A stretch of 64,000 bases of DNA, taken from Candidatus Doudnabacteria bacterium (GTDB taxonomy: Bacteria; Patescibacteriota; Doudnabacteria; UBA920). The stretch covers positions 793,078 to 857,077 of the forward strand of contig CAWINB010000004.1 in NCBI GenBank assembly GCA_963837465.1. Reading direction: 5' to 3'. Within the stretch, counting starts at the first letter, position 1. Each line of letters begins with the position of its first letter. Shown in pieces: positions 1-64,000 of the stretch. The translations under genes were made by a program, and so were the position numbers. Below the pieces are notes generated by a model. It saw only the letters and a list, made by a program, of their open reading frames with translations. It did not search any database and was not told the origin of the DNA.

Positions 1-731
1 AAAGTTTAAAGTTGAAAGTAGAAAGTTTGAAACCATCCGTTATCCTTAATTGTGTTGCCTATAACGATGTCGACGGCGCTGAGACGCATCAGGGGAACGC
101 CTATAAAATAAATTCGGAGGCGGTTGGCAATCTCGCTGCCATTACCAGGCAGCTGGATATTCCGCTTGCGCATTTTTCCACCAACTACGTTTTCAACGGC
201 GCGAAAGGGGAATATTTGGAGTCGGATCCGCCTGATCCTATATCTGTTTACGCCCAAAGCAAATACCAGGGCGAATTGGCAATAGCCGCGAATTGCGAAA
301 AATTTTACATAATCCGCGCTGCCGTGCTGTTTGGCCCAAAAGGGGAAAGCCGACTTTCCAAAAAAAGTTTTGTGGACTTAATGCTTGATTTAAGCAAAAA
401 AAATGATACTATTAAAGCGGTGAGCGATGAAGTTTACAGCTTAACTTACGCTCCGGATTTGGCTTTGGCGGTAAAAGGCTTGCTGCAAAATCACCGGCCG
501 TTCGGCATTTACCACATAACCAATTCCGGCTCGTCCAGCTGGTATGATTTTGCCAAAGAGATTTTTGCCATACAACACGACGGCATTAAGGTTGTTCCCG
601 TGCCATCATCAGAATTTCCCAGAACGGCTAAACGTCCGGCACACGCGGTTTTGCTGAACTCCAAACTCCCAAAATTAAGACCCTGGCAGGAAGCCTTGAA
701 AGAATACTTGAGCCCAATCCCTCCAATCTAA
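1..731 (+). CDS. rfbD: dTDP-4-dehydrorhamnose reductase (RmlD), 5' end cut by window edge
   Basis: ORF 12..731 matches the RmlD family along its length (NAD-binding YxxxK region 'YAQSKYQGE'); the ORF opens in frame from the window start. Confidence 0.8.
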   Translation, partial: SLKLKVESLKPSVILNCVAYNDVDGAETHQGNAYKINSEAVGNLAAITRQLDIPLAHFSTNYVFNGAKGEYLESDPPDPISVYAQSKYQGELAIAANCEKFYIIRAAVLFGPKGESRLSKKSFVDLMLDLSKKNDTIKAVSDEVYSLTYAPDLALAVKGLLQNHRPFGIYHITNSGSSSWYDFAKEIFAIQHDGIKVVPVPSSEFPRTAKRPAHAVLLNSKLPKLRPWQEALKEYLSPIPPI

Positions 732-737
732 TCTCTG

Positions 738-758
738 CCGATAAATCGGCGCGCTACT
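738..758. promoter_or_regulatory. P4 motif GCCGATAAATCGGCGCGCTAC directly before the rmlA-like start codon
   Basis: Same 21-mer recurs at 24407 and, split by a 19-nt insert, at 51114; contains hairpin gccga-taaa-tcggc. Confidence 0.5.
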
Positions 759-1472
759 ATGAAAGGCATTATCCTCTCCGGCGGCAACGGCACCAGACTT
801 TATCCGCTTACTAAAATTACTTCAAAGCAACTTTTGCCGGTTTACAACAAGCCGATGATTTTTTATCCCCTGGAAACCCTGCTTAAAGGCGGCGTAAAAA
901 ATATTTTAATAATCGTCGCGCCGGATTATGCCGGGGACTATAAAAAATTACTGGGCGATGGCAGGGATTTTGGGGCGAGTTTCAGTTACAAAATCCAGGA
1001 ATCTCCCGCCGGCCTGGCCCAGGCTTTTATTTTGGGCGAAGATTTTATCTCAGGCGACAATGTCGCCATGATTTTAGGCGACAATATTTTTGAGGATGAT
1101 TTTTCCGCGGCCATTAAAAATTTTAAAAGCGGCGGCCAGATTTTTGCCAAAAAAGTCTCCGATCCGGAGCGTTTTGGCGTGGTCAAGTTTGACGCGGAAA
1201 TGCGCGCCGTTGGGATTGAGGAAAAGCCCAAAGTTTTTTTGTCGGACTTTGCCATAACTGGCCTGTATTTGTACGATACCCGCGCGGCCGAAGCGGCAAA
1301 AACCGCGCGGCCGTCGCTTCGCGGCGAGCTGGAAATTACCGATATCCATAACTGGTATTTAACCCGCGGCGAACTTAAAGTCGATATTGTCAAAGGCCAG
1401 TGGGAAGATGCCGGAACTTTTGAGTCCCTGTTTAAAGCTTCGGAATTAGCCAGAAGGAAAGCCAAAACTTGA
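759..1472 (+). CDS. rfbA: Glucose-1-phosphate thymidylyltransferase-family sugar nucleotidyltransferase (short RmlA-like)
   Basis: N-terminus GGNGTRLYPLTKITSKQLLPVYNKPMIFYPLETL is the canonical RmlA signature; 237 aa is shorter than typical RmlA. Confidence 0.75.
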   Translation: MKGIILSGGNGTRLYPLTKITSKQLLPVYNKPMIFYPLETLLKGGVKNILIIVAPDYAGDYKKLLGDGRDFGASFSYKIQESPAGLAQAFILGEDFISGDNVAMILGDNIFEDDFSAAIKNFKSGGQIFAKKVSDPERFGVVKFDAEMRAVGIEEKPKVFLSDFAITGLYLYDTRAAEAAKTARPSLRGELEITDIHNWYLTRGELKVDIVKGQWEDAGTFESLFKASELARRKAKT

Positions 1473-1473
1473 A

Positions 1474-1560
1474 TTTACGAAGTACGAACAGGTACGAACG
1501 TACGAATCGGGTTCCTTTCGTAAGTTCGTAAGCATTCGTACTTCGTAAAATCTTCGTAAA
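1474..1560. repeat. P1 palindromic intergenic element copy 1 (TTTACGAAGTACGAA...TTCGTACTTCGTAAA)
   Basis: Long imperfect hairpin; homologous copies at 31607, 32303 (degenerate) and 35022. Confidence 0.6.
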
Positions 1561-1565
1561 ATACC

Positions 1566-2522
1566 ATGACTCTAAAATCACAAAAAATAATCTGCTGCTT
1601 ACTTATTGCCCTGGTGGTGGTCGGGGGCTTTGAGGCGCTGATTTATATTTTAAATTTAAACCAGCCCGCTATCTATTTACAGACGGCTTTTTGGATTTTT
1701 GCCTATCTGGTTTTTGAAATAGTTTTTTTGCATGATCTGCACGTTAAAACTTCCGGCCATTTAAGCCGCGCGCGCTTAGAACACGCCCGGGTTAAGCAAA
1801 AACCGCTCCGCTTTATAAAAGTTTTGGGCTCGGCTTTTTACGGTCGTTTTCATCATTTGCGGAAATGGGGTTATATAAAACAATGGCTGGGCTTTTTGCT
1901 GCTGCCGAGTTTTATTTTTTGGTCCACTATTTCCCTGTTTTACGTTAACTTTGGCGATGTAAAAGTCCAGCAGCTTTTGGCCCTGTTTTCCAGCCTGGCT
2001 TTGATTCTGGACTATTGGTTTTTAAAGGAAGCGTTCCTCCGCGGCAGGGAAGTGGCGGACAATGATATTTTTGTGGTCCTGTCCATGATAAAAATTTACG
2101 CCGCGGCCATGCTCTACGCCGCGGCCTTATCCATTTTGCGCTACTATTGTTTAAACCCCTGGTATTTTACCGCCGAGGTTTTTTGTTTTACCTTCCTGCT
2201 TGTTTACCAGGCGCTTTACCACCATCGCCGCGCCGGCATAAAAAATATTTCCGTGGCCCTGGGCATTGCCGCCATAATGGCCGCGGCCGGGTTTATGGTC
2301 TACATTTGGTGGGGTTATAATTATTTCACGGCGGCCGTGTTTTTGGCCGCGCTTTATAATTTAATGTGGGGAGTTTTCCATTACCGCCTGGATAAGGCCC
2401 TGACCTGGCACGCTTTTTGGGAAATTTTACTGGTCAGCATTATTGTTTCCGGTATGGTTTTCAGCGTCACCAACTTTAAGGCCAGGATTTCGGACGAATG
2501 CCAGTATTATCTTGACTTTTGA
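1566..2522 (+). CDS. Polytopic integral membrane protein, function unknown
   Basis: 318-aa ORF with ~9 hydrophobic helices; no recognisable catalytic motif. Confidence 0.55.
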   Translation: MTLKSQKIICCLLIALVVVGGFEALIYILNLNQPAIYLQTAFWIFAYLVFEIVFLHDLHVKTSGHLSRARLEHARVKQKPLRFIKVLGSAFYGRFHHLRKWGYIKQWLGFLLLPSFIFWSTISLFYVNFGDVKVQQLLALFSSLALILDYWFLKEAFLRGREVADNDIFVVLSMIKIYAAAMLYAAALSILRYYCLNPWYFTAEVFCFTFLLVYQALYHHRRAGIKNISVALGIAAIMAAAGFMVYIWWGYNYFTAAVFLAALYNLMWGVFHYRLDKALTWHAFWEILLVSIIVSGMVFSVTNFKARISDECQYYLDF

Positions 2523-2550
2523 TTTTAGTACGGCCACGTTTTAGCCTAAA

Positions 2551-2585
2551 CAAGGGCGCCCCTTTGCTGCAAAGGGGCGCCCTTG
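2551..2585. terminator. GC-rich hairpin between convergent genes (bidirectional terminator)
   Basis: caagggcgcccctttgctgcaaaggggcgcccttg, perfect stem. Confidence 0.55.
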
Positions 2586-2611
2586 CGCGCGGCTGATGCC
2601 TAAAAACCTAT

Positions 2612-3688
2612 TTAAAACCAGTACAAAAACGCCACCACAATAATCGAAATTCCCAGCATCACCAGGTTGTTGGTTTTTTTATCCAGGGAGCCGAGTTTGT
2701 TTTCCAGAATTTTTTTGGCGTCAGAAAGCATTAGCGCCAAAAGCAGGGCGCCGCAAATTAAAATCAGGTAGCGGTTGGCTTGGTAATTGTCAAAAGCGCT
2801 TTCGTCCTCCGCGCCAACTACTGCCGAAGCCGAAGAAGTTTGGCTTGCCTGAGCCGGCGTTTGTTCGGCCGAGCCCGCGGCTTGGGTTGATAAAGCGAAA
2901 TTTTGCTCCTGGTTTGGGGCCGCCTGGCTTGATAATCCGCCGCGAATCGGAATGGGTAGGGCGGTGATAGTTTGGGATGCCTGGCCGATTGCCGGCTGCG
3001 GTATGCCTGAAGCTTGAACTTGGCTGGCTTGTAACGGTTGTGGCGAAGCAGCGTGAGCGGCTGCCGCGGCCGCGACATGGGACGGAAGTTTTTGGGCCGG
3101 TGGTTTAGACGCCGAGGCGACCAGAGCAGCCGGGACTTTAAGCTGAGCTATAGGCGCCAGCGTGCCAAAGGTATTGGTAATGGCGGAATAATATTGTCCC
3201 TGCGCCACATTGCCAAAGGTTAAGCCCATGCCCTGGTCCACAAAACCCGCGTTTAAAATATTGGCGCGATGTTCCGGGCTGTTCATCCAGGCATTTATTA
3301 AACTGTCGGTATCGTAAAACTCAATGGCCAGGTTTTCTCCCAATCGCAAATACGGAGTGTAGCCGTCGGCAACTATGGTATCCCAGATATAGTGCCCTCC
3401 CGGGTCCACATGCGAAAAATAATGGCGGGCTTGCATATCATCGCTCTTGGTCTGCGCGGCTTTAGTCAGTATAGCGTTGGTGTTTAAAGTGGTTAAATCT
3501 CTTAACTGTCTTTGGTTGTTAATGGCTTCCAGGATATTTAGGGTAGTTAAATCCGAAGCCTGAGTGGCATGATTTGGTAAAAATAAGGTGATTAAAACTT
3601 TAACAGCCAAAAAAACTACAACCAAAAGCCCAAAAAGTTTGGTTTTAAAAAAATGATAGTGGATCCTAAAACTGTAGTTTTCGTTCAT
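2612..3688 (-). CDS. Membrane-anchored CAP/SCP (YkwD-like) domain protein with Ala/Gln/Pro/Ser-rich linker
   Basis: HYFSHVDPGGH...NAWMNSPEHRANILN CAP-domain motifs; N-terminal TM helix; low-complexity AQASQ region. Confidence 0.7.
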   Translation of the reverse strand: MNENYSFRIHYHFFKTKLFGLLVVVFLAVKVLITLFLPNHATQASDLTTLNILEAINNQRQLRDLTTLNTNAILTKAAQTKSDDMQARHYFSHVDPGGHYIWDTIVADGYTPYLRLGENLAIEFYDTDSLINAWMNSPEHRANILNAGFVDQGMGLTFGNVAQGQYYSAITNTFGTLAPIAQLKVPAALVASASKPPAQKLPSHVAAAAAAHAASPQPLQASQVQASGIPQPAIGQASQTITALPIPIRGGLSSQAAPNQEQNFALSTQAAGSAEQTPAQASQTSSASAVVGAEDESAFDNYQANRYLILICGALLLALMLSDAKKILENKLGSLDKKTNNLVMLGISIIVVAFLYWF

Positions 3689-3731
3689 ATTTTGCCTATT
3701 AACAAGCCTATATTAACATCTTTTGTTTAAC

Positions 3732-3760
3732 TTGACAAATAGTGATTTATATGATACAAT
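3732..3760 (+). promoter_or_regulatory. Sigma70-like promoter TTGACA-17nt-TACAAT
   Basis: Near-consensus boxes ~45 nt upstream of the sortase start. Confidence 0.5.
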
Positions 3761-3805
3761 CTTAAGTTAATGTTTTTTTAAATTCACTGGTTTAGTATAA
3801 CCACA

Positions 3806-5134
3806 ATGGACCAATCTAAAACAATTAAATACCCTGTCGCGACTCCGGAAGTTGAAAAAATGCTGGGGTTAAACAAGTTAGCCAACCAAAAATCGGACGA
3901 TGACAGTAACGACAATGTCACTTCCGCCAAAACCGGCGCTATGCCGGCTAATTTGCCGGTGGCCAATGCCTCTCCTGCCGCCGCTCCATCGGTCGCCGAA
4001 CCTGCCGATCCCGTCACCGTCCAGCAACAGCAAAATTCCACTGCCACCGCGCGGTCAAAGGCTGTAAATATTATAAAAATAGTTTTGCCTTACGCGGCCA
4101 TTTTTATTGTCGGCATATTTTTGTATTACTTTTTTTTCAGCGCCGTTAATTTTAACGTCAGCGGTATAATCAAAAGCGCGGCCCCCGGCGTGACCGCGCC
4201 CCAACAAACCGCCATCCAACAACTGGAAAGCCAAAATTTGGCCGCTTACAATGCCTGGGTTTCGGGTTTTTATTATGATGTTACCGACCCTAAAGTCCTG
4301 GATCCCAATACCGATAATTCCGGCAACGGCCTGACCAATTTTGAAAAATATCTTTTGGATTTAAACCCCAAAAGTTACGATACTTTAGGCTTGGGAATGT
4401 CCGACAGCCAGGCAATTTCCGACGGCATAAATCCTTTAACCGGCCAGCCTTTGACTCAAGCTCAAACCGCTATTATCTCCAAATATATAGACATGGAGGC
4501 CGTGATGAACCGCCTGGCTTTATACAATATGCAAAACCCGGGGATGGTGGCCGGAGCCAGCATTAACTCTTCCGGCAACAGTACCGGCAACGGCAGCGGT
4601 TCGCAAAATAGCGGCGTGGTTGTGGCGCAAACCTCGGCGGTTTCTTTAGCCCCCTCCAGTTTGGCGCGAAATACTTCCAACGTTAACACCAGTATTCCCG
4701 GCCTGTTGGAAATTCCGGATTTAAAAATCAGCGTGCCCATTGTTTGGACCCAGGATCCCAGCGACTTTGACCAGGACCTGCAGGTCGGCGTAGTCCACTA
4801 TCCCGGCACCGCCATGCCCGGCCAAATCGGCACCACCTACATTGCCGGCCACAGCAGCAACTACGTTTGGGCCAAAGGAAGCTACAACCATATATTTACA
4901 CATTTAGATGATTTGCCCAATGACGCGTCTTTCCAAATTACCGTAACCAACACCAGCGGGCAAAAAGTTATTTACCATTATGTAGCCACAAGTCGCCAGC
5001 AATATTCGCCCACCGACCAGGCCCAATTCGCCAACACCGGCAAATCCATAGTCGCCCTCTCCACCTGCTGGCCGGTCGGCTCTACCGCCAAACGTTTGGT
5101 GATATTTGGCACATTAACTCAAGTGGAAAAATAG
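3806..5134 (+). CDS. Sortase-family transpeptidase, membrane anchored
   Basis: C-terminal domain HYPGTAMPGQIGTTYIAGHSSN...ALSTCWP...AKRLVIFG gives the His/Cys/Arg sortase triad (AGH, TC, R); TM helix near aa 85-115. Confidence 0.75.
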   Translation: MDQSKTIKYPVATPEVEKMLGLNKLANQKSDDDSNDNVTSAKTGAMPANLPVANASPAAAPSVAEPADPVTVQQQQNSTATARSKAVNIIKIVLPYAAIFIVGIFLYYFFFSAVNFNVSGIIKSAAPGVTAPQQTAIQQLESQNLAAYNAWVSGFYYDVTDPKVLDPNTDNSGNGLTNFEKYLLDLNPKSYDTLGLGMSDSQAISDGINPLTGQPLTQAQTAIISKYIDMEAVMNRLALYNMQNPGMVAGASINSSGNSTGNGSGSQNSGVVVAQTSAVSLAPSSLARNTSNVNTSIPGLLEIPDLKISVPIVWTQDPSDFDQDLQVGVVHYPGTAMPGQIGTTYIAGHSSNYVWAKGSYNHIFTHLDDLPNDASFQITVTNTSGQKVIYHYVATSRQQYSPTDQAQFANTGKSIVALSTCWPVGSTAKRLVIFGTLTQVEK

Positions 5135-5251
5135 TTCGCCGCAGCTTTTAATGTTTTTTTCAGACTCACCTATAACAATGCTACAATAAACTATAAAATA
5201 AGGACAATAAATACTTTTGCCTTTATTTATGAGAGTAAAATTGAGAGTTAC

Positions 5252-5280
5252 TTGACAAATCTCAATAAATAGGTTAATCT
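5252..5280 (+). promoter_or_regulatory. Candidate promoter TTGACA-17nt-TAATCT for the large surface protein gene
   Basis: -35 consensus; weaker -10. Confidence 0.4.
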
Positions 5281-5317
5281 GACAAGTTATTTAGGTTATT
5301 AAATCTCCACTACCATT

Positions 5318-8300
5318 ATGAATAAACTCACCTTCACCAAAAGCGGAAAATATTTATCATTTTTCAATTTCAGGATCGGTACTGTTATGGTGGCGATTTT
5401 GGCTATTTCCGTTGTTGGAATTATAGCGCCCCGCAAAGTTGATACTACAAAAGCTGAGGATTGCGCCGATGTTGAGCAAATTCCTACTGTGCCGACATTT
5501 GATCCATTTACCATTGTACCCCAGAATAGCGACGGCTCCTATACAAATACGGCGGGTTCCAATTGTGATGATTTCCCCGAACTGTCGGTTAAGGAATCCA
5601 CCACAGATAGCTATTTTCCTTCCATAAATGCCCAAAGCGGCGACCAGCTTGTTGTGAGCACTTACATCCACAACGGAGCCAGCCAGGATTTAGGCACCCA
5701 GGACGAGGCTTTTAATATCCAGGCTAATTATAATGTTGATACTACTTCCGGTACCAGCCACAACATAACTGTAACGTTAACAGGACAGAATATCAACGGG
5801 AGCCAGATGCAGCCAAAGTCGGAAACGATTACCATAAATACTCCGGCCGGCGCGCAGATTCAGGTAGTTCCGGGCACGGGAGTAATTGAAGATAATAATT
5901 CCAACCCGACCGGTTCGGCCGCGGTAAGCAATGGAAATTTTACGGTTAATTTGGGCAACCAAATGGCTTGTTTTGATTTCGCCCGTTTCTTTAACTTTAC
6001 GGTGCAGGTTGTGGGCGGACAGGCGGCCTCAACCCCTCCCACTGGTACCATTTCCGCTAATTTGGGCGGACAGGTTGGCGGACAGTGTCTTTTGAACGCT
6101 ACCGTTAACTGGTCCACGCAGAATGCCGGCCAGGTTTTGGTAACTGTCAGCAATCCCAATTTAAATTCCAATAATTATTACGACAACGACACAATTTTTT
6201 CCGAAAATCCCCAGGGACCGGCCAACGCTTCCTGGATAACGCCCAATACCAGCTATCGTTTTACTTTATGGGCTGTTGTGCCCAGCGGTACTTCCGGATC
6301 CGCCCAACAGACATTTTTTGTCAGCGGCGGCAGCACCCAAAGTTTTAATGTCATTGAACTTTATGAAACCTGGATTACCGGCGGATCTTTAAACTGCGGA
6401 ACCACTCCTCCTCCGCCCGCCAATACGCCGCAAAGTTTTAGTGTATCTATAACTCCCGGTACGGTTTGTGTCGGCTCGCAATCCAACGTTGTTATTTCCA
6501 ACGCCACCTCAGGCTTAAACGGCGATGAAATTTTCTGGACCTCCACTTTAAACGGCAATACTACCGGCGAAAATATGTCTGGATACGGCCAGTATGTAAC
6601 CAACGGCGGCTTTAACGCCTCAACAAATGCCTGGACCAGCAGTGAAATTGGCACTTGGGTTAAGACCGCGACTATTGGCGGCGTTTCCGTAAGCGCTCCC
6701 GCTTTTGTTGTCCAAAATTGTTCCCAACCCACCCCGCCCGTCCCCCAGAGCTTTAATTTGTCCATAACCTCCGCTTGCGTTAACCAACAGTCTACTGTGA
6801 ATATTTCCAACGCCACCTCAGGCTTAAATGGCGATGAAATTTTCTGGACATCTAGCTTAAACGGCAATCCTACAGGTGAAAATTTGTCCGGGTATAACCA
6901 ATATGTAACCAACGGCGGCTTTAACGGTCCTACCAGCACCTGGACCGCGGCGGAAGCCGGATCGTGGACTAAAATCGCGACCATTGGCAATACCACGGAA
7001 ACCGCTTACTTTAATGTTTATCCTTTAAGCGACACGGCTGATTGCGGCGGCGGGCAGGCGCAAACTTTTACTGCCACAGCCTCGGCCTCCGCCACAGCCT
7101 CGGCCAGTTGTTCCAACGGAACTTCCGCCTCCGCCACAGCTTCCGCCTCTGCTACAGCCACCAGTTCCATTAGCCAGCAGGACGCGCAAAACAAAGCCCA
7201 GGCTAATGCTCAGTCGCAAGCCCAGGCTAATGCTCAGGCTAATGCCAGCGCCTCTTGTCCGGCTTCATCTCCGGCGCAGTTAACTTGCAGCGCCAATCAG
7301 ACTTCTGTTCCCTTAGGCAGCCCCGCAACCTTTAATGCTTCCGGCGGCACCGCTCCTTACACCTGGACCGCGGCCGGCGGTGATTCCGCTACCGGCAATC
7401 CTTTTATTGTTAACTTTGCTTCCGCCGGCAGCAAAACTGTCAGCGTCAGCGATAGTAGAGGAGTAGCAACTACTTGCGGCGTGACTGTCACGTCCTCAAA
7501 CGTCTGTACCGTAAACAGCAACTATGCTTTAAACTCTTCAGCTCCGGTTAAAAACGGCTCTACTTATTCGGTCGCTCTGAATTGGTCTTCCACCGGCAGC
7601 AATCAAATCAAACTCACCGAAGTAAATGGCTCCGGGGAAACCACTTTAACCACCGGTTCCGGCAGCGGCAGCTTTACGGTTACCGGACTTGCCCCGGGCA
7701 CCAGCTATATCTTTAAAATTTATGATGCTTCGTGCGGCAACTTCTTAACATCCGCCCAAGTTACCATACCTGCCAACCCGGGCCAGCTAAGCTGCGGCGC
7801 CAACGTCTCTTCCGCCAATATTGGCGACACAGTTATTTTTACCGCCCAGGGCGGCAACGGAGTTTACACCTGGGCTACCAGCAACAACAGCGATGCCGGT
7901 AACGGCAGCCAGCTTAACGTTAACTTCCAGTCCGCCGGCAACAAGAGCGTAACTTTAAGCGACAGCGCCGGAGACGCGCCGGCTACTTGCGGCGTGGTGA
8001 TTGCCGCTCCTGCCCAAACCCAAAGCACTGGTAACTGCGACAACGATTCCAGTTCCTGTAACAACAATACTAACACCAATAACGATACCAGCTCCGGCAC
8101 CAACAGCTCCAACCAGAATAACAACAACAATGTCAACGGCAACAACAACACCATTACCAACAGCAACGAGAATTGCGTTAATAATTCCTGCGATACTACC
8201 AACACCACCAACAACGTTGTCTATATAAACAGCGCCGGCAGCGTTGTTCCGGCCAATCAGTTCAGCCAGCTCTCTGTAACCAAAATGGTTAGCGCAAACG

Positions 8301-9178
8301 GCACCGGGTTTCAAAACAGTGTCAGCGTCAACAACGGCCAGACTGTAGAGTTTCAGGTCACCGTAACCAATACCGGCGGCGGTACTGCCGATGATGTAAC
8401 TTTATCCGATAATATGCCGAGCGGCTTAAGTTTGATCTACAATAGCGTAACTTTAAGCGGCAGCAATAATTACGGCAGCAACAATCTTGCCAGCGGCTTA
8501 TACCTGGGTAATTTGTCCCAGGGGCAATCCGTTGTGGTTGATTACCAGGCCACAGTTAACAACTACGGGCAATCCAGCATCCAAAATACTGCCACCGCTT
8601 CTTCCAACAACGCGGGCAGTGTACAGGCCAGCGCCTGGGTGTTTGTAAACGGCAGCTCGGGCACGGTACAGGGAGGCAACGTCAATTTGACTTACAGCAA
8701 ATCCGCTTTTAACAACACCAAAAACGCGGATGCTACGACCATCGCGGCTTCTGCCAACGACTCTATCACTTACACTTTAACCGTTTCCAACAGCGGCAAC
8801 GTCCCGGCCAGCAGCTTTATTATTACCGATGACCTGTCGCAGGTACTGCCTTACGCCACCATTACCGATAACGGCGGCGGCAGTTTAAGCGGTAATACAA
8901 TTTCTTTTCCCGGTATAACCGTCCCTGCCGGAGGCAGCGTGACCCGCAGTTTCAAGGTCAGCGTAAAAAGTTCACTGGCCAGCAACCTTAGTTACGTAAT
9001 GAGCAATAGTTACGGCAATACGGTTACCATAAGAATCAACACCCCCCAAGTATTGGGCGCTTTTACCGCCCCGACCACCGGAGCCAACACCAACGCTTTT
9101 ACTTTTGCCGGTTTATTGACAGCCGGAGCCGCGGTGTTTAAAAAGAGAAAGGGTATAACTCAGCTGATTTTCGGTTAA
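5318..9178 (+). CDS. 1286-aa repetitive cell-surface protein with a sorting-signal-like C-terminus
   Basis: N-terminal TM/signal; two ~100-aa near-identical repeats (SGLNGDEIFWTS...YVTNGGFN); Cys-bracketed Ig-like repeats with a GG..YTW motif; poly-Ala/Ser/Thr and poly-Asn tracts; two DUF11-like repeats (VTVTNTGGG..A..V.L.D); tail ...FTAPTTGANTNAFTFAGLLTAGAAVFKKRKG. Confidence 0.8.
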   Translation: MNKLTFTKSGKYLSFFNFRIGTVMVAILAISVVGIIAPRKVDTTKAEDCADVEQIPTVPTFDPFTIVPQNSDGSYTNTAGSNCDDFPELSVKESTTDSYFPSINAQSGDQLVVSTYIHNGASQDLGTQDEAFNIQANYNVDTTSGTSHNITVTLTGQNINGSQMQPKSETITINTPAGAQIQVVPGTGVIEDNNSNPTGSAAVSNGNFTVNLGNQMACFDFARFFNFTVQVVGGQAASTPPTGTISANLGGQVGGQCLLNATVNWSTQNAGQVLVTVSNPNLNSNNYYDNDTIFSENPQGPANASWITPNTSYRFTLWAVVPSGTSGSAQQTFFVSGGSTQSFNVIELYETWITGGSLNCGTTPPPPANTPQSFSVSITPGTVCVGSQSNVVISNATSGLNGDEIFWTSTLNGNTTGENMSGYGQYVTNGGFNASTNAWTSSEIGTWVKTATIGGVSVSAPAFVVQNCSQPTPPVPQSFNLSITSACVNQQSTVNISNATSGLNGDEIFWTSSLNGNPTGENLSGYNQYVTNGGFNGPTSTWTAAEAGSWTKIATIGNTTETAYFNVYPLSDTADCGGGQAQTFTATASASATASASCSNGTSASATASASATATSSISQQDAQNKAQANAQSQAQANAQANASASCPASSPAQLTCSANQTSVPLGSPATFNASGGTAPYTWTAAGGDSATGNPFIVNFASAGSKTVSVSDSRGVATTCGVTVTSSNVCTVNSNYALNSSAPVKNGSTYSVALNWSSTGSNQIKLTEVNGSGETTLTTGSGSGSFTVTGLAPGTSYIFKIYDASCGNFLTSAQVTIPANPGQLSCGANVSSANIGDTVIFTAQGGNGVYTWATSNNSDAGNGSQLNVNFQSAGNKSVTLSDSAGDAPATCGVVIAAPAQTQSTGNCDNDSSSCNNNTNTNNDTSSGTNSSNQNNNNNVNGNNNTITNSNENCVNNSCDTTNTTNNVVYINSAGSVVPANQFSQLSVTKMVSANGTGFQNSVSVNNGQTVEFQVTVTNTGGGTADDVTLSDNMPSGLSLIYNSVTLSGSNNYGSNNLASGLYLGNLSQGQSVVVDYQATVNNYGQSSIQNTATASSNNAGSVQASAWVFVNGSSGTVQGGNVNLTYSKSAFNNTKNADATTIAASANDSITYTLTVSNSGNVPASSFIITDDLSQVLPYATITDNGGGSLSGNTISFPGITVPAGGSVTRSFKVSVKSSLASNLSYVMSNSYGNTVTIRINTPQVLGAFTAPTTGANTNAFTFAGLLTAGAAVFKKRKGITQLIFG

Positions 9179-9191
9179 ATACTCAAATCAA

Positions 9192-9221
9192 CAAAAGGGC
9201 GGCCAAAGGCCGCCCTTTTGT
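9192..9221 (+). terminator. Rho-independent terminator
   Basis: aaaagggcggcc-aaa-ggccgcccttttg followed by T-rich run. Confidence 0.7.
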
Positions 9222-9361
9222 GTATAACTTTTACTTGCAATACTTTTTTAAAGTGCTATGATATAAAAAATCGGTGGTTAGACAAGTTTTAATAAAACAA
9301 AAATAAACAGCCAGAGCGCTGTTTTATTTTTTATCTTTTTAGGACTAATACGCCCACAGCT

Positions 9362-9489
9362 GTCCCATCCCGGATTTTTTAGGGCTCTAAAAATATCCCG
9401 GATCCGGGACAAAGAGTATTCCGGGTTATGCCTTAATCTTGATCCCGGATATTTTCCAGATAAAGCCCTGAAAAATTCCGGGATGGGAC
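9362..9489. repeat. P2 composite hairpin element (CATCCCGGA...TCCGGGATG arms around an internal TCCCGGATCCGGGA palindrome)
   Basis: 25-nt arms gtcccatcccggattttttagggct / agccctgaaaaattccgggatgggac; related copies at 49212 and 54535. Confidence 0.5.
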
Positions 9490-9528
9490 ACTCCGCGGCA
9501 GCTATTTTCACAGTAACTTTCATCCGCT

Positions 9529-10710
9529 ATGGACAATTTTTATCTTTTGGAACTTATCAACGAAGCCAATACCCGCGGCGGGGGATTGGTTTTAAATTTG
9601 GAAACCCAGCCGGCGGCCGTGGTTTTAACAATTAATAAATACAATGAACTAATGCAAAATCAAGCAACATCAGCCAACGATATGCCGACGGATGAATTGT
9701 CCGACCCTGGACCACAAAAACCTTCCGGTCCAAAACAAAAAATTTTAGTCACCGGCGGTGCTGGCTATATTGGTTCGCATTGCGCCGGTGAACTTTTAAA
9801 GTCCGGATACGAGGTTGTGGTTTTGGACAATCTTTCATGCGGCAAAGAGCGTAATGTGCCCAGGGGCGCCAGGTTTGTGGAAGGGGACTTGGCGGATTTG
9901 GGATTGCTTAGGGATTTATTCGCGGGGGAAAATTTTTTCGCGGTTATGCATTTGGCCGCCAGCATAGAGGTGGAAGAATCGGTAAGTCAGCCGGAAAAGT
10001 ATTTTAAAAACAACGCTTTGAATACCGCGGGACTGCTTTCTGTGATGGCGGAGTACGGCGTCCGCAATATCATCTTTTCTTCCACTTGCGCGGTTTACGG
10101 CGAGCAGGTCAAACTGCCAATTAACGAGCAGTCTAAAGTCGGCCCCATAAATCCTTACGGCTGTTCCAAACTTTTGGCCGAAAGGATCATTAAATATTAC
10201 TGCCAATTTTTGGCATTAAATGCCGTAGTCTTTCGCTACTTCAACGCCTGCGGTTGCGGTTTTGACGGCGATGTGGAACCTACCCATTCCACGCATTTGT
10301 TGTCTCAGGTTTTAAAAGTCGCCGCCGGGGAAAAAGCTTCCATCAGCGTATTCGGCAACGACTACGGGACTTTTGACGGCACGTGTATTCGCGACTATGT
10401 CCACGTTTTGGATATTGCCGCGGCGCACGTGGCGGCGTTGCAAAAAATCGATCCGGAAAAATCGGCTTATGAAGTCTATAACATCGGCGCCGGCAAAGGC
10501 AGCAGCGTGCTGGAAATAATCAGTAAAACCGCGGAAGTCCTAAATAAAATTATCCCTATGGAAACCGCGCCCCGCCGCCCGGGCGACGCCCCCGAACTGG
10601 TGGCCGACAACACCAAACTGAAAAATCAACTAGGCTACCATCTAAAGTACAGCGACCTGGAAACCATCATCACCACCAGCTGGAAACAAACGCAGAATTA
10701 TAGTTCTTAA
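9529..10710 (+). CDS. galE: UDP-glucose 4-epimerase (GalE) with a ~60-aa N-terminal Phd/YefM-like extension
   Basis: KILVTGGAGYIGSH Rossmann motif, YxxxK, and the GalE C-terminal half; N-terminus LLELINEANTRGGGLVLNLETQPAAVVLTINKYNELMQ resembles Phd/YefM antitoxins. Confidence 0.8.
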   Translation: MDNFYLLELINEANTRGGGLVLNLETQPAAVVLTINKYNELMQNQATSANDMPTDELSDPGPQKPSGPKQKILVTGGAGYIGSHCAGELLKSGYEVVVLDNLSCGKERNVPRGARFVEGDLADLGLLRDLFAGENFFAVMHLAASIEVEESVSQPEKYFKNNALNTAGLLSVMAEYGVRNIIFSSTCAVYGEQVKLPINEQSKVGPINPYGCSKLLAERIIKYYCQFLALNAVVFRYFNACGCGFDGDVEPTHSTHLLSQVLKVAAGEKASISVFGNDYGTFDGTCIRDYVHVLDIAAAHVAALQKIDPEKSAYEVYNIGAGKGSSVLEIISKTAEVLNKIIPMETAPRRPGDAPELVADNTKLKNQLGYHLKYSDLETIITTSWKQTQNYSS

Positions 10711-10721
10711 ATTTATCAAAC

Positions 10722-10796
10722 CGCCTAGTTTAGGCGGGGCGGTTTTTGCTTGAGTCGCGAGTGTCAAGGGTGACCCTTGACACTCGCGACTCAAAA
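10722..10796 (+). terminator. Tandem hairpins after galE, including a perfect 22-bp-arm palindrome
   Basis: ccgcctagtttaggcgg...ggcggttttt, then ttgagtcgcgagtgtcaagggt-g-acccttgacactcgcgactcaa. Confidence 0.55.
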
Positions 10797-10891
10797 TTAA
10801 AATCAGGTATTTAAAAGTCCCGGAGTTTTATTTAAGTTTTCCGAATAGTTCCAGTATGTTATAATCAAAATATCAAAATTAAAATATTCTA

Positions 10892-11611
10892 ATGAAAAAA
10901 TTATCGGTTATTGTTCCGGCTTTTAATGAGGAGAAGCGGATACAGAGCACTTTGGAGGCTATGGGAAGTTATTTGTCGGGCCAGGTTTACGATTACGAAA
11001 TTTTGGTGGTTAACGACGGGTCCAAAGACAAAACCGCGGAGGTGGTAAAAAATCTGCGGAACAGGATTAAAAATTTAGAGCTTGTAGATAACGCGGAAAA
11101 TCACGGCAAAGGCTGGGTGACTAAGCAGGGGATGCTCCAGGCGACCGGGGACGTCAGGTTGTTTATGGATGCCGACGACTCCACTCAAGTCGATGAAGTG
11201 GAAAAAATGCTGCCGCTGTTTGACCAGGGCCGCGATGTTGTTATTGGCTCCAGGCGCATTAAGGGTTCTGTTATTGCCGTGCATCAGCCGTGGTTCAGGG
11301 ATTTACAGGGTTCGGTGTTTCGTTTTATTGTCCATACTCTGGTGCCTTTGGGAGTCACGGATTCACAGTGCGGCTTTAAGGCTTTTTCATCCGCCGCCGC
11401 GGAAAAAGTTTTCTCCCGCCAGACAATATTCCGCTGGGCCTTTGATGTGGAAATTTTGGCCATAGCCAGGAAATTTGGTTTTAAAATAGCCGAAGTGCCC
11501 GTAAGGTGGATCAATGACGCCGAAACCCACGTAAAATTATCAGGTAAGATTAATATGTTGTTTGAAGTTATAAGTGTTCGGATAAATTTGTGGGCCGGGA
11601 AGTACAGGTAG
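10892..11611 (+). CDS. GT2 glycosyltransferase, polyprenyl-phosphate sugar synthase (DPM1/ArnC-like)
   Basis: SVIVPAFNEE...VVNDGSKD...DAD motifs typical of GT-A family 2. Confidence 0.75.
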   Translation: MKKLSVIVPAFNEEKRIQSTLEAMGSYLSGQVYDYEILVVNDGSKDKTAEVVKNLRNRIKNLELVDNAENHGKGWVTKQGMLQATGDVRLFMDADDSTQVDEVEKMLPLFDQGRDVVIGSRRIKGSVIAVHQPWFRDLQGSVFRFIVHTLVPLGVTDSQCGFKAFSSAAAEKVFSRQTIFRWAFDVEILAIARKFGFKIAEVPVRWINDAETHVKLSGKINMLFEVISVRINLWAGKYR

Positions 11612-11781
11612 TTTTGGATCCCGTCCAGCCCGCCCCGCGCGGCCGAGGGGGAACCGATGGATCTGTTAAAGAAAGAAATGGACTCTTCGGCCCGTTCATT
11701 GAGATGCTGTTGAGGACTCGCCAGGAATGGAAAACATTGGAGCGCGGTCAAAGCCGCCAAATCTGTCCAACCGCGTAACCT

Positions 11782-13647
11782 ATGCGTTCAAAATCAAAAA
11801 ATTTCCCTTTTTCCGTTATCGGCCTGATTTTTTTATTTGGCGCGGTTTTTTCCCCGTTTTCACCGGTTTTCGCAGCGCCGGTCGTTTATGCTGATAGCCA
11901 GCCGGAGCTTTTTACGGTAAAGCTTAAAAGTTCCGGCGACTTCGGTCGGTTGCTGGCTGTCGGCGGCAGCATCCATCACTTATTTTTGGGCGATAATAAT
12001 CCCAGATTTGAAAATATTTACGATTTTACTTCGGGTTATTCTTTGGGTGTCCTGGAAAAAGATTTGCAAAACACTTTTGTTTATTTACAGGCCGAGCAAA
12101 CAACCGAGGCCGCGGGAATAGTGGTGGATGACCCCGGCTTTACCACAAATCCTTTGGATGTAGACAAGCAGTGGGGTTTAATTAAAACCGGCTTTGACCA
12201 GGCCTGGGAAAAAACCACGGGTTCGCAAAGCAATATCGTAGCCATTATAGATACCGGTATTGACGCCACGCACCAGGATTTGCAGGCTATAAATTATGTG
12301 CAGGGTTATGATTTTGTCAACCAAAAACCCATAGCGCCGGGCACGAACTCAGACGACAACGGCCACGGCACTTTGGTTACCGGTGTTTTAGCCGCCACGG
12401 CCAATAACGGGCTTGGCATAGTCGGTACGAATTGGCATATATCGATTATGCCCATAAAAGCCCTGGATTCTTCCGGACAGGGAGACGCCGGCACGCTGGC
12501 TCAGGCTATTGTTTGGGCCACGGACCACGGGGCGCAGTTTATAAATTTAAGTGTCGGCGGCGTGGGTTTTGGCCAGGATGCAACTTTATCCAATGCCATC
12601 TCTTACGCTTTTAATAAAAATGTGGTCATTGTGGCCGCGGCCGGCAACGATACCAACGCCGCGGGGCAAAGCCTGGACGAAAACCCCATCTTCCCGATTT
12701 GCGATGACAACAATTACAATATGGTTATAGGTGTGGCGGCCACTGACGTGAACAATCAGAAAGCCGACTTTTCCAATTACGGCCGCAATTGCATAGATGT
12801 GGACGCGCCGGGCAAGCGTATTCTTTCCACCATCAGTATTGATCCTGTTACAAAAAAACCGACGCCAAATTCCTACGCCTACGCTTCAGGCACTTCGCTG
12901 TCCGTGCCTTTTGTGGTCGGGCAGGCCGCGCTTATAAAGACCCTTTATCCTTCCGCCACCAACATCCAGATTCGGGACCGGATTATCGCCACGGCCGATT
13001 CAATAGACAGCCTAAATCCCACCCAATGCGGCGGCGGTTCCTGCGCCGGACTTTTGGGTGCCGGCGAAATAGACGTGCCCGCCAGTTTAAACCAGCCGAT
13101 TTCCCAAATTTTTTCCGAGGGCGACCTGGTAAAAGTCAGCGACGAGAACGGCGCCATTTACCAGATTTCTGGCGGTCAAAAACGCCTGGTTTCGCCTTTC
13201 GTTTTCAATCAGCGCTTTAGCGACTCCCCGCTAAAAACCGCTACTTCCGCCCAGCTGGCCGATTACCCGGAAGGCGCTTACGTTACGCCGCTTGACGGTA
13301 CTTTGGTTAAGTTTAACCAAAGTCCGGCGGTTTATATTATGGAGGAGGGCCAAAAATCGCCAATAACTTACCAGGTTTTTACGCAGAGAAATTTAAATTT
13401 TTCCAGTGTCAGCACTCTCAGTTCCCCGGAACTTAATTCCTGGACAACCGGTAATTTTTTTCCGCCGCTTGACGGTACTTTGGTCCGCGGGCAGAAAAAC
13501 CCAACGGTTTACTGGGTGGTGGACCAGGCCTTGCATCCTGTGGACAGAGCTTTTTATCTTAACAGGGGCCTGAATATTTTTCCGTTTATGCTGGTGCCTG
13601 ACACGGACATTTCCAGCTACTCTCAGGGCCAGGCTTATATCAGCTAA
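11782..13647 (+). CDS. Secreted subtilisin-like S8 serine protease with a C-terminal repeat module
   Basis: Signal peptide; catalytic triad in AIIDTGID / NGHGTLV / SGTSLSVPFVVG; C-terminal ~220 aa carries DGTLV..AVY repeats shared with the next gene. Confidence 0.85.
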   Translation: MRSKSKNFPFSVIGLIFLFGAVFSPFSPVFAAPVVYADSQPELFTVKLKSSGDFGRLLAVGGSIHHLFLGDNNPRFENIYDFTSGYSLGVLEKDLQNTFVYLQAEQTTEAAGIVVDDPGFTTNPLDVDKQWGLIKTGFDQAWEKTTGSQSNIVAIIDTGIDATHQDLQAINYVQGYDFVNQKPIAPGTNSDDNGHGTLVTGVLAATANNGLGIVGTNWHISIMPIKALDSSGQGDAGTLAQAIVWATDHGAQFINLSVGGVGFGQDATLSNAISYAFNKNVVIVAAAGNDTNAAGQSLDENPIFPICDDNNYNMVIGVAATDVNNQKADFSNYGRNCIDVDAPGKRILSTISIDPVTKKPTPNSYAYASGTSLSVPFVVGQAALIKTLYPSATNIQIRDRIIATADSIDSLNPTQCGGGSCAGLLGAGEIDVPASLNQPISQIFSEGDLVKVSDENGAIYQISGGQKRLVSPFVFNQRFSDSPLKTATSAQLADYPEGAYVTPLDGTLVKFNQSPAVYIMEEGQKSPITYQVFTQRNLNFSSVSTLSSPELNSWTTGNFFPPLDGTLVRGQKNPTVYWVVDQALHPVDRAFYLNRGLNIFPFMLVPDTDISSYSQGQAYIS

Positions 13648-13673
13648 ACTGTTTTAATTACAACAATTTTTTA

Positions 13674-15539
13674 ATGCTCCTTTCCCGGATAAAAAAAATA
13701 ATTGCCTGCGCGTTGCTGCTGAGTTATCCGTCCGTAGTCTTTGCCCAGGCTGTGGATCCCAACGCCGTGGATCCGGCTTTTAACCCCAGCCTGCTCATTT
13801 CCGACAGCGCGTTTTCCGATACCCAGACTTTTGGCGGCGCGGCCGGCATCCAGCAGTTTTTGGAAATCAAAGGTTCGCCTTTGGCAAACACCAGCGTCGG
13901 TTTTTTGGCCGAGCTTAAGGAACCAAACGCGATTTTGCTTAAGGAAGGACTGGACGATCCCGAACCGAATCTGCCGCAGCTTCGCACAGCCGCGCAATTA
14001 ATTTGGGACGCTTCACAAAGCAGCGGGCTTAATCCTCAAGTGATTTTGGTAACCATGGAAAAAGAGCAGAGTTTGATAGACGGGCAGTTTTCCTCGGCCG
14101 GTGATTTGCAAACGGCTCTGGACCACGCTATGGGTTTTGGCTGTCCCGACTCCACGGGTTGCGATGATTTATTTCCGGGTTTTTACTACCAGCTGTTTGG
14201 CAATTATGATTCCAGCGGCAACCGTTATTTGGGAGCGGCCAAAAGCCTTATGAAGTCTTTTAGCACGCCGGGAGGACGGGGACCGGACATCAACGGCCAG
14301 GCTGCCGTTACCGGCCAGACTGTGGATATCCAAAATAGTTTGGGAGGTTTCGACAATATTGCCGCTGACCAGCTTGTCCGGCTGGGCGATAACGCCACGG
14401 CCGCGCTTTACCGCTATACGCCCCATGTTTTTAACGGCAATTATAATTTTTGGAAATTTTTTACTTTGTGGTTTAAATACCAAAACGGCACACTGGTGGC
14501 GTTATCGGGCGACCCCAATACTTATGTTATAGAAGACGGAGGCAAACAATTGGTGCCTGCTTTTGTGGCCCAGGCGCGCGGTTTGAATTTGGCTTCTAAA
14601 ACTACCATTTCTCCCACGGAATTTGCGGATTATCCCACCGGCCAGATTTACACTCCGGCCGATAATACCGTCATCCAAACCCCGGACGGACAAACTTACG
14701 TCTTTGTAAACGGCCAAAAACATCCGGCTTCGGCCTTTGTAATCAGCCAGCGCGGTTTGGGCACATCCACTCCTCTTAGCGCTTCGGCCGCCGATGCCTC
14801 TTTGTTCCCCACATCTTCGGTCCTGCCGCCCAAAGACGGCACGGTAATCCGCGGTAAAACCGAGCCGGCTGTGTATTTGGTCAGGAACGGACAGATTGAA
14901 ATTTACACCGCTTACACTTTTGCCCAAAATAAAATCAAGTCCGGGCAGATTGTGATTGTGCCGGACAATGAGATAAGCGCCTACACTCAAAATGGTCTTG
15001 TTCCGCCGCGGGACGGCAGTTTAGTCAGGACGGCGGACAACGCCACGGTTTACCTGGTCCAGGACGGCACCAGGCACGCGGTGATTTCCGATGTCTTTAA
15101 AAACCAGGGCTACAGTTACAATAATGTCGGGACTATTTCCGATCCCCAAATTAACGCCCTGCCGGTGGGCGCTTATGCCCAGCCAAAAGACTACACTTTC
15201 TTCGCGGTTGATTCCAAAACCGGTCCGCTCTATGAATTTAAAAATGGCGTGACCCACTCAATCTCGTCTTTCGTGGCCAAGCAAAGAGGGATAACGCCGG
15301 ATTACGTCTTTAGTAACGCCGTGTTCGTGGAGTGGTTCGGCGGCATTCCGGTTCCGCCCAGGGACGGGACATTGCTTAAAGGTGATGCCAGCGCCGCCGT
15401 TTACCTGGTCAAAAACGGCCAGCTAAACCCGCTCACTGCCGCGCAATTCGCCGCCGGCCGCTACAGCGCCAAAAAAATCGTAACCCTGCCCCAAGCCGAA
15501 ATAAACTCCTACCCCACGCCGAACTCGGTGACACAGTAG
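13674..15539 (+). CDS. Secreted protein built from at least 5 copies of a ~60-aa repeat (P-[KR]-DG-[TS]-L-[VI]-[KR]...AVYLV.NGQ...)
   Basis: Signal peptide MLLSRIKKIIACALLLSYPSVVFAQA; repeats seen directly in the translation. Confidence 0.7.
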   Translation: MLLSRIKKIIACALLLSYPSVVFAQAVDPNAVDPAFNPSLLISDSAFSDTQTFGGAAGIQQFLEIKGSPLANTSVGFLAELKEPNAILLKEGLDDPEPNLPQLRTAAQLIWDASQSSGLNPQVILVTMEKEQSLIDGQFSSAGDLQTALDHAMGFGCPDSTGCDDLFPGFYYQLFGNYDSSGNRYLGAAKSLMKSFSTPGGRGPDINGQAAVTGQTVDIQNSLGGFDNIAADQLVRLGDNATAALYRYTPHVFNGNYNFWKFFTLWFKYQNGTLVALSGDPNTYVIEDGGKQLVPAFVAQARGLNLASKTTISPTEFADYPTGQIYTPADNTVIQTPDGQTYVFVNGQKHPASAFVISQRGLGTSTPLSASAADASLFPTSSVLPPKDGTVIRGKTEPAVYLVRNGQIEIYTAYTFAQNKIKSGQIVIVPDNEISAYTQNGLVPPRDGSLVRTADNATVYLVQDGTRHAVISDVFKNQGYSYNNVGTISDPQINALPVGAYAQPKDYTFFAVDSKTGPLYEFKNGVTHSISSFVAKQRGITPDYVFSNAVFVEWFGGIPVPPRDGTLLKGDASAAVYLVKNGQLNPLTAAQFAAGRYSAKKIVTLPQAEINSYPTPNSVTQ

Positions 15540-15627
15540 GTTTAATCTCCGTTGTCCAAAGCGGAAGCCTAACCAACTTTAAGTTTGCTCCATTGAACAT
15601 AGTTGATAAATCTGATAAACTGGAAAT

Positions 15628-16233
15628 ATGAATATTTTGCCTGAAGCAAGCTATAAAAAGACCACGCAGGTATTGAATTTTTTTGCCCAAAAAAAAGACG
15701 GCAAGATAAATAGGATGAAGGCTATTAAGCTGGTGTATCTTGCCGATCGTTTGCATTTACGCAAGTATGGCCGTCCTATTGTCGGCGATATTTATTGGGC
15801 GATGAAATTGGGCCCTGTTGGCTAACGCGCGAAAGATGCCGCCGAACTTGCGGATATACCGCCGGGTGTTTTTAGTTATGTAAAAAAATATATTCAGCCT
15901 GTCGACGGGAAAAAACAGATTTTTTCTTCCCTAAAATCCCCGGATTTGGATATTTTTTCAAAAACAGACATAGAATGTTTGGAAGCGGTTTTTGCCAAGT
16001 TTTCCGACAAAGACCAATTTGAACTCGCGGATTACACCCACACTTTAAACGAATGGCTCAAACATAAAAAAGAATTGGATAGCGGGAAAAAAAGAGTTAG
16101 GATGGATTACGACGATTTTTTTACGGATAGTCCAAAAGAAGACGATTTTTTTTCCGAAAATAAAACGGACTTATCTTTATCCAAAGAATCTTTTGATGAA
16201 TTAAAAGGAGTCCTGGAATTTTTTGCGAAATAA
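15628..16233 (+). pseudogene. Panacea (DUF4065/SocA-like) antitoxin-domain gene interrupted by an in-frame TAA at 15823-15825
   Basis: ORFs 15628..15825 and 15946..16233 share a frame and are separated by one stop; KLVYLADRLHLRKYGRPIVGDIYWAMKLGPV is the Panacea core. Confidence 0.55.
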
Positions 16234-16245
16234 TTTTTAAATCCA

Positions 16246-16689
16246 ATGGAAATACCCCCTAAAGTCAGAATTCCATTGCGCGTTGAGCAGGGTTCCGTCT
16301 TTATTTTTTACATCGATTTTGGAGACGCGAAAAGACAGTCAAAGAATCGCTATTTTGTAGTTCTAAGTCAGGAGCCGAAGACTGATACCGCTTTGACTAT
16401 GGTTACCTCTACAACGCAAATATCAAAAAAGTTCGAGTACGTAACCAGGATGGGTATTAGCGAAAAAACGATTGTAGAAATTACAGCCAAAGAATACTCC
16501 GTGTTTGGTTCCAGTAGCTGTTTTAATTGTAATGACGTTTTTGAGGTAAGTTTGAGAGATTTGATCCGCAAAGTTGAAGAAAACGGCTCGGATAATTATC
16601 CCAAAATGCCGTCTCATTTACTTTTAAAACTTATAGATGGGGTAAAAACAAGCCCTCGTGTTCCGGAGGAGTTAAAAAAGATGATCTAA
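16246..16689 (+). CDS. MazF/PemK-fold toxin-like protein, candidate toxin partner of the upstream Panacea gene
   Basis: QGSVFIFYIDFGDAKRQSKNRYFVVLSQEP...MVTSTTQ parallels MazF GDLIWVDFDP...RPAVVLS...VPCTTQ. Confidence 0.5.
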   Translation: MEIPPKVRIPLRVEQGSVFIFYIDFGDAKRQSKNRYFVVLSQEPKTDTALTMVTSTTQISKKFEYVTRMGISEKTIVEITAKEYSVFGSSSCFNCNDVFEVSLRDLIRKVEENGSDNYPKMPSHLLLKLIDGVKTSPRVPEELKKMI

Positions 16690-16899
16690 AAAATTATCGA
16701 TAATCAAAGCTGTTTTTTTCTAAGAAGATGTTTAAAAAGTGCTTTGTAGGCGAAATTACAGAATTTTGCGCGGATTGACGGAAACAAATTTTGACGTTTA
16801 GCCTAAAGCTAAGCGGAAAAATTTTTTCCGGCAAGGCGCCAAACATTCTGGAATTGCGGCCCAAATGACTTTTTAAACAGCTTCTAAGCGAAAAAGCTA

Positions 16900-18345
16900 A
16901 TGAGTTCCCATATTTCCAAAAATATTTTCTGGCTCACGGCCAGCAGAGTGGCGGCGCTGGTTTTGCTGGCGCTGGCTTATTTTGCCCTGTTTAGGTATTT
17001 AAAGCCTTTTGGCTCCGGCGAGTATCAGTTTGTCCTGTCTTACGTGCTGCTGTTTTCCACTGTCGTGGATTTTGGCATTCAGCAGTTTATCACCAAAAAA
17101 ATCAGCGAAGACCCCAGCCGGACCCGCGAATATTTCCAGGAATTTTTTGCCTTTGAAACCGTCATCGCGTTTTCGCTGTACGTTTTGCTTATGATTGTGG
17201 CTTTTTTGCGCCACTACGACCGGACCATCATAGAAGCCATCAGCGTTGCCGGCATAGGCATGGTGGCCAACGCTTTGACTTATCCGTTTTTAGCTGTCAT
17301 GGCCGCTTTCCAGGATTTGCGTAAAGTCGCTTTTATCAATTTTTTAAATTCGCTGGTCAACGTCGGCGTAATTTTCGCGGCCATTATTTTTCACCGCTAC
17401 ATTGTATTTTTATCCTCCGTCCAGGTAATTTTTGGCCTTTTGGATTTGGCCCTGTACCGTTTTTATATTAAGAAGTATATTGCCAACCCCCAAGCCTGGA
17501 AGTCGGCCTTTAAATTTGATTTCCACCTTATAAAAAATATTCTAAAACAAGGCTGGCCGTTTGCTTTGCTGGTCGGCTTTAGCGCCATTTATAACAGGAT
17601 AGATGTAATTTTAATTTCCGCCATCAAGGGCTATACCCAAACCGGTTTGTATACCGCGGCCTATAAAATATTTGATTTGCTCGGATTTTTCCCGTCCGTG
17701 GTTTCCTATACTTTATTCCCGTTTTTTTCCGGATTAATGGCCAAAAAAGCAATAGCGGAAGTTAAGGAAAACTTGGAAAAATATTTGCGGCTGATGCTGG
17801 CGGGAGCCCTGCCCATGGCCATTGGCGGAATGCTTTTGTCCTCAAAATTAATCGGCCTGGTGGCCGGGCCCGGCTATGGGCCTGCCGCGCCGGTTTTGGC
17901 CATTTTAATTTGGGCGCCCGCGATTTTATTCGTTTACATCCCTTTAAATTCTTTGGTCATTTCGCAGCTGACAAAAAAAGCGGTTTTAATAACCGGTATT
18001 AATGTTATTGTTAACACGGTGGGAAATTTAATTTTAATCCCGCGTTTCGGCATCAGGGCTTCGGCCGTCATGACGGTAGTTTCCGAAAGCCTGCAAGGAG
18101 CATTTTATTTTTACTTTGTGCGGAAAAATATCACCAAGTTCAGTTTCTTGCCCATTTTATACAAGCCGTTAATCGCATCTTTGGTAATGGGTTTTTTGCT
18201 CTGGCCGGTGCGGTTTAAGCCTCTGGCTTTAACTTTACCTTTTGGCGCGGGAGTATATGTCGTGGCGCTGCTGCTGCTGGGTTTTATAAAAAAAGGCGAC
18301 TGGTTGTTCATAAAAAGTTTGTTTGGCAACAAAATTCCGGCGTAA
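16900..18345 (+). CDS. Wzx-like MOP-superfamily polysaccharide/oligosaccharide flippase
   Basis: 481 aa, ~12-14 TM helices, PST-family architecture. Confidence 0.8.
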   Translation: MSSHISKNIFWLTASRVAALVLLALAYFALFRYLKPFGSGEYQFVLSYVLLFSTVVDFGIQQFITKKISEDPSRTREYFQEFFAFETVIAFSLYVLLMIVAFLRHYDRTIIEAISVAGIGMVANALTYPFLAVMAAFQDLRKVAFINFLNSLVNVGVIFAAIIFHRYIVFLSSVQVIFGLLDLALYRFYIKKYIANPQAWKSAFKFDFHLIKNILKQGWPFALLVGFSAIYNRIDVILISAIKGYTQTGLYTAAYKIFDLLGFFPSVVSYTLFPFFSGLMAKKAIAEVKENLEKYLRLMLAGALPMAIGGMLLSSKLIGLVAGPGYGPAAPVLAILIWAPAILFVYIPLNSLVISQLTKKAVLITGINVIVNTVGNLILIPRFGIRASAVMTVVSESLQGAFYFYFVRKNITKFSFLPILYKPLIASLVMGFLLWPVRFKPLALTLPFGAGVYVVALLLLGFIKKGDWLFIKSLFGNKIPA

Positions 18346-18387
18346 GCAAATGGAATTAAAAGTTAAGACAGAATTTCCTACTTTCAT

Positions 18388-18810
18388 ATGCCCCCCACCC
18401 GCGTAATGGTTTTTGGCACCTTTGATGTTTTGCATAACGGCCACCTGGATTTTTTTAAGCAGGCCAGAAAATTGGCAAAGCGCCCGTTTTTAATAGTATC
18501 GGTTGCTCGCGACGCGAACGTCAAAAAAATCAAAGGCCAAAAACCCCTGTTTCCTGAAAAATTCCGCCTGCGCCGCGTACGGCAGTCAAAATTGGTTGAC
18601 CGGGCGGTTTTGGGCGGCCTAAACAATTATCTCCCGCACATTATCAGACAAAAACCCCGGATTATTGCTTTGGGCTATGACCAAAAAGCTTATGTTAAGG
18701 GTTTAAAATATTTGCTTTCGCAAAATGGCTTAAGAATAAAAATATTCCGCTTAAAACCGCATAAGCGACATGTATATAAAAGCTCCTTGTTAAAAAAGCG
18801 GGTTTTGTGA
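18388..18810 (+). CDS. Cytidylyltransferase-like nucleotidyltransferase (RibL/TagD-like, HxGH class)
   Basis: GTFDVLHNGHLDFF (HxGH motif); 140 aa. Confidence 0.65.
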   Translation: MPPTRVMVFGTFDVLHNGHLDFFKQARKLAKRPFLIVSVARDANVKKIKGQKPLFPEKFRLRRVRQSKLVDRAVLGGLNNYLPHIIRQKPRIIALGYDQKAYVKGLKYLLSQNGLRIKIFRLKPHKRHVYKSSLLKKRVL

Positions 18811-18870
18811 TATAATGGTTATGAATATTTTAAAATCATTAATTTAAAATAGGTTCTAAAAAATAAAAAA

Positions 18871-19101
18871 ATGCCAACAAACGAAGCCAATAAAAATACC
18901 AAGCATATAAGCACTTTTTGGGCTATGTTTATGGTTTTTGTGGTCACCGCGGTAGCCGGGGGAGTAATTTATTTTTATGCCAGAAATAACCAGTTCCAGG
19001 AAGATCTTTACTCCATAAGTTTTTCCTCGCCGGTGCATTTCCGCAAAGACCATCAGCCCAAAGCTAAAGCCCCTGTTCAAAAAACCATACCTGTAAAATA
19101 A
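18871..19101 (+). CDS. Small single-TM protein, hypothetical
   Basis: 76-aa ORF with one hydrophobic helix, followed by a terminator. Confidence 0.35.
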   Translation: MPTNEANKNTKHISTFWAMFMVFVVTAVAGGVIYFYARNNQFQEDLYSISFSSPVHFRKDHQPKAKAPVQKTIPVK

Positions 19102-19116
19102 ACATCCAAAAAATGG

Positions 19117-19155
19117 CAAAACCGCCCTTGAATTAGAGTTACGGGCGGTTTTTTG
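19117..19155 (+). terminator. Rho-independent terminator
   Basis: aaaaccgccc...gggcggtttttt. Confidence 0.65.
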
Positions 19156-19196
19156 TTATAATACGGGGACTTCCCCGCGTTTAAATTTAACTTATC

Positions 19197-20273
19197 ATGA
19201 CAATTGGCATAGAGGCCCAGCGGGCCAATCATCCTCAAAAAACCGGAGTTGAGCATTATGCCAAGCAATTGATTTTGCGCCTGGCCCAAATTGACCGGGT
19301 AAACAATTATACTTTGTATTTAAGGACCAAGCCCGAAAGCTGGTTTTTAAGTTTGCCGCCGAATTTTAAACTTAAGGTTATGCCGTTTCCGCTGTTTTGG
19401 ACGCAGTTGCGCCTGAGCTGGGAAATGTTGGTTGACGCGCCGGAAGTTTTATTTATTCCCGCTTCCGCCCTGCCGCTTCTGCGCCCCAAAAAATCCGTGG
19501 TCACAATCCACGATCTGGGCTGGAAGTTTTACCCGGAGAGTTTCACCTGGTTTATGAGAAATTTTTTGGATTGGTCAACGGGGTTCGCGGCCAAAAATGC
19601 CTCTAAAATTATAGCTGTTTCGGAAAGCACCAGGCGGGATTTGATAAGGTTTTACAAAATTGATCCGGCTAAGGTCAGTGTTGTGCATCATGGGTACGAG
19701 CCAGATTCCAAATTCCAGATTCCAAATTCCAAATTGGATTTGCCGGATAAATATGTTCTGTTTCTATCCACTTTGCAGCCCAGGAAAAATCTGGAAGGGT
19801 TAATTGACGCTTTCAGGCGGCTAAAGGACGAACATCCCGAGCTGCCGCATAAGCTGGTTGTGGCCGGCAGGCCCGGCTGGAAGTTTAAAGCCATCCTGAA
19901 TAAAATCCAGGCCAACAGCGATATTGTGATTTACCTAAACCACGTTTCCGACGCCGAACGTTTTGCCCTGGTAAAACGCGCCGAACTTTTGGTTCTGCCT
20001 TCCTTTTATGAAGGTTTTGGAATGCAGATTTTGGAAGCTTTTGCCCAAGGGGCGCCGGTCGCCGTGTCCGGCGCTTCCAGTATGCCGGAAGTTGCCGGGG
20101 AAGCCGCCGTTTATTTTAACCCCGGCAACATAAATGAAATTGCAGCCGCGATTAAAAGTATTCTGCTGGATAAGTCTTTGGCAGACAACCTGCGGGAAAA
20201 AGGTTTTAGGCGGCTGAAGGATTTTAGCTGGGAAAAATGCGCGGAAGAAACGTTAAAGCTTCTTACGAATTGA
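19197..20273 (+). CDS. GT4 glycosyltransferase
   Basis: GT-B fold; C-terminal EGFGMQILEA motif typical of GT4 (RfaB-like). Confidence 0.8.
   Translation: MTIGIEAQRANHPQKTGVEHYAKQLILRLAQIDRVNNYTLYLRTKPESWFLSLPPNFKLKVMPFPLFWTQLRLSWEMLVDAPEVLFIPASALPLLRPKKSVVTIHDLGWKFYPESFTWFMRNFLDWSTGFAAKNASKIIAVSESTRRDLIRFYKIDPAKVSVVHHGYEPDSKFQIPNSKLDLPDKYVLFLSTLQPRKNLEGLIDAFRRLKDEHPELPHKLVVAGRPGWKFKAILNKIQANSDIVIYLNHVSDAERFALVKRAELLVLPSFYEGFGMQILEAFAQGAPVAVSGASSMPEVAGEAAVYFNPGNINEIAAAIKSILLDKSLADNLREKGFRRLKDFSWEKCAEETLKLLTN
19701..19735. repeat. Tandem repeat (CCAGATTCCAAATT x2 + CCAAATT) inside the GT4 CDS
   Basis: Direct reading; encodes the inter-domain linker PDSKFQIPNSKL. Confidence 0.7.
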
Positions 20274-21883
20274 AAAAGCTGGAAATATACTTAATCTCTA
20301 AAAGCCGTATGACCAAAGATTTTATCGCCAAAATTAAGGAACTGCCGCGTTTGCGGCTGTTGATAATATTGTTCACTGTCTGGCAATATGTAAGCGTGGC
20401 CGGTATGGCCATACTTAACTGGCCGACTTTTTTTATCTGGCTAAACACCGGACTGCTGCTCGGTTTTATTTTGGTGTGCCCGGTTTACGAATCCCTGCTG
20501 CTGCTTATTTTATCCATTCCGTTTTCCGTGGCTTTGCCCAATTCGCGTTTTGACAGCCTGCCGATGTGGCGCGTTTTATACATTGCCTTGTTCCTGGTCT
20601 GGTTCGTTAAAGATAAAAGATTAAAGATAAAGGATATCCACTTCCTGCCCTGGGATAAATATCTGGCCTGGTTTTTGGGCATAGGCCTGCTTTTGGCTTT
20701 TGTATTCGGCAGTTTCCGCCTGGAAGCCGTAAAGCAGGCTTTATTCTGGCTGAATATTTATTGTCTTTATATAGTTTTGATAAACACGCCGCGCGGCAAA
20801 CAGCAAATTTTTGAACTCATCCGTTATGTTATTTGGGCCCTGGTCATAATTATTACTCTGGGTTTTACCCAGCTTATTGGCACCTTTTTAACCAATCTTA
20901 ATACTTTTTGGGTTTATTGGGACGTCAACATAGCCAGGCTTTATTACGGCAGCAGCTTTGCCGGCGTGGCGCTTTATTCCAATTCCTGGTTTTCCTATTC
21001 AGGAGCCACGGAATTGCGGATGTTCTCCATAATGCCGGACTCGCAAAGTTTTGCCTATATTTGTTTTATCGGCCTGTGCATGGGCACGGCTTTAACCCGG
21101 GGCGTGTTTAAGCACGTAAAAAAATGGCTGTGGAGCGGTATCCGTTTCGCCGCTTTGGGCATGATTCTTTCCGGTACGCGCGCGGTTTGGGTAGGCATGG
21201 TAGCGCCGTTTTTGGCCGTGATAATCGCCTATTACAAAAATTTCCAAAGGCATTTGGCCAAAAAATTCATCTGGCCGTTTTTGATTATTTTTATTTTATT
21301 CGCTTTGTCGCCGTTTATTAACGATGGCCTGGCCTACCTGCAAGTCAACGCTTTCCACGAAGATTTTTTGCTCCGCGCCGAAAGCATTTACAATTTAAAC
21401 GAAGCTTCCAACCGCGGCCGCGTTGCCATGTGGAAAAACAGCGGGGAATTTTTCCTGCGCCATCCCTGGGGCGTGGGTTTTAATAATTTTTTGATCTCCT
21501 TTAACAAAAAAACGCCGGGTGAAAGCTATGACCAGCTGGCCAACCAGGTTAACTCCAATTACAACCTGCCGGTAAAGGATATTTCCGCCCACAGCCTGTA
21601 TCTGCAGGTTTTGGTGGAAACCGGAGTGGCGGGTTTTGGCTTCTTCGCGGCTTTTTGGCTTTGCGTCATGAGATATTTTTGGAAGTTCATCAAAGATTAT
21701 AAAAAAACCGAAGACTTTTTGGTTTATTTTGTGGCCCAGGCGCTGCTGATGGTTTTGTGGATTTTAGCCGCGGCAATTTTTGACATTACTTTGCTCAACG
21801 ACAAGGTTTTAATGTTCTTTTTTATTAACCTGGGGCTGGCGGGGTTGATTGTAAAACGATATCACGAGTATGAAGGGGATTAA
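20237..21883 (+). CDS. O-antigen ligase/polymerase-family (Wzy_C) membrane protein; likely true start at 20309
   Basis: Polytopic membrane protein; HSLYLQVLVETG Wzy_C-like motif; first 24 codons overlap the previous gene. Confidence 0.7.
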   Translation: MRGRNVKASYELKKLEIYLISKSRMTKDFIAKIKELPRLRLLIILFTVWQYVSVAGMAILNWPTFFIWLNTGLLLGFILVCPVYESLLLLILSIPFSVALPNSRFDSLPMWRVLYIALFLVWFVKDKRLKIKDIHFLPWDKYLAWFLGIGLLLAFVFGSFRLEAVKQALFWLNIYCLYIVLINTPRGKQQIFELIRYVIWALVIIITLGFTQLIGTFLTNLNTFWVYWDVNIARLYYGSSFAGVALYSNSWFSYSGATELRMFSIMPDSQSFAYICFIGLCMGTALTRGVFKHVKKWLWSGIRFAALGMILSGTRAVWVGMVAPFLAVIIAYYKNFQRHLAKKFIWPFLIIFILFALSPFINDGLAYLQVNAFHEDFLLRAESIYNLNEASNRGRVAMWKNSGEFFLRHPWGVGFNNFLISFNKKTPGESYDQLANQVNSNYNLPVKDISAHSLYLQVLVETGVAGFGFFAAFWLCVMRYFWKFIKDYKKTEDFLVYFVAQALLMVLWILAAAIFDITLLNDKVLMFFFINLGLAGLIVKRYHEYEGD

Positions 21884-21922
21884 ATAAAATTAACAAATTT
21901 GTTAATTTAAAAATTTTACTTA

Positions 21923-22969
21923 ATGCCAAAAGTCACCGTCATCCAGGTTATTTATAACAACCGCCGGTTTATCGAGCCGGTATTTTCGGCTGTCTTTAAT
22001 CAAAGTTATAAAGATATTAACGTCGTGGCGGTTATCGCGGGAAACGATGACGGCGGCAAAGAATTATTGGCCGAAAAATTCCCCCAGGTGGAAATTATTG
22101 ACCCGGGCTTTAACATCGGCTTTTCCGCCGGGCATAATTTGGTTTTTGACAAATGCGGCAACCTCACCCCCTCCCTCTCCTCAAAAGGAGAGGGAGCGTC
22201 TGAATTTTTCCAGTTGGTCAACCCGGATATGGTTATGGACCCGACCTACATTGAAAATATTTTAAAAGCTTTTGACGACCCCAAAGTCGGCGCGGCAACG
22301 GGAAAGTTGTATCAGGTTGATCGCGATGCCATCGTAGACACAAGGGGAATCCTTTTGATGCAAAAGGATTCCCCTTGTGTCCTGGACACGACCGGAGTTG
22401 TGATTTCCAAATCCGGACGCGCGAGGGACCGGGGACAACATGAGGTTGATAACGGACAATATGACCGATTAACATCAGTTCAGGCTGTTTCCGCCGCCGG
22501 GGCAATGTATCGGAAGACGGCCTTGCAAGCTGTCAGCTGTCAGCTGTCAGCTGACAGATCTTCCCGCGAGTACTTTGATCAGGACTTTCACAGTTACTGG
22601 GAAGACGTAGATTTAACCTGGAGGATGTCCAACGCCGGCTGGAAAAATATTTTTGTCCCGTCCGCGGTTGCTTATCACGGCAGGGGAGCGGCGGCATCGG
22701 AAAACGGCTACGCCGATGTTCTAGGTTTCATCAGCCACCACAAAAAATTGTCTCCCCGCGTCCGGAAGCTAAACTACCAAAACCACATTTTTATGTACAT
22801 AAAAAACTCGCCCTATTTTTACCCCCATTTTTTTGTCCGGGAATTTTTTATGTTTTTTTATATCCTGTTTTTTGAAACCGGCACTTTAAAAGTTTTACCG
22901 CGAATGTTTAAATTATTGCCAAAGATGTGGATGAAAAGAAAATTAATTCAAAGTTCTGTGTCGCCCTGA
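21923..22969 (+). CDS. GT2 glycosyltransferase
   Basis: TVIQVIYNN...D.D GT-A signature; contains an in-frame hairpin insert at 22171-22196 and a heptamer SSR at 22528. Confidence 0.75.
   Translation: MPKVTVIQVIYNNRRFIEPVFSAVFNQSYKDINVVAVIAGNDDGGKELLAEKFPQVEIIDPGFNIGFSAGHNLVFDKCGNLTPSLSSKGEGASEFFQLVNPDMVMDPTYIENILKAFDDPKVGAATGKLYQVDRDAIVDTRGILLMQKDSPCVLDTTGVVISKSGRARDRGQHEVDNGQYDRLTSVQAVSAAGAMYRKTALQAVSCQLSADRSSREYFDQDFHSYWEDVDLTWRMSNAGWKNIFVPSAVAYHGRGAAASENGYADVLGFISHHKKLSPRVRKLNYQNHIFMYIKNSPYFYPHFFVREFFMFFYILFFETGTLKVLPRMFKLLPKMWMKRKLIQSSVSP
22528..22555. repeat. Heptanucleotide SSR AGCTGTC x3 + AGCTGAC inside the GT2 CDS
   Basis: Direct reading; the unit length is not a multiple of three. 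Confidence 0.8.
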
Positions 22970-23390
22970 ATTTATTTCAGGACCCATTTTTAAGATTATG
23001 GATTGTGAAACGAGTTCGGGATCGTATAAAAAACAGGCGTCACCCCAAACGTCAGTGTAAGAATCCCGGTAATTAGATTCTTTACTGCGTTTAGAACGAC
23101 GCCATAAGCTAGGGGACAAACTTGATAAAAAGTTGCGTGTATTCGGGGTAAGACGTGCCGGGTGCGTGCACCCGAACCGTGGTTTTTACGCCCCTCGTAA
23201 ACTCCACGAAAGCGCCAGCAGGGAGGTCTTCGGCACACGGATTATGCCCACCGAAGTTCCATGTTTTACCGAAATAGCTATTATTGTTGTATTTTTGGCA
23301 AAACAGTTTATCCCCAGCTTTAATGACCAGATTTTGCATCTACTCCTCCATTTCGCCGATTGCGAATAACAAAATCTACCATATATATAT

Positions 23391-24368
23391 ATGCCTTTAG
23401 TCAATAAGCAGATTGATTTATCAATCGTCATCCTCTCCTACAAATCCAAATCCCACCTGGAGGTTTTACTGCCGAGTGTTTTCGATAGTTTTGGGGTTGA
23501 TTTTTCAACTCCAAAACTATCGTCCGACGAAGCCTTGGCGAAGTCGGATGGGGATCGGGCGGCCAAGGCTCGCCCCTACACCGCCGAAATAATCATAGTA
23601 GACAACGACTCTCGCGACGGAACCGCGGAATGGATAAAAGCGGAATTCTGTGATTTTGACGGCCGTCAAAATCACAGAATGGTTTCCTTGATCGAGAATT
23701 CCAACAATGGTTTTTCCAAAGGAAATAATCTTGGAATAAAACAGGCCTCCGGCAAATATATTTTGCTGCTTAATCCCGACACCAGGCTTGAGCCCGGAAC
23801 TTTAAAAACTATGCTGGATTTTATGGACAGCCGGCCGGATGTCGGGATTTCCGGATGCAAACTTATTAAAGCCGACGGCAAGCTGGATGTAGCCTGCCGC
23901 AGAAGGTTTCCAAACCCATCCAATAGTTTTAAACGGCTGTTCCTGATGGACCGCATAGACTATAATTATTCCGATATCGATCAAGATAAGGAAATGGAAG
24001 TAGACAGCGTGGTCGGCGCGTTTATGCTTATCCGAAAATTAGCCCTGGATAAAACCGGCCTCTTGGACGAAATTTTTTTTATGTACGGTGAAGATTTGGA
24101 TTTGTGCTGGCGCTGCGAGGAAGCGGGGTTTAAAGTCTGGTATTATCCCAAAACTTTTATCCATCATTACAAAGGCGAGTCCAGCCGCAAAACGCCGTTT
24201 AAATCGTTAAAAGATTTCCATAACGCCATGTGGATTTTTTACAAAAAGCATTACGCTAAAAATTACTTCGTAATTTTTAATTGGCTGGTATGGTTGGGAA
24301 TTTATGCGCGGCTGGCCGTCTTGGTGATTATCAATAAATTCAAAGCCAATCCCAGTGTCAGCAAATAG
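23391..24368 (+). CDS. GT2 glycosyltransferase (rhamnosyltransferase-like) with in-frame palindromic inserts
   Basis: IVILSYKS...IIVDNDSRDGT...GFSKGNN GT2 motifs; extra segment DSFGVDFSTPKLSSDEALAKSDGDRAAKARP. Confidence 0.75.
   Translation: MPLVNKQIDLSIVILSYKSKSHLEVLLPSVFDSFGVDFSTPKLSSDEALAKSDGDRAAKARPYTAEIIIVDNDSRDGTAEWIKAEFCDFDGRQNHRMVSLIENSNNGFSKGNNLGIKQASGKYILLLNPDTRLEPGTLKTMLDFMDSRPDVGISGCKLIKADGKLDVACRRRFPNPSNSFKRLFLMDRIDYNYSDIDQDKEMEVDSVVGAFMLIRKLALDKTGLLDEIFFMYGEDLDLCWRCEEAGFKVWYYPKTFIHHYKGESSRKTPFKSLKDFHNAMWIFYKKHYAKNYFVIFNWLVWLGIYARLAVLVIINKFKANPSVSK
23645..23680. repeat. 36-bp perfect palindrome attctgtgattttgACGGCCGTcaaaatcacagaat, in frame within the GT2 CDS (P3 family)
   Basis: Direct reading; encodes EFCDFDGRQNHRM; related copies at 56846 and 60780 share the ACGGCCGT centre. 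Confidence 0.8.
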
Positions 24369-24406
24369 CGTGCCCGATTTTCTGGGCGTCCTTAAATCTC
24401 ATCAGC

Positions 24407-24427
24407 GCCGATAAATCGGCGCGCTAC
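24407..24427. promoter_or_regulatory. P4 motif GCCGATAAATCGGCGCGCTAC upstream of ctpA
   Basis: Identical 21-mer to 738..758. Confidence 0.5.
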
Positions 24428-24492
24428 GCAGGGTTTTGGTATTTTAAGCAAAAGCTGTTATAATTTAAAAACTTAAACTTTATATTTTATCT

Positions 24493-25770
24493 ATGGATTC
24501 GCAACAAAACCAGTCGCAAGAACAAAACCAAAAATCAAAAAAAACAGGCGCTTATTTTATAAAAGGAGTAGCATTTTTGCTTATTATAGTAATCTCCTAT
24601 TCCGTCGGCTACCAAGCCGGGCATAAAGGTTTTATTTTTAATCCCAAAACTTTTAGCGTCATCAACGAAAATAACGCGCCCCAGACCGTGGACTACAACT
24701 TGCTGTGGGACACCATTAAAATTTTAAACACCAAATACATAAACCAGCCCATTGACCAGCAAAAAATTCTTTACGGAGCGGTTTCCGGAGCCGTGGCCGC
24801 GGTGGGCGACCCGTATACGGAATTTTTCGCGCCGCAGGATTTGCAGAACTTTCAAACCCAGCTGGCCGGAAATTTTGACGGCATTGGCGCCGAAGTCGGG
24901 GTTAACTCAAGCGGGAATATAGTTATTATCGCGCCCATAGCCGGCTCGCCCGCGCAAAAGGCCGGAATTTTGGCCGGAGACGTAATTGCCGGGGTCAATG
25001 GACAGTCCACTGCCAGCTGGACCGTGGACCAGGCCGTGGATGCCATTCGCGGGCCAAAAGGCACAACCGTTACTTTAAGCATTATCCGGGCCGGCAAAGA
25101 TAAAGCCTTTGACGTAAAAATTGTCCGCGACACTATTGTAATTAAAAGCGTCAACTGGACTTACAAGACCGTAACCGCCGCCAACGGTCAAAGCGAAACT
25201 ATTGCCATTGTAACCATAAGCGAATTTGGCGGCGACACCACATCCCTGTTTGGCCAGGCGGCCAAGGATATTTTAGCCCATCGCGTAAACGGCATAGTTA
25301 TAGATTTGCGCAACAACCCCGGCGGCTATTTGCAAAGCGCCGTGGATGTGGCTTCTTACTGGGTAAAAGCCGGAGACGTTGTGGTGTCCGAAGACCACAG
25401 CGACGGTACCAGCATAGTTTACAAAGGCGAAGGCAACCCCGAACTGGCCGGCATTAAAACCGAAGTTTTGATAAACGGCGGCACGGCTTCGGCCGCGGAA
25501 ATTCTTTCCGGCGCGCTGCGTGACCACGGTTTTGCCCAGCTTATCGGCCAAAAAAGTTTCGGCAAGGGCAGCGTGCAGGAATTGGATGATTTGCCGGGCG
25601 GCAGCGCCATTAAAGTCACGATTGCCAAATGGATAACTCCGGACGGGATAAACTTAAACCACAACGGTTTGAACCCCGACATTCCGGTCGCCATAACCCA
25701 GGATCAAATCACTGCCGGCAAGGATCCTCAAATGGACGCGGCAATAGCCCAAATTACAAATTCCAAATAA
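24493..25770 (+). CDS. ctpA: Carboxyl-terminal processing protease (S41 family) with PDZ domain
   Basis: PDZ GDVIAGVNG; S41 catalytic region GGTASAAEI and K. Confidence 0.85.
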   Translation: MDSQQNQSQEQNQKSKKTGAYFIKGVAFLLIIVISYSVGYQAGHKGFIFNPKTFSVINENNAPQTVDYNLLWDTIKILNTKYINQPIDQQKILYGAVSGAVAAVGDPYTEFFAPQDLQNFQTQLAGNFDGIGAEVGVNSSGNIVIIAPIAGSPAQKAGILAGDVIAGVNGQSTASWTVDQAVDAIRGPKGTTVTLSIIRAGKDKAFDVKIVRDTIVIKSVNWTYKTVTAANGQSETIAIVTISEFGGDTTSLFGQAAKDILAHRVNGIVIDLRNNPGGYLQSAVDVASYWVKAGDVVVSEDHSDGTSIVYKGEGNPELAGIKTEVLINGGTASAAEILSGALRDHGFAQLIGQKSFGKGSVQELDDLPGGSAIKVTIAKWITPDGINLNHNGLNPDIPVAITQDQITAGKDPQMDAAIAQITNSK

Positions 25771-25846
25771 CAAATTTCAAACAAAATCCCAAAAGTCAAA
25801 ATTTAATTATTTGACATTTATTGGAAATTTGAAATTGGAAATTTGA
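25750..25846. repeat. CAAATTN heptamer run (x5) and its inverse complement (GGAAATTTGAAATTGGAAATTTGA) flanking a TTGACA box
   Basis: Direct reading at the ctpA-alaS junction. Confidence 0.6.
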
Positions 25847-27801
25847 TATTATTTAAAATGCCCAACATTACCGCTCAGGAACTCCGAACCAAATATCTTG
25901 AATTTTTTAAATCCAAAGGCCACGCTATCATCCCTTCGGCGTCTTTGGTGCCGGAAAACGACGCTACAACTTTGTTCACAGGCAGTGGTATGCAGCCAAT
26001 GGTACCTTATTTGCTGGGCGCGCGGCACGCCAAAGGCGCCAGGCTGGCCGACTCGCAAAAATGTTTCCGTTCCCAGGACATAGAAGAGGTCGGCGATAAC
26101 CGCCACACGACTTTTTTTGAGATGCTCGGCAACTGGTCGCTGGGCGATTATTTTAAACAGGAGCAGATTCCCTGGATGTTTGAGTTTCTAACCGGCGAGG
26201 TCGGCCTTGACCCAAAAAATTTGTACGTTACCGTTTTTCGCGGCAAGCAAGATATAGGCGTGGCGCGCGATGAGGAATCGGCAACTATTTGGGAAAGCCT
26301 GTTTATGGGAGCCGGTCTGGACGCAAAAATTGTGGATTTTCCGGAAAGAGACGGTTTGCAAAACGGCAGGATTTTTTATTATGACGAAAGCAAAAACTGG
26401 TGGTCGCGGGTCGGCGTAACGGCCAATATGCCGGTTGGGGAACCCGGCGGGCCTGACTCGGAAATGTTCTGGGATTACGGGGCGCATTTGCTAATCCATG
26501 AAAAATCTCCATACAAAGACCGGCCTTGCCATGTTAATTGCGATTGCGGGCGCTTTGTGGAAATCGGCAATAATGTGTTTATGCAGTACGTTAAAACCCA
26601 AACAGGGTTTGAAAAACTGCAGCAAAAAAATGTGGATTTTGGCGGGGGACTGGAAAGAATCCTGGCGGCGGCCAACGGCCAGCAGTCGGTTTTTGATACC
26701 GACATTTTTGACCCGATGTTCCAGGTCCTGGAGCTGGACCAGGAAATAATGACCAACGACGAAGTCCGTAAAGCGCGGATTATTTTGGACCATGTCCGCG
26801 CGGCCGTATTTATTGTCGACGACGGCATTGAGCCGTCCAACAAGGACCGTGGTTATGTGCTTCGCCGTTTGCTTAGGCGCGCCATGGTTATGGGGCGTTT
26901 GTTGAATTTAAAATTGCACTGGCTGGAGGCATTAGTCGGAAAAGTTATAGCCACCTACGCCCAAGCCTATCCCGATTTGGTGGAAAATTCGGAAAATATT
27001 TTTGAGGTTATAAAAAATGAGCAGGAGAAGTTTGAGGGAACGCTGGAAAAGGGGTTGAAGGAATTTGAGAAGCTAGTGAGGATGCCATCCGATGTAGGGG
27101 CCGGGCTTGCCCGCCCGCTTTCTGATGACGGGCGGCTAAAGCCAGCCCTTACAGAATCATTGATAAGCGGAAAAGATGCTTTTGACCTTTATCAAACTTA
27201 CGGTTTTCCCTGGGAACTTACCAAAGAACTGGCCGAACAATCCGGACAAAAAATAGACCACGCGGAATTTGAATCCGAATTTAAAAAACACCAGGAACTT
27301 TCCCGCACCGCGTCCGCCGGGCAGTTTAAAGGCGGTTTGCAGTCGCGCTCGGATAAAATCGTGCGGCTCCATACCGCGACTCACTTGATGAACGCGGCGC
27401 TCCGCCAGGTGCTTGGCGACAACGTTTGGCAAAAGGGGAGTAATATTACGGAAGAAAGAACCAGGTTTGATTTTACGCATAATAAAAAAATGACGCCGGA
27501 AGAAATCCTGTCCGTGGAAGCTTTGGTCAACGACTGGATAGCGCGCGACTTAAAGGTAAAAAAAGAAATTATGCCCTACGAACAGGCTCGCCAGCTTGAT
27601 GCCATTGGCGTGTTCGGTGAAAAATACCCGGACACCGTGTCTATATATACGGTTTACGATGAAAAATCAGGTGAAATAATAAGCCGCGAATTCTGCGGCG
27701 GCCCGCACGTGGAGCATACGGGAGTAATCGGCAAGTTTAAGATACAAAAAGAAGAAGCCTCATCTGCCGGAGTAAGAAGAATTAAAGCAGTTATTAGTTA
27801 G
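25843..27801 (+). CDS. alaS: Alanine--tRNA ligase, short form lacking the C-terminal C-Ala/DHHA1 domain; start may be Met at 25858
   Basis: Class II catalytic core (FTGSGMQP, RHTTFFEMLGNWS), editing-domain HxxxH and CGGPHV; ends after the editing domain at 652 aa. Confidence 0.85.
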   Translation: MILFKMPNITAQELRTKYLEFFKSKGHAIIPSASLVPENDATTLFTGSGMQPMVPYLLGARHAKGARLADSQKCFRSQDIEEVGDNRHTTFFEMLGNWSLGDYFKQEQIPWMFEFLTGEVGLDPKNLYVTVFRGKQDIGVARDEESATIWESLFMGAGLDAKIVDFPERDGLQNGRIFYYDESKNWWSRVGVTANMPVGEPGGPDSEMFWDYGAHLLIHEKSPYKDRPCHVNCDCGRFVEIGNNVFMQYVKTQTGFEKLQQKNVDFGGGLERILAAANGQQSVFDTDIFDPMFQVLELDQEIMTNDEVRKARIILDHVRAAVFIVDDGIEPSNKDRGYVLRRLLRRAMVMGRLLNLKLHWLEALVGKVIATYAQAYPDLVENSENIFEVIKNEQEKFEGTLEKGLKEFEKLVRMPSDVGAGLARPLSDDGRLKPALTESLISGKDAFDLYQTYGFPWELTKELAEQSGQKIDHAEFESEFKKHQELSRTASAGQFKGGLQSRSDKIVRLHTATHLMNAALRQVLGDNVWQKGSNITEERTRFDFTHNKKMTPEEILSVEALVNDWIARDLKVKKEIMPYEQARQLDAIGVFGEKYPDTVSIYTVYDEKSGEIISREFCGGPHVEHTGVIGKFKIQKEEASSAGVRRIKAVIS

Positions 27802-27804
27802 GTT

Positions 27805-28056
27805 ATGTTTACAAGAGAGCATGCAAAATTACCAAGAAACCCTGAGACCTATCCTGTGAAATTGGATATTGTGCCTTCCTTGGTAAATGACGAAAGAGAT
27901 CTCCGTGAACATTTAAATATGGGCAACAGGGTGGTGTTCGCAGGCTATGAATCTCCTCAGAGAGAAATTAAAATACTAGTAGGCACACAGGTTCATGCCG
28001 ACTTGGAAGCTGAACTGGGCTTGCCCACTTACCCCCCCCCCTTACTGGTAGCATAA
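27805..28056 (+). CDS. Hypothetical protein in an AT-rich, atypical-codon segment; the ORF is probably longer (to 28200) after correcting the C10 tract
   Basis: 83-aa ORF ends just after a C10 run; the +1 frame stays open to a TGA overlapping the next gene's ATG. Confidence 0.4.
   Translation: MFTREHAKLPRNPETYPVKLDIVPSLVNDERDLREHLNMGNRVVFAGYESPQREIKILVGTQVHADLEAELGLPTYPPPLLVA
28032..28041. repeat. C10 homopolymeric tract
   Basis: Direct reading. Confidence 0.9.
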
Positions 28057-28198
28057 CAATTGACAGAGAAGGAGTTTTAAAATGGAGCGATAATATAGAT
28101 TACTACTTTCAACAAATCGGAATTGATGACCAAAAAGCAAGAGAGTCTTTAAAAAATTCCACAATTGATAGAATTAAAAGAATTTTAGGTTTGATTAA

Positions 28199-29365
28199 AT
28201 GAAACTTGAATTTTATAATTGCCCAAAGCCGGCTGATGCAACTTCGGTAAAATTGCCGGAGACCCCGGAGTTCGTAAACTACGAGCCGGATTTTGGCATG
28301 ATGAAAGAAATATCAGCCCAATATCAGCAATATCCAAATATCCTGGTTATTGGCCACGGCGGCAGTATTACTTCTTTTTATGGTTTTTATAATGTTTTAA
28401 TTGAGCAGGCCAAAAAACAGGTTTATTTTTTATCTACGGTGGATCCCGATTATATTTTTGAGCTAAAAAAACAACTCAAACCCGAAAATACTTTGGTCAT
28501 CGCCGTTTCCAAATCCGGCGAAACCACCACCCAAATAGAAATGTTGGCCCAATTTTTGGATTTTCGGCTGTTGATTATTACCGGCAAAAGCAGTCCCCTA
28601 AGGGCTATAGGAGAAAAGCTGAACGCCAAAATCGTCACGCATCCCAGCATCGGCGGCCGTTATACCGGCCTTACAGAAGTCGGTCTTTTGCCCGCGGCCA
28701 TAGCCGGACTGGATGTGGAAGGGCTTTACGAGGGAGCCAAAAAGTTTTACCAGGTTTATGACAAAGAAAATTTGGCCTGGAAAGCCGCGTCGGTGTTTTT
28801 TCAACTGGAGCAAAAAGGTTTTGTAGATGTGTTTATGCCGTTTTATTCCCGCAATCTTTTTGCCATGGGAAATGTTATTGTCCAGCTCTGCCACGAATCT
28901 TTCGGTAAAAACCAAAAAGGCCAGACTTACTTTGCCCACGAAGCGCCGGAAAGCCAGCACCATACCAACCAAAGGTTTTTTGGCGGCCAAAAAAATATTG
29001 CCGGATTTTTTGTCTCCAGCGAAAGCTTTAACCATCCTGCATTGACCGTCTACCCGCCAGCCCTGCACAGCGTGCAAATTAAAGGCCGCGCCCTGTTTGA
29101 TATTAATAAAATTCCCCTGGAAAAAGCCCTGGAGTTTGAGCTTTACGGCACTTTGGAAGACGCGCGCATTAGCGGCATACCGTTGGCGCTTTTGGAGACG
29201 GCCAGTTTTTCCGCCCGCGAAATTGGCGGCCTGTTGGCTTTTTGGCAGCTCTACGCGGTTTACTCCTCGGCTTTGCGCCAGGTTAACCCCTTTGACCAGC
29301 CCCAGGTGGAAAACAGCAAGATTATCAGTTTCAATAAAAGATTGGCTTATAAGGGGTTGCTGTAA
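28199..29365 (+). CDS. pgi: Glucose-6-phosphate isomerase (short SIS-domain form)
   Basis: AVSKSGETTTQIE and GGRYTGLTEVGL match the PGI signatures. Confidence 0.7.
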   Translation: MKLEFYNCPKPADATSVKLPETPEFVNYEPDFGMMKEISAQYQQYPNILVIGHGGSITSFYGFYNVLIEQAKKQVYFLSTVDPDYIFELKKQLKPENTLVIAVSKSGETTTQIEMLAQFLDFRLLIITGKSSPLRAIGEKLNAKIVTHPSIGGRYTGLTEVGLLPAAIAGLDVEGLYEGAKKFYQVYDKENLAWKAASVFFQLEQKGFVDVFMPFYSRNLFAMGNVIVQLCHESFGKNQKGQTYFAHEAPESQHHTNQRFFGGQKNIAGFFVSSESFNHPALTVYPPALHSVQIKGRALFDINKIPLEKALEFELYGTLEDARISGIPLALLETASFSAREIGGLLAFWQLYAVYSSALRQVNPFDQPQVENSKIISFNKRLAYKGLL

Positions 29366-29434
29366 TTGACGCTCAAAATCAGCCGTATTACAATGGTTTT
29401 GAATAAGGAGTCAGGAATTATGAATTATGGATGG

Positions 29435-29469
29435 GAATTCCTAATTCCTAATTCCTAATTCCTAATTCC
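29435..29469. repeat. Heptamer tandem repeat (G/T)AATTCC x5 ending 5 nt before the start codon
   Basis: gaattcc taattcc taattcc taattcc taattcc, then agctaATG. Confidence 0.85.
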
Positions 29470-29474
29470 AGCTA

Positions 29475-31241
29475 ATGACCGTTCCCAGTGTTTACATAAA
29501 TTTGGAAGATGACGTTTCAAGAGTAGTGACACGGCTTGGCCATCAGTCGGCGCGGCAGGTTGTTTTGGTCTGCCCCAAGCGCTGTTTTCTGTTCAGCGAC
29601 AGCATTAATTTGCGCCTGCTTAAAAAACAGACAGACATGCTTGGCAAGGAAGTTTTTATTTTGACCATGGATGAACGGGGCCAGCTTTACGCCAAGGAAG
29701 CGGGGTTTGGGCTTAAATTTTTACCAAAAAACGGCGGCTCCAGAGTTATGTCGGATGTTCGGATGCCCCAAAAACCTGTAGTCGCGGCCGCATCGGACGA
29801 GCCCTGGGAAGTTGTCGGACCGGAAAAAGACGGGGCTGTATCAGGCTCTTTGGGCGCGATTGCCGGTAACGAGGAGGCCGTTACCCAACAATCCATGCTA
29901 TTGCCTGAAGCGGCTTTGCCCAAAGAGCCGGCGGTTTCTTTGCCAGCTGTCGCGGAGCCATTGTCCCAAACTCAGTCCGATCCTGATATTCCGGTGGCGG
30001 TGACCGAAAGTTTTTTCCCGGCGGAAATTCAGGAAGAGTATAAAGACCAGCCAAAAAAATCCCATTCTTCAAAAATTATTTCGGCCATTGTGGCTTTGTC
30101 TCTAATCTTAATTTTGCTTTTGGTTTTCGTGGTGCTGCCCAAAGCCGAAGTAATTGTTTACCCCAAGGCCGAAGCGCTTACCCGGGATATGGACATAACT
30201 ATCAGCGCCAACGCCACAGGTATTGATCCGCAAAAGCTGGTAATTCCGGCGACTAAGGTAGATGACACCATAAGTGTTTCCGATAACTTTACCAGCCAGG
30301 GAAAAATGCAGGTCGGCAATAAGGCCGAAGGCACGGTCCAGATTTATAATTTCACCCGCCTGCCCATTAACTTAAAAGCCGCTACCACCGTGCTTATGGT
30401 CGGCAGCCAGACTTATAACCTGGTTAACGATGTCGTGGATTTAAAGCCCACCGAATATAAAGATGCTCTTACCAAAGAAGTGGATCCAAACAGTCTGGGC
30501 GCGCCCATAGAAATCATAGCCACGCGGGGCGGGGATGATTATAATTTACCGGCGGGGACGCGGCTGGAAATTACCAACCAGGTGTTCGGCAGCAAGCCGC
30601 AGCTGCTTTACGCCAAAAGCTTTACGGACATTGACGGCGGCACCACCCGTTATCTTTCGCTTATTTCACAGGACGATATCGCCGGCGCGCAAAAACAATT
30701 GCAGGCCGAGGCGCTTGCCCAGGAGCGGCAAAAGCTCCAGGCCCAGGGGTTGGTTTTGGCCGATGGCGCGTATTCGGAAACTGCCGGCCAGTTTTCCGCC
30801 GATAATCCGGTGGGCACCCAGACCCCGAGTTTTAACGCCAGTTCAACCGCGCGGATCACGGGCCTGGCTTTTAAGCAAACCGATCTGAACACTACGGTTT
30901 ACCAGCGCATCAGCCAAAGCCTGAGTTCCGACCAGACTTTGCAAACCGGCAATTCCGCCCAAATTACCTACGTAGTTAATAACCTGGATCTAACCAACGG
31001 GATGGCGGTTTTATCCACCCATTTCCAGGGCGAAGGCGTCTTTGATGTAAATGTCTCCAACCTCGCGCCGGAACTCACAGGCAAAAGCCAAAGCCAGGTT
31101 AATGAAATACTAAGTTCGCGGGCGGAAATAGACAGTGTGCAGATTACCCTCGCGCCGGCCTGGCAGAAAAATTTTCCCCTGTTCGCAAGCAAAATAAATC
31201 TAAGCGTCGCCTCTGCTACCCCGATATCCGGTTCCAATTAG
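29475..31241 (+). CDS. Hypothetical protein with a single TM anchor and a large extracytoplasmic domain
   Basis: 588 aa; TM at IISAIVALSLILILLLVFVVL; no recognisable domains. Confidence 0.6.
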   Translation: MTVPSVYINLEDDVSRVVTRLGHQSARQVVLVCPKRCFLFSDSINLRLLKKQTDMLGKEVFILTMDERGQLYAKEAGFGLKFLPKNGGSRVMSDVRMPQKPVVAAASDEPWEVVGPEKDGAVSGSLGAIAGNEEAVTQQSMLLPEAALPKEPAVSLPAVAEPLSQTQSDPDIPVAVTESFFPAEIQEEYKDQPKKSHSSKIISAIVALSLILILLLVFVVLPKAEVIVYPKAEALTRDMDITISANATGIDPQKLVIPATKVDDTISVSDNFTSQGKMQVGNKAEGTVQIYNFTRLPINLKAATTVLMVGSQTYNLVNDVVDLKPTEYKDALTKEVDPNSLGAPIEIIATRGGDDYNLPAGTRLEITNQVFGSKPQLLYAKSFTDIDGGTTRYLSLISQDDIAGAQKQLQAEALAQERQKLQAQGLVLADGAYSETAGQFSADNPVGTQTPSFNASSTARITGLAFKQTDLNTTVYQRISQSLSSDQTLQTGNSAQITYVVNNLDLTNGMAVLSTHFQGEGVFDVNVSNLAPELTGKSQSQVNEILSSRAEIDSVQITLAPAWQKNFPLFASKINLSVASATPISGSN

Positions 31242-31349
31242 CTTTATTTAAGCTCATTTTGGCAAAATCAAAGGCTTAAGTATTTTTTGAGTTGACAACT
31301 ATCGCGGAGTTATGTTAAACTTTTGCAAGATAATTCAAATTAAATCAGT

Positions 31350-31604
31350 TTGATCTCCAGTAATCAAGACTCAGGGAAGTCACGACAAAATAAGAAAGAT
31401 GTCATTGAACTTGAGGGCAAAGTTATAGAAAATTTGCCTAATGCTATTTTTCGCGTCCAACTTGATTCGGGGCAGATAGTTTTGGGCCATTTGGCCGGAA
31501 AAATGCGGGTTAATATGATTCGCGTTATGCCCGGGGACAAAGTCCTGATTGAAATGACCCCGTATGATTTAACCAAAGGCAGGATAACCAGGAGAATGAG
31601 GTAG
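31350..31604 (+). CDS. infA: Translation initiation factor IF-1
   Basis: [38 protein letters not shown]...ITRRMR. Confidence 0.85.
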
Positions 31605-31606
31605 AG

Positions 31607-31687
31607 TTTACGAAGTACGAATATTTACGAACTTACAAAAAGGTTCGCTTATCGTTCGTACGTTCGTAAATATTCGTACTTCGTAAA
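31607..31687. repeat. P1 palindromic element copy 2 (perfect 26-bp stem)
   Basis: tttacgaagtacgaatatttacgaac...gttcgtaaatattcgtacttcgtaaa. Confidence 0.7.
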
Positions 31688-31693
31688 ATATAT

Positions 31694-31807
31694 ATGAAAG
31701 TCAAAGCTTCAGTAAAACCCAGGTGCAAGAAATGCAAAATCGTCAGACGCTTCGGACGTGTTTATGTTATTTGCGTAATCCCCAAGCATAAGCAACGCCA
31801 AGGATAG
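31694..31807 (+). CDS. rpmJ: Ribosomal protein L36 (not in ORF track, below 60 aa)
   Basis: [37 protein letters not shown]. Confidence 0.85.
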
Positions 31808-31810
31808 TGC

Positions 31811-31911
31811 AATTGACAAGATTGACATAATTTAAAAAATTGACAAAATTAAAGCTGTGTCCTAATTATGTCAATTATGTCAATTTTATTTAATTTTGTT
31901 CAATAAACTTT
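31811..31911 (+). promoter_or_regulatory. Promoter/leader cassette A (TTGACA boxes, inverted TGTCAAT repeats, conserved leader ending at the rpsM ATG)
   Basis: ~95-nt near-identity to 62514..62606. Confidence 0.55.
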
Positions 31912-32301
31912 ATGGCCAGAATCGCCGGAATAAATTTACCCAACGAAAAACGCGTCGAAGCGGCATTGCCCTATATTTACGGCGTGGGTTTAAGTTTGTC
32001 AAAAAAAATTCTCGCTTCGGCCAGCGTGGATCCCGACAAGCGCAGCAAAGACTTAACGGAGCCCGAGTTAAACCGCATCCGCGAATATATTGAAAAGCAC
32101 TTTAAAGTGGAAGGCGAGCTCAGGCAGCAGGTTTTACTCAACATCAAGCGCCTTAAGGAAATTGGTTCCTACCGCGGCATCCGCCATATAAAAGGCTTGC
32201 CGGTCCGTGGCCAGCGCACCAAAACCAACTCCCGCACCCGCCGCGGCAACGTGCGCAAAACCGCGGGCAGCGGCCGCAAGAACGCTTCGGAAAAGACCTA
32301 G
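31912..32301 (+). CDS. rpsM: Ribosomal protein S13
   Basis: [10 protein letters not shown]...[17 protein letters not shown]. Confidence 0.95.
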
Positions 32302-32302
32302 C

Positions 32303-32384
32303 TTCACGAAATACGAACAGGCGCGAACTCACAAGCTTCGCTTATCGATGATTCATATATTCGTAAATATTCGCGCTTCGCAAA
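32303..32384. repeat. P1 element, degenerate copy 3
   Basis: cacgaaatacgaacaggcgcgaac...ttcgtaaatattcgcgcttcg. Confidence 0.4.
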
Positions 32385-32404
32385 TTCTGTAAACTCTATT
32401 ATTT

Positions 32405-32875
32405 ATGGCAGAAGAAACCACAACTGAAACCCAGACGGAAAATTTGCCAAAAGTTTCGGCGACCGAAGCCGTTGTTGGCGATGCCCAGGGTCCTAAAATC
32501 AAGTCCAGGAAGAAAAAGGCCAAGGTCAAGGTTACCAAAGGTAAAATTTACATCAATTCCACTTACAACAATACCATTGTTTCCGCTACGGATATGTCCG
32601 GCAATGTTTTAATCTGGTCAACGGCCGGCAAGAACGGTTTCAAAGGTTCCAAAAAATCCACTCCTTACGCCGGACAGCGGACTATGGAAGATGTTCTGGC
32701 ACGTCTGCGCGAAAGGGGATTGGCGGAGGTTGACGTTTTGATCAAAGGCATAGGCAGCGGCCGCGAGTCTGCCGTCAGAGCGCTTCAGGGCAGCGGTTTA
32801 AGCGTGCTGTCCATTAAAGACCAGACACCCATCCCGCACGGCGGCGTCAGACCCAAGAAACCGCGGCGCGTCTAA
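32405..32875 (+). CDS. rpsK: Ribosomal protein S11 with an N-terminal extension
   Basis: GKIYINSTYNNTIVSATD...GFKGSKKSTPYAGQ. Confidence 0.9.
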   Translation: MAEETTTETQTENLPKVSATEAVVGDAQGPKIKSRKKKAKVKVTKGKIYINSTYNNTIVSATDMSGNVLIWSTAGKNGFKGSKKSTPYAGQRTMEDVLARLRERGLAEVDVLIKGIGSGRESAVRALQGSGLSVLSIKDQTPIPHGGVRPKKPRRV

Positions 32876-32880
32876 TCCGC

Positions 32881-32960
32881 AGTTAAAAGTTATCAAGTTG
32901 CAAGTTATAAAGTAACCGCAACTCATACTTGATAACTTTCTACTTTTAACTTTATAACTA
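32881..32960 (+). promoter_or_regulatory. Nested inverted repeats in the rpsK-rpsD intergenic region (structured leader)
   Basis: aaaagttatcaag/cttgataactttt, gttaaaagt/acttttaac, agttataaagt/actttataact. Confidence 0.4.
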
Positions 32961-32964
32961 ATTT

Positions 32965-33573
32965 ATGAGATACACCGGACCAAAAGTAAAAAAAGCCAGA
33001 CGGCTTGGCATGGCCTTTACGGCCAAAGACGCCAAAATTTTGCAAAAGCGGGGTTTCCCGCCTGGCCAGCACGGCCAGAACCGGGTCAGGCTTTCCGAAT
33101 ACGGGACCCAGTTGCGCGAAAAGCAGAAAGCCAAAATCGCCTACGGAGTTATGGAAAGGCAGTTTGAAATTTATTTCAACAAGGCCTTGAAGCAGCCCGG
33201 CGTTACCGGCGATAATCTGCTCAAGCTTTTGGAAATGAGGCTGGACAACATTGTTTACCGTCTGGGTTTTGCCGAAACCCGCGCCCAGTCGCGGCAGCTG
33301 GTCAATCACGGTTTTTTTGAGGTCAACGGCAAAAAAGTCGACATTCCTTCTTACCAGGTCCGCTCCGGGGACTTAGTCGCCATCAGGGCTGTCAAGCAAA
33401 AAAAAGCCTACCTGGAAAAAATCAGGGAAAAGTTAAAGAATTTTAAAACCATGGACTGGCTGGAATTAAACGGCGGCAAGTTTTCCGGAAAAGTTTTAAG
33501 CTCGCCGCTGGTTGAAGGTCTTGAAAGCAATATCAACACCCAGCTTATAGTTGAGCATTACAGCAGAACATAA
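32965..33573 (+). CDS. rpsD: Ribosomal protein S4
   Basis: MRYTGPKVKKARRLG... Confidence 0.95.
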   Translation: MRYTGPKVKKARRLGMAFTAKDAKILQKRGFPPGQHGQNRVRLSEYGTQLREKQKAKIAYGVMERQFEIYFNKALKQPGVTGDNLLKLLEMRLDNIVYRLGFAETRAQSRQLVNHGFFEVNGKKVDIPSYQVRSGDLVAIRAVKQKKAYLEKIREKLKNFKTMDWLELNGGKFSGKVLSSPLVEGLESNINTQLIVEHYSRT

Positions 33574-33584
33574 TTAATAATAAT

Positions 33585-33647
33585 ATCCTTTATCCTTTAT
33601 CTTTAATCTTTTACCGGTTAAAGATTAAGGATTAAAGATAAAGGATT
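33585..33647. repeat. Heptamer run (ATCCTTT ATCCTTT ATCTTTA ATCTTTT) that is also the left arm of a palindrome around ACCGGT
   Basis: Direct reading in the rpsD-rpoA intergenic region. Confidence 0.6.
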
Positions 33648-33655
33648 CATCTATT

Positions 33656-34594
33656 ATGGAAGCCATCCCTCTGCCAAATCACGCCCATGTTACGGACCTG
33701 GGCGACAATAAATATAGTCTGGTTTTAGAGCCCCTTTATCCGGGTTATGGTGTTACTATTGGCAACGCCATGCGCAGGGTACTGCTTTCTTCCATGCCCG
33801 GCGCGGCAGTAACTTCCGTAAAAATTAAGTTCGTGGACCACGAATTTTCCACCATCCCCAATGTTAAGGAAGATGTCATTCAGATTATCCTGAACTTAAA
33901 ACAGCTTCGCCTGCAGAGTTTTAGCGGCGAGCCGGTTAAGCTGTCGTTAAAAGCAAAGGGAGAAAAAGTAGTGACCGCGGCCGACATAAAAGAAACCGAT
34001 CAAGTCCAGGTTATAAACAAAGGTTTGCATATTGCCACTTTGGACAACAAAAATTCCGATTTTGATATGGAGCTGACGATTGAACAGGGTCGCGGCTACG
34101 TGCCGGTTGAAGCCCGGGAAAACCGCAAGCAGGAAGTCGGCGTTATTGCCATAGACGCGATTTTTACTCCGGTAAAATCCGTCCATTTTGATGTTACCAA
34201 CGTCCGCGTGGGGCAACTGACCAACTTTGACCGTTTGGAAGTTGTTATGGAAACGGACGGCGGGTTAACCGGCCAGGAAGCGTCCGACATTGCCGCGCAC
34301 ATTTTGGTTGACCATTTCAGCATGGTTTTCCTTGGCGGTTTTGGCGCCGCGGAAACTCCAAAGCAAGCCGAGCAATCCGTTCCGGAAGCCCAGGCGCCGG
34401 AGGCCGCGCAAGTGGCCGGTCAGGAAAATGAAATAGAAGCTTCCGCCCTTTCCACCCGCGCCAAGAACGCGCTGGTAAAAAATAATATTACGACCATGGC
34501 CCAGCTTTCCGCCCTTACCAATGATCAGATTTCCAACTTAGGCGGCCTGGGAGATAAGACAATTAAGGAAATTACGGAATTTTTAGGAAGATAG
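33656..34594 (+). CDS. rpoA: DNA-directed RNA polymerase subunit alpha
   Basis: N-terminal dimerisation domain and C-terminal alpha-CTD (ALSTRAKNAL..). Confidence 0.95.
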   Translation: MEAIPLPNHAHVTDLGDNKYSLVLEPLYPGYGVTIGNAMRRVLLSSMPGAAVTSVKIKFVDHEFSTIPNVKEDVIQIILNLKQLRLQSFSGEPVKLSLKAKGEKVVTAADIKETDQVQVINKGLHIATLDNKNSDFDMELTIEQGRGYVPVEARENRKQEVGVIAIDAIFTPVKSVHFDVTNVRVGQLTNFDRLEVVMETDGGLTGQEASDIAAHILVDHFSMVFLGGFGAAETPKQAEQSVPEAQAPEAAQVAGQENEIEASALSTRAKNALVKNNITTMAQLSALTNDQISNLGGLGDKTIKEITEFLGR

Positions 34595-34602
34595 GTAACG
34601 GC

Positions 34603-34672
34603 TAATCAGTAAATCAGCTAATCAGTAATCAGTACTGATATGCTGACCAGCTGATTCGCTGACCAGCTGACA
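34603..34672. repeat. Tandem repeats (TAATCAG-like heptamers, then GCTGACCAGCTGA x2) between rpoA and rplQ
   Basis: Direct reading. Confidence 0.55.
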
Positions 34673-34675
34673 CAT

Positions 34676-35020
34676 ATGAGGCACAAAAAGAAGAAAAAAA
34701 TCGGCAAAGGCAATGACCACAGAAGGAAGCTTCTTCGGACTTTGGCTTCGTCCCTGATTTTATACGAGAAAATCCGGACCGGCTACGCCAACGGTAAAGC
34801 CGCGAAAAGTTATACTGAAAAAGCCATCACCATTTCCAAAACCGGCACGCTCCACGCCCGCAGACAGCTTTTATCCAAGCTTTCGCCAATGGCCGCCAAA
34901 AAAGCCATGGAGGTTTTGGGCCCAAAGTACATCGACCGCAAGGGCGGCTACACCAGACTGCTTAAGCTTAATAATCCCAAGGCCGGAGCATCCAAAGTGC
35001 TGTTAGAATTAGTAGAATAA
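34676..35020 (+). CDS. rplQ: Ribosomal protein L17
   Basis: MRHKKKKKIGKGNDHRRKLLR... Confidence 0.9.
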   Translation: MRHKKKKKIGKGNDHRRKLLRTLASSLILYEKIRTGYANGKAAKSYTEKAITISKTGTLHARRQLLSKLSPMAAKKAMEVLGPKYIDRKGGYTRLLKLNNPKAGASKVLLELVE

Positions 35021-35021
35021 A

Positions 35022-35102
35022 TTTACGAAGTACGAAATCAGTACGAACTTACGAATGGTTCGCATCCGATTCGTAAGTTCGTAAAAATTCGTACTTCGTA
35101 AA
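35022..35102. repeat. P1 palindromic element copy 4
   Basis: tttacgaagtacgaaatcagtacgaacttacgaa...ttcgtaagttcgtaaaaattcgtacttcgtaaa. Confidence 0.7.
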
Positions 35103-35108
35103 CTATAT

Positions 35109-35519
35109 ATGAAATCCCAAAGCATTACATTACCAAAGACAGTAAAACGCTCCTGGCACCAGGTGGATGTTTCAAAGCAATCTATGGGCCGCGTGGCCAC
35201 GGAAATTGCCAATCTGCTTCGCGGCAAGCACAAGCGCGACTTTACTCCTTATATGGATATGGGCGATTTTGTGGTTGCCGTTAACGCCGGATCGTTAAAA
35301 TTTACCGGCCGCAAAGTGGAACAGAAACAGTATTTCCGCCATTCCGGGTACTTGGGCGGACTTAAAAAGACTTCGCTGAAGAATTTACTGGAAAAAAAGC
35401 CGGAAGAAGTTTTAAAAAAAGCCGTCTTTAGCATGCTGGACGACGTTAAATTCCGCAAGTCAATGATGTCCAGACTGAAGATTGTAAAAGATGACAAACA
35501 TATTTACAAAATTGATTAA
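35109..35519 (+). CDS. rplM: Ribosomal protein L13
   Basis: WHQVDVSKQSMGRVATEIANLLRGKHK.. Confidence 0.95.
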   Translation: MKSQSITLPKTVKRSWHQVDVSKQSMGRVATEIANLLRGKHKRDFTPYMDMGDFVVAVNAGSLKFTGRKVEQKQYFRHSGYLGGLKKTSLKNLLEKKPEEVLKKAVFSMLDDVKFRKSMMSRLKIVKDDKHIYKID

Positions 35520-35547
35520 TTAAAATTTTTGAATTAAATAAAATTTT

Positions 35548-36189
35548 TTGATCGATCAATTTTACTTAATTTTGTCAATTTTACTTAATTATTTTATGCC
35601 TACAAAGACCCATAAAACTCCAGCCGAAGGCCATTCCGCCCCGGCCGCAAAACCCGCCGCTAAAGCTCCCCGCAAACCCAGGGCGGCCGCGGTAAAAAAG
35701 CCCGCTGCCCACAAAGCAGAGGAAGACGGTTTGGATATCTCCAAAGTTTCGGAATCAGCGGAAGCCGAGCACGAGGTTCCGGCCAAAGCCCACAGCGAAA
35801 AAGGCAGGTACATTTTTGCCACCGGCCGACGGAAAACCGCCATTGCCAATGTGCGTTTGTTTGAAGGTAAGGGCGATATGGTTGTCAACAAAAAACCTTT
35901 AAAGCAGTACTTTGCTTACAGTTTCCATTACGACGAAATTAGCCGTCCGTTTGAAGTAACCGGGCTTGGCGGCAAGCACTATTTTACCGCCCACGTAAAC
36001 GGCGGCGGCCCGCACGCCCAAGCCACAGCCCTCAGGCACGGCATCAGCATAGCCCTTGGCAAAACTTCCGAAGACGTCCGCAAAGTCCTGAAAAAGAACG
36101 GCTTCCTCACCCGCGACGACCGCAAAAAAGAACGCAAGAAACCAGGCCTTAAACGCGCCAGGCGTGCCGGACAGTGGGCGAAGCGTTAG
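35548..36189 (+). CDS. rpsI: Ribosomal protein S9 with an Ala/Lys/Pro-rich N-terminal extension; likely start 35596
   Basis: GRRKTAIANVRL...GGGPHAQATALRHGISIAL; the conserved leader motif ttaattattttATG ends at 35596. Confidence 0.9.
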   Translation: MIDQFYLILSILLNYFMPTKTHKTPAEGHSAPAAKPAAKAPRKPRAAAVKKPAAHKAEEDGLDISKVSESAEAEHEVPAKAHSEKGRYIFATGRRKTAIANVRLFEGKGDMVVNKKPLKQYFAYSFHYDEISRPFEVTGLGGKHYFTAHVNGGGPHAQATALRHGISIALGKTSEDVRKVLKKNGFLTRDDRKKERKKPGLKRARRAGQWAKR

Positions 36190-36200
36190 AAATTATATCA

Positions 36201-36228
36201 AACACCCTGTAAATACAGGGTGTTTTTT
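36201..36228 (+). terminator. Rho-independent terminator after rpsI
   Basis: aacaccctgtaaatacagggtgtttttt. Confidence 0.7.
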
Positions 36229-36430
36229 ATGTGATTAAAGAACCTCTGCTGCACTAAAAGTAACAAGTCGGGAAAGAAATCAGCGCGCTTAAACAACAGG
36301 CGGAAAATTGGATTAACCTTAACAACCAGCAAAAAAACCTGTTTAAGGACGAAGCCGATGCCTACTTTAAAAGTTACAAATACCTTGGTTTTACTTACAA
36401 ATATGCCTATGAATTTTTAGAACAAACTTT

Positions 36431-36541
36431 GGAGACGAGAAATCCGTCGAGGGTTCTATCAAGATTGGCGCTAAGGGCTTTATAAGCAAGCCCTTCACAG
36501 CAGAAAAAATACTTGCGGCACTGGGAAATGGCACCCTTTAA
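36431..36541 (+). pseudogene. Remnant of a response-regulator receiver domain (C-terminal ~36 aa)
   Basis: GDEKSVEGSIKIGAKGFISKPFTAEKILAALGNGTL* carries the KPF receiver motif; no intact upstream frame. Confidence 0.35.
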
Positions 36542-36757
36542 AGACATGACGGGGAAATGGAGGAAAATTATACGAGTAAACCGAAGATTCTACAAAAATT
36601 CGGCACGGCGGGCAGAGTGTAATTATCTGCCTTCCTTTCCGAGTTCATCAAAAAATTGGTGAATTGAGAAGGGGATATCGCTTGGTTTAATTTAAAAACG
36701 CCCGGCAGAACGATTTTATGCTATACTGTAGGAAATAATATAATTAAACTTAATTTT

Positions 36758-37536
36758 ATGGAATCAAATAATATTTTGCCAAAATGGTTAATAAATTGTT
36801 TGGGTGGTTTGCTGATACTTTTGGTGGCTTTGCTGGTTGTGCAAAAAGCTCAGGATTTGCATACGGCTTTTGCCAATAGTAAGCCAGCTAATACAATATC
36901 GGTTTCTGGTGAGGGTAAGGTTACCGCTACTCCGGATTTGGCTACTGTTACTATTGGTGTAATTTCGCAGGGCGTCGACCGTCGGCGGCCGTGCAGAGCC
37001 AGAATGATGATAAGGTAAATAAGGTTATTGCTTTTATTAAACAGCAGGGGATTGCGGACGCGGATGTTTCCACTTCCCAGTACAATATCCAGCCGCAGTA
37101 CGATTACACCAAGAGCCAGCCTGCAATTACCGGCTACCAGGTTAACCAAAGCGTGGTGGTTAAAGTACGCGGCGTAGATAAATCCCAAACAGTTTTAAAT
37201 GCTATTTTAGACGGCGCGGTAGGTAGCGGAGCCAACGAGATTGATGGTGTAGATTTGTCGGTGGACAACCCCGATGCCCTACAGGAACAGGCCCAGGAGC
37301 AGGCAATTTCCAATGCCAAACAAAAGGCTCAGGCGCTGGCCCAGGCCGCGGGTTTAACTTTGGGTAAAGTTGTTAGTGTTTCGGAAAATTCCGTAACTCC
37401 CGTTCAGCCGATGCCTTACGCCTTTAATTCCTCGCTGGCCATGGGAGCCGCTCCGGCCGCGGCTGTTGCCCCAAGCATCCAAACCGGCAGCCAGGAAATA
37501 GACGAGACAATGACGCTGACTTTTGAGATCAAATAA
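36758..37536 (+). pseudogene. SIMPL/DUF541 (BP26-like) periplasmic protein, frameshifted near 36975 (or a sequencing indel)
   Basis: ORFs 36758..37018 and 36991..37536 together give the SIMPL N-terminus (TISVSGEGKVTATPDLATVTIGV) and remainder (SAAVQSQNDDKVNKVIAFIKQQGI...) in different frames. Confidence 0.6.
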
Positions 37537-37640
37537 CATAATTCTATAGACAAGATCCGCCTAAGCCCTGCGCAAAGGGGGACGAGATTAAATAAATTTA
37601 AAGCAGAGACAAAGAAAGTAAACGGAAGGACACGGATATA

Positions 37641-37673
37641 AAAAATACCATGAGATTTTTCATGGTATTTTTT
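37641..37673. terminator. Bidirectional hairpin terminator
   Basis: aaaaataccatgagatttttcatggtatttttt. Confidence 0.55.
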
Positions 37674-37680
37674 ATGCTCC

Positions 37681-38085
37681 GGGCAAACTCATAAGCCGAA
37701 TTCTGTTTCTCTCCGCCTTCGCGTAAAGCTATGCGGATCAGCGCCGTAAAATAAATTACAGTTGCTGAATAATCATCTATCTAGCCCCGCCATTGCTGGC
37801 GGGATCGAGCAGCCTACCTAATTTGGCCTTGCACTCAAGTAAGGATTTAGCCGTTTCACCCTTCGGCTTCGCTCAGAGCCTCGCGGCCCCGGGTTTATAT
37901 GAAGGTTGATCCAAATTTTGGATCCCCGCGCCTTTCGGCGGCAGGCGTCACTGTTCGCACCTCGCGGATTACTCCGGACGGGGATTACCCGCTACCAATT
38001 TTGATAACTCTTAAGAGGTTATCAAACAAGTGTTCGGACTTTCCTACCCTTAAAATAAATTAAGGATCGATTATTCGGTTTGCCC
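37681..38085 (-). ncRNA. rnpB: RNase P RNA (bacterial type A)
   Basis: Reverse complement contains GGAAAGTCCGAACAC, GGTAGGCTGCTCGA, CTAGATAGATGA and ACAGAATTCGGCTTAT; P1 pairing GGGCAAAC/GTTTGCCC; no ORFs on either strand. Confidence 0.85.
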
Positions 38086-38111
38086 AAAGCCCATAAATAT
38101 TAGCAAAAAAG

Positions 38112-38141
38112 CTTGTTTTTGTCAACCTAAAATGGTATAAT
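38112..38141 (+). promoter_or_regulatory. Candidate promoter with extended -10 (TGGTATAAT)
   Basis: cttgtt...18nt...tggtataat. Confidence 0.45.
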
Positions 38142-38245
38142 AAAACCGCTGAATTCACGCTGAAGACTGCGACGTTGGTTATAACGCTGAATACGAATTT
38201 CAGCGACTGTTTAGCGTTAGAATCGGCATCATTTTAGCGGTTTTT
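38142..38245 (+). promoter_or_regulatory. Structured 5' leader of the WbaP-like gene (CGCTGAA repeats; terminator-like hairpin abutting the ATG)
   Basis: aaaaccgct...(cgctgaa x3, ttcagcg)...agcggtttttATG. Confidence 0.4.
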
Positions 38246-39682
38246 ATGAAGAAAACAGAGCTGATTTTTAACATTATATCCGTTCCCGTGGACGTTATTT
38301 CGCTTTTTTTGGCCGGCGTAGCGTCTTTTTATTTAAGGGAGCATTCCGTAAGCCTGGTCGGACCTATAGTTTACCGGTTGCAGCTGAGGGAATTTTTAAG
38401 CGTGGTCTATAAAATTGTGCCCGTCCTTGTTCTTATTTTCGCTCTGCTCGGTTTGTATAATTTAAGGGGCACGCGCAAATTTATCCCCGAATTCGGCCGG
38501 ATAATCGTCGGCACTTCCATGGGCTTGCTTATTGTGATTTTACTGTTCTTTTTCAACCAAAGCATTTTTCCTTCACGCTTTATCATCCTTGCCACCTGGG
38601 GTTTTGGAATTCTGTTTGTGGTTTTAGGGCGTCTGGCCTTAAAACAGGCGCAGATATTTTTATTCCGCCAAAATCTTGGATTGCACAAACTGGTTATTAT
38701 TAACGGCAATCCGGGCAGTCTGGAATTAATAGAACAGATTTTCAAAAACAGCAAGCACGGCTATAAAGTCATTGCCGAGCTCGATTATTCGCCGGCTGTT
38801 TTTGGCGGGCTGGAAAAGCTGTATCAGGAAAAAAAAGTTGATGAAATCCTCCAGGCCAATCCCGCTTTAAGCGATGACGTGAATTTAAAACTGGTGCAGT
38901 TCGCCAGGGGTAAAGGCTTAAAGTTCAGTTTTGTGCCGAATCTTTTTGAAGTCCAGAGAAATATCGTGGAAACCGACAACTTAAACGGCATCCCGCTAAT
39001 CAGTCTTAAGAATACGCCCCTGGACGGCTGGGGCAAAGTGGCCAAAAGGATACTGGATGTCCTGGCCAGCCTGGCGTGCCTGATTTTAACCTCCCCGGTT
39101 TTTTTGCTGGTCTATGTGGCCATAAAGATTGACTCAAAGGGAAAAGCTATTTATTCCGCCGCGCGGGGCGGAAACGGCAGGGACTTTAAATTTTACAAGT
39201 TCAGGAGCATGTACAGCCACCTGAGCATAGGCGAAAAGTACGGCGGCCGCACGGCTGAACAGATGCGCAAAGACTTGTGGCAAAAAAATGACCGCGGCGG
39301 CGCGGAAGCGCCGTTTTTAAAAATAAAAGACGACCCGCGCGTTACCAAAGTCGGGCGTTTTTTACGCCGGACCAAACTTGATGAAATACCGCAGTTCTGG
39401 AACGTGCTTAAGGGCGACATGAGCATGGTCGGACCGCGAGCCCATGTTTTGGACGAAGTCAAAAAGTACCGCGACAGATACCCGCGCATGTTCAGCATAA
39501 AGCCGGGCATAACCGGCCTTTCGCAAATATCCCAGTTTTCCTGGGCCGATTTGCCGTTCGAGGAAGAAATCCGCCTGAATACTTATTACATAGAAAACTG
39601 GTCTCTGTGGCTGGACGTAAAAATTCTCGCCCAAACTTTCTGGCTGCTGTTTTTTGATGTTGAGCCAAAGGATAATTATTAA
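38246..39682 (+). CDS. Polyprenyl-phosphate hexose-1-phosphate transferase (WbaP/CpsE-like priming glycosyltransferase)
   Basis: C-terminal bacterial sugar-transferase domain RILDVLASL...KFRSM...DEIPQFWNVLKGDMSMVGPR. Confidence 0.85.
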   Translation: MKKTELIFNIISVPVDVISLFLAGVASFYLREHSVSLVGPIVYRLQLREFLSVVYKIVPVLVLIFALLGLYNLRGTRKFIPEFGRIIVGTSMGLLIVILLFFFNQSIFPSRFIILATWGFGILFVVLGRLALKQAQIFLFRQNLGLHKLVIINGNPGSLELIEQIFKNSKHGYKVIAELDYSPAVFGGLEKLYQEKKVDEILQANPALSDDVNLKLVQFARGKGLKFSFVPNLFEVQRNIVETDNLNGIPLISLKNTPLDGWGKVAKRILDVLASLACLILTSPVFLLVYVAIKIDSKGKAIYSAARGGNGRDFKFYKFRSMYSHLSIGEKYGGRTAEQMRKDLWQKNDRGGAEAPFLKIKDDPRVTKVGRFLRRTKLDEIPQFWNVLKGDMSMVGPRAHVLDEVKKYRDRYPRMFSIKPGITGLSQISQFSWADLPFEEEIRLNTYYIENWSLWLDVKILAQTFWLLFFDVEPKDNY

Positions 39683-39684
39683 GC

Positions 39685-40854
39685 ATGATGACAAATTTCC
39701 AATTTCCAGTTTCCAATTTCAAAATCGCTTTGGCCCACGATTCGTTTACCCAGGACGGGGGAGCGGAAAGAGTGATGGAGGGTTTGCATGAGCTGTTTCC
39801 CCAAGCCCCTGTTTTTACTTTGGTGTTTGACCCAAAATTCAGGGAAAAATACAAAGATTGGGACATCCGCACTTCCAAATTGCAGACTTTATACCTGTCT
39901 TTGGGCAAGCTCCAGTACCTTTTGCCGCTTATTCCGTACGGAGTGGATTCCCTGGATTTTTCCGGTTTTGACGTTATAATTTCTTCCAGCTCCGGGTTCA
40001 TTAAAAATTTACGCCGTCCGAAAAACGCCTTGCATATAAATTACTGCCATACCCCGGCCCGGTTTTTGTGGAGCGATGCCAATTACGTAAACGAAGAAGT
40101 CAATCCGGTCTTTAGACCCGCGGCAAAATTTATACTAAACCGGATAAAGCTTTGGGATTTAAAGGGGGCAAAGCGGGTGGATTATTTTATCGCTAATTCA
40201 CACGAAGTCCAAAACAGGATTTCGCGATATTATCAGCGTACTAGTACGCTGATACATCCGTTTGTCGATATGGATTTTTGGAAAAACGTTCAAACCAGGC
40301 AAAATTATTTTTTGCTCGCCGGCAGGCTTCAGGCGCATAAAAATAATGAACTGATTATCCAGATTTTTAATGAACTTGACCTGCCGCTGCGTGTGGCGGG
40401 TACGGGGCGGCAGGAAAATTATTTAAAATCCATCGCCAAACCGAATATTAAGTTCTTAGGGCGCGTCAGCGACGAACAACTGCGGCAGGAATACAGCGGA
40501 GCTCTCGGCTTTATTTACCCCCAACTGGAAGATTTCGGCCTAATGCCCCTGGAAGCCGCCGCCTGCGGCACGGCCACCCTGGCTTACGGCAAAGGCGGAG
40601 CTTTGGAAACGGTGACTTCTGGGGTTACAGGAGAGTTTTTTGGTCCCGACGCAGTTAGCCCATTTATGGGCTGTGGAACTGAACAAACAGCCGATAAATT
40701 GGCTAACTACAAGGACCAAATCAAACAGCTCATCCTAAACTGGCAACCGCAAAAATATAAACCCGACCAACTGCAATCCCAGGCCGAAAAATTCAGCAAG
40801 GAAAAATTTAAGGAAAATATTTTAGAATTTATTAATTCATTAAAAATGAAATGA
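39685..40854 (+). CDS. GT4 glycosyltransferase (carries several dispersed repeat motifs in frame)
   Basis: GT-B fold; EDFGLMPLEAAACG motif; heptamer run at its 5' end, the 22-bp palindrome at 40232 and the P4-variant at 40688. Confidence 0.8.
   Translation: MMTNFQFPVSNFKIALAHDSFTQDGGAERVMEGLHELFPQAPVFTLVFDPKFREKYKDWDIRTSKLQTLYLSLGKLQYLLPLIPYGVDSLDFSGFDVIISSSSGFIKNLRRPKNALHINYCHTPARFLWSDANYVNEEVNPVFRPAAKFILNRIKLWDLKGAKRVDYFIANSHEVQNRISRYYQRTSTLIHPFVDMDFWKNVQTRQNYFLLAGRLQAHKNNELIIQIFNELDLPLRVAGTGRQENYLKSIAKPNIKFLGRVSDEQLRQEYSGALGFIYPQLEDFGLMPLEAAACGTATLAYGKGGALETVTSGVTGEFFGPDAVSPFMGCGTEQTADKLANYKDQIKQLILNWQPQKYKPDQLQSQAEKFSKEKFKENILEFINSLKMK
40232..40253. repeat. 22-bp perfect palindrome ATCAGCGTACTAGTACGCTGAT inside the GT4 CDS (P5 family)
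   Basis: Direct reading; encodes YQRTSTLIH; core shared with 49711..49728 and 49604..49629. Confidence 0.8.
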
Positions 40855-41246
40855 AAAATTGTATATTCTGTCAAATCGTGGCGGGAAAATCGCCAAATTA
40901 TAAGTTATATGAAGACAAAGATTTTTTGGCATTTTTGGACATTAATCCTATGAACTTTGGGCATTTTTTAATCATATCAAAGAAGCATTACAACTATATT
41001 TTTGATTTACCGGAACCCTTGTATTCTAAAATTTTTAAATTAACAAAAAAATTATCCAAGCCCTTAAAACTCGCAACCAAAGCAAAGCGGATTGGAATAG
41101 CTATTGAAGGGCTTGCAGTGCCTCATTTGCATATACATATGGTACCTTTGAACAATTTGTCAGATCTTGATCCAAATCGGGCAAAAAGAGCATTGGATAA
41201 AGAATTGAAGCGAACCCATAAAATGCTAAAAAAATATTTTAAATGA
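40851..41246 (+). CDS. HIT-family (histidine triad) nucleotide hydrolase/transferase
   Basis: HLHIHMVP histidine triad. Confidence 0.8.
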   Translation: MKNCIFCQIVAGKSPNYKLYEDKDFLAFLDINPMNFGHFLIISKKHYNYIFDLPEPLYSKIFKLTKKLSKPLKLATKAKRIGIAIEGLAVPHLHIHMVPLNNLSDLDPNRAKRALDKELKRTHKMLKKYFK

Positions 41247-42361
41247 AAATCGCCGTTGATTTAAGGAGTCTTTCCAGCGGGCAGTTTACCGGGGTGGAAA
41301 ATTACGCGCTTAATTTATTGGACGCGCTTTTGGCTTTGGACAAAAAAAACAGTTATATTTTATTTTACAATTCTTTGGGCAACGGCAAGACTTTGGATTT
41401 GAACTTTATAAATTCCACAACCAAGCTGACCCGCTATCCCAACCGCCTGTTGAATTTGGCTTTAATGGCCAGGGCCACCACCCTGGAAAAAGTCATCGGC
41501 GATTTTGACTGCCTGTTTATGCCCAATTTAAACCAGTTTAACATAGCTCCTTCGGCCAGGCTGGCGCTGACCGTGCACGACTTGTCGCCGGTGGTCACGC
41601 CGGAATTTTACGATGTTAAAAGAAGGATGTGGCACAAATTTTTAAATTACAAACGGGCCTTTGGGCGGGCCAATGTAATTTTTGCCGTGTCAGAATACAC
41701 CAAAAACGATCTTATCCGGATTTTTGGCATCAGTCCGGAAAAAATTAAAGTCGCTTACCCGGGAATTAACAACAACGACTTCCGTCCGGATATTGGCATC
41801 TCCCGCCTCCGCCAGGTCCGTAACATTTACGGCTTGCCGGGAGAATTTATTTTATTTTTAAACACCATTGAACCCAGAAAAAACCTGGCGGGACTGCTAA
41901 GCGCCTTTGAGCGTACCGCCGGAGAATCCAGCTTGGTGATTATGGGCCGCCGGGGCTGGAAATACAAAGCTGTCATGCAAAGCATCAAAAACAGCAAAAA
42001 ATCTGCTAAAATAAAGTACATAGGATACGCCGACGAAAAAGACAAGCCGGCTATTATTAAGCTGGCCAAAATGCTGGTCTACCCCAGTTTTTACGAAGGT
42101 TTTGGCTTTGGGCCGCTGGAAGCTATGGCTGTGGGCACGCCGGTTATTGTAAGCCAGGTTACGGCGTTGCCCGAGGTTTCCGGGGACGCGGCCCTGCTTG
42201 TAAACCCCTATGATACCGGCAGTATTACAACAGCTGTTGAGGCGCTGCTGAAGGACGAAAACTTAAGGCGGCGGCTGGTCGCCAAAGGTCTGGAAAAAGT
42301 AAAGCAATACAGCTGGCAAAAAACGGCGCGGGAAGTTTTAAGCGGATTAAATAGTATATAG
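41243..42361 (+). CDS. GT4 glycosyltransferase
   Basis: GT-B fold; [14 protein letters not shown] motif. Confidence 0.8.
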
Positions 42362-42400
42362 AACCTATTTTAAAAATTAGGGGACAAATTTGTGGAAACG

Positions 42401-42489
42401 GATAAACACGGATTTAAAACAGGTGAACACGGATTACTGCATTCTGTACGTGTTAATCTGTTTGCCCGCTCCGTGTTCATCCGTGTTAT
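42401..42489. promoter_or_regulatory. Nested inverted repeats of AACACGGAT (two direct copies, then two inverted copies)
   Basis: ataaacacggat...gaacacggat...ccgtgttc atccgtgttat. Confidence 0.45.
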
Positions 42490-42546
42490 GTTATATATAA
42501 ACTGTCGGAATATATTTAAAACGAGTTCTTAATTTTATTTAATTCA

Positions 42547-43671
42547 ATGATTATCGGAATTGACGCCCGGATGCTGGGCAGGAGGCACGGAGGAATAGGC
42601 AGATATGTTTTGGAATTATCCAAAAGTCTTTTGGAAATTGACCGCGTCAATCATTACGATATTTTTGTAAACTTAAAGACATCAGATGCGGCCGATGTTG
42701 ACCAATTAAGGAAGTTTGAAAACGCCACCGTTGTTCCGGCCAACATCCGCCATTATTCCCTGGGCGAACAGCTGAGTTTTGCCCGCTTGCTTAATAAGTA
42801 TCCGCTGGACATTGTCCATTTTCCCAATTTTAACGTGGCCCTAAATTACCAAAAGCCGTTCGTGGTTACCATTCACGATATGGTGCACCATAAAATAGGC
42901 GGCGCCAAAAAAAGCCACTTCCCGCATTTTTTGGCTTACAAAAAAGTTATTGAAAGCGCGGCGGAAAAATCAAAAAAAATTATTACCGTATCCCAGGCCG
43001 CGAAAAAAGATATTGCTTCGTTTTTGCGAATCCCGCCGAATAAAATCGCCGTGACTTATGAAGGTTCAAAGCTGAATACCAAAGTTAGTTCGGAACAGGT
43101 AGCGGAAATAAAAAAAAGGTACTTTTTGGACAAACCTTATTTTTTGTTTGTGGGAGTTTTGGAACGTAAAAAAAATCTGGTCAACCTGACCCGCGGTTTT
43201 GACCAATTTTTTCAAAAGTACAACATCGACATGGATTTAGTCGTAGTCGGTAAAACCGATCCACACTATCCGGAAATTAAGCATGAGGCTTTGGATATAA
43301 AACACAACGACCGTCTTGTCTTTACCGGGCAGGTGGAAGATTCCGAGCTGACCGCGCTTTACAAAGGCGCTTACGCTTTTGCCTCGGCTTCGGTCCACGA
43401 GGGTTTTGGCCTGCCGGGAGTGGAAGCTTTGGGTTTTGGCCTGCCGCTGTTAGCCAGCAACAGCGATGTCTTTAATGAAATTTACGACAACGCGGCCGTT
43501 TATTTTAACCCTTTTGATCCGGAAGACATAGCTGAAAAAATGCACCTGCTGGCCCAGGACAAGCAGTTTTATCAACAGTTGCGGGGAAAAAGCCTGCAAA
43601 GGAGCCTGCTGTTTGACTGGCGTAAGACCGCGGAAGAGACGTTGGAGGTGTATAGGATTTGCGTCTTTTAA
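42547..43671 (+). CDS. GT4 glycosyltransferase
   Basis: GT-B fold; EGFGLPGVEALGFG motif. Confidence 0.8.
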   Translation: MIIGIDARMLGRRHGGIGRYVLELSKSLLEIDRVNHYDIFVNLKTSDAADVDQLRKFENATVVPANIRHYSLGEQLSFARLLNKYPLDIVHFPNFNVALNYQKPFVVTIHDMVHHKIGGAKKSHFPHFLAYKKVIESAAEKSKKIITVSQAAKKDIASFLRIPPNKIAVTYEGSKLNTKVSSEQVAEIKKRYFLDKPYFLFVGVLERKKNLVNLTRGFDQFFQKYNIDMDLVVVGKTDPHYPEIKHEALDIKHNDRLVFTGQVEDSELTALYKGAYAFASASVHEGFGLPGVEALGFGLPLLASNSDVFNEIYDNAAVYFNPFDPEDIAEKMHLLAQDKQFYQQLRGKSLQRSLLFDWRKTAEETLEVYRICVF

Positions 43672-43765
43672 GTTTCGTAATATTTCCACATATTCGAGAA
43701 TATAGATGGAAAAATATTGAAATTGAAATAGTAGAAATAGGGTTGAAATAAATGGAAATATTGTT

Positions 43766-44860
43766 ATGAAAATTTTACTGGTCGGCGGCGGCAGCGGCGG
43801 CCCTGTGTCGCCCCTGCTGGCGGTCGCCGAAGAGATAAAAAAAAATCATCCCTCGGCCAAATTCTTACTGGTCGGCACGAACAGCGGGCCGGAAAAACAT
43901 ATGGCGCGAGCCGCGGGCCTGGATTTTACCGCTATTTCGGCGGCTAAGTTGCGGCGGTATTTTTCCTGGCGGAATTTTTTGGCGCCGTTTTTGCTGGCGG
44001 CCGGTTTTTTTCAGAGCTTAAAACTGCTGGCATCCTTCCGCCCCGATTGCGTGCTCGGGGCCGGAAGTTTCGCGCAGGTGCCGCTGGTCTGGGCGGCTTG
44101 GATTCTGAAAATTCCCGTGGTTTTGCACCAGCAGGATTTACTGCCGGGTCTGGCCAACAAACTTTGCGAGTTGGCCGCCTCAACCATCACCGTAAGTTTT
44201 GAAGCTTCTTTAAAAAGCTTTCCCAGCAACTTTGGATTTTTTTACAAAAATACCAGACGTGATAAAATTATCCTGACAGGCAATCCATTCAGACAGGAAC
44301 TTAAATCGGCCGACAAGCAGGAATCTTTAAAGTTTTTTAACCTAAGGCCGGATATGCCCACACTCCTGGTTTTGGGCGGCGGCACCGGAGCGGAATTTTT
44401 GAACGACTTGGTATGTGAAAGCTTGGCGCGGCTGGCCAAAACGGTGCAAATTATCCATTCGGCCGGCCCGGGCAAGCTTAAAGCAGTCCGGGCGGAAAAC
44501 TACCGCGGCTACGAGTTTATAGATAATATGGCCGCGGCTTACGCCGCGGCCGACCTGGTGGTGTGCCGGGGCGGCCTGTCCACCATTACCGAATTGTCAA
44601 ATTTAAAAAAATTAAGTATAATTATTCCTTTGCCCCGTAGTCCGCAGGAAATTAACGCCATGTTTCTGGCGCGGGCCAACGCGGCCATAATTTTAAGCCA
44701 AAACGAAGTCACGTCTATTGGCCTCATAAACCTGGTCCGCAAACTCCTGTTCGCCCACGATCTGCGGCAGCAGCTGAAAAATAATATTTTTAACATTATG
44801 CCAAAAAACGCCGGGGAAAAAATTGCCGAAGTTGTTTTAAGGCTGGCGCTCCATTACTAA
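43766..44860 (+). CDS. murG: MurG-like GT28 (lipid I to lipid II N-acetylglucosaminyltransferase)
   Basis: MKILLVGGGSGG N-terminus and two-domain GT28 architecture; sits next to murC and murB. Confidence 0.7.
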   Translation: MKILLVGGGSGGPVSPLLAVAEEIKKNHPSAKFLLVGTNSGPEKHMARAAGLDFTAISAAKLRRYFSWRNFLAPFLLAAGFFQSLKLLASFRPDCVLGAGSFAQVPLVWAAWILKIPVVLHQQDLLPGLANKLCELAASTITVSFEASLKSFPSNFGFFYKNTRRDKIILTGNPFRQELKSADKQESLKFFNLRPDMPTLLVLGGGTGAEFLNDLVCESLARLAKTVQIIHSAGPGKLKAVRAENYRGYEFIDNMAAAYAAADLVVCRGGLSTITELSNLKKLSIIIPLPRSPQEINAMFLARANAAIILSQNEVTSIGLINLVRKLLFAHDLRQQLKNNIFNIMPKNAGEKIAEVVLRLALHY

Positions 44861-44958
44861 TTTATATTTAAAAGGCAGTCTCCAAGAGTCGTATTGTTCT
44901 TATTTTTTAACCTATCCGCCAAAAAGTAAATTAAAGACGCGGCTTCCGGAAACCCATT

Positions 44959-45906
44959 ATGCTTAACTCGGCAAAACCCAAAGTCGGACTGGCTCTAAGC
45001 GGCAGCGGCGACCGCACGACTTTTTATATCGGCTTTCTGGAAAGCCTGAGCCGGCAAAATGTCCCCATAGATTATATTTCCGCCTGCTCCGGAGGGTCGC
45101 TGGTGGCCGCGGCTTACGCCTGCGGCGCCTTGGAAGAGTTTAAAAAAGAAGCCCTGTCCCTGAACGGCGAAGGCCTTAAACATTACATCGCCAAAAGCAG
45201 GGGCCGCGGAGGTTTTTATTCACTGGATGTGATGGAGGAAAAATTGCGCGGATTTACAAAAGGCAAAACTTTTGAGGAAGTCAGGCCGCTGATGTCGTTT
45301 GTCACAGTGGACATAGAAACAGGCGAGCAAATTAACCTTTGCATAGGCGATATCGCGCGCGCCGCCAGGGTTTCCTGCACCTTGCCCGGGGTTTTTGAGC
45401 CGGTGAAATGGGGCAACCGGACTCTGGTGGACGGCGGCCTGTTAAGCCAAATCCCGCTGGATTCCTTAAAACAGTTTCCGGTTGACGTAACAGTTGGGGT
45501 TAATATGCGCGGCACCAAACATATTTTTACCCAGGGGCAAATCAGCTTAAAAAAACTCCTCAACCTTTTGGGCAAGCTGCTGTTTGTCAGCGAGCTCGGC
45601 AGTTTGGTCAGAGGTTTTTGGGATGAAGACGAAGACGGGGATATTGATTTTGAGCGCAACCCCAGCACGTTTACGGTTTTAAGCAAGAGCCTGAATCTGG
45701 CCATTGCCGCCGAGAAAACGGGCTCGGAGCCGGATATATCCTGCGACCTGATGATAGTTCCCTCCATGCCGCCGGTTAAACGCGACATTACCGAGCAATT
45801 TACATTTTATTACGAAATGGGAAAAAAGTGCGCCGAAGAGTTTGGGCCAAAAATTTTACAACTTGTGGAACAGAAGCAAAAAATTATGGACGCGGTAAAA
45901 TCATGA
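44959..45906 (+). CDS. Patatin-like phospholipase
   Basis: GLALSGSGDR, CSGGS (GxSxG) and DGG motifs. Confidence 0.75.
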   Translation: MLNSAKPKVGLALSGSGDRTTFYIGFLESLSRQNVPIDYISACSGGSLVAAAYACGALEEFKKEALSLNGEGLKHYIAKSRGRGGFYSLDVMEEKLRGFTKGKTFEEVRPLMSFVTVDIETGEQINLCIGDIARAARVSCTLPGVFEPVKWGNRTLVDGGLLSQIPLDSLKQFPVDVTVGVNMRGTKHIFTQGQISLKKLLNLLGKLLFVSELGSLVRGFWDEDEDGDIDFERNPSTFTVLSKSLNLAIAAEKTGSEPDISCDLMIVPSMPPVKRDITEQFTFYYEMGKKCAEEFGPKILQLVEQKQKIMDAVKS

Positions 45907-47408
45907 ACCTGGATGATATAAAAAAAATATATTTTGTGGGTATTGGCGGCATAGCCATGTCCGCGGCCGCTGGTATTGCCGGACAGCGGGGGTTTGAGGT
46001 AACCGGCAGCGACGCGGCAGGAATTTATCCGCCGGCCAAAGATGCGCTGGATGCTTTGGATATCCCTTACTTTACCGGCTACAGCCCGGAGCACCCAAAG
46101 CGGGCGGGCGCCGATTTGTTTATTTTATCCGCGGGGGAAGGGCCGGAAAATCCCGAAGTCGGATATATTTTGGAAAACGGCCTTCCGCGCTCGGGCTTTC
46201 CGGAACTGCTTTATGAGCTGGCCAAAGACCGTCTGCGTCTGGTCGTGGCCGGCACGCACGGTAAATCCACCACAACCGGCCTTTTGGGGCACCTGTTAAA
46301 AAATCTGGACGACAGTTCTTTTTTGGCCGGCGGGGTCCTGCAAAACTACGACAGTAATTTTTATCTGGGCGACGGCAATTATTTTGTGTTTGAGGGCGAT
46401 GAGTACAAATCGGAGTTTGACGACCCGACGCCAAAGTTTCAATACTACAGGGCCGATATTTCGGTTTTGACCAACCTGGAATACGATCATCCCGATATGT
46501 TTGAAAATTTCGAGGTCCTGCGGCAGGAATTCCGTTTGCTGGTTGAAAAAATGCCGGAAGACGGGCTGGTTGTTTACAACGCGGATGACGCGGCCCTGAC
46601 CCAGCTTGTCCATGAATCCAATGTCAGCAGCGTCAGTTTTGGCATAGACAATCCCGCGGATTTTAAGGCGGAAGACATAAATTACTCCTCTGATTTTACG
46701 ACAATTGAAATAATAAACAAATTTTCCAAAGCCATTTCCAGTAAACTGCTCGGGCAAACCGAACAATACAAAATCCAGCTGCCGGGGAAAATCAATGTTT
46801 ATAATTCTTTGGCGGCCATTGCCACGCTAAGGTCTTTGGGTTTTGCGCGGGAGCAAATTGCCCTGGACCTTTTAACTTATAGGGGAATAAAAAGGCGTTT
46901 TGAAGTCGTGGGGGTAAAAAATGGCATTACCATCATCGACGATTACGCGCACCATCCCACCGCGGTAAAAGAAACCCTGGAAGCGGCCCGTCTCCGGTAT
47001 TTCCCTCAAACATCAGGCATCAAACATCAGACATCAAAATTATGGGCTATTTTTGAACCCCATACCTTTAGCCGCACCAAAGCCACATTGGATGACCTTG
47101 CGAAAAGTTTTGACGCGGCCGATGAGGTTTTGATATCGGAAATTTACCCGGCCAGGGAAAAAGCATCAGCCGGTACTGTAACATCTTCGCAAGTTGTCAA
47201 TGCTGTAACGCGCTCTGTAGGGGCTGCGCTCGCGCGCCCGCTCCCCGATGACGGGCGGCCAAGGCCAGCCCCCGCAATACGTTTGGTTTCGGATAAAACC
47301 CAAGCCCTAACCATCCTGAAATCCGAAGCCAAACCCGGCGACGTAATCATCATAATGGCCGTAGGCAGCTTTAACCGACTGGCTTATGAGTTGAAAGAAA
47401 TATTATAA
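45903..47408 (+). CDS. murC: UDP-N-acetylmuramate--L-alanine ligase; start at the ATGA overlap with the previous gene
   Basis: KIYFVGIGGIAMS...GTHGKSTTTGLL Mur-ligase motifs; in-frame tandem repeat insert at 47007-47039. Confidence 0.8.
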   Translation: MNLDDIKKIYFVGIGGIAMSAAAGIAGQRGFEVTGSDAAGIYPPAKDALDALDIPYFTGYSPEHPKRAGADLFILSAGEGPENPEVGYILENGLPRSGFPELLYELAKDRLRLVVAGTHGKSTTTGLLGHLLKNLDDSSFLAGGVLQNYDSNFYLGDGNYFVFEGDEYKSEFDDPTPKFQYYRADISVLTNLEYDHPDMFENFEVLRQEFRLLVEKMPEDGLVVYNADDAALTQLVHESNVSSVSFGIDNPADFKAEDINYSSDFTTIEIINKFSKAISSKLLGQTEQYKIQLPGKINVYNSLAAIATLRSLGFAREQIALDLLTYRGIKRRFEVVGVKNGITIIDDYAHHPTAVKETLEAARLRYFPQTSGIKHQTSKLWAIFEPHTFSRTKATLDDLAKSFDAADEVLISEIYPAREKASAGTVTSSQVVNAVTRSVGAALARPLPDDGRPRPAPAIRLVSDKTQALTILKSEAKPGDVIIIMAVGSFNRLAYELKEIL

Positions 47409-47410
47409 AG

Positions 47411-47665
47411 ATGGAAATCGAAAAAGAAATTCAGGAAATTAAATCGCGAAACCGAAAAGTGGAAGCCGACAAAGCCTGGGAAAGAAGCTGGTCAAGAAGA
47501 CTGTTTATAGTCATCGCGACCTACATAGTGGCTGCTTTTTGGCTGGTGGTTATAAAAGATACGCAGCCTTTCTTAAAAGCCTTAATCCCGGCTGTCGGCT
47601 ATTTGCTTTCGACTTTATCAATACCCTGGGTAAAAAGAATATGGTTAAAGAATCACCCCCGATGA
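47411..47665 (+). CDS. Small two-TM protein, hypothetical
   Basis: 84 aa; stop overlaps the murB start (ATGA). Confidence 0.4.
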   Translation: MEIEKEIQEIKSRNRKVEADKAWERSWSRRLFIVIATYIVAAFWLVVIKDTQPFLKALIPAVGYLLSTLSIPWVKRIWLKNHPR

Positions 47666-48717
47666 AAATCCAGGAAAATATTTTATTGGCTCCATACACC
47701 ACTTTTAAAATCGGCGGGCCGGCGAGGTTTTTTTGCTTCGTGGAAAATCAGTTTGACGCTTTGGCAGGCTATGAGTTTGCCAAAAAAAATAATTTAAAAG
47801 TTTTTGTTTTGGGCGGCGGCAGCAATATTTTGGTTAGTGACAAAGGCTTTAACGGGCTGGTGGTTAAAGTCCAAAATAAAGGGATTGAGGTTATTAATAA
47901 AAACAATGACGATGTTTTGCTTAGGGTCGCGTCCGGCGAGGTTTGGGACGAAGTCGTAAGTTTTGCCGTAAAAAATAGCTGGTGGGGGATTGAAAATTTA
48001 TCGCGCATTCCGGGCTCCAGCGGCGCCATTGCCGTGCAGAATGTTGGGGCTTACGGCCAGGAGGCCAAAAATATTATAAGTTCCGTAACGGTTTTCGACA
48101 CTCAAACGCATCAGATTTCAAATTTAAGCAACGGCGATTGCGGGTTCGGTTACAGGAAAAGCATTTTTAATTCAGAGCAAAAAGGCGAATATGTTATTTT
48201 TTCCATAGATTTTATTTTGTCAAAAATTGCCGGGCCGAACTTAAGCTATGGGGATTTGCGTATTAAATTCGGGGATGCCAGTCCATCTTTGGCTGAAATC
48301 CGAAATGCCGTAATAGGAATAAGGGATAAAAAATTTCCTTTTCCCAGGGAAGCCGTAAAGGGAAACGCGGGATCGTTTTTTAAAAATCCCGTACTGAGCC
48401 CGGAGGGTTATAAAAACCTGCGGGTAAAAATAGCCGCGGAGTTCGGCAAAGCGGCGGCTGGTAATTTGGGGAAAAAGATATTTACGGACGATAACTTAAC
48501 CAAGGTTCCGGCGGCGTTTTTAATTGAACTTTGCGGCTTAAAAAATTTGCAAAGCGGCGGCGCGGGTCTTAATCAAAACCAGCCTTTGGTGATTATTAAC
48601 CAAACAGGAACCGCCACAGCTGAAGATATTATGAATTTAGCCAACCAAGTCAGGAGCGCGGTCCTGGAAAAGACGGGGATCAGCCTTGTTTTTGAGCCGG
48701 AGTTGATTGGGTTTTAA
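47662..48717 (+). CDS. murB: UDP-N-acetylenolpyruvoylglucosamine reductase
   Basis: APYTTFKIGGPARFF...VLGGGSNIL FAD-binding motifs. Confidence 0.85.
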   Translation: MKIQENILLAPYTTFKIGGPARFFCFVENQFDALAGYEFAKKNNLKVFVLGGGSNILVSDKGFNGLVVKVQNKGIEVINKNNDDVLLRVASGEVWDEVVSFAVKNSWWGIENLSRIPGSSGAIAVQNVGAYGQEAKNIISSVTVFDTQTHQISNLSNGDCGFGYRKSIFNSEQKGEYVIFSIDFILSKIAGPNLSYGDLRIKFGDASPSLAEIRNAVIGIRDKKFPFPREAVKGNAGSFFKNPVLSPEGYKNLRVKIAAEFGKAAAGNLGKKIFTDDNLTKVPAAFLIELCGLKNLQSGGAGLNQNQPLVIINQTGTATAEDIMNLANQVRSAVLEKTGISLVFEPELIGF

Positions 48718-48803
48718 GGAAGTATGCTATAATGATTTTGTAAAAAATTAATTTTTAACAGCAAGCTGAACAGCAAAATGCGCGTTATTCGCCCGTTACG
48801 ATT

Positions 48804-49133
48804 ATGAATATCACAATAAAAGCCACCAACACAACTTTAACCCCGGCCATTAAAAGTTTTATAGAAGATAAGCTGGATTCGCTTGCCAAATTCATTAAGC
48901 CGGAAGACAAAGTCAGGGTGCAGATAGAAGCCGACAAAAGGCGCGCCGGCGAATTCGCTTTCCGCGCCGAAATAGACATCCAGCCCCACGGCCATTTTGC
49001 GGATGCCCGCGGTATTGATATTTACGCGGCGTTTGATCTGGTCGTCCCTAAGATTAAGGAGCAGCTGACCAGAAAAAAGGATAAAAAATTAAGCCTGCGC
49101 AGGGCCAAGCTTTCCGTAAAAAATTTAAAATAA
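48804..49133 (+). CDS. hpf: Ribosome hibernation promoting factor (short HPF/RaiA)
   Basis: [24 protein letters not shown]... Confidence 0.8.
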
Positions 49134-49138
49134 AAAAT

Positions 49139-49166
49139 CCCCCGGCCAAACCGGGGTATTTTTTTG
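49139..49166 (+). terminator. Rho-independent terminator
   Basis: atcccccggccaaaccggggtattttttt. Confidence 0.7.
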
Positions 49167-49211
49167 CCATCTCAGAGATGCCAATATCAATCGAGCTGTG
49201 TTTTTGGTGTG

Positions 49212-49265
49212 TCATCCCGGAATTTTTCGCGACAAGCCTATTGAAAGGAAAAATGTCCGGGATCC
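49212..49265. repeat. P2 hairpin element copy (CATCCCGGAATTTTT...AAAATGTCCGGGATCC)
   Basis: Matches 54535..54581 and the arms of 9362..9489. Confidence 0.55.
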
Positions 49266-49308
49266 AGAATCAAGCATGACCTTGATAAATCAGGACGGAA
49301 ACAACCCA

Positions 49309-49584
49309 TTACTTCTCCAGCATCTGCCTGAAACCGCCCTTTTTATTCATCAGTTCCCGCGAGCCGCGTGTTACAGTAGCCACGCTAACCTTAAGATTTT
49401 TGGCGATGTCCCTTTGGGGAACCTTTTGTTCCAGCTGTTTTACAATCTGCCAGCGCACAGCCAGGTCTTTATACTCGGCGGGGGACAGTAAATCGTACAA
49501 AAGCTCGTGCAACAAGGCTTTGCTTTTAGCCGCCTTAAACAACAAATTTTCCATCTCTACCCCGAATTTATAATCGTATTTCAT
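49309..49584 (-). CDS. TrpR-like YerC/YecD-family DNA-binding protein
   Basis: LLSPAEYKDLAVRWQIVKQL...RDIAKNLKVSVATVTRGSREL. Confidence 0.6.
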   Translation of the reverse strand: MKYDYKFGVEMENLLFKAAKSKALLHELLYDLLSPAEYKDLAVRWQIVKQLEQKVPQRDIAKNLKVSVATVTRGSRELMNKKGGFRQMLEK

Positions 49585-49603
49585 GGTATTTTCCTGTTCG
49601 TAA

Positions 49604-49629
49604 ATGTTACTGTACTAGTACAGTAACAT
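49604..49629. promoter_or_regulatory. 26-bp perfect palindrome ATGTTACTGTACTAGTACAGTAACAT, 20 nt upstream of the TrpR-like gene (candidate operator)
   Basis: Direct reading. Confidence 0.5.
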
Positions 49630-49710
49630 GGCCGCCGGAGACGGTCAACAGGCTTTTTATATGTGGATAACTTTGGCTTAGGTTCGATATTTTTTCAAAT
49701 TCGCGTGTTC

Positions 49711-49728
49711 TAGCGTACTAGTACGCTA
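49711..49728. promoter_or_regulatory. 18-bp perfect palindrome TAGCGTACTAGTACGCTA (same GTACTAGTAC core)
   Basis: Direct reading; immediately followed by TTGACG...TAGTAT promoter-like boxes. Confidence 0.45.
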
Positions 49729-50225
49729 TTGACGGCGGATTTTCCTTGATGTAGTATTAGCTTATGATTTTTCAAAAATCCCGACAATCTCAACTATCCT
49801 GGCGGCAGGTTTTGTAACCGCAAAGCCTGGGTTTTGATACACCTTCAAACACCTCCCGGCCTTTTGCGGAAGGTGTTTTTTATTTGTTCTGATGATTGTT
49901 CAGTATAAAAAAGTGTGGCCGCATTTTTTATCCATACGATCACCAGCACAAATCCAAACCAGGATAACAAGGGTGCTGTCTTGCCTGGAAATAAAAGAGG
50001 ATGGAATGCAGTTTTATTTTAGGTGTCGTTTTAGCCACAGGTCTGTCTCGAGAGGGGCATTGGCCAAAATTCTGCACTCTTCCCTGAAGAGTGTCACTTT
50101 GGAGATATTCCAAAGTGGCACGAGTAGCGAAAGAGCTACTCAAATTCAACGTTATGAAATGGAGGAGTTTCTTTATTGTTATTATCGCGCCAATGAGCGC
50201 GATCGGGATGTTAAGAATATACCTT

Positions 50226-50270
50226 CCGCCGTCCTGCGTAATTAGCAGGCTCCGGCGGTTCCATTTTTTT
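50226..50270 (+). terminator. Hairpin plus T-run terminator inside the gene-poor region
   Basis: ccgccgtcctgcgtaattagcaggctccggcgg ttccattttttt. Confidence 0.5.
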
Positions 50271-50561
50271 ATTTTAACGTTTGGATTTTAAAACTTGACA
50301 GTATTAATAGGTTTGCTAAGCTCTATTTAGATGAATAAATTGACTCAAAATTTCTGGTTTTATTTTTACTTTACCCTGGGCGTTGAGGCCAGAAATTTTG
50401 AGTTGATTAGTCCACAGATGAGCAGATAGCGCAAATTGCACAAATGCAAACATCAACTCCAAACTTCCGACCTCAACAGGGGTCGATTTTTTATTGGCCC
50501 GATAAAGATCGGATAGTAATAAAATTCAAAAATCCCGCTTTGCGGGTGGAGGATGGAATAA

Positions 50562-50762
50562 ATGGAAAGAAAAGAAATTATTGCGGCTACCAAAGACGCC
50601 GTTCCCGGGTCTCCGCAAGCAAAGACGTACGAGCTTGCGAGGGAAAACACGTCGGGGTTTGACGTTTGCGGCGCCTGCCACACATCTTTTCCGGAAAACT
50701 CCGGTGAAAGCTGTTGCGGCGTAATTACGGTAACCATTTTTTCTTTGGCATCAAATTGGTAG
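50562..50762 (+). CDS. Small Cys-containing ORF (66 aa) with a GGAGG Shine-Dalgarno
   Basis: GGAGG 9 nt upstream of the ATG; CGACH...CCG; no homology recognised. Confidence 0.3.
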   Translation: MERKEIIAATKDAVPGSPQAKTYELARENTSGFDVCGACHTSFPENSGESCCGVITVTIFSLASNW

Positions 50763-50858
50763 GTAGCCCTTATAGGGCAAGGAAAAAATTCTCGCAAGAG
50801 AGTATTTTCCTGGCCCCAAGAGGGGCGGATCAAAAAAGACAAAAGAAAGGAGGTGGGT

Positions 50859-50912
50859 ATGGGCAATCTGTCCCGAGTTCAATTAACCCGAGCTGAAAGC
50901 GGGTCGCGATAA
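50859..50912 (+). CDS. 17-aa ORF (MGNLSRVQLTRAESGSR) behind a perfect 10-nt anti-16S SD (AAAGGAGGTG), followed by a terminator
   Basis: Direct reading; this strength of SD is otherwise absent from the window. Confidence 0.25.
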   Translation: MGNLSRVQLTRAESGSR

Positions 50913-50923
50913 TTCTTTCAGCA

Positions 50924-50958
50924 CGGCCGGTCCTATTTTTTGGACCGGCATTTTTTTA
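50924..50958 (+). terminator. Rho-independent terminator
   Basis: ggccggtcctattttttggaccggcattttttt. Confidence 0.6.
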
Positions 50959-51113
50959 TACAATAGTTCTGAGTTTTGGCATTTTAACAGCCGATAAATC
51001 GGCTAACTACATCGGGCTAATCCACTTTACAAACCCTTCTTTCGGACAGCTTTTATTTATGAGTGGATTCTGTTATAATATCAACATGTAATTTTAATTA
51101 GATTATCCAGATT

Positions 51114-51153
51114 GCCGATAAATACCGTAGGACGACACAAGTCGGCGCGCTAC
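51114..51153. promoter_or_regulatory. P4 motif split by a 19-nt insert (GCCGATAAAT[accgtaggacgacacaagt]CGGCGCGCTAC) in the secA leader
   Basis: Alignment to 738..758 and 24407..24427; preceded by TGTTATAAT extended -10 at 51071-51079. Confidence 0.5.
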
Positions 51154-51156
51154 ACT

Positions 51157-53905
51157 ATGTCATTTTTATCCAAAATTTTCAGCGGACAAAACAATTCCCT
51201 CGCCAAATTTTCCGGGGAGCTGGACGCGGTTAATGGTTTTAAGGAAGATGTGGAAAAACTTTCCCAGGAAGAGATTAAAGCGGAAATTTCAAATTTCAAA
51301 TTGGAAATTTCAAAGCTCGAATCGGACAGGGAAATTTTCGAGCAGCTGCAAAAAATCGCGTCGCGGGTTTTTGCCTTGACCAGGGAAGCGGCCAAAAGAA
51401 GCATCGGGCAGGAGCACTACGATGTGCAGCTGGCCGGAGGTTTTGTTTTGGCCGAAGGCAAGATCGCGGAAATGAAGACCGGCGAGGGGAAAACCTTAAC
51501 CGCTACTTTGCCTTTGGCTCTGTACGCTTTAGCCAGCAAAGGCGCGCACCTGGTTACGGTTAACGATTACCTGGCCCGCTGGCAGGCCAGCTTAATGGGT
51601 CCGGTTTACCGCTACCTTGGTTTGAGCGTGGCTTCCATCCAGCACGAAGCCAGTTTTTTATATGATCCTGACTACAAACCCGAGCAGGAAGAAATAGATA
51701 AGCTGGAAGGTGAAACCCAGGGGCTGATTATGGACGTTAAGCATATGCGCCCCATTTCCAGGCGGGAAGCTTACGCCGCGGAGATAACTTACGGCACCAA
51801 CAACGAATACGGTTTTGATTACCTGCGCGACAATATGGCCCAGCACCAAAACCAAATTACCCAGCGCGGACTTTTGTTTGCCATTGTGGACGAGGTAGAC
51901 AGCATATTGATAGATGAAGCGCGCACGCCGCTCATTATCAGCGCTCCGGACACCGAGCCGACCAGCAAGTATTACGACTTCGCGCGTTTGGTGGACGGCC
52001 TGGATGAAGCTACGGATTACACCGTGGATGAAAAACACAAAGCCGCCAGCTTAACCGACTCCGGCATCAACAAAATAGAAGCGTTGCTGAAAATCCCGAA
52101 TATTTATGATACCAGCAAAGGCGTTACAACCATCCACCATATTGAACAGGCTTTGCGCTCAAGAACTTTGTTTAAAAAGGACCGCGACTATGTGGTGCGC
52201 GAGGGTGAAATAATCATCGTCGATGAATTTACCGGCAGGCTGATGTTCGGCAGGCGCTACAGCGAAGGTTTGCACCAGGCCATAGAAGCCAAGGAAAATG
52301 TTAAAATTCAGCAGGAAAGCAAAACACTGGCTACAATAACTTTCCAAAACCTTTTTCGGCTTTATAAAAGACTTTCCGGCATGACGGGCACGGCCAAAAC
52401 CGAAGAAGAAGAATTTTTTAAAATTTATCAGCTGACCGTGCGGCAAATCCCGACCCACCGCCCCATGGTGCGCGAGGATTTGTCGGACTTGGTTTATAAA
52501 ACCGAAGACGCCAAATTCAGCGCCATAGCGCGCGAGGTCAAACAGCGGAACCAAAAGGGCCAGCCTGTGCTTATTGGCACCGTCAGCATCGCCAAAAACG
52601 AAATGCTGGCCGAGGTTTTAAAAAAAGAAGGGCTGAAGTTTGAAATTTTAAACGCCAAAAACCACGAACGCGAAGCGCACATTATTTCCCAGGCCGGACG
52701 CTTTGGGCAAATTACTCTGGCCACCAACATTGCCGGACGCGGCGTGGATATTTTACTTGGCGGCAATCCTGTTGATGATGAAGAAGCCGAAAAAGTCAAG
52801 CAGGCCGGCGGTTTGCATATTTTGGGCACGGAAAGGCACGAGTCGCGCCGCATAGACAACCAGTTGCGCGGCCGCGCCGGCCGCCAGGGCGACCCGGGAA
52901 GTTCGCAATTTTTTGTTTCCATGGAAGACGACCTGATGCGTTTGTTCGGCGGCGAGCGCATGAAAAATTTAATGACCAGGCTGGGCTTGCCGGACGAGCA
53001 GCCGATTGAGGCGGGGATGGTTTCCAAATCCATCGAAAGCGCGCAAAAAAGAATAGAAGGCCTGAACTTTGACACCAGAAAACACGTATTGGAATTTGAT
53101 GATGTGCTCAACCATCAAAGAAACGTAATTTACAAAAGGCGGCGGGGTTATCTGGCGGGGAACAATACCAAAGATGAAGATGGCAATGACATCAGCCTTT
53201 CCAATGAAATTTTAGAGATGATTCGCCAGGAAATCGGCGGCATTGTAAGCTACAACCTCAACCTGCTGGATGAATACGGCGGCAAAAAAGAGGACTGGGA
53301 CAATTTATTTAAAAATGCCAACATAATTATTCCGGTAACTCCGGAGCTGGTAAAACAGATTAAGGAAGAAACCGTTAACGCCGCTGATCGTGAATTCGCC
53401 GTCAGCGATGCCTTGTACAACGCGGCTAAAAAATTATGGGACCAAAAAGAACAGGAAATGGGCAAAGATGTGTTTGAAGGCGCGCAAAGGTTTATTGCCC
53501 TGCAGTCACTGGACCAGTTATGGATGGAGCATTTGGATACATATGGACCATTTGCGCGACTCGGTAAGGCTGCGCGGTTACGGCCAGCGGGACCCGCTGG
53601 TGGAGTATAAAAAAGAAGGTCACGGTATGTTCCAGCTGCTGCTTAAGGAGATTAGCAAACAAATTGTTTCCAGTATTTTTCACATCACAGCGCAAAGAGC
53701 TCCGCTTCCTTCGGTAATACCGGCCAATTTGGTAACAAATTTATCCGATGGCTCCTCGGGCCAAAATTCGTCGCCTGCCGAAAATATCGGCCGCAACGAG
53801 CCGTGCCCCTGCGGCTCCGGAAAAAAGTGGAAGAAATGCGGAATGTTAAACACGCCGGAGCATTTAGCAAAGATAAAAACAAAATCCCTAATCCCTAATC
53901 CCTAA
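51157..53905 (+). CDS. secA: Preprotein translocase ATPase SecA, +1 frameshift near 53542 (probably a sequencing indel), SEC-C zinc motif at the C-terminus
   Basis: DEAD motor domains; ORF 51112..53610 ends ...WMEHLDTY, then frame 2 continues MDHLRDSVRLRGYGQRDPLVEYKKEG...CPCGSGKKWKKCG. Confidence 0.85.
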
Positions 53906-53911
53906 TCCCTA
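53884..53911. repeat. Heptamer tandem repeat ATCCCTA x4 ending 4 nt before a start codon
   Basis: atccctaatccctaatccctaatcccta, then cttt ATG. Confidence 0.85.
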
Positions 53912-53915
53912 CTTT

Positions 53916-54203
53916 ATGCCCAACGATTACATAAAAAAAGAACCTTCAAAAACCGAAAAAATGCTGTACGAATTGGCCATGAGCCAGCATCAGTTGGAAA
54001 AAGGTTTGTGGTCAACATCAACCGTGGTTATGGCTTTGGCTGTTTTAAGCAATGCCAAGCCGGACGATGTTGCCAAGCTGATGTTTGACGATGTCAGAAT
54101 TAAGGAATTCAGCGACAAGGTCAACGAAGCCATAAAAAAGCTGCGGGCCGAAAAAGACCAAAAAGCCGAAATCCCGCAAGAGTTTGACAAAAAATCGGAA
54201 TAG
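53916..54203 (+). CDS. Hypothetical small protein (95 aa)
   Basis: ORF with one hydrophobic segment; no recognisable domain. Confidence 0.5.
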   Translation: MPNDYIKKEPSKTEKMLYELAMSQHQLEKGLWSTSTVVMALAVLSNAKPDDVAKLMFDDVRIKEFSDKVNEAIKKLRAEKDQKAEIPQEFDKKSE

Positions 54204-54218
54204 TTTTAACTTAAATGT

Positions 54219-54467
54219 ATGGAAAATCAAAACTTTCAACCCATATTTGATTATATTGATGAAAAGTTTACGAACCTGGAAACGGGGCTACTTTCAGATA
54301 TGGCCACTAAGGCGGATATTGAAAGAGTTATAAATACCATAGATGCTCTTGCAAAAATGACAAAAGATAATGATGACAGACTTACTATTGTAGAAAATAA
54401 GTCTGAGCGTATTGAACATTGGGTTATGAAAGCCGCTGAGAAAACCGAAATTCCCTACAAATCTTAA
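54219..54467 (+). CDS. Hypothetical small helical protein (82 aa)
   Basis: ORF only. Confidence 0.45.
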   Translation: MENQNFQPIFDYIDEKFTNLETGLLSDMATKADIERVINTIDALAKMTKDNDDRLTIVENKSERIEHWVMKAAEKTEIPYKS

Positions 54468-54534
54468 GCCAAAATGCAAAAATAAAAGCAATCTGGTATA
54501 ATCAAGCCAGGTTGTTTTTAGTTGATTGCCTGTT

Positions 54535-54581
54535 CCATCCCGGAATTTTTAAGGGCCTTATCTTAAAAATATCCGGGATCC
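54535..54581. repeat. P2 hairpin element copy, upstream of the GNAT gene
   Basis: ccatcccggaatttttaagggccttatcttaaaaatatccgggatcc. Confidence 0.55.
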
Positions 54582-54600
54582 AGTACGGAGAATTAATTGT

Positions 54601-55125
54601 ATGCCTAAGTTAGTATTGCCCTCGGCCGAATATAAAAAAAGTTTTCTGGAGGACTTTTTGACGCGAGAGGAAATGCAGGATGAGTATTCCTTAACCGGAA
54701 TTTCAAAACAACAAGTTCCAAAGAATTTTAAGTTATTTTTGAAAAAATTACGGCAACAGGAAAAAGGAATTTATCCCGTAAAAGGATTGGTGCCTCAAAC
54801 TGTATTTTGGCTGGTAGACGGAAAAAAATTCATTGGTAAAACCGGGATTCGACATAAATTAAACCACCACTTAAAAACAGTCGGCGGCCACATAGGTTAT
54901 TACATCCGCCCGACCGAAAGGCAGAAAGGTTACGGGAAAATTATTCTAAAACTGGCATTGCGCAAAGCCAAAGCCTTGGGAATTAAGGACGCCGTAGTCA
55001 CCTGCGACATTACCAATTTGGGATCTAAAAAAATTATAGAATCCAACGGCGGCAGGTTAATGGCCAAAGTCAAAATGGGCAAACGCCTGCCGGATAAATT
55101 AAGGTATAGGATAAAGCTCTCATGA
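54601..55125 (+). CDS. GNAT-family N-acetyltransferase
   Basis: RQKGYGKIILKLALRKAKALG acetyl-CoA-binding motif. Confidence 0.6.
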   Translation: MPKLVLPSAEYKKSFLEDFLTREEMQDEYSLTGISKQQVPKNFKLFLKKLRQQEKGIYPVKGLVPQTVFWLVDGKKFIGKTGIRHKLNHHLKTVGGHIGYYIRPTERQKGYGKIILKLALRKAKALGIKDAVVTCDITNLGSKKIIESNGGRLMAKVKMGKRLPDKLRYRIKLS

Positions 55126-55185
55126 ACACTTTTTCTGCTCTGGGTACAGGATTATTTTTATAGTGTAAAAAGTTTTTTTAATGCT

Positions 55186-55797
55186 TTGGCAAGGCCGGGT
55201 CTGGAAGCGGAGTTTAACGATAAAATTTTGGGGAAGGCTCCGATTATTTTGGTTCCCGGTATTGTGGAAAGGTGGAATATTTTCCGTTTCGCGGCCGTCA
55301 GGCTTAGGGATAACGGCCATCCTGTTTATGAAGTTAAAGGTCTTGGCTGGAATTTCATGCCGGTTGAACGGGGCGCGCGGTTGATAAGAAAAATGATTGA
55401 CTGCAATAATCTGGAAAATGTGGTTTTGCTTACCCACAGCAAAGGCGGGCTGATCGGCAAATACGCGCTGGCTTTTTTAAATTCCGACCAAAAAATAAAA
55501 AAAGTCATAGCTATAGCCACGCCCTTTGCCGGTTCAGCTTTGGCGGAAAAAATTCCGCTGGACCCCAACCGTGAGCTAATTCCCGGCTCCGAGGTTTTAA
55601 GGACGCTTGATAACTATCCCGCGCTTAATTCGCAAATAACCTGCGTTTATCCCGTGTGGGACAATCATATTCAGCCTCTGGAAAGCTGCGCGCTGGAAGG
55701 CGCCCAAAACATCCAAGTGGACGTTTTGGGCCACCATAAAATAATTTATGGAAAAGCTACTGAAGACATAATATTAAAATTGGCGGATGATGTTTGA
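55186..55797 (+). CDS. Alpha/beta hydrolase (lipase/esterase-like)
   Basis: LLTHSKGGLIG nucleophile elbow (GxSxG variant). Confidence 0.65.
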   Translation: MARPGLEAEFNDKILGKAPIILVPGIVERWNIFRFAAVRLRDNGHPVYEVKGLGWNFMPVERGARLIRKMIDCNNLENVVLLTHSKGGLIGKYALAFLNSDQKIKKVIAIATPFAGSALAEKIPLDPNRELIPGSEVLRTLDNYPALNSQITCVYPVWDNHIQPLESCALEGAQNIQVDVLGHHKIIYGKATEDIILKLADDV

Positions 55798-56378
55798 TTT
55801 TTATGAAGATAATCGGGATAACAGGCCCTCATGGCGCGGGTAAAGACACTTTAATTAGGGAGATTGTTGCCCGGTTTGGAAAAACACATCCGGGGCTTTT
55901 AAGCAGGGCTGTTAATATTTATACGCGGAAACCAAGAGCTGATGAGATGCTTGGGGTTGATGTTTTTATTGCCGATGAACAGGAATTTATGGAAATGGTA
56001 AAGCGCGGGGAGATTAGCTATTATGAACATGTGGCCGATTATTTGGCAGGAACTTTAGTTAGTGAGCTCAAAAAGTCCCAAGCCGTTATTGTAAACATTA
56101 CTTTAACGGGCATAACCGGGAATAGGGGAATTTTTGATCCAAAAAAGGACAAAGTCCTGACAATATACGTTACCGCGCCGCTTAAACAAAGAAGGCAAAG
56201 GATATTGGCCCGTAATCCCCATATACCGACCGATCAACTGGAGTTTAAGCTGGCCAAAGACCCGAGCGCCAATTTGGACCCGAAAGAGTTTGATTTGGTA
56301 GTGGAAAACTTAGATGGTGATTTTAATTTAACGGTTGATACTATTTACTCGGCAATAAGTGAATTTTTAAATAGTTAA
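55794..56378 (+). CDS. P-loop nucleoside/nucleotide kinase-like protein
   Basis: GITGPHGAGKDTL Walker A. Confidence 0.5.
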   Translation: MIFMKIIGITGPHGAGKDTLIREIVARFGKTHPGLLSRAVNIYTRKPRADEMLGVDVFIADEQEFMEMVKRGEISYYEHVADYLAGTLVSELKKSQAVIVNITLTGITGNRGIFDPKKDKVLTIYVTAPLKQRRQRILARNPHIPTDQLEFKLAKDPSANLDPKEFDLVVENLDGDFNLTVDTIYSAISEFLNS

Positions 56379-56388
56379 CTTTCGCCAC

Positions 56389-56844
56389 ATGGAGATAAAG
56401 CAAAGGCCAAAAGTTGGTATCGCGGTTTATATTTTAAATCATAAAAACCAGGTTTTATTAATGTTAAGAAAAGCTGTCGCAGGGGCAGGTACTTGGTGTC
56501 CGCCCGGTGGCCATTTGGAAATGGGGGAAGAATTTTTTGACTGCGTCAGGCGCGAATCCAAGGAAGAAGTGGGTTTGGCTATTGAAAGCGCGAAGCTCTG
56601 GGCGGTAAATAATAATATTATGGGACCCGAAAGGCATTATGTGAACTTGGATTTTGTGGCTACTGTCTGGCGAGGCGAGCCTAAAAATCTTGAGCCCAAA
56701 AAATGCGAAAAAGTAGAATGGTTTGATTTAAACAACCTGCCCAAACCTTTAATGGAGCCAACGGAGAATTTTTTTAAACAAAATCCTCTCTGCGTTTGCC
56801 AAAGCGGGAAAAAATATTTAGACTGCCATGGGAATAATAATTAA
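56389..56844 (+). CDS. NUDIX hydrolase with a C-terminal SEC-C-type zinc motif
   Basis: Nudix box GGHLEMGEEFFDCVRRESKEEVGL; tail CVCQSGKKYLDCHG. Confidence 0.8.
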   Translation: MEIKQRPKVGIAVYILNHKNQVLLMLRKAVAGAGTWCPPGGHLEMGEEFFDCVRRESKEEVGLAIESAKLWAVNNNIMGPERHYVNLDFVATVWRGEPKNLEPKKCEKVEWFDLNNLPKPLMEPTENFFKQNPLCVCQSGKKYLDCHGNNN

Positions 56845-56845
56845 G

Positions 56846-56883
56846 TATTACGCAATTCTGACGGCCGTCAAAATCGTGTAATA
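56846..56883. terminator. Hairpin with an ACGGCCGT centre (P3 family, deletion-variant of 23645..23680)
   Basis: tattacgcaattctgACGGCCGTcaaaatcgtgtaata. Confidence 0.5.
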
Positions 56884-56894
56884 CAAAATAGCTT

Positions 56895-57458
56895 ATGCTC
56901 AAGTTTATCACAGGAAATAAAAATAAGTTTTTGGAAGTTCAAAGAGTTTTGGCGCCTTTAAAAATCAGCCCGTCGAAGATAGATTTGGACGAAATTCAGG
57001 ACTTGGACCCATATAAGGTTATTCGGCATAAATTAAACCAGGCGCTTAAGCATAAAACGCCCGATTTTTTTATAGAAGATACGTCGCTGGTTTTTAAAGG
57101 CTTAAGCAGCCGGCTGCCTGGCACTTATATAAAGTTCTTTTTGGATGAGCTGGGCGCGGAGGGTTTATTTAAATTTGTAAAAAAAATGGGCAACCCAAAT
57201 TTTGAAATGCGGACTATAATCGCGTACGTACAAAATAACAGGAAGGTTAATTTTTTTGAAGGCAAGCTAAAAGGGATAGTTGTCGCGCCCAAAGGCAGCG
57301 GCGGATTTGGCCTGGATCCTATTTTAAAACCCATGGGATCAAAAATGACTTTGGCTGAATTAAAAGCTTTGGAAAAATACCAGTTAAGTACCCGCTATAA
57401 AGCGGCTTTCAAATTTAAACAATTTTTAATAAAAAATGGTACAATATTGAAACAGTAA
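56895..57458 (+). CDS. rdgB: Non-canonical purine NTP pyrophosphatase (RdgB/HAM1)
   Basis: MLKFITGNKNKFLEVQRVL...FIEDTSLVF. Confidence 0.8.
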   Translation: MLKFITGNKNKFLEVQRVLAPLKISPSKIDLDEIQDLDPYKVIRHKLNQALKHKTPDFFIEDTSLVFKGLSSRLPGTYIKFFLDELGAEGLFKFVKKMGNPNFEMRTIIAYVQNNRKVNFFEGKLKGIVVAPKGSGGFGLDPILKPMGSKMTLAELKALEKYQLSTRYKAAFKFKQFLIKNGTILKQ

Positions 57459-57467
57459 TAATATCTT

Positions 57468-60066
57468 ATGAAAAAAATATCCGTACGATTGCCAGCTTAC
57501 ATCAAGCCCGAGCGTTATAGATTAGCAATTAAACCCGATTTTGAAGGTTTTATTTTTAGCGGCGAAGAGAGTATAGATTTGGTTTTGGGAAAATCCGTAA
57601 GCAGTATAACTTTGCACTCCAAGGAGTTGGAAATTTTTGATGTTGAATTCCAAATTTCTAATTCCTCCGCCAAAAGCGGATCGGCCGTCGGCGGAAAATT
57701 TCCAACCCAAAAGCATCATATACAATGAAAAAGCCGAAACCGCGACATTTACTTTTAGCAAAAAATTACCCAAAGGCAGGGGAGTGTTAAGTCTTAAATT
57801 TAAGGGGCTTTTGACGGATAAGTTGAAGGGTTTTTATTTAAGCAAGTACAAACACCAAGGCAAAGAAAAACATATTGCCACTACCCAGTTTGAGCCAACA
57901 GATGCCAGGCGCGCTTTTCCGTGCTTTGATGAGCCCGCGCAAAAAGCCGTGTTTGAGGTTAGCTTAAAAACCCCAAAAAATTTAACCGCGATATCCAACA
58001 CCATAGAAACAGAAATTTTGGAGCACGAAGGCGGCTACAAGGTGGTAAATTTTGCTCCGAGCCCAAAAATGTCAACTTACCTGCTTGCTTTTATAGTTGG
58101 CGACTTTGAGTTTATTCAAGCGCGTTCCAAAGACAATGTTTTGGTCCGCGTTTTTGTCACGCCCGGAAAAAAATCCCAAGGACAATTCGCTCTGAACACG
58201 GCCATAAGGGCTCTGGAATTTTACAATAATTACTTTGACATACCTTATCCGCTGCCGGTTTTGGACCTTATAGCGCTGCCGGATTTTGCCTCGGCCGCCA
58301 TGGAAAACTGGGGTGCCATCACCTATCGCGAGACCGCCCTTTTGGTGGATGAAAAGCAGACATCAGCGGCCAACAAGCAGTGGGTGGCCATTGTCATTGC
58401 CCACGAAATTGCACACCAATGGTTTGGCAATCTGGTAACAATGGATTGGTGGACCGATTTGTGGCTTAACGAGGGCTTTGCCTCGTATATGGAATACCTG
58501 GCCACGGACAAACTTTTCCCCAAGTGGCAAATGTGGGAGCAGTACGTTTCGGGCAGGCAAGCCGTGGCGCTTCGGCTGGACGCGCTCGGCACCAGTCACC
58601 CCATAGAAATAACCGTGCGTCATCCCGATGAAATTTCCGAAATTTTTGACCAGGTCAGTTACGCCAAAGGCTCCGTGGTAATTCGTATGCTGGCCAATTA
58701 TTTGGGAGAAACTGTTTTCCGCGACGGCCTAAGGCACTATTTAAAAAAGCACAGCTACGGCAATACGGTTACCGAAGATTTATGGAAGTCCTTTGAAGCT
58801 GTTTCCAAAAAACCGGTAAGTAAAATGATGAAGTTGTGGACCAAAAAAACCGGATATCCCCTGATATCCGCCGTTCGCGAGGGCCAGCAAACCAAACTGT
58901 CCCAGCAAAGGTTTTTTTCCAGCAGCCTGTCCGGGAAAAAAAATCGGGACAACACGGTTTGGAAAGTTCCGCTGGAAATTTTAAACTACAAAGGCCAAAA
59001 AAATAAATTTTTGCTGGACAAAAAGTCAGGCCTCATCGGGACAAACGGCAAAGGCTGGCTAAAAATCAATCACGGGGAAACCGCGTTGGTCAGGGTTAAA
59101 TATTCCGCCGGCATGCTTAATGAAATCAAGTCGGCAATCGCTTCCCGAAAATTGGGCCCGATTGACCGCCTGGGCATTATCCGAGACGCTTTCGGGCTGG
59201 CCGAAGCCGGTCATATGGCTACTGTGGAAGCTTTGGAACTGGCCAAATTTTACGGCCGGGAAGAAGCATTGCCGGTCTGGGAAGAAATTTCTTCGGGCGT
59301 AGCTTTGGCCGGCGGTTTTTATAAGGACGAAAAATGGTATAAGCATTTCCGGAACTACGCCCTGGGACTTCACAGGCCGCTGGCGCTTAAGCTGGGCTGG
59401 GAAAAAAAGAAAAACGAAAGTCATGCAACCGGGCTTTTGCGCGGCCTGGCGCTTTTTCAGGCGGGAAATTACGGTGATACCGCCGTAATAAAAAAGGCGC
59501 AAGCTCTTTTTGCCGCTCACTTAAAAGGCAGGCAAATATCTCCGGATGTCCGCGGCGTGGTCTATAATCTGGTGGCCCAAAACGGGGGATTAAAACAATT
59601 CAGCCAAATGGTCGGGCTTTACAAAAAAGCAAGCCAGCACGAAGAACAGGATAGGATTGGCCGGGCACTGGGAAGTTTTCAGGATAAAACAGTCCTTAAA
59701 AAAGTTTTGGAATTTGCCTTAAGCAAAAATGTGCGGGCGCAGGACAGCCCGAGCGTATTTATAGGCGTGGGCAGGAATTTTTACGGCGCGGATTTGGCCT
59801 GGGAGTTTTTAAAAAATAACTGGGATGAAATTTTAAAGCGCTATAATGTTGGCGGCCATCTTTTGGAGTGGTTTATTGTTCCGTTCGGCCGTTTTTATAC
59901 CACAGCCCAAGCCAAAGATTTTAAAAATTTCTTTAAAAAACACCCAACTCCCAACGTGTCCCGCGCCATCAGCCAGGTTCTGGAAAAAATTTATTCCAAC
60001 GAGGCGTGGATAAAACGGGACGGGAAGAATGTCGGTAAATGGCTTGAGGAGACAATTAACAATTGA
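57468..60066 (+). CDS. pepN: M1-family aminopeptidase N, frameshift in the N-terminal region at the A4 run 57695-57698 (likely indel error)
   Basis: HEIAHQWFGN...NEGFASY zinc motifs; ORFs 57468..57728 and 57637..60066 are joined by removing one A in ggcggaaaatttcc. Confidence 0.85.
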
Positions 60067-60780
60067 CGATCAACAATTGACCTTCGGCCTTTTCCAGCGG
60101 CATAAAAGCTTAAGCTATGGGATTTCGGAAAAATCCGACGGCTCTATGAAGCTGCAGGGTTCGGATGTTATGGCTGCAAAAAATCGGAGTAAGTTTTTTA
60201 AGTCCCATGACATCCGTACCGGACAAAATATCACGCCGCTGCAAAGCCATTCCGCCACTATCGCCAAAATTACCTCTGATGATAATCATCAGCCAAGCGC
60301 CGATGGCTTAATTACGGACGTTCCGGACATAAGCCTAACCGTAACCGTTGCCGACTGCTTTCCGGTTTATTTTTACAATCCTAAAACTTCTGCCATTGGG
60401 CTGGCTCATTGCGGCTGGCGGGGGATTGTCGCCGGTCTTCCATCCAAGATGGCGGGGCGATGATCTCGGCGCTAAATTGTCCCGCCGATGATATCCTCGC
60501 AGGCATTGGCCCTGGCATAAGAGCTTGCCACTTTGAAATCAAGCCCGATGTTTTGGAAGAGTTTAACGATTACCCGCTCCATATTAATTTTGTCGGCCAG
60601 AAAATTTTTGTTGACTTGCCCGCAATCATCACATCCCAACTAACAGCCGCGGGAGTTCTCAAACAGAACATCGCCGATTCCGGCCACTGTACCTACTGCC
60701 AAAAAGACAAATACTTTTCCTTCCGCCGCGACCATCCAAAAAAAGTCCGAGCCATGGTTGCTTATATTGGTTTAATTTAA
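60029..60780 (+). CDS. pgeF: PgeF/YfiH (DUF152) purine nucleoside phosphorylase / peptidoglycan editing factor, frameshift at the G4 run 60454-60457
   Basis: VADCFPVYF...GLAHCGWRG and C.YC...YFSFRRD motifs; adding one G restores ...KMAGAMISALNC... Confidence 0.7.
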
Positions 60781-60821
60781 GCTGTTACTATAACGCACGG
60801 CCGTGCGTTATAGTAACAGCT
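60780..60821. repeat. 42-bp perfect palindrome agctgttactataacgcACGGCCGTgcgttatagtaacagct (P3 family)
   Basis: Direct reading, immediately after the pgeF stop. Confidence 0.8.
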
Positions 60822-61050
60822 GTGTCTGACCCGTAGATGCCCGTAGCTAGATAGTAGATATTGTCTGTTAGCATAAGCCCATAAATCGGTTAGCTACAAA
60901 ACCATTGCCAAACTCCGGTAGTCTGCTATAATACCCAAGATATTTGCCGCTGTTGCAGATATTATCTTATCTATTTATAAAATATCCAGGCCGTAAACAA
61001 GTTACTTTTGTCATTTCTGTCAATTTTGTCATTTTTGCTCATTTCCCTTT

Positions 61051-62520
61051 ATGCATCCTAAACTCAAGCTTTTTTCCTCGCTTTTTGCCATTTTACTTAT
61101 AGCTGCCGGTGCTTTGTGGATAGTTTTGCCCCGGGGCGGCCGCATTAATTTAAATAAGCTCAAAATCCCTTACAGCCAGTACTTTACGGTGCATTTGGGT
61201 TTGGATTTGCGGGGCGGCAGCCGGTTGGTTTACCAGGCGGATTTTTCGGGCATTCAGCCGTCGGACCAGGCCGATGCTTTAAACGCCATTCGCGATACCA
61301 TAGAGCGGCGGGTTAACAGCTTTGGTGTTTCCGAGCCCGTGGTACAGGTCAGCGGCAACAACCAAATCAGCATTGAACTGCCGGGAATCAAAAACATCAA
61401 CGACGCCATTAACCAAATTGGGCAGACGCCGACTTTAAATTTTGAAACCCAAAATCCCGCGGCCCAAACCGGCACAGTTTCAGCCAGCGGCACCGTAGCG
61501 CTGAATGCCGCGAGCCAGTGGGTTAGCACTGGGCTGTCCGGCAAACAGCTGGAAAGAGCTACGGTTGATTTTCAGCAGGGCCAGGGATTGAGCAATCAGG
61601 TTGTGGTGGATCTGCAGTTTGACAGCGACGGCACCAAACTTTTTTCCCAGTTAACTTCCGCCAATATCGGCAAACCTATCGGCATATTTTTGGATGGCCA
61701 GCTTATTTCCGCTCCGATTGTGCAGACTGCCATTACCAATGGCACGGCTGTAATCAGCGGCAATTTTACCGTGGATCAAGCCAAAGAATTGGTCAACAGC
61801 TTAAACAGCGGAGCTTTGCCCGTGCCCATTAAACTTATTTCCGAGGAAACAGTGGGCGCGACTTTGGGCAAAGCTTCGGTGGATCAATCCGTGGAAGCCG
61901 GGGTTATTGGTCTTGCCATGATAGTTTTGTTCATGATAATTTATTACCGTTTTCCCGGATTTTTGGCAACCCTGGCCCTGTTTATTTACGCTATTGTTTC
62001 TTTCGCCATTTTTAAAATCGGCATCTCGTTTACCGCGGTTATCCTGGTAGGTTTGTTTTTCTTTTTGGGTCTGACAGTAAACGCCTGGTTTGGGGCTCTG
62101 GCATTGTTGTCTTATTTAATCCTGCTGTTTGCCGGGGGGTTGGCGCCGGTGACGCTGACCTTGGCCGGCATTGCGGGGTTTATTTTGTCCATCGGCATGG
62201 CGGTCGACGCCAACATTTTAATTTTTGAAAGGTTTAAGGAAGAAATCCGCTCCGGCAAGGAAATTGACAGGGCCATTGAACATGGTTTCGCCCGGGCCTG
62301 GTTGAGCATCAGGGATTCCAACATGTCCAGTTTAATTACCACGGCCATCCTTTATATTTTTGGCACGCCGTCCATCCAGGGATTTGCCGTAACTTTGGGC
62401 ATAGGTATTTTAATTTCCATGTTCACGGCCATTACCGTTACCAGGACTTTTTTGAGAGTTTTTGTGGGCAATAATATTTTAACCCATCCGTGGCTGTTCG
62501 GGGTAAGCAGGAAGAATTGA
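61051..62520 (+). CDS. secD: Protein-export membrane protein SecD
   Basis: Periplasmic domain plus C-terminal 6-TM bundle. Confidence 0.9.
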   Translation: MHPKLKLFSSLFAILLIAAGALWIVLPRGGRINLNKLKIPYSQYFTVHLGLDLRGGSRLVYQADFSGIQPSDQADALNAIRDTIERRVNSFGVSEPVVQVSGNNQISIELPGIKNINDAINQIGQTPTLNFETQNPAAQTGTVSASGTVALNAASQWVSTGLSGKQLERATVDFQQGQGLSNQVVVDLQFDSDGTKLFSQLTSANIGKPIGIFLDGQLISAPIVQTAITNGTAVISGNFTVDQAKELVNSLNSGALPVPIKLISEETVGATLGKASVDQSVEAGVIGLAMIVLFMIIYYRFPGFLATLALFIYAIVSFAIFKIGISFTAVILVGLFFFLGLTVNAWFGALALLSYLILLFAGGLAPVTLTLAGIAGFILSIGMAVDANILIFERFKEEIRSGKEIDRAIEHGFARAWLSIRDSNMSSLITTAILYIFGTPSIQGFAVTLGIGILISMFTAITVTRTFLRVFVGNNILTHPWLFGVSRKN

Positions 62521-62606
62521 CAAAAATGTCAAAATTTAAAAAATTGACAAAATTCTCTGTTTATCCAAATTATGTCAATTTTATTTAATTTTGTTCAATA
62601 AGCTTT
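62514..62606 (+). promoter_or_regulatory. Promoter/leader cassette B between secD and secF (near-identical to cassette A)
   Basis: aattgacaaaaatgtcaaaatttaaaaaattgacaaaatt...aattatgtcaattttatttaattttgttcaataagctttATG. Confidence 0.55.
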
Positions 62607-63506
62607 ATGTTCAACACCCTAAAATATTACAAACTTTGGTTTGCGATTTCCGGAATTATGCTGCTTTTTGGCATTGTTTCCCTGTCGGTTTACCATTTAA
62701 AACTCGGCATAGATTTTACCGGCGGCGCCCAAGTGCAACTGCAGTTCAGCCAGCCGCCGAATTTGACCGAAATCCAGAATGGGATTAAAAGCCAGAACCT
62801 GGGCGACTTCCAGCTACAGACGGCGGAAAACTACAGTGTTATTATCCAGACCGAAAATCTTAATCCGGCCCAGCACGCAAGCTTACTGGCTGCTGTTAAG
62901 CAGCAAGCCGGTAATTTTACCGAAACCAGCTACAATACCATTGGCCCGGTTATCGGCTCGGAACTGGAAAAGAGCGCGTTTTGGCAATTATTGTTCGTGT
63001 CTCTTGGTATAATTGTATACATCGGCTACGCTTTCAGAAGAGTGGCTAAGCCCGTGACCTCCTGGCGTTTTGGCGGCGCGGCGTTAATCGCCCTTTTTCA
63101 CGATCTGCTGTTTGTTTTGGGGATTTTTTCCCTGCTTGGACATTTTAAGGGCGTGGAAGTAGACAGCTTATTTGTTACAGCCATGCTTACGGTTTTGGGC
63201 TTCTCGGTCCACGATACTATTGTGGTCTTTGACAGAATCCGCGAAAACCTCCGATTGTTTCCCGGCCAAAGCATTGAATTTGTGGTCAACCACAGCATTT
63301 CGCAGACTATAGTCAGATCTTTAAACACCAGCCTGACCGTACTGTTCGTACTGCTTAGCTTGCTGCTTTTTGGCGGCGACACCATTCGTTATTTCGTCCT
63401 GGCTTTGTTCCTTGGAGTTTTAGTTGGAACCTACTCCTCTATTTTTATTGCCAGTCCGGTTTTGGTTTTGTGGCAAAAATGGAAAACTGCCCCTCAAACC
63501 CGTTAA
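62607..63506 (+). CDS. secF: Protein-export membrane protein SecF
   Basis: SecF TM bundle; LFHDLLFVLG. Confidence 0.9.
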   Translation: MFNTLKYYKLWFAISGIMLLFGIVSLSVYHLKLGIDFTGGAQVQLQFSQPPNLTEIQNGIKSQNLGDFQLQTAENYSVIIQTENLNPAQHASLLAAVKQQAGNFTETSYNTIGPVIGSELEKSAFWQLLFVSLGIIVYIGYAFRRVAKPVTSWRFGGAALIALFHDLLFVLGIFSLLGHFKGVEVDSLFVTAMLTVLGFSVHDTIVVFDRIRENLRLFPGQSIEFVVNHSISQTIVRSLNTSLTVLFVLLSLLLFGGDTIRYFVLALFLGVLVGTYSSIFIASPVLVLWQKWKTAPQTR

Positions 63507-63682
63507 TTTTAGTAATATGTATTCTAATAAAATCCCTCTGATTTAAGAGGGGTTTTATTTTAGAGCCCAATTTGACATCTTAACTTGTTTATGATATACT
63601 GTTGAATATTAATTTACAGCCGGTACTTAATAATCAATAATATACTGGATTGTAAACCAACCGATTAGCAATTATCTTCAAC

Positions 63683-64000
63683 ATGGGAATTCTTGACACC
63701 ATAATTCATACCAAACAAAACGAATCTTTCAGCCAGTTTAAGCCTTCCGACATAGTCGCGGAAGTTTTGGAAAGCTTAAAACAGCGCGACAGGGAAATTT
63801 TGGTTAACCGCTACGGGCTGGAAGGCCGCGAAACCAAAACGCTGGCGGCCATTGGCCAGGAGCAAAAGCTGACCCGCGAACGCGTGCGGCAGATTGAAAA
63901 AGATTTGCTTAAGAGCCTGAAAAAGACCAGCCTGCAAAAGCCGAATTTTGCCTCGGCCAAGGATCTGCTTTTAAATATCATTACCGAGCACGGCCGTATT
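63683..64000 (+). CDS. Sigma-70 region-4-like HTH protein, 3' end cut by window edge (not in ORF track)
   Basis: Own translation: MGILDTII...REILVNRYGLEGRETKTLAAIGQEQKLTRERVRQIEKDLLKSL, a region-4 HTH. Confidence 0.55.
   Translation, partial: MGILDTIIHTKQNESFSQFKPSDIVAEVLESLKQRDREILVNRYGLEGRETKTLAAIGQEQKLTRERVRQIEKDLLKSLKKTSLQKPNFASAKDLLLNIITEHGRI

Follow-up and report, generated by a model that had tools for sequence, protein, structure and literature searches.

The closest described systems are the GTAG-type REPs, BIMEs and REPINs that occur with RayT in E. coli, Pseudomonas and Stenotrophomonas (Nunvar 2010, PMC2817692; Bertels & Rainey 2011, PMC3116915; Di Nocera 2013, PMC3733652; Messing 2012, PMC3479197), for which the head, the doublets, variation of the stem, bracketing of RayT and in-frame copies have all been described (PMC3733652). 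Palindromic repeats lying in frame in conserved genes, where they add 7-30 residues and leave the ORF intact, are represented by the RPEs of Rickettsia, a host with a reduced genome, and by the intragenic REPs of Opitutus terrae. According to PMC3733652, RPE-1 exceeds the present units in length, at about 100-150 bp, whereas RPE-4/6 belong to the CGTC-type REPs, for which a dedicated transposase has not been identified. Members of IS200/IS605 (IS608, ISDra2) use a Y1 HUH transposase that recognises small hairpins and an adjacent tetranucleotide on single-stranded DNA. A literature search for REP or RayT in Patescibacteria or CPR retrieved no paper linking them.

The window, the whole 64-kb stretch of DNA analysed here, carries a recurrent motif that an earlier note had called P4, and this motif very probably represents a family of GTAG-type REPs, dispersed in all likelihood by RayT/TnpA-REP as established for REPs. 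The unit is 21 nt long: its GTAG head is unpaired and is followed, after a linker of 3 nt, by a near-palindrome of 14 nt (GCCSAT-TT-ATSGGC), so that the opposite strand of each unit reads GTAG-NNN-GCCGATTTATCGGC, a start that the earlier note had missed. As single-stranded DNA, the near-palindrome is predicted to fold into a hairpin of 5-6 bp (-5.1 to -5.8 kcal/mol). The head is invariant across 32 distinct arms and is present in five of the six significant arms of the window, the remaining one having GCAG. An imperfect palindrome of 20-40 nt that forms a stem-loop with compensatory changes defines a REP, and an unpaired GTAG at one hairpin end defines the GTAG type; both descriptions fit the 21-nt unit. 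Besides single units there are inverted doublets with the heads facing outward, GTAG-NNN-GCCCATTTATGGGC-(4-21 nt)-GCCGATAAATCGGC-NNN-CTAC, which are REPIN-like. The small core hairpin that had been proposed is backed by covariation: with partner arms picked by position alone, double changes occur in five of the six stem pairs, and the stems contain 20 compensatory cells against 8.0 +/- 2.1 after shuffling (0 of 500 shuffles as high), the variants including GCCCAT/ATGGGC, GCCGAT/ATCGGC, GCTCAT/ATGAGC and GCCTGAT/ATCAGGC. In a scan of the window with Rfam 15 at the gathering score, RNase P (37676-38086) was the sole match and none fell on the REP copies; likewise, no terminator-like prediction overlaps any copy in the window.

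A covariance model (CM) finds six significant arms in the 64 kb (starting at 737, 24407, 40651, 40690, 50990 and 60877; E 3e-6 to 8.5e-3), the next match having an E of 2.6, and a pattern search of the window gives six matches where 0.14 are expected (Table 1). A generic scan for GTAG followed by any perfect hairpin was dropped, as its 10 matches compare with 1-18 in shuffled sequence, and was replaced by these pattern and CM searches. Two exact copies of the 21-mer GCCGATAAATCGGCGCGCTAC lie at 737-757 and 24407-24427 (0.00 matches expected from shuffles), and they share exactly these 21 nt and no flank; both had been noted before, the second at its correct position and the first one base off, at 738-758. 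A second subfamily, recognised earlier at an intergenic site and in frame in the GT4 gene, is confirmed by the 24-mer CAGCCGATAAATYGGCTAACTACA at 40688-40711 and 50988-51011 (0.00 expected). The copy at 60877-60897 had escaped notice, as had the inverted arms at 40651-40671 and 24365-24387, through which two of the copies become doublets. Decayed copies are also present in the window, among them the split copy before secA.

Table 1. REP arms and motif-like sequences in the 64-kb window
Feature	Position	Strand	Sequence or description	Score and fold
REP singlet	737..757	-	GTAGCGCGCCGATTTATCGGC on the - strand	CM R1 35.4 bits, E 2.9e-6; hairpin -5.1 kcal/mol (DNA)
Doublet left arm, variant	24365..24387	+	ATAG-CGT-GCCCGATTTTCTGGGC; assigned by position and a match in locus L101	CM just 8.4 bits
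Doublet right arm	24407..24427	-	Exact 21-mer	CM 35.4 bits
In-frame doublet left arm	40651..40671	+	GCAGTTAGCCCATTTATGGGC; 1 mismatch, head GTAG decayed to GCAG	CM 26.9 bits, E 2.9e-4
In-frame doublet right arm	40690..40710	-	GTAGTTAGCCAATTTATCGGC; one G.T in stem	CM 26.6 bits
Weak motif-like sequence	50499..50512	.	ccgataaagatcgg	Not significant alone; without CM match at E <= 10
Weak GTAG-hairpin	50759..50778	+	GTAGGTAGCCCTTATAGGGC	CM 8.8 bits, E 5.5; not significant
REP singlet, TAA-linker subfamily	50990..51010 (earlier note: 50988-51011)	-		CM 35.1 bits
Split copy, secA 5' leader	51114..51153	-	GCCGATAAAT + 19 nt + CGGCGCGCTAC	3' half CM 8.9 bits
Degenerate singlet	60877..60897	-	GTAGCTAACCGATTTATGGGC; stem broken	CM 20.7 bits, E 0.0085; stable fold absent

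The first singlet occupies most of the 27-nt spacer between rmlD and rmlA (flanking genes identified by Pfam), starting 5 nt past the rmlD stop and ending just before the rmlA ATG at 759; it had been described as abutting this codon, and it does adjoin it, with a gap of 1 nt. The variant left arm of the second site, GTAGTTAGCCCGATTTTCTGGGC, also partners a standard arm in L101. Its head provides the TAG stop (24366-24368) of the GT2 gene at 23391-24368, and in the predicted fold it pairs with the right arm across a 19-nt spacer (doublet 24365-24427; DNA fold -15.1 kcal/mol, z -2.7). This right arm lies 65 nt before the ctpA ATG (24493) and 8 nt before a promoter-like -35 box (site 24436-24464), and the degenerate singlet, between a pgeF-like gene and secD, lies 7 nt before another (site 60905-60932). 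The doublets 24365-24427 and 40651-40710 each consist of two inverted REPs with a short spacer that are predicted to form a long hairpin, as in a REPIN or BIME. The TAA-linker singlet sits between a terminator-like hairpin (50926-50949, followed by a T run) and a -10-like sequence upstream of secA, the TG-extended TGTTATAAT at 51071-51079, which was recognised by inspection of the sequence, the promoter scan having made no prediction there. Further downstream, the copy reported earlier in the secA leader is indeed interrupted by 19 nt and ends 3 nt ahead of the secA ATG (51157). Its predicted fold is no better than that of shuffled sequence, no long-loop variant resembling it occurs among about 180 arms of the relatives' loci, and decay or rearrangement of a REP probably gave rise to it. 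The related sequence reported near 50502 is present but lacks significance by itself, and could be a decayed copy; the weak hairpin at 50759 is a possible decayed arm.

The comparison with relatives called for in the earlier note shows the motif in related genomes, with more than 105 pattern matches in GTDB genomes, mostly MAGs of Ca. Doudnabacteria and other Patescibacteria. Among copies in related genomes, 33 of 110 are preceded, at 4-31 nt upstream, by a perfect GTAG-hairpin with which they form an inverted doublet. The density is about 0.1 arm per kb as estimated from the window (six arms) and one unbiased 21-kb locus of a relative (four arms); the 164 arms in 529 kb of relatives' DNA come from loci selected by the motif. 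Orthologous junctions differ in occupancy: in locus L113, a full doublet separates Bac_transf from GT4, two genes that abut in the window, and a singlet between murB and hpf is absent from the window. The rmlA junction of L077 was discarded as such a case because its upstream gene differs and the junction is therefore not orthologous. Together with the bracketing of RayT-like genes by GTAG-type REPs in relatives, this presence and absence bears out the suggestion of a very short mobile motif. A search of viral contigs gave one match only, and thus the motif is not phage-borne. Exact-protein matches of RmlA and SecF are on Logan contigs of 1.5-2.7 kb that are identical to the window.

REP copies also lie within coding sequences. 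The GT4 gene (39685-40854) carries the in-frame doublet 40651-40710 (DNA fold -16.9 kcal/mol, z -5.9), which encodes AVSPFMGCGTEQTADKLANY, residues 323-342 of the protein. The Pfam Glycos_transf_1 match ends at residue 322, and about three quarters of 120 GT4 orthologues read FFD-SYD-KEKI without an insert at this position; a PDB comparison was uninformative, with alignments stopping at the insertion, and the orthologue alignment was used instead. In the sample from related genomes, 20-29% of copies are inside ORFs, in frame, and both strands occur; this share is unusually high for REPs, whose many dispersed copies are as a rule extragenic. In gatB of two relatives (L076 and L077), the two arms scarcely differ (one linker difference), while the coding sequence around them shares about 80% identity and the spacer is of a different length; in the GT4 inserts of two others (L117 and L118), the hairpins are kept via compensatory changes. 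Both cases point to constraint at the level of the nucleotides. One rather unlikely explanation is that REP doublets are long-term residents of fixed sites, including sites in essential genes such as gatB, the glpX-like gene and GT4, and that RayT-dependent replacement or gene conversion continually re-homogenises their arms to the REP subfamily current in the genome. It would account for arms that are near-identical between species despite diverging surrounding codons, for the different GTAG...CTAC families seen at orthologous sites in different lineages, and for an encoded peptide (V-A/V-S-P-F-M-G ... T-A-D-K-S-A-N-Y) that changes by correlated substitutions keeping the nucleic-acid hairpin and not the protein sequence. 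If true, this would represent site-specific turnover of a selfish element within coding sequence and offer a handle on the co-evolution of a REP population with its transposase.

The earlier note had placed the motif at gene 5' ends and considered it potentially regulatory, which does not hold as a property of the family. Nearly all genes in the window are co-directional, and any intergenic spacer is therefore the 3' end of one gene and the 5' end of the next. In related genomes (~100 copies), 18 copies have the same orientation as the flanking genes and 34 the opposite, without sense bias; 20-29% are in ORFs, as given above; and the distance between promoter-like -10 hexamers and the motif has no preferred value (184 arms). 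Orientation and promoter distance are unconstrained across the family, and the motif is not a 5'-end regulatory signal. A coupling to promoters, suggested by two window copies, was rejected on this flat family-wide spacing.

It is improbable that the copies are functional RNA hairpins in leaders or intercistronic regions tuning the stability or translation of envelope and secretion genes (rmlA, ctpA, secA, secD). All four window singlets are on the sense strand of co-directional genes, two copies abut start codons that have no Shine-Dalgarno sequence, G.T (G-U) pairs occur in stems such as that of 40690-40710, and REPs elsewhere act as RNA stabilisers (PMC3733652). However, the sense bias is not seen in relatives, copies lie inside ORFs on both strands, an Rfam match is absent, RNA folds of singlets are weak (z -0.9 with context), and the copy at 50990 is probably little transcribed because of its place between a terminator-like site and a -10-like sequence; any such role would at best be a secondary, copy-specific effect of a REP. 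It is highly improbable that a dimeric transcription factor controlling a cell-envelope and secretion regulon uses the 6-2-6 palindrome GCCGAT-AA-ATCGGC as its operator. The core is palindromic, neighbouring genes are functionally related, and the two window copies 7-8 nt upstream of a promoter-like -35 are followed by a TG-extended -10; yet the conserved GTAG/CTAC tail is asymmetric, stem covariation implies that structure and not sequence is conserved, copies are not confined to promoters or held at a constrained spacing from them, given the intragenic share and the flat -10-like spacing, orthologous junctions differ in presence, and a transposase gene is bracketed by copies.

This bracketing provides the link between the REPs and a transposase. 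Five different Y1 (HUH) transposase genes encoding 137-152 aa, in loci L059, L045, L107, L109 and L111, are each bracketed by REP arms, with a GTAG-hairpin within ~20 nt upstream of the ATG and a hairpin-CTAC at or just past the stop, the arrangement that characterises a REP-RayT system, in which a Y1 transposase gene lies between REPs of its own family, here in genomes of the same lineage. In two genomes the gene is in a syntenic housekeeping context, purC-RayT-purB. The proteins match Y1_Tnp (PF01797) with 29.5-33.8 bits (cut-off 23), and they score 63.2, 67.3 and 77.4 bits against the NCBIfam 'REP-associated tyrosine transposase' (NF047646), below the 80-bit equivalog cut-off of REP_Tyr_transpos, compared with 18-26 bits for IS200. 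They form a divergent branch that NCBI names just 'transposase', and homologues carry the JGI name 'REP element-mobilizing transposase RayT'. In the PDB they have a single relative, TnpA-REP of E. coli (4er8), and the alignment covers the HUH motif (HVH/HMH) and the conserved C-terminal Tyr (Y-I-x-x-N-P), placing HUH and Tyr in a Y1_Tnp fold closer to RayT than to IS200 TnpA. An E. coli YafM sequence served as the first probe, and its two matches were verified independently by Pfam, NCBIfam and PDB. That the units are instead miniature derivatives (subterminal end hairpins) of ordinary IS200/IS605 elements is scarcely credible, for although Pfam names Y1_Tnp 'Transposase IS200 like' and the ends of such elements also bear hairpins recognised on single-stranded DNA, the proteins score as REP-associated, the repeated unit is 21 nt without a gene and does not consist of a gene and two distinct ends repeated together, the arms on its two flanks are of one type, inverted and with GTAG heads, and the gene is in syntenic purC-RayT-purB context in two genomes.

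For the REP family, the most likely route of dispersal is the one established for known REPs. RayT/TnpA-REP, a small HUH/Y1 protein, would be encoded once elsewhere in the genome, bracketed by two arms, and would bind the folded hairpin and GTAG head on single-stranded DNA, cut and rejoin, thereby dispersing and maintaining non-autonomous units. In the 64-kb window itself, tblastn finds no RayT-like gene (best E 1.8); presumably RayT catalyses REP movement, and the genome to which the window belongs probably still encodes it. The window copies would be passengers, landing where they are tolerated, in short intergenic spacers or in-frame protein loops, with incidental effects such as a donated stop codon (GT2), 20 added residues (GT4) or part of a 5' leader (rmlA, secA), and some may affect expression. 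Besides the lack of a RayT-like gene in the window and RayT scores just under the equivalog cut-off, some further observations stand against the REP reading: few REPs would have so short a stem, an exact 21-nt singlet in a 27-nt spacer is unexpected under the REPIN-doublet movement model, and the position of two window arms 7-8 nt before promoter-like -35 boxes would suit a regulatory site as well.

As REPs, these repeats would extend the REP/RayT system to Patescibacteria and explain a conspicuous repeated motif without a new regulator. For the annotation of ultra-small genomes, it matters that such a repeat makes apparent leader motifs, donates stops and adds 7-20 residues to conserved enzymes. 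In addition, a family whose units are very short, whose in-frame copies are many and whose arms are near-identical between species is a convenient natural data set, which bears on how REPs are maintained and on the range of single-strand hairpins open to recognition by a minimal RayT of 137 aa.

Compared with IS200/IS605, the system shares a Y1 HUH transposase and small hairpins with an adjacent tetranucleotide, whereas its repeated unit is gene-less, both flanks of the gene are of one arm type and the protein groups with RayT. The RPEs of Rickettsia resemble it in their reduced host genome and in-frame position, whereas the present units carry GTAG heads and have an identifiable RayT. The closest likeness is to the GTAG REP/RayT systems, which likewise have an unpaired GTAG beside a short hairpin, both singlets and inverted doublets with outward heads, subfamilies defined by compensatory stem variation, a Y1/HUH gene bracketed by two inverted units, the TAG of the head serving as a stop codon, and occasional in-frame intragenic copies. 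In contrast to them, the unit here is very short, at 21 nt, its stem has 5-6 bp and its centre is A/T-rich, the host, a reduced Patescibacterium (CPR), lies outside the coverage of the cited REP surveys, RayT is only 137 aa and just under the NCBIfam equivalog cut-off, the intragenic share of the sample is large, and exact singlets sit in tiny spacers. The REP behaviours seen here are already known for GTAG REPs of other phyla, and the family is a new, unusually short GTAG-type REP family in CPR bacteria.

The earlier note was right to draw attention to a short recurring motif, which is genuine and very probably represents a new and unusually short family within an established class of element, the GTAG repetitive extragenic palindrome (REP). 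On the opposite strand each unit reads GTAG-NNN-GCCSATTTATSGGC, in which the GTAG head is unpaired and a 3-nt linker joins it to a 6-2-6 palindrome. In the window, the two identical 21-mers that had been claimed (GCCGATAAATCGGCGCGCTAC) were recovered exactly, the first lying 1 base earlier than reported, and shuffles gave no matches. The 24-mer subfamily was located at both of its sites, and the interrupted copy before secA and the weak motif ccgataaagatcgg read as described; an additional copy and two inverted partner arms had been overlooked. A covariance model built from related arms retrieved six significant arms in the window (E 2.9e-6 to 8.5e-3), with the next match at E 2.6. The split copy in the secA leader is the only one of its kind among ~180 arms, and its predicted fold is no better than those of shuffles.

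Features of the window and of related loci (L-numbered loci were fetched from related or motif-carrying genomes)
Feature	Sequence	Position
Exact 21-mer	window	737-757
Exact 21-mer	window	24407-24427
24-mer	window	40688-40711
24-mer	window	50988-51011
Interrupted copy	window	51114-51153
Weak motif	window	50499-50512
Additional copy	window	60877-60897
Inverted partner arm	window	24365-24387
Inverted partner arm	window	40651-40671
Predicted DNA hairpin, z -2.7	window	24362-24430
Predicted DNA hairpin, z -5.9	window	40648-40714
GT4 in-frame doublet	window	40651-40710
GT4 orthologue	L113	10001-11197
GT4 orthologue	L114	10001-11281
GT4 orthologue	L117	301-1626
GT4 orthologue	L118	301-1428
gatB in-frame doublet (- strand)	L076	~790-860
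gatB in-frame doublet	L077	1336-1395
RayT gene	L059	6244-6657
RayT gene	L107	2001-2414
RayT gene	L109	2001-2414
RayT gene	L111	2001-2420
-10-like sequence	window	51071-51079
Small ORFs before secA	window	within 50562-50895
Cys-rich small ORF, 66 aa	window	50562-50762
Second small ORF, 17 aa	window	start 50841
Terminator-like hairpin	window	50926-50949
GC-rich GTAG repeat (in ORF 25843-27801)	window	27094-27148
GC-rich GTAG repeat (in murC-like ORF 45828-47408)	window	47217-47271
TACGAA/TTCGTA family	window	1471-1556; 31602-31694; 32352-32391; 35054-35114
TACGAA/TTCGTA family	L114	~9890-9960
TACGAA/TTCGTA family	L039	
49-nt leader (ORF 31912-32301, 129 aa)	window	31866-31914
49-nt leader (secF)	window	62561-62609
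53-nt inverted pair	window	9438-9490 / 54531-54583
CCCGGA-containing family, related copies	window	9360-9415; 49207-49275
pgeF-like gene, two ORFs	window	60029-60463; 60409-60780

Scanning GTDB (one genome per species) with a degenerate pattern yielded, among the matches listed, more than 105 matching stretches, mostly from Ca. Doudnabacteria, 'Patescibacteria group', and MAGs labelled Saccharibacteria. The other matches, in Bacteroidota and Mesorhizobium, were left aside as conserved coding sequences, arising by chance or protein-driven. Similar arms, with a GTAG head and a TTTA-type centre, are likewise present in MAGs labelled as several other phyla, and arms of the same format, often with the same GCCGATTTATCGGC core, were found in eleven loci (L001, L004, L005, L008, L023, L025, L028, L040, L064, L068, and L096) carrying the labels Proteobacteria (54-58% GC), Syntrophaceae, Ignavibacteria, Deltaproteobacteria, Zixiibacteriota, Ktedonobacteraceae, and, for L028, Levyibacteriota (CPR), at a density of up to 10 arms per 8 kb (e.g., L064).

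About a third of the copies seen in context in related loci are inverted doublets, in which GTAG-NNN-GCCCATTTATGGGC is followed by a spacer of 4-21 nt and then by GCCGATAAATCGGC-NNN-CTAC; the linkers of the two arms are mutually complementary, and a C/G swap within the stem distinguishes them. Both window doublets form long predicted hairpins as DNA. When partner arms were picked by position alone, ignoring pairing, two-sided changes were present at 5/6 stem pairs, and 20 compensatory cells were observed against 8.0 +/- 2.1 in shuffles, none of 500 shuffles reaching that number.

The family is also associated with a transposase. Probing the fetched loci with an E. coli YafM sequence revealed two ORFs, both of which Pfam independently places in Y1_Tnp. 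The L059 protein has 322 relatives in a database search, with a typical length of 137 aa, several of which carry the JGI name 'REP element-mobilizing transposase RayT'. In five different genomes (L059, L045, L107, L109, and L111), a GTAG-hairpin arm lies no more than ~20 nt upstream of the RayT-like ATG, and a hairpin-CTAC arm lies at the stop codon or just past it. These proteins score 63-77 bits against the NCBIfam model 'REP-associated tyrosine transposase', slightly below its 80-bit equivalog cut-off, and only 18-26 bits against the IS200 model. Their sole PDB relative is E. coli TnpA-REP bound to REP (4er8), and the alignment covers both the HUH motif and the tyrosine of Y-I-x-x-N-P. The gene order purC-RayT-purB in two Doudnabacteria genomes is consistent with vertical inheritance, and in other lineages RayT occupies the patatin-murC or tatD-leuS interval. 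No RayT-like gene lies within the 64-kb window, including its patatin-murC junction.

Many copies reside within genes: in related loci, 21/103 lie inside long ORFs by a strict criterion and 30/103 by crude gene calling, and most share one frame (singlets, ...TADKSANY; doublets, V-[AV]-SPFMG...TADKSANY). In the window, whose genes are nearly all on the + strand, the TAG stop codon of the GT2 gene falls within the head of the 24365 arm. The GT4 doublet encodes residues 323-342 of the glycosyltransferase, a region that includes AVSPFMGCGTEQTADKLANY, and the Pfam domain match is interrupted precisely there. The named relatives of this protein belong to 'Candidatus Doudnabacteria' or 'Patescibacteria group', and about three quarters of its 120 closest orthologues lack the insert and read continuously through FFD-SYD-KEKI. 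In other lineages (L113, L114, L117, and L118), this site of the gene carries other GTAG...CTAC doublet families, whose stem changes are compensatory; examples are GTAGCGGCGGCCACTGGCCGCC...GGAGGCCGGTGGCCTCCGCTAC in L114 and the 7-bp stems GCCCCAT/ATGGGGC and GCCTGAT/ATCAGGC in L117 and L118. Doudnabacteria contigs are syntenic with the window at ~68-73% nucleotide identity across ribosomal proteins, SIMPL, Bac_transf, GT4, murG, patatin, murC, and murB. Of the orthologous junctions, Bac_transf-GT4 holds a full doublet in L113, and the window genes abut there; murB-hpf holds a singlet in L113 and none in the window. The in-frame gatB doublets of two species have arms that are nearly identical (one linker difference) and spacers of unequal length, and the coding sequence around them is ~80% identical; this suggests that the arms are homogenised or constrained at the nucleotide level.

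As to a regulatory role, two window arms lie upstream of promoter-like -35 boxes, ending 7-8 nt before them, and start codons directly adjoin the copies at 737 and 51114. The 50990 copy, upstream of secA, has a terminator-like hairpin on one side and, on the other, a TG-extended -10-like sequence (TGTTATAAT) that was read directly from the DNA and for which the promoter scan made no call. The motif had been placed at gene 5' ends, to which the copies are not tied: in unidirectional contexts of related loci, 18 copies have the orientation originally described versus 34 the opposite. Over 184 arms, -10-like hexamers show no positional preference relative to the motif, RNA folds of singlets in context are unremarkable, and Rfam gave no match; expression effects are therefore treated as incidental and copy-specific. 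A pair of small ORFs, each behind a strong Shine-Dalgarno sequence, also occupies the 900-nt gap before secA and is followed by the terminator-like hairpin.

The window contains further repeats. Two GC-rich GTAG-headed copies (84% identical) lie in frame in two unrelated genes, encode VGAGLARPLSDDGRLKPAL and VGAALARPLPDDGRPRPAP, and are probably another intragenic REP-like family. The intergenic TACGAA/TTCGTA inverted repeats have arms of up to 38 nt with 83-92% complementarity. Two leaders of the form TTATGTCAATT...TTGTTCAATAAACTTTATG (92% identical) each extend into the start codon of a different gene, and a 53-nt inverted pair of a CCCGGA-containing family is 89% complementary, its two members lying 45 kb apart. 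Separately, a Cu-oxidase_4 (pgeF-like) gene is broken into two ORFs that overlap, one per half of the Pfam model, owing either to a frameshift, which would make it a pseudogene, or to an error in sequencing.

GTAG-tagged REPs have been described in eight phyla (Di Nocera et al. 2013, PMC3733652), with stems of 5-13 bp, loops of 2-3 nt, compensatory subfamilies, and head-outward dimers. They donate TAG stops, flank RAYT genes, and also occur in frame within genes, where orthologous genes can carry different REPs at one site (PMC3733652). All features of the present family agree with that description. We found no literature linking REP/RAYT to Patescibacteria/CPR; relative to the published REPs, the new aspects are this Patescibacteria/CPR host, the very small unit and very small RayT (137 aa), and the high intragenic share.

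Follow-up and report, generated by a model that had tools for sequence, protein, structure and literature searches.

P1, an undescribed family of palindromic repeats at intercistronic junctions of Doudnabacteria

P1 copies in the window

The stretch of DNA analysed here (64 kb from Candidatus Doudnabacteria bacterium, hereafter the window) contains four copies of a palindromic element, P1, each placed between two genes (Table 1). Pfam agrees with the gene names given in the preliminary description of this sequence. A covariance model of 45 family members, run on the 64 kb with filters off, returned exactly the four sites described earlier and no others, all remaining hits scoring 21 bits or less.

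Table 1. Coordinates of P1 copies, adjoining genes and transcription signals in the window
Feature	Position	Strand	Basis or remark
P1 copy 1	1472-1551 (core 1474-1549)	+	sequence, fold, covariance model (86.9 bits)
Genes around copy 1	NTP_transferase (RmlA-like) 759-1472; 318-aa unknown protein 1566-2522		Pfam
3' end of copy 1 re-duplicated in tandem	1550-1560	+	TTCGTAAAATC / TTCGTAAAATA, read directly
Promoter-like site TTGACA-18-TAAACT, upstream of infA	31292-31321	+	consensus scan only
P1 copy 2	31605-31689 (core 31607-31687)	+	fold, covariance model (86.7 bits)
Genes around copy 2	infA 31350-31604; rpmJ 31694-31807		Pfam IF-1, L36
P1 copy 3, decayed	32303-32384	+	covariance model (44.7 bits)
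Genes around copy 3	rpsM 31912-32301; rpsK 32405-32875		Pfam S13, S11
P1 copy 4	35020-35104 (core 35022-35102)	+	fold, covariance model (87 bits)
Genes around copy 4	rplQ 34676-35020; rplM 35109-35519		Pfam L17, L13
Canonical intrinsic terminator after rpsI	36200-36225	+	G+C-rich stem, T-run
Further canonical G+C-rich T-run terminators at operon ends	within 10711-10891, 19120-19196, 49134-49197		

Copies 1, 2 and 4 are hairpins of about 80 nt, as had been proposed for all four, with dG values of -38.4, -40.2 and -42.9 kcal/mol and z-scores against shuffles of -6.9, -8.6 and -9.5, respectively. The perfect 26-bp stem attributed to copy 2 was recovered as 26 uninterrupted pairs. The proposal fails for copy 3, which is degenerate and folds no better than shuffles (z +0.5). 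Both arms of the terminal 15-mer, TTTACGAAGTACGAA / TTCGTACTTCGTAAA, are exact in copies 1, 2 and 4, and each arm of copy 3 has 2-3 mismatches to it. Eight arm matches were observed in the window versus 1.9 expected by chance, and ten were reached in no shuffle. The apical-loop sequence GCTTCGCTTATCG is common to copies 2, 3 and 4, and the supposedly usual ending in ...cgtaaaNtatatATG is found in two of the four copies only. Copy 1 starts where it was first placed, but its core is shorter than the 1474-1560 initially assigned to it: the remainder repeats its terminal TTCGTAAAAT in tandem, and the orthologous copy in Doudnabacteria MAG_CO250 (L001) has no such repeat.

The promoter-like site upstream of infA is likely the start of the transcription unit holding copies 2-4, and the terminator after rpsI is likely its end.

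Distribution, architecture and placement of the family

P1 is an undescribed family of palindromic repeats of about 80 bases in Doudnabacteria (CPR/Patescibacteria), a group of tiny uncultured bacteria. Exact-arm matches were found at 15 genome loci and 24 metagenome loci, and a fuzzy search gave 50 matches, of which about 45 are canonical; the latter come from at least four Candidatus Doudnabacteria genomes, one Saccharibacteria-labelled bin and about 22 metagenome contigs. Rfam gave no match and full-text literature searches found no published description, in line with the initial impression that the family was not recognisable.

The preliminary description had held that a lack of further copies would leave chance local duplication as the explanation, whereas many were found in other genomes and metagenomes. 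Three of the four copies do lie within 3.5 kb and have loop sequence in common, as would be expected of chance similarity, of duplications private to this genome or of an assembly artefact. However, P1 was recovered from separately assembled genomes of several species and from numerous metagenomes, the observed arm matches were reached in no shuffle, and covariance-model scores attain 87 bits. We regard such an origin as already refuted and its probability as negligible.

Each arm of P1 consists of four KTACGAA units. The order is A-N-TTTACGAAGTACGAA, an internal loop of 3-4 nt, TACGAAC-K-TACGAA, an apical loop and the mirror image, for a total of about 70-95 nt. Typically, a 15-bp stem is followed by a 4x4 internal loop and a 14-bp stem; both helices are invariant in sequence and A+T-rich, the internal loops vary, and the apical loop ranges from 0 to 28 nt. 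A further 2 nt at either end belong to the conserved unit (A at -2 in 36/41 copies, T at +2 in 32/41). The spacing of the KTACGAA units is irregular (7, 10-11 and 8 nt), with spacers free to vary, and the GTAG/CTAC tetranucleotide typical of REPs is absent.

P1 occupies the gap from one gene's stop codon to the start codon of its successor, inside operons of co-directional genes. The median distance from the stop codon to the stem is 2 nt and that from P1 to the same-strand ATG about 7 nt (2-16 nt remain there), so that the residual spacer, both flanks summed, has a median of about 10 nt. Many copies lie in operons for ribosomal proteins and other translation factors: the S10 operon carries P1 at five junctions in L015 and three in L008, and other sites are S2-Tsf, junctions beside the RRF, RF, Pth and KsgA genes, and NrdR/NrdA. 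Within the window, the intergenic regions that carry promoters are much larger, yet insertions avoid them. Most remaining junctions of the P1-bearing operons are occupied by other repeat-built hairpin families, of which there are at least five or six in the same niche, in genomes of about 0.9 Mb.

P1 also has a preferred polarity relative to genes: on the sense strand, the internal loops are YRGG (5') and AAWN (3') in 23 copies and show the reverse pattern in 4, although the replication strand, rather than transcription, could be the source of this bias.

A very stable hairpin directly after a stop codon could suggest that P1 terminates transcription, or attenuates it as proposed in the preliminary description, and so divides ribosomal-protein clusters into separate units. 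This is not supported, since the A+T-rich stem is followed by no U-tract or T-run, yet the same operon closes with a canonical terminator, and such G+C-rich terminators stand at other operon ends of this organism. Neither promoter nor terminator features were found on the sense strand of P1, the few nucleotides left before the next ATG include no promoter-like site, and up to five terminators would be implied within one S10 operon. Terminators or attenuators are therefore a very improbable explanation.

Insertion, retention and decay

In two pairs of loci (L016/L038 and L002/L006) P1 is nearly identical in stems and loops, and the adjoining genes are unrelated. Loop subtypes are shared within single operons, as in copies 2-4 of the window and, in L015, in the copies at 808 and 2968 (L015:808, L015:2968) and at 5343 and 6883 (L015:5343, L015:6883). 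P1 is missing from the orthologous alpha-operon junctions of seven other loci, and the spacers measure only 6-25 nt in L046/L047; at rplQ-rplM the spacer is TTTATT (6 nt) in L047, 24 nt in L046, and A+P1+CTATAT in the window. Near-identical elements at unrelated loci, together with short spacers in relatives, indicate that P1 is inserted, copy-pasted DNA.

The earlier suggestion of a REP/MITE-like mobile hairpin is thus borne out as to a dispersed, mobile family, but not as to a classical MITE. A check for target-site duplications, which had been recommended, revealed no 2-5 nt duplication at any offset. Transposases, whether RAYT, HUH or of another kind, were found neither among the roughly 60 proteins of the window nor among some 60 genes beside P1 at other loci.

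Stem sequence is preserved in resident copies from species to species, whereas their surroundings diverge. At six orthologous junction pairs, stems differ at 3/336 positions (0.9%), the outer arms being ascertained by an exact-match pattern; in the inner helix, which lay outside the search pattern, only 2/156 positions differ. At the same junctions the P1 loops have diverged and flanking third-codon positions are 37-58% identical (about 50%). The junction of copy 1 also carries P1 in L001, with 0/56 stem differences and all loops different. Features common to the loops indicate that at least three of the six pairs are true orthologues, not re-insertions. Placement between stop and start, with stems nearly unchanged across species, suggests that these elements behave like REP/REPIN-type mobile hairpins kept in place. 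No single copy is essential, as copy 3 has decayed and relatives lack any hairpin at the same junctions.

It might be proposed that P1 is purely selfish, a MITE/REPIN-like element with no host role that accumulates at stop/start junctions because a compact genome tolerates it nowhere else. The constancy of the stems would then result from recent or recurrent insertion, arm-to-arm correction of the palindrome or conversion among copies. The copy-paste evidence, the empty or short junctions in relatives, the decay of copy 3 and the local spread of loop subfamilies are all in keeping with this proposal, as is the resemblance of the residual spacers to ordinary operon spacers. Moreover, copy 3 has the same TA-to-CG change in two units and the arms of L015:1549 have changed in concert, which suggests intra-element correction. 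Nevertheless, the near-identity of stems is seen where loops and third-codon positions approach saturation, and in pairs at least half of which are not re-insertions. Unbiased arm-to-arm correction should also leave covariation, which is almost absent, and the identical tracts of 7-15 nt are short for RecA-type conversion. As the larger promoter-bearing regions are avoided as well, we consider a purely selfish element unlikely, though it is the strongest of the alternatives.

Another possibility is that P1 is mainly a DNA-level protein-binding array of eight KTACGAA units, half of them direct and half inverted, whose hairpin potential is incidental. Candidate binders would be a ribbon-helix-helix-type heptad-reading repressor (such proteins exist, e.g. 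omega of pSM19035), a nucleoid protein or a DNA-uptake receptor. What is conserved is indeed sequence and not pairing: 12 of the 29 pairs are invariant, covariation is negligible, and no RNA-specific signal was detected in the stems, G-U and A-C mismatches being equally rare (4 vs 6). Inter-unit spacers that vary freely fit such an array too. On the other hand, the irregular unit spacing does not, the sites are intra-operonic rather than at promoters, and polarity versus gene direction is unexpected for a symmetric DNA site. Furthermore, compensated arm changes preserve pairing (at L24-L5, L008 offsets a shared variant of the 3' arm by a matching change in its 5' arm), and several unrelated families with different units share the niche. 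A binding array is thus improbable, less so than termination.

Possible function and known counterparts

Our preferred reading, held tentatively and at somewhat under even odds, is that P1 is a mobile, REPIN-like hairpin, non-autonomous, which has been kept between cistrons as an RNA module with a putative function. Its movement might involve a folded, single-stranded form on which a sequence-specific enzyme acts, either a HUH/RAYT-type protein or one that works similarly; this would explain the conserved arms, free loops and absent duplications. Several hairpin families in one niche, however, fit poorly with the idea that each has an enzyme of its own.

Lying inside transcription units, P1 would be transcribed as a very stable hairpin with its foot against the stop codon before it and the start codon after it. 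SD-like motifs precede only 4/48 genes in this lineage without Shine-Dalgarno sites; about half of Parcubacteria reportedly lack the anti-SD (PMC9297842). In such a setting the closed hairpin may occlude the downstream initiation region. Opening could come about by translational coupling, when a ribosome terminates on the preceding cistron, or through a double-strand RNase such as RNase III, and the hairpin might shield the upstream segment against 3' exonucleases. Control of initiation, or such shielding, would make P1 worth retaining for the host. Judged from sequence, its position, orientation bias and in-situ conservation are compatible with a possible role in translation or in mRNA processing, the latter also raised in the preliminary description.

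Phage T7 carries intercistronic RNase III sites, two helices with an internal loop between the cistrons of a polycistronic mRNA, which share the layout of P1 but are not dispersed repeats. Integron attC sites provide a gene-hairpin-gene-hairpin arrangement with conserved ends and a variable centre. In contrast, P1 lacks the core sites (RYYYAAC/GTTRRRY), and its flanks are ribosomal-protein operons of fixed order, not cassettes.

Short palindromic repeats co-transcribed with their neighbours include the enterobacterial ERIC/IRU, whose long RNA hairpins RNase E can cut or be blocked by, with an effect on mRNA stability. Correia elements, the MITEs of Neisseria, resemble P1 in the same way; their long RNA hairpins are bound or cut by RNase III, and cleavage or its blockage changes mRNA stability (PMC2649163). 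They differ in having a TA target duplication and an IHF site and in being able to create promoters, whereas P1 is shorter, with neither duplication nor promoter-like ends on the sense strand.

REPs of E. coli can likewise form a stable hairpin a few nucleotides after a stop codon; according to PMC12306157, citing Liang et al. 2015, those within 15 nt of it stall the terminating ribosome and lower expression of the upstream gene. By the figures in that source only about 11-50% of REPs lie this close, versus nearly all P1 copies, which abut the next start codon as well.

Heptanucleotide arrays, in which cyanobacterial STRR repeats are grouped with TAACTGA repeats, are contiguous direct repeats of variable number, whereas P1 has a fixed inverted set of 4+4 units at irregular spacing and behaves as one inserted unit. 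The TAACTGA arrays of Beggiatoaceae, cyanobacteria and Bacteroidetes nevertheless share with P1 a unit size of about 7 nt, a position directly before start codons, occurrence in ribosomal-protein operons, Shine-Dalgarno-poor contexts and an unexplained cross-lineage distribution (PMC4679880).

The closest likeness is to REPINs, the RAYT-mobilised REP doublets of Pseudomonas fluorescens and E. coli, in which two invariant inverted ends enclose a freer spacer and form a hairpin (PMC3116915). Like P1, they are symmetric and extragenic, measure about 70-110 nt and number dozens per genome; their end blocks span about 15-16 nt, the spacer between these is less conserved, and the whole is predicted to form a long hairpin. 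They too show no target-site duplications, persistence at orthologous sites and occasional compensated changes. P1 differs in the absence of a RAYT from the sequence available (the window and the P1-flanking genes elsewhere), in having arms of four KTACGAA units instead of GTAG/CTAC, and in residing in a small CPR genome alongside several sister families. It differs, finally, in its precise stop/start placement inside essential operons and in its polarity relative to genes.

P1 copies, architecture and distribution

A covariance model of 45 members, run with filters off, found P1 at exactly the four sites claimed in the preliminary description (87, 86.9, 86.7 and 44.7 bits), with everything else in the window at 21 bits or below. 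Copies 1, 2 and 4 carry the 15-mer TTTACGAAGTACGAA and its complement without a mismatch in either arm, and copy 3 carries them with 2-3 mismatches; eight arm matches were counted against 1.9 expected, and the observed total of 10 was reached by no shuffle. Copies 1, 2 and 4 do form the described hairpins of about 80 nt (-38 to -43 kcal/mol, z -6.9 to -9.5), the long stem attributed to copy 2 consisting of 26 uninterrupted pairs, and copy 3, noted as degenerate, carries its mismatches in the arms and folds no better than shuffled sequence (z +0.5). Pfam assignments agree with the neighbours named earlier: NTP_transferase (RmlA-like)/unknown protein, IF-1/L36, S13/S11 and L17/L13. Two details had to be amended. 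Copy 1 lies where it was placed, but its core ends at 1549, and 1550-1560 re-duplicates the last 10-11 nt; and the ending 'cgtaaaNtatatATG' is found in two of the four copies but not in the other two.

The 5' half of a canonical P1 consists of TTTACGAAGTACGAA, 3-5 nt and TACGAAC-K-TACGAA, followed by an apical loop of 0-28 nt, and the 3' half of TTCGTA-M-GTTCGTA, 3-5 nt and TTCGTACTTCGTAAA. Each arm is therefore made of four KTACGAA units, fixed in number and spaced by 7, 10-11 and 8 nt. Conservation reaches 2 nt beyond this unit at either end, with an A at position -2 (36 of 41 copies) and a T at position +2 (32 of 41). Across 45 copies and 29 pairs, 96% of the stem cells are Watson-Crick and 12 pairs never vary; 27 of the 45 copies have no pair at the K/M position, and both internal and apical loops are highly variable. 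Covariation across the stems of these copies is negligible: as the stems do not vary, it lends the hairpin essentially no support.

Exact arms 20-50 nt apart occur at 15 loci in the GTDB species set: at least 10 in Doudnabacteria MAG_CO250, three in palsa_1336, one in bin-7426, one in a bin labelled Saccharibacteria and one, a look-alike, in Foetidibacter luteolus (Bacteroidota). The interior allowed in this first genome scan (N{20,50}) made it blind to copies 2 and 4 (51 nt); the metagenome scan (N{30,60}) found P1 arms with a 30-60 nt interior on 24 contigs. A phage as the vector of P1 was rejected, as the exact-arm pattern was absent from IMG/VR viral contigs.

A fuzzy search of all fetched sequence gave 50 P1 matches, three of which (at L004 from F. 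luteolus and at two further fetched loci, L032 and L036) are look-alikes that share heptamer arms with P1 and have unrelated interiors, and were excluded as members. Their arms are tandem GTACGAA/TTACGAA, identical to the P1 terminus; these hairpins may have arisen by convergence, as heptamer arrays, or may be distantly related to P1. Two loci carry a variant of P1 whose inner helix is mutated (TACTAATGTACGAA). One of them follows a 717-aa ribonucleotide reductase gene in the Saccharibacteria-labelled bin, a MAG placed in another CPR phylum, which reflects either horizontal spread or mis-binning.

The preliminary description could not recognise the family, and neither could we: no Rfam family reached its gathering threshold for P1 (only RNase P did so in the window), and a permissive Rfam search of 31200-35700 returned only sub-threshold matches to microRNA-precursor models, i.e. 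generic long-hairpin noise. Neither Rfam nor the searchable literature describes P1; its kind, that of REP/REPIN/MITE-like palindromic repeats, is known.

Placement between genes and constraint on resident copies

In nearly all of about 40 readable copies the upstream stop codon lies 0-7 nt before the P1 stem (median 2), and in most of them the next ATG follows on the same strand 2-16 nt past it (median about 7). P1 thus fills the entire intercistronic gap of co-directional genes. The operons concerned are often translational. The S10 operon of MAG_CO250 (L015) has five copies, at L3/L4, L4/L23 (a variant whose two arms have changed together), L2/S19, L16/L29 and L24/L5, and that of bin-7426 three, at S10/L3, L16/L29 and L24/L5; further copies were found at S2/Tsf, beside the RRF, RF, Pth and KsgA genes, at NrdR/NrdA, and with DprA and UvrD.

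According to a consensus scan, copies 2-4 lie within an apparent transcription unit running from a promoter-like site at 31292 to a terminator at 36200-36225, and the sense strand of P1 itself has no terminator and no promoter-like match. TTGACA/TGnTATAAT-type promoters and canonical G+C-rich, T-run terminators are visible at operon borders. The idea that P1 might act in attenuation or termination was not borne out: its stems are 33-42% G+C, and what comes after them is aNtatat or ctN instead of a T-run; a terminator scan picks up nothing in P1 beyond the inner apical part of copy 2, whose tail is weak; and the true terminators of this genome look different. Given its position inside the unit and its lack of a T-run or promoter, P1 is almost certainly transcribed within polycistronic mRNA. 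The hairpins also matter for annotation, as markers of boundaries inside operons that could be mistaken for terminators or small RNAs.

Six junctions carry P1 in two species, and their stems differ at only 3 of 336 positions. In the inner helix, which was part of no search pattern, 2 of 156 positions differ across the six orthologous pairs. The third-codon positions of the flanking genes are 37-58% identical and the loops have largely diverged. The divergence of the stems is far below any neutral expectation. Loop features shared in three of the six pairs indicate true orthology of those pairs, and at the L24/L5 junction a 3'-arm variant, TTCGTAATTCGTAAA, is common to both species and is compensated in the 5' arm of bin-7426. 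That sequence is kept, and not merely pairing, suggests that something reads the KTACGAA helices. The decay of copy 3, together with relatives in which the same junctions have no hairpins, argues against an indispensable role for each individual copy.

The stems themselves give no RNA-specific signal, as G-U mismatches are just as rare as A-C ones (4 vs 6 cells outside copy 3, too few to judge and showing no bias). P1 is not used symmetrically, given its gene-oriented polarity: 23 copies have YRGG in the 5' internal loop and AAWN in the 3' one, compared with four of the mirror pattern. This asymmetry follows either transcription or, since genes in the CPR point the same way as replication, the replication strand. 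The K/M state was rejected as a marker of orientation, since (G,A) and (T,C) occur 9 vs 9 times relative to gene direction, as independent T-A pair variants.

Spread of P1 and its sister hairpin families

P1 is inserted DNA that has spread by copy and paste. The P1 copies of two fetched loci, L016 and L038, are 95% identical, their two internal loops, apical loop and some 10 nt of tail at either end included, and their flanking genes are unrelated. Another pair of copies, L002 in MAG_CO250 (beside RRF) and L006 in palsa_1336 (beside NrdR), has one loop subtype in common at different junctions. Copies of one operon are each other's closest relatives, as is the case for window copies 2-4 with their GGTTCGCTTATCG-like loops and for the loop-matched pairs within the MAG_CO250 S10 locus (808 with 2968; 5343 with 6883).

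P1 is absent from orthologous alpha operons at seven other loci, those of the P1-bearing MAG_CO250 and palsa_1336 included. Several alpha-operon junctions measure only 6-25 nt in two relatives with short junctions, L046 and L047, and the rplQ/rplM spacer of L047 is TTTATT, compared with A+P1+CTATAT in the window. These comparisons concern junction lengths only, because the nearest homologue of the window S4 protein is just 86% identical (the named ones belong to Candidatus Doudnabacteria or the 'Patescibacteria group') and the flanks cannot be aligned base by base.

The preliminary description had likened P1 to REP/MITE elements. The REPIN-like part of this comparison stands, but the DDE-type MITE part does not. 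The P1 termini (15-17 nt) are perfect inverted repeats, as in a MITE. A classical DDE-derived MITE (Correia, Stowaway-like) should be bounded by a target-site duplication, but among 36 combinations of offsets none gave a 2-5 nt direct repeat flanking P1 (best result: 7 of 41 copies, for dinucleotides); the usual DDE-type mechanism is thereby ruled out. The missing duplication fits transposition of the single-strand/HUH type, or else spread by recombination. No lone P1 arms bounding a longer parent element occur in the fetched sequence, which amounts to about 320 kb. Pfam detected neither Y1_Tnp nor any other transposase domain among about 60 window proteins, and no transposase showed up among about 60 P1-flanking proteins, of which 20 were scanned singly and the rest as one batch, with its top 25 families listed. 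Taken together, the P1 family is real, mobile in origin and strongly sequence-constrained in place.

P1 is accompanied by other hairpins. Between 29.4 and 35.1 kb of the window nearly every junction holds a short-unit hairpin (units AATTCCT, AATTGAC, AAGTTAT, ATCCTTT and CAGCTGA/AATCAG), with z at or below -3.8 at 8 of 10 junctions, and P1 and non-P1 hairpins together leave hardly a junction of the infA-rpsI cluster empty. In the MAG_CO250 S10 operon all 13 junctions are 55-110 nt long and most bear P1 or a hairpin of another family; other species have further families at the same junctions, in 2-3 copies per operon. Several Doudnabacteria with hairpins spend 80-110 nt at most gene boundaries of ribosomal-protein operons. 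The short junctions of L046 and L047 indicate that the phenomenon is lineage-specific and not universal.

At least two non-P1 families, AATTGACA (tail TTTTATTTAATTTTGTTCAATAA) and AATTAAGTAAAATTAAATAAAATT, are common to species at non-orthologous junctions. The AATTGACA family is conserved across species, its units hold several TTGACA (-35-like) boxes, and its shared 3' tail, TTTTATTTAATTTTGTTCAATAAnCTTT, ends at the ATG of rpsM and secF; it may be a promoter-bearing module. These and the remaining features are collected in the table; the two genes among them that appear to be split into overlapping ORFs are frameshifts, pseudogenes or sequencing errors.

Hairpins and other features of the window and of related loci (positions without a handle are those of the window; L-handles denote fetched genome or metagenome loci)
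Feature	Position	Remarks
P1 copy 1	1474 (start)	after RmlA-like gene
P1 copy 2	31607 (start)	infA/rpmJ
P1 copy 3	32303 (start)	rpsM/rpsK, decayed
P1 copy 4	35022 (start)	rplQ/rplM
P1 variant	L003:3866-3931; L018:4545-4610	L003, Saccharibacteria-labelled bin
P1 look-alikes	L004:4876-4980; L032:7192-7285; L036:905-935, 2289-2371	tandem heptamer arms
Non-P1 hairpins	29401-29468; 31811-31887; 32881-32958; 33585-33646; 34591-34677; 42398-42484; 50338-50477	arms of ~7-nt units
AATTGACA family	31808-31911; 62521-62606; L015:4071-4176; L045:2842-2933; L047:2634-2740	
Alpha_RBS (Rfam), sub-threshold	31841-31944	20.6 bits vs gathering 38; overlaps AATTGACA element
Operon-local hairpins of relatives	L015:6469-6557, 7521-7609; L045:2633-2727, 5668-5757; L041:514-591, 3139-3225, 3646-3722	units AGAGAATAG...GTGCTTAGTGAATAGGA, CGCGGATC, AGATTGC; 2-3 copies per ribosomal-protein operon
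Tandem (TAATCCC)x4	~53883-53911	ends a few nt before start codon 53916
Tandem (AATTCCT)x4-5	29437-29468	ends a few nt before start codon 29475
Perfect palindromes, 18-22 bp, loops 0-3 nt	10750-10794; 22337-22381; 23645-23680; 60780-60821	G+C above P1; two just after genes; P1 model <=18 bits, unrelated to P1
RNase P RNA class A	37676-38086 (-)	101.7 bits vs gathering 100; in 709-nt gap after SIMPL gene
SIMPL/DUF541, split	36758-37018 / 36991-37536	overlapping ORFs
Cu-oxidase_4 (polyphenol oxidase-like), split	60029-60463 / 60409-60780	
Likely toxin-antitoxin pair	15946-16689	SocA/Panacea-like fragment, then weak PemK/MazF-like match; 406-nt gap before, 210-nt structured gap after
34-nt inverted arms	16713-16746; 16862-16895	in the gap after the toxin-antitoxin pair

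Possible role in mRNA and comparison with known systems

Genomes of CPR/Patescibacteria are among the smallest and most streamlined, and few repeats and little mobile DNA are usually ascribed to them. P1 is of interest here as a stem essentially unchanged between species whose silent sites are saturated. If the hairpins are retained replicators, the REPIN-type idea of a 'persistent replicator' would reach the CPR, where the enzyme may be another one; if their action is in the mRNA, they would point to the way in which operon expression is balanced in bacteria without Shine-Dalgarno-based initiation.

A Shine-Dalgarno-like motif precedes only 4 of 48 window genes, the upstream regions are A/T-rich (about 10% G) and T stands at -1 in 30 of the 48; judging by these start regions, the lineage apparently does not use Shine-Dalgarno-led initiation. 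The low count fits a report that about half of Parcubacteria have no anti-Shine-Dalgarno motif in their 16S rRNA (PMC9297842). To stop 0-5 nt ahead of the 15-bp helix of P1, a ribosome would have to unwind much of that helix, and the 3' strand of the helix ends 2-10 nt before the next ATG, where initiation without a Shine-Dalgarno sequence would require single-stranded RNA.

Precedents exist for effects of such repeats on RNA. E. coli REPs that lie within 15 nt of a stop codon are reported to stall ribosomes (PMC12306157), Correia elements are cut or protected by RNase III (PMC2649163), and heptamer arrays before start codons in Shine-Dalgarno-poor contexts, ribosomal-protein operons included, have been proposed as post-transcriptional sites (PMC4679880). 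Together with the geometry of P1, these cases make RNA-level effects on the host plausible, the candidates being translational coupling, RNase III-type processing or segmental stabilisation. The rival readings of P1 are a purely selfish element, an array bound by protein at the DNA level, and a terminator. As for processing, a T7-type RNase III site comprises coaxial double-stranded RNA of some 20 bp or more, often with an internal loop to direct the cleavage, and P1, with 15 bp, a 4x4 loop and 14 bp, offers a structural prerequisite only; no rnc gene is present among the window proteins.

A bolder proposal, which we regard as rather improbable, is that some Doudnabacteria, lacking Shine-Dalgarno recognition, punctuate essential operons at almost every cistron boundary with families of mobile, sequence-conserved hairpin cassettes, which would be opened or cut by a dedicated trans-acting reader or by the terminating ribosome and would so couple or meter translation of the next cistron. 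Such cassettes would be a bacterial counterpart of the intercistronic processing of T7 and chloroplasts, built from domesticated replicators.

Several known systems were considered and set aside. Integron attC sites have RYYYAAC ... GTTRRRY core sites, absent from the P1 termini TTTACGAAG/CTTCGTAAA, and attC cassettes vary in gene content, whereas P1 is flanked by genes of the conserved-order S10 and alpha operons. Tandem heptamer repeats (STRR or TAACTGA-type) differ in that P1 units are irregularly spaced and fixed in number; it is the heptamer arrays of the window that resemble the TAACTGA arrays of Beggiatoaceae, cyanobacteria and Bacteroidetes. Mimicry of rRNA, e.g. a likeness to the sarcin-ricin loop, was dropped, its basis being a 7-mer.

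The closest parallel is with REPs and REPINs. The cognate gene of REPs encodes a RAYT, a Y1/HUH transposase, which is present in single copy and usually flanked by the repeats, and recognition involves a GTAG/CTAC tetranucleotide next to the palindrome. The P1 consensus, A-N-TTTACGAAGTACGAA..., has GTAC in place of the GTAG of REPs; with no GTAG motif and no RAYT partner among the proteins scanned in the window and beside P1 copies elsewhere, we file P1 as REPIN-like and not as REPIN. REPINs (PMC3116915) have inverted ends that do not vary and a less constrained spacer between them, form a long hairpin, lack duplications and persist at orthologous sites. The 45-copy alignment of P1 likewise has inverted conserved end blocks, a freer spacer and a hairpin, and the lack of a target-site duplication is shared as well, so that, as far as its sequence can tell, P1 looks most like a REPIN. 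What is unusual about it is its setting: a streamlined CPR genome without Shine-Dalgarno sequences, precise stop-to-start placement in essential operons and the company of several sister families.

What the first reader, a model, noticed from the sequence alone, without database searches (positions are those of the whole stretch)
3806..9178. Sortase plus 1286-aa repetitive surface protein with a non-canonical sorting-signal-like tail
The sortase-fold protein (AGH ... TC ... R triad) lies directly upstream of a giant Ser/Thr/Asn/Gly-rich protein. That protein has two ~100-aa near-identical repeats, Cys-bracketed Ig-like repeats, DUF11-like repeats and low-complexity tracts. 

Its tail is ...FTAPTTGANTNAFTFAGLLTAGAAVFKKRKG, the classic tripartite sorting-signal layout: motif, then hydrophobic helix, then basic tail. 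The pentapeptide would be (T)APTTG rather than LPXTG or LAXTG. 

Both genes have near-consensus TTGACA promoters, which suggests strong, independent expression. This may be a lineage-specific sortase-substrate recognition motif.
Basis: partly seen in the sequence, partly recalled or inferred. Interest (0 to 1): 0.6.

Follow-up and report, generated by a model that had tools for sequence, protein, structure and literature searches.

The report
Sortase with APxTG-anchored giant adhesin
A tiny uncultured (CPR/Doudnabacteria-type) bacterium encodes a divergent sortase next to a giant surface adhesin whose wall-anchoring signal reads A-P-x-T-G instead of the classic L-P-x-T-G; the variant is conserved across dozens of related species and so far matches only what protein engineers have built artificially.

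Summary
ORF 3806-5134 is a sortase: Pfam PF04203 E=2.4e-20, with invariant His349/Cys421/Arg430. ORF 5318-9178 is a 1286-aa Sec-exported, repeat-rich adhesin-like protein with two C-terminal CLIPPER/DUF11 stalk domains. It ends in APTTG, 19 hydrophobic residues, then KKRK.

In 78 related loci plus metagenomic homologs, 64 distinct orthologous tails all carry PxTG. Ala precedes it in 60 of 64 (APKTG 53, APTTG 3). The gene lies next to the sortase wherever contigs are complete and the sortase is at least about 43% identical. Distant homologs of the same terminal domain end in canonical LPxTG, so this is a lineage-specific L-to-A switch.

The sortase fits none of the curated classes A-F. By fold it is nearest class C. 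It has a distinctive beta6/beta7 loop (DQAQF) and a TSP3-like ectodomain.

Overstated claims: the repeats are 67% identical, not near-identical, and only the sortase promoter is near-consensus.

The held literature mentions APxTG only for engineered S. aureus SrtA, and annotation pipelines already tag orthologs as LPXTG-anchored. Verdict: a new variant of a known kind, of moderate interest. Cleavage, the acceptor and other substrates in the genome remain untested.

The parts
3732..3760 (+). Promoter-like site upstream of the sortase gene: TTGACA, 17 nt, TACAAT, with an extended TG
   Evidence: 11/12 match, the best in 2500-9700; sequence read. This is a consensus match only, and CPR promoter rules are unknown.
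3806..5134 (+). Sortase gene (442 aa), from a divergent unclassified clade typical of Doudnabacteria/Patescibacteria
   Evidence: There are 424 homologs, and the named ones are annotated Candidatus Doudnabacteria or Patescibacteria.
4058..4138 (+). N-terminal membrane anchor helix of the sortase (residues 85-111). About 85 cytoplasmic residues precede it, with a conserved KKYPxxTxEVAKMLG start.
   Evidence: AF2 helix 85-111; hydrophobic sequence; conserved N-terminus in alignments A1 and A2.
4208..4540 (+). Conserved helical ectodomain of the sortase (residues 135-245). Its core, 4286-4447, is related to bacterial TSP3 Ca-binding repeats.
   Evidence: pLDDT above 90. Invariant DNSGNGLxNFxKYLLxLNPK. 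The full domain occurs only in sortase-sized proteins, while the core matches tandem repeats in giant proteins that Pfam calls TSP3_bac. There is no direct Pfam hit on the sortase itself.
4649..4663 (+). Decayed copy (APSSL) of the sorting motif that about a third of orthologous sortases carry intact in the disordered tether
   Evidence: 34 of 106 against 0.77 expected. The tether has pLDDT below 50.
4694..5131 (+). Sortase catalytic beta-barrel domain (residues 297-442). H349 is at 4850-4852, C421 at 5066-5068 and R430 at 5093-5095.
   Evidence: Pfam; invariant columns; AF2 pLDDT above 90; Foldseek top hits are class C and class A sortases at E 4e-12 to 1e-9.
5015..5029 (+). beta6/beta7 loop DQAQF, the candidate determinant of Ala-at-position-1 specificity
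   Evidence: D404 and Q407 are invariant and F408 is at least 90% conserved. The loop reads D(P/S)x(I/L)F in distant Patescibacteria sortases, two of which sit next to LPATG or SPRTG proteins. In SaSrtA this loop was mutated to obtain APxTG specificity (PMC9126251). This is inference.
5135..5317 (+). Intergenic region: TTGACA at 5252-5257 without a good -10 hexamer, a weaker promoter-like site at 5159-5187, and no terminator
5318..9178 (+). Substrate gene: a 1286-aa Ser/Thr/Asn/Gly-rich fibrillar-adhesin-like surface protein
   Evidence: Orthologs lie downstream of the sortase in related loci.
5318..5458 (+). N-terminal Sec-type signal peptide or anchor (basic n-region, hydrophobic core, then APRK...TKA)
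   Evidence: Sequence; the same layout occurs in orthologs. SecA, SecD and SecF are encoded in the window. The cleavage site was not predicted with a dedicated tool.
6413..7012 (+). Two tandem ~95-aa repeats (residues 366-461 and 471-565), 66.7% identical
7265..8011 (+). Two Cys-bracketed ~78-aa repeats (residues 650-727 and 819-898, 45.5% identical) flanking an fn3-like segment (residues 744-804)
   Evidence: Pfam BiPBP_C and fn3 hits are below their cutoffs. Cys positions are listed.
8270..9043 (+). Two CLIPPER-type (DUF11 and DUF7507) stalk domains, ending in the highly conserved NTYGNTVTIRIN strand
   Evidence: Pfam and NCBIfam. TIGR04226 isopeptide-domain hits occur on orthologs. CLIPPER is a CnaA-like isopeptide stalk domain of fibrillar adhesins (bioRxiv 10.1101/2025.04.25.650565).
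9068..9082 (+). Sorting pentapeptide A-P-T-T-G (family consensus A-P-K-T-G), with predicted cleavage between T1254 and G1255
9083..9175 (+). Rest of the sorting signal: 19-residue hydrophobic segment (9083-9139), KKRK (9140-9151) and a conserved short C-terminal extension GITQLIFG (9152-9175)
9305..9324 (.). Bidirectional terminator-like hairpin downstream of the substrate gene

Best explanation
This is a two-gene cell-surface display module of a Doudnabacteria-type (Patescibacteria/CPR) bacterium.

1. The 1286-aa protein is exported through Sec by its N-terminal signal. It folds into a variable head, repeat modules and two CLIPPER-type stalk domains.
2. It is held transiently in the membrane by its C-terminal hydrophobic segment and KKRK stop-transfer tail.
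3. The membrane-anchored sortase encoded just upstream recognises the pentapeptide A-P-x-T-G (here APTTG). Cys421 cleaves between Thr1254 and Gly1255, assisted by His349 and Arg430.
4. The sortase transfers the Thr carboxyl to an amine of a cell-wall precursor, most likely lipid II. The adhesin then stands covalently on the wall.

The Ala-for-Leu change is a fixed, co-inherited property of this sortase clade and its substrates. It probably reflects a remodelled beta6/beta7 loop (DQAQF).

Shown: gene identities, catalytic residues, motif conservation, adjacency, and the presence of Sec and Mur genes. Inferred: cleavage at T|G, pairing of this enzyme with this substrate, the acceptor, and the loop as the specificity determinant.
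For: - Sortase domain and invariant H/C/R triad. The AF2 model of the catalytic domain is confident, and its best Foldseek matches are all sortases.
- Tripartite tail. The LPXTG_anchor HMM aligns P-x-T-G at 15.3 bits for the window. APKTG orthologs score 17.8-20.4 bits, above the 15.9 cutoff, always starting at profile position 3 and so skipping the Leu column.
- 64 distinct orthologous tails: APKTG 53, APTTG 3, APQTG 2, APRTG 1, APPTG 1, PPKTG 2, PPETG 1, LPNTG 1. Information content peaks on A-P-x-T-G (3.9-4.3 bits) against 1.2-2.5 bits in the hydrophobic segment.
- 60 of 60 tails with the terminal-domain signature have PxTG.
- Conserved synteny of CAP(-)/sortase/adhesin/epimerase across species.
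- In 1.43 Mb of related loci, xPxTG tails begin with A 44 times, L twice, P twice and S once.
- More distant homologs of the same terminal domain end in LPNTG or LPDTG. A distant sortase in L081 sits next to an LPATG protein and has a different beta6/beta7 loop.
- MurG, a Mur ligase, MurB, SecA, SecD and SecF are in the same window.
- Engineering work shows that the SaSrtA beta6/beta7 loop controls position-1 specificity, including APxTG (PMC9126251).
Against: - There is no biochemical evidence of cleavage or wall linkage.
- The window's own tail scores just below the curated LPXTG_anchor cutoff (15.3 against 15.9).
- Only 64 kb of an 868-kb contig was visible. Other sortases or other APxTG or LPxTG proteins in this genome cannot be excluded, so the enzyme-substrate pairing rests on adjacency and co-conservation.
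- In the most divergent sortase sub-clade (36-42% identity) the adjacent gene is not an adhesin.
- CPR envelope structure is poorly known (PMC5220378), so the acceptor is uncertain.
- The loop comparison rests on three out-group sequences.
Confidence: 0.72

Rival explanations
1. The tail is only a C-terminal transmembrane anchor. The protein stays membrane-tethered and is never cleaved, and the APxTG-like string is structural, for example a turn before the helix.
For: The window tail is just below the LPXTG_anchor cutoff. An unusual conserved 8-residue extension (LIFT or LIFG) follows the basic residues. No cleavage data exist.
Against: A, P, T and G are the most conserved positions of the whole tail, while the helix itself drifts. 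The x position varies as in true sorting signals. The gene is persistently adjacent to a sortase with an intact active site. Orthologs pass the curated anchor model. Homologous terminal domains elsewhere carry canonical LPxTG at the same spot.
Confidence: 0.08
2. The signal is a genuine sorting signal, but it is processed by a different (housekeeping) sortase encoded elsewhere. The adjacent enzyme then has another job, for example processing itself or another protein.
For: Only 64 kb of the genome is visible. Some related genomes have a second, shorter sortase (L074 and L077). In the most divergent clade the sortase is not next to an adhesin.
Against: Adjacency is kept across dozens of species. 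About a third of these sortases carry a copy of exactly this motif, flanks included, in their own tether, which ties this enzyme family to APxTG. The second sortases found share the same DQEQF loop.
Confidence: 0.1
3. The enzyme is a class C-like pilin polymerase that joins copies of the giant protein into a fibre rather than anchoring it to the wall.
For: The best sequence and fold matches in the PDB are class C sortases. TIGR04226 ('isopeptide-forming domain-containing fimbrial protein') hits the orthologs' last domain. The consensus tether motif aligns, at low confidence, to the class C lid DPF.
Against: The class C NCBIfam score is 41 bits against a cutoff of 160. Class A hits are nearly as good. 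There is no [YFW]PK[NDGST] pilin motif in 40 full-length substrates and no conserved Lys in the N-terminal 380 residues. Each locus has a single substrate gene, with no minor pilins. AF2 gives no docked lid.
Confidence: 0.05
4. Sortase-type transpeptidation occurs, but onto a non-peptidoglycan acceptor such as a secondary cell-wall glycan, an S-layer component or a lipid amine.
For: The pair is embedded in a glycan-assembly cluster: RmlD, a nucleotidyl transferase, an epimerase, GT2, a flippase, GT4 and Wzy_C. The CPR envelope is poorly understood.
Against: Lipid II genes are present in the window. All characterised sortases use peptide amine nucleophiles (established knowledge). Synteny with glycan genes may simply reflect a surface-biogenesis neighbourhood.
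Confidence: 0.05

Closest known systems
Class A/housekeeping sortase with LPXTG cell-wall sorting signal (S. aureus SrtA paradigm)
   Same: Membrane-anchored Cys transpeptidase fold with a His-Cys-Arg triad. The substrate has an N-terminal signal peptide and a C-terminal pentapeptide, hydrophobic segment and basic tail. P, T and G of the motif are retained.
   Different: Position 1 is Ala, not Leu. The enzyme gives no NCBIfam class A hit and is 20-22% identical to SrtA structures. It has a long N-terminus (85 cytoplasmic residues plus a TSP3-like helical ectodomain). It sits next to its substrate, and the sorting signal has an extra conserved C-terminal extension.
Class E sortase / LAXTG signals of Actinobacteria
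   Same: A lineage-wide single-residue variant of LPXTG, co-evolved with a dedicated sortase class.
   Different: The substitution there is at position 2 (Pro to Ala). Here Pro is invariant and position 1 changes. The class E HMM scores 41.5 bits against a cutoff of 160.
Position-1 variants: C. difficile SrtB (S/P)PXTG and the Ruminococcus NPXTG anchor (NCBIfam NF033846)
   Same: Natural signals in which only the first residue departs from Leu. Rare PPKTG and PPETG variants occur in this family too.
   Different: Ala at position 1 is not among the described natural variants that I could find. The Rumino_NPXTG model scores only 12.6-14.3 bits on orthologs, against a cutoff of 23.5. The C. difficile comparison is from memory and was not tested here.
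Class C pilin sortases with a lid pseudo-substrate
   Same: These are the closest solved folds (2w1k, 2xwg; E about 1e-11). There is a sequence element N-terminal to the catalytic domain that resembles a substrate.
   Different: There is no DP(W/F/Y) lid, and the tether element is disordered in AF2. The substrate has no pilin motif, and there is a single giant substrate.
Engineered APxTG-specific SaSrtA variants (F40, F1-21, cW11)
   Same: They recognise the same motif (APKTG, APATG), obtained by remodelling the beta6/beta7 loop. The natural family also has a distinctive, invariant beta6/beta7 loop.
   Different: They are laboratory-evolved from SrtA and have reduced activity. The enzyme here is a natural, phylogenetically remote sortase whose specificity is only inferred.
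CLIPPER (DUF11)-stalk fibrillar adhesins
   Same: Signal peptide, variable head, tandem repeats, CLIPPER and CLIPPER_2 stalk domains next to the anchor, and a sorting domain.
   Different: Only two CLIPPER-type domains. The remaining repeats are unclassified. The isopeptide triad was not verified. The host is a CPR bacterium.

Membership tests
Sortase superfamily (Pfam PF04203) | HMM match above the gathering cutoff | tested here: met
   73 bits against 26.6, E=2.4e-20, residues 301-437.
Sortase superfamily (Pfam PF04203) | Catalytic His, Cys (TLxTC-like) and Arg | tested here: met
   H349, C421 (LSTCWP) and R430 are invariant in 106 homologs.
Sortase superfamily (Pfam PF04203) | Eight-stranded beta-barrel sortase fold | tested here: met
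   AF2 pLDDT is above 90 for residues 290-442. The top 50 Foldseek PDB hits are all sortases, E 4e-12 to 1e-9.
Sortase classes A-F (NCBIfam NF033745-NF033748, NF058671, TIGR01076) | Score above the curated class cutoff | tested here: not met
   Class D 42, E 41.5, C 41.3 and F 19.7 bits, against cutoffs of 140-166. TIGR01076 scores 36.7 against 39.35. No class A or B hit was listed.
Class C (pilin) sortase | Lid with DP(W/F/Y) occupying the active site, and a substrate with a YPKN-type pilin motif | tested here: not met
   The tether is disordered in two AF2 models. No pilin motif or conserved N-terminal Lys was found in 40 substrates.
Class E sortase | Substrates carry LAXTG (Ala at position 2) | tested here: not met
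   Pro at position 2 is present in all 64 tails, though the selection regex required it. The independent support is that 60 of 60 tails picked only by the terminal-domain signature have PxTG. Ala is at position 1.
LPXTG cell-wall sorting signal (TIGR01167) | HMM score above the cutoff | tested here: inconclusive
   The window tail scores 15.3 against a cutoff of 15.9. Six APKTG/PPKTG orthologs score 17.8-20.4 and pass.
LPXTG cell-wall sorting signal (TIGR01167) | Tripartite layout: pentapeptide, about 20 hydrophobic residues, then a basic tail at the C-terminus | tested here: met
   APTTG, 19 hydrophobic residues, then KKRK and 8 further residues.
LPXTG cell-wall sorting signal (TIGR01167) | Leu at motif position 1 | tested here: not met
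   Ala in 60 of 64 distinct tails, Pro in 3 and Leu in 1.
LPXTG cell-wall sorting signal (TIGR01167) | Cleavage between T and G, with amide linkage to peptidoglycan | not testable with these tools
   This needs biochemistry or mass spectrometry.
CLIPPER / DUF11 (PF01345) fibrillar-adhesin stalk | HMM match above the cutoff | tested here: met
   59.6 bits against 24.6, two stretches. DUF7507/CLIPPER_2 scores 28.7 against 27. TIGR01451 scores 55.1 against 24.
CLIPPER / DUF11 (PF01345) fibrillar-adhesin stalk | Intramolecular Lys-Asn isopeptide with a catalytic Asp | tested here: inconclusive
   Candidate residues are visible by eye: LSVTK989, SD1031 and QN1090TA in the first domain, and TYSK1128, TDD1171-1172 and YGN1234T in the second. 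The phmmer search of the PDB found no CLIPPER structure to align to. Some CLIPPER domains lack the bond.
Bacterial TSP3 repeat (PF18884), for the sortase ectodomain | HMM match on the protein itself | tested here: inconclusive
   There is no Pfam hit at E<=0.1 on the sortase. However, phmmer with residues 125-255 hits multi-repeat proteins at E 1e-28 to 1e-8, and three of those tested are TSP3_bac by Pfam at E about 1e-92.

The most novel reading that the evidence does not exclude
This is a natural sortase clade with intrinsic A-P-x-T-G specificity, and it also uses that motif on itself. In about a third of members the flexible tether between the TSP3-like ectodomain and the catalytic domain carries a faithful copy of the substrate signal, (T/V)APxTGA(N/D). 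The enzyme would therefore be self-processed or trans-processed at T|G, or auto-inhibited by a tethered pseudo-substrate. Self-processing would release a soluble catalytic domain with an N-terminal Gly and leave or anchor the N-terminal part. That would be a regulatory principle not described for sortases. It would also provide a ready-made orthogonal enzyme for APxTG sortagging, for example at histone H3 APATG.
Probability: 0.15. Interest if true: 0.7.

Novelty: new variant of a known kind. Interest (0 to 1): 0.45.

Why it matters
- **An undescribed natural motif.** If the enzyme truly prefers APxTG, it adds a natural position-1 variant, and an unclassified sortase clade, to the catalogue of sorting signals. 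It would do so in the CPR/Patescibacteria, where surface proteins are thought to mediate attachment to host cells but are almost uncharacterised.
- **Annotation.** Pipelines keyed on LPXTG will miss or under-score such substrates. The window protein falls 0.6 bits below the curated cutoff.
- **A possible reagent.** APxTG recognition has so far been obtained only by directed evolution of S. aureus SrtA, with activity costs, to label proteins such as histone H3 (APATG). A natural enzyme could be a better orthogonal ligase.
- **A handle on specificity.** The contrast between DQAQF and D-P-x-(I/L)-F in the beta6/beta7 loop gives a testable structural explanation for position-1 specificity.

Tried and rejected
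- **Other such tails in the window:** none found.
- **Same-genome paralogs.** I used the search for homologous proteins with the C-terminal 310 aa, looking for hits on the 868,218-bp contig. The index returned only 35 short or fragmentary homologs (<=533 aa) and none from that contig, so the question stays open.
- **Residue-level check of CLIPPER isopeptide residues against the PDB:** phmmer found no CLIPPER structure.
- **Class C-like lid.** HMMER placed the consensus 'vapatg' on the class C LDPFSE lid with low posterior support. AF2 leaves the tether disordered both in the window enzyme and in P0085, which has an intact YVAPKTG. A docked lid is rejected; a flexible pseudo-substrate or cleavage site is still possible.
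- **GINPLTG in the ectodomain as a second sorting-like motif:** rejected. It is the G-T-D-P signature of a TSP3-type repeat.
- **Pilin polymerisation:** no pilin motif or conserved Lys.
- **blastp self-comparison of the substrate:** it gave no off-diagonal hits, so the repeats were confirmed by direct local alignment against shuffles.
- **Literature searches** for APKTG, APXTG, sortase + Patescibacteria/CPR/Doudnabacteria/Parcubacteria, and non-canonical sorting motifs in metagenomes found no description of a natural APxTG system. The 2026 CPR pilus preprint concerns donor-strand-exchange Pam pili, which are unrelated.

Full report
**1. What is there**

The window (about 46-50% GC) carries two co-directional ORFs on the + strand at the stated coordinates: 3806-5134 (442 aa) and 5318-9178 (1286 aa).

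The first ORF is a sortase.
- Pfam PF04203 scores 73 bits (cutoff 26.6, E=2.4e-20) over residues 301-437.
- In an alignment of 106 homologs, His349 (AGHSS), Cys421 (LSTCWP) and Arg430 are invariant.
- An AlphaFold2 model built on that alignment is confident (pLDDT above 90) for the catalytic barrel (residues 290-442), for a membrane helix (85-111) and for a helical ectodomain (135-245). The 262-288 tether is disordered.

The second ORF has a basic/hydrophobic N-terminal signal and is rich in S, T, N and G (47.6% together). It contains:
- two tandem ~95-aa repeats, 66.7% identical, with alignment score 328 against a shuffle maximum of 68;
- two Cys-bracketed ~78-aa repeats, 45.5% identical, with score 170 against 65;
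- two low-complexity tracts;
- two C-terminal CLIPPER-type domains (DUF11 59.6 bits; DUF7507 28.7 bits; TIGR01451 55.1 bits).

It ends ...RINTPQVLGAFT-APTTG-ANTNAFTFAGLLTAGAAVF-KKRK-GITQLIFG. The curated LPXTG-anchor model TIGR01167 aligns residues 1252-1278 to profile positions 3-33. That places APTTG on the LPXTG columns, at 15.3 bits against a cutoff of 15.9. No other ORF in the 64-kb window has such a tail.

**2. Organism and context**

The sortase has 424 detectable homologs, and an identical protein lies on an 868,218-bp contig. Those that carry a name are annotated Candidatus Doudnabacteria or Patescibacteria. A scan of species-representative genomes returned 78 loci, almost all from Doudnabacteria/Patescibacteria MAGs.

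The pair sits in a surface-biogenesis neighbourhood. This includes RmlD, a nucleotidyl transferase, a polytopic membrane protein, a divergently transcribed CAP-domain protein, an epimerase, GT2, an S8 peptidase, a flippase, GT4, a Wzy_C protein and an S41 protease.

The same window encodes MurG, a Mur ligase and MurB, and also SecA, SecD and SecF. The export route and a lipid II acceptor are therefore plausibly available.

**3. Is the tail a real sorting signal, and is APxTG a lineage trait?**

The gene order CAP(-)/sortase/giant CLIPPER protein/epimerase recurs in related genomes. The neighbours' tails read ...VLGAFVAPKTGA(D/E)T...KKR....

Across all loci, complete ORFs with a motif, hydrophobic segment and basic tail lie essentially only downstream of the sortase. 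Most loci that lacked one are contigs truncated inside the giant gene.

I pooled the loci with 35 metagenomic homologs of the C-terminal 310 aa. This gave 64 distinct tails: APKTG 53, APTTG 3, APQTG 2, APRTG 1, APPTG 1, PPKTG 2, PPETG 1 and LPNTG 1.
- Information content is highest at A-P-x-T-G (3.9, 4.3, 3.4, 4.3 and 4.3 bits), against 1.2-2.5 bits along the hydrophobic segment.
- The spacing from the preceding conserved YGNT strand is fixed at 20 residues in 51 of 64 tails.
- My selection required PxTG, so I ran a control. Of 60 distinct tails chosen only by the terminal-domain signature, all 60 have PxTG. The Ala was never selected for.
- In 1.43 Mb of related DNA, xPxTG tails begin with A 44 times, L twice, P twice and S once.

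The most distant homologs of the same terminal domain end in canonical LPNTG or LPDTG (P0151, P0153, P0154). A distant Patescibacteria sortase (L081) lies next to an LPATG protein. The picture is a homologous anchor module in which Leu became Ala in one lineage and then stayed fixed together with its neighbouring sortase. APKTG orthologs pass the LPXTG_anchor cutoff (17.8-20.4 bits), always from profile position 3. JGI and NCBI already label some of them 'LPXTG-motif cell wall-anchored protein'.

**4. What kind of sortase?**

No curated class model is reached. Class D scores 42, E 41.5, C 41.3 and F 19.7 bits against cutoffs of 140-166, and there is no A or B hit.

A family profile finds PDB sortases only at E of 7e-8 or weaker, mostly class C with some class A. 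Foldseek ranks class C first (2w1k 4e-12; 2xwg), followed closely by C. diphtheriae SrtA, B. anthracis SrtA and streptococcal SrtA, at 20-28% identity.

The enzyme therefore belongs to an unclassified clade, with several peculiarities:
- **A long cytoplasmic N-terminus** of about 85 residues, with a conserved start.
- **A helical ectodomain.** Its full length occurs only in sortase-sized proteins. Its core (residues 161-214) is homologous to bacterial TSP3 Ca-binding repeats. The exhaustive search hit multi-repeat giant proteins, and three of them are TSP3_bac by Pfam at E about 1e-92.
- **An invariant beta6/beta7 loop D-Q-(A/E)-Q-F.** The three out-group Patescibacteria sortases read D-(P/S)-x-(I/L)-F instead. 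L081 and L082 lie next to LPATG and SPRTG proteins; L080's neighbour is unknown. In S. aureus SrtA this loop reads motif position 1 and is the region that was randomised to evolve APxTG-accepting variants (PMC9126251). That makes it the obvious candidate determinant, but this is inference.

**5. Mechanism proposed**

1. Sec export of the adhesin.
2. Retention by the C-terminal hydrophobic segment and KKRK.
3. Recognition of APTTG by the neighbouring membrane-anchored sortase.
4. Thioacyl formation at Thr1254 by Cys421.
5. Transfer to a wall-precursor amine.

The CLIPPER and CLIPPER_2 domains next to the anchor would form the stalk, as described for fibrillar adhesins (bioRxiv 10.1101/2025.04.25.650565). 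The variable head and repeats would project outward. Only C49, C83, G108, N119, C218, F219 and V231 are at least 90% conserved in the first 380 residues.

Gene identity, catalytic residues, motif conservation, adjacency and pathway partners are shown. Cleavage, pairing, the acceptor and the specificity determinant are inferred.

**6. Rivals**

- **A plain, uncleaved TM anchor.** This is disfavoured by the conservation profile, the sortase adjacency and the LPxTG-bearing distant homologs.
- **Processing by another sortase.** It cannot be excluded, because only 64 kb is visible and some relatives have a second short sortase (L074 and L077). It is disfavoured by the self-motif described below.
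- **Class C-type polymerisation.** It is not supported. There is no pilin motif in 40 substrates, no conserved Lys, a single substrate gene and no docked lid.
- **A non-peptidoglycan acceptor.** This is conceivable given the glycan-cluster context, but there is no positive evidence.

**7. Expression claim**

The sortase gene has a near-consensus promoter-like site: TTGACA, 17 nt, TACAAT with TG, 11/12, at 3732-3760. The substrate gene has TTGACA at 5252-5257 but no acceptable -10 hexamer, plus a 9/12 site at 5159-5187. No terminator lies between the genes, and a hairpin follows at 9305-9324. Co-transcription is as likely as independent expression, and sigma-70 rules for CPR bacteria are unverified.

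**8. An unexpected extra**

Thirty-four of the 106 homologous sortases carry [AS]PxTG at a fixed place in the disordered tether, 52-60 residues before HYPGT. Shuffled tethers predict 0.77.

The flanks, (T/V)-A-P-x-T-G-A-(N/D)-(L/I), mimic the substrate signal (V/I/T)-A-P-K-T-G-A-(D/E)-T. The window enzyme keeps only a decayed APSSL (4649-4663). AF2 does not dock the motif in P0085, where residues 254-319 have pLDDT below 50.

Whether this is a self-cleavage site, a trans-processing site or a flexible pseudo-substrate is unknown. It does tie this enzyme family to APxTG independently of gene adjacency.

**9. Novelty**

Full-text searches found APKTG and APXTG only as engineered SaSrtA specificities (F40, F1-21 and cW11 for histone H3 APATG). 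CPR papers note only that sortases are common (PMC6744442) or that 'sortase motifs' occur (PMC5220378). Nothing turned up for Doudnabacteria.

Natural position-1 variants exist elsewhere, for example the NPXTG anchor model in NCBIfam and (S/P)PXTG in C. difficile (from memory). This is therefore a new variant of a known kind, not a new kind.

Interest is moderate. It is a clean, testable case of enzyme-signal co-evolution in an understudied phylum, with a possible biotechnological use and an intriguing self-motif. The core biology is ordinary sortase anchoring, and annotation pipelines already half-recognise it.

Noticed in passing
window 4649-4663 (decayed copy); intact copies in homologs P0085, P0030, P0016, P0019 and others, and in loci L023, L035, L036, L039, L044: About a third of the orthologous sortases (34 of 106, against 0.77 expected by chance) carry a faithful copy of the substrate sorting motif, (T/V)APxTGA(N/D)(L/I). 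It sits at a fixed spot in the disordered tether, 52-60 residues before the catalytic HYPGT. AF2 leaves it undocked. It could be a self-cleavage site or a pseudo-substrate.
   Followed up: partly
window 4208-4540 (core 4286-4447): The sortase has a conserved, confidently modelled helical ectodomain. Its core, DPxxDNSGNGLxNFxKYLLxLNPK...GINPLTG, is homologous to bacterial TSP3 Ca-binding repeats found in tandem in giant proteins. The full domain occurs only in sortase-sized proteins. This raises the possibility of Ca2+ regulation.
   Followed up: partly
window 3806-4057: The sortase has an unusually long (~85 aa) predicted cytoplasmic N-terminus, mostly disordered. It begins with a conserved motif, KKYPxxTxEVAKMLG (short helix, residues 14-20), of unknown role.
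   Followed up: no
window 11782-13647 and 13674-15539: The S8 subtilase and the adjacent 621-aa protein, which has no Pfam hit, share a repeated ~60-aa C-terminal module (P(P)xDGTL(V/I)+...xxVY(L/W)V..G..). There are 3 or more copies in the first protein and about 6 in the second (BLASTP E=2e-21). The same module ends homologous proteins in many related loci. It may be a wall-binding repeat.
   Followed up: partly
window 2612-3688 (- strand): A CAP/SCP-domain secreted protein, with a low-complexity Ala/Gln/Ser-rich linker and a C-terminal TM helix, is transcribed divergently from the sortase. It is syntenic with the sortase in related genomes (L001, L002).
   Followed up: no
window 1566-2522: A 318-aa polytopic membrane protein with no Pfam hit is conserved just upstream of the CAP/sortase genes in many related loci. 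Its C-terminus, ...VTNFKARxLDGC.Y, is highly conserved.
   Followed up: no
L001/L007 11552-12913, also L024, L027, L033, L036, L039: In some relatives an extra 260-680-aa gene sits between the sortase and the giant adhesin. It encodes a protein with a Pro-rich segment, a Gly/Ala-rich TM helix near the C-terminus and no PxTG motif. It is absent from the window.
   Followed up: no
window 9529-10710: The UDP-glucose-4-epimerase-like protein has a ~70-aa N-terminal extension (residues 1-70) before the Rossmann domain. The gene is syntenic downstream of the adhesin in related loci.
   Followed up: no
window 37676-38086 (- strand): A bacterial RNase P class A RNA scores just above the Rfam gathering score (101.7 against 100 bits), consistent with a divergent CPR RNase P RNA. 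ARAGORN found no tRNA genes in the 64 kb.
   Followed up: no
window 29475-31241: A 588-aa ORF with no Pfam match at E<=0.001.
   Followed up: no
loci L046, L052, L053, L055-L062, L065-L067, L070, L076, L078: In the most divergent sortase sub-clade (31-42% identity, often with GINPWTG in the ectodomain) the gene after the sortase is not a CLIPPER adhesin. It is a small or mid-sized protein without a sorting signal, so the substrates of these enzymes lie elsewhere.
   Followed up: partly
record titles of loci L005-L070: Many of the MAGs that carry this Doudnabacteria-type sortase locus are titled 'uncultured Candidatus Saccharibacteria bacterium' (the binchicken/SRP co-assembly series). Given their 45-57% identity to Doudnabacteria proteins and identical synteny, this is probably a bulk taxonomic mislabel.
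   Followed up: no
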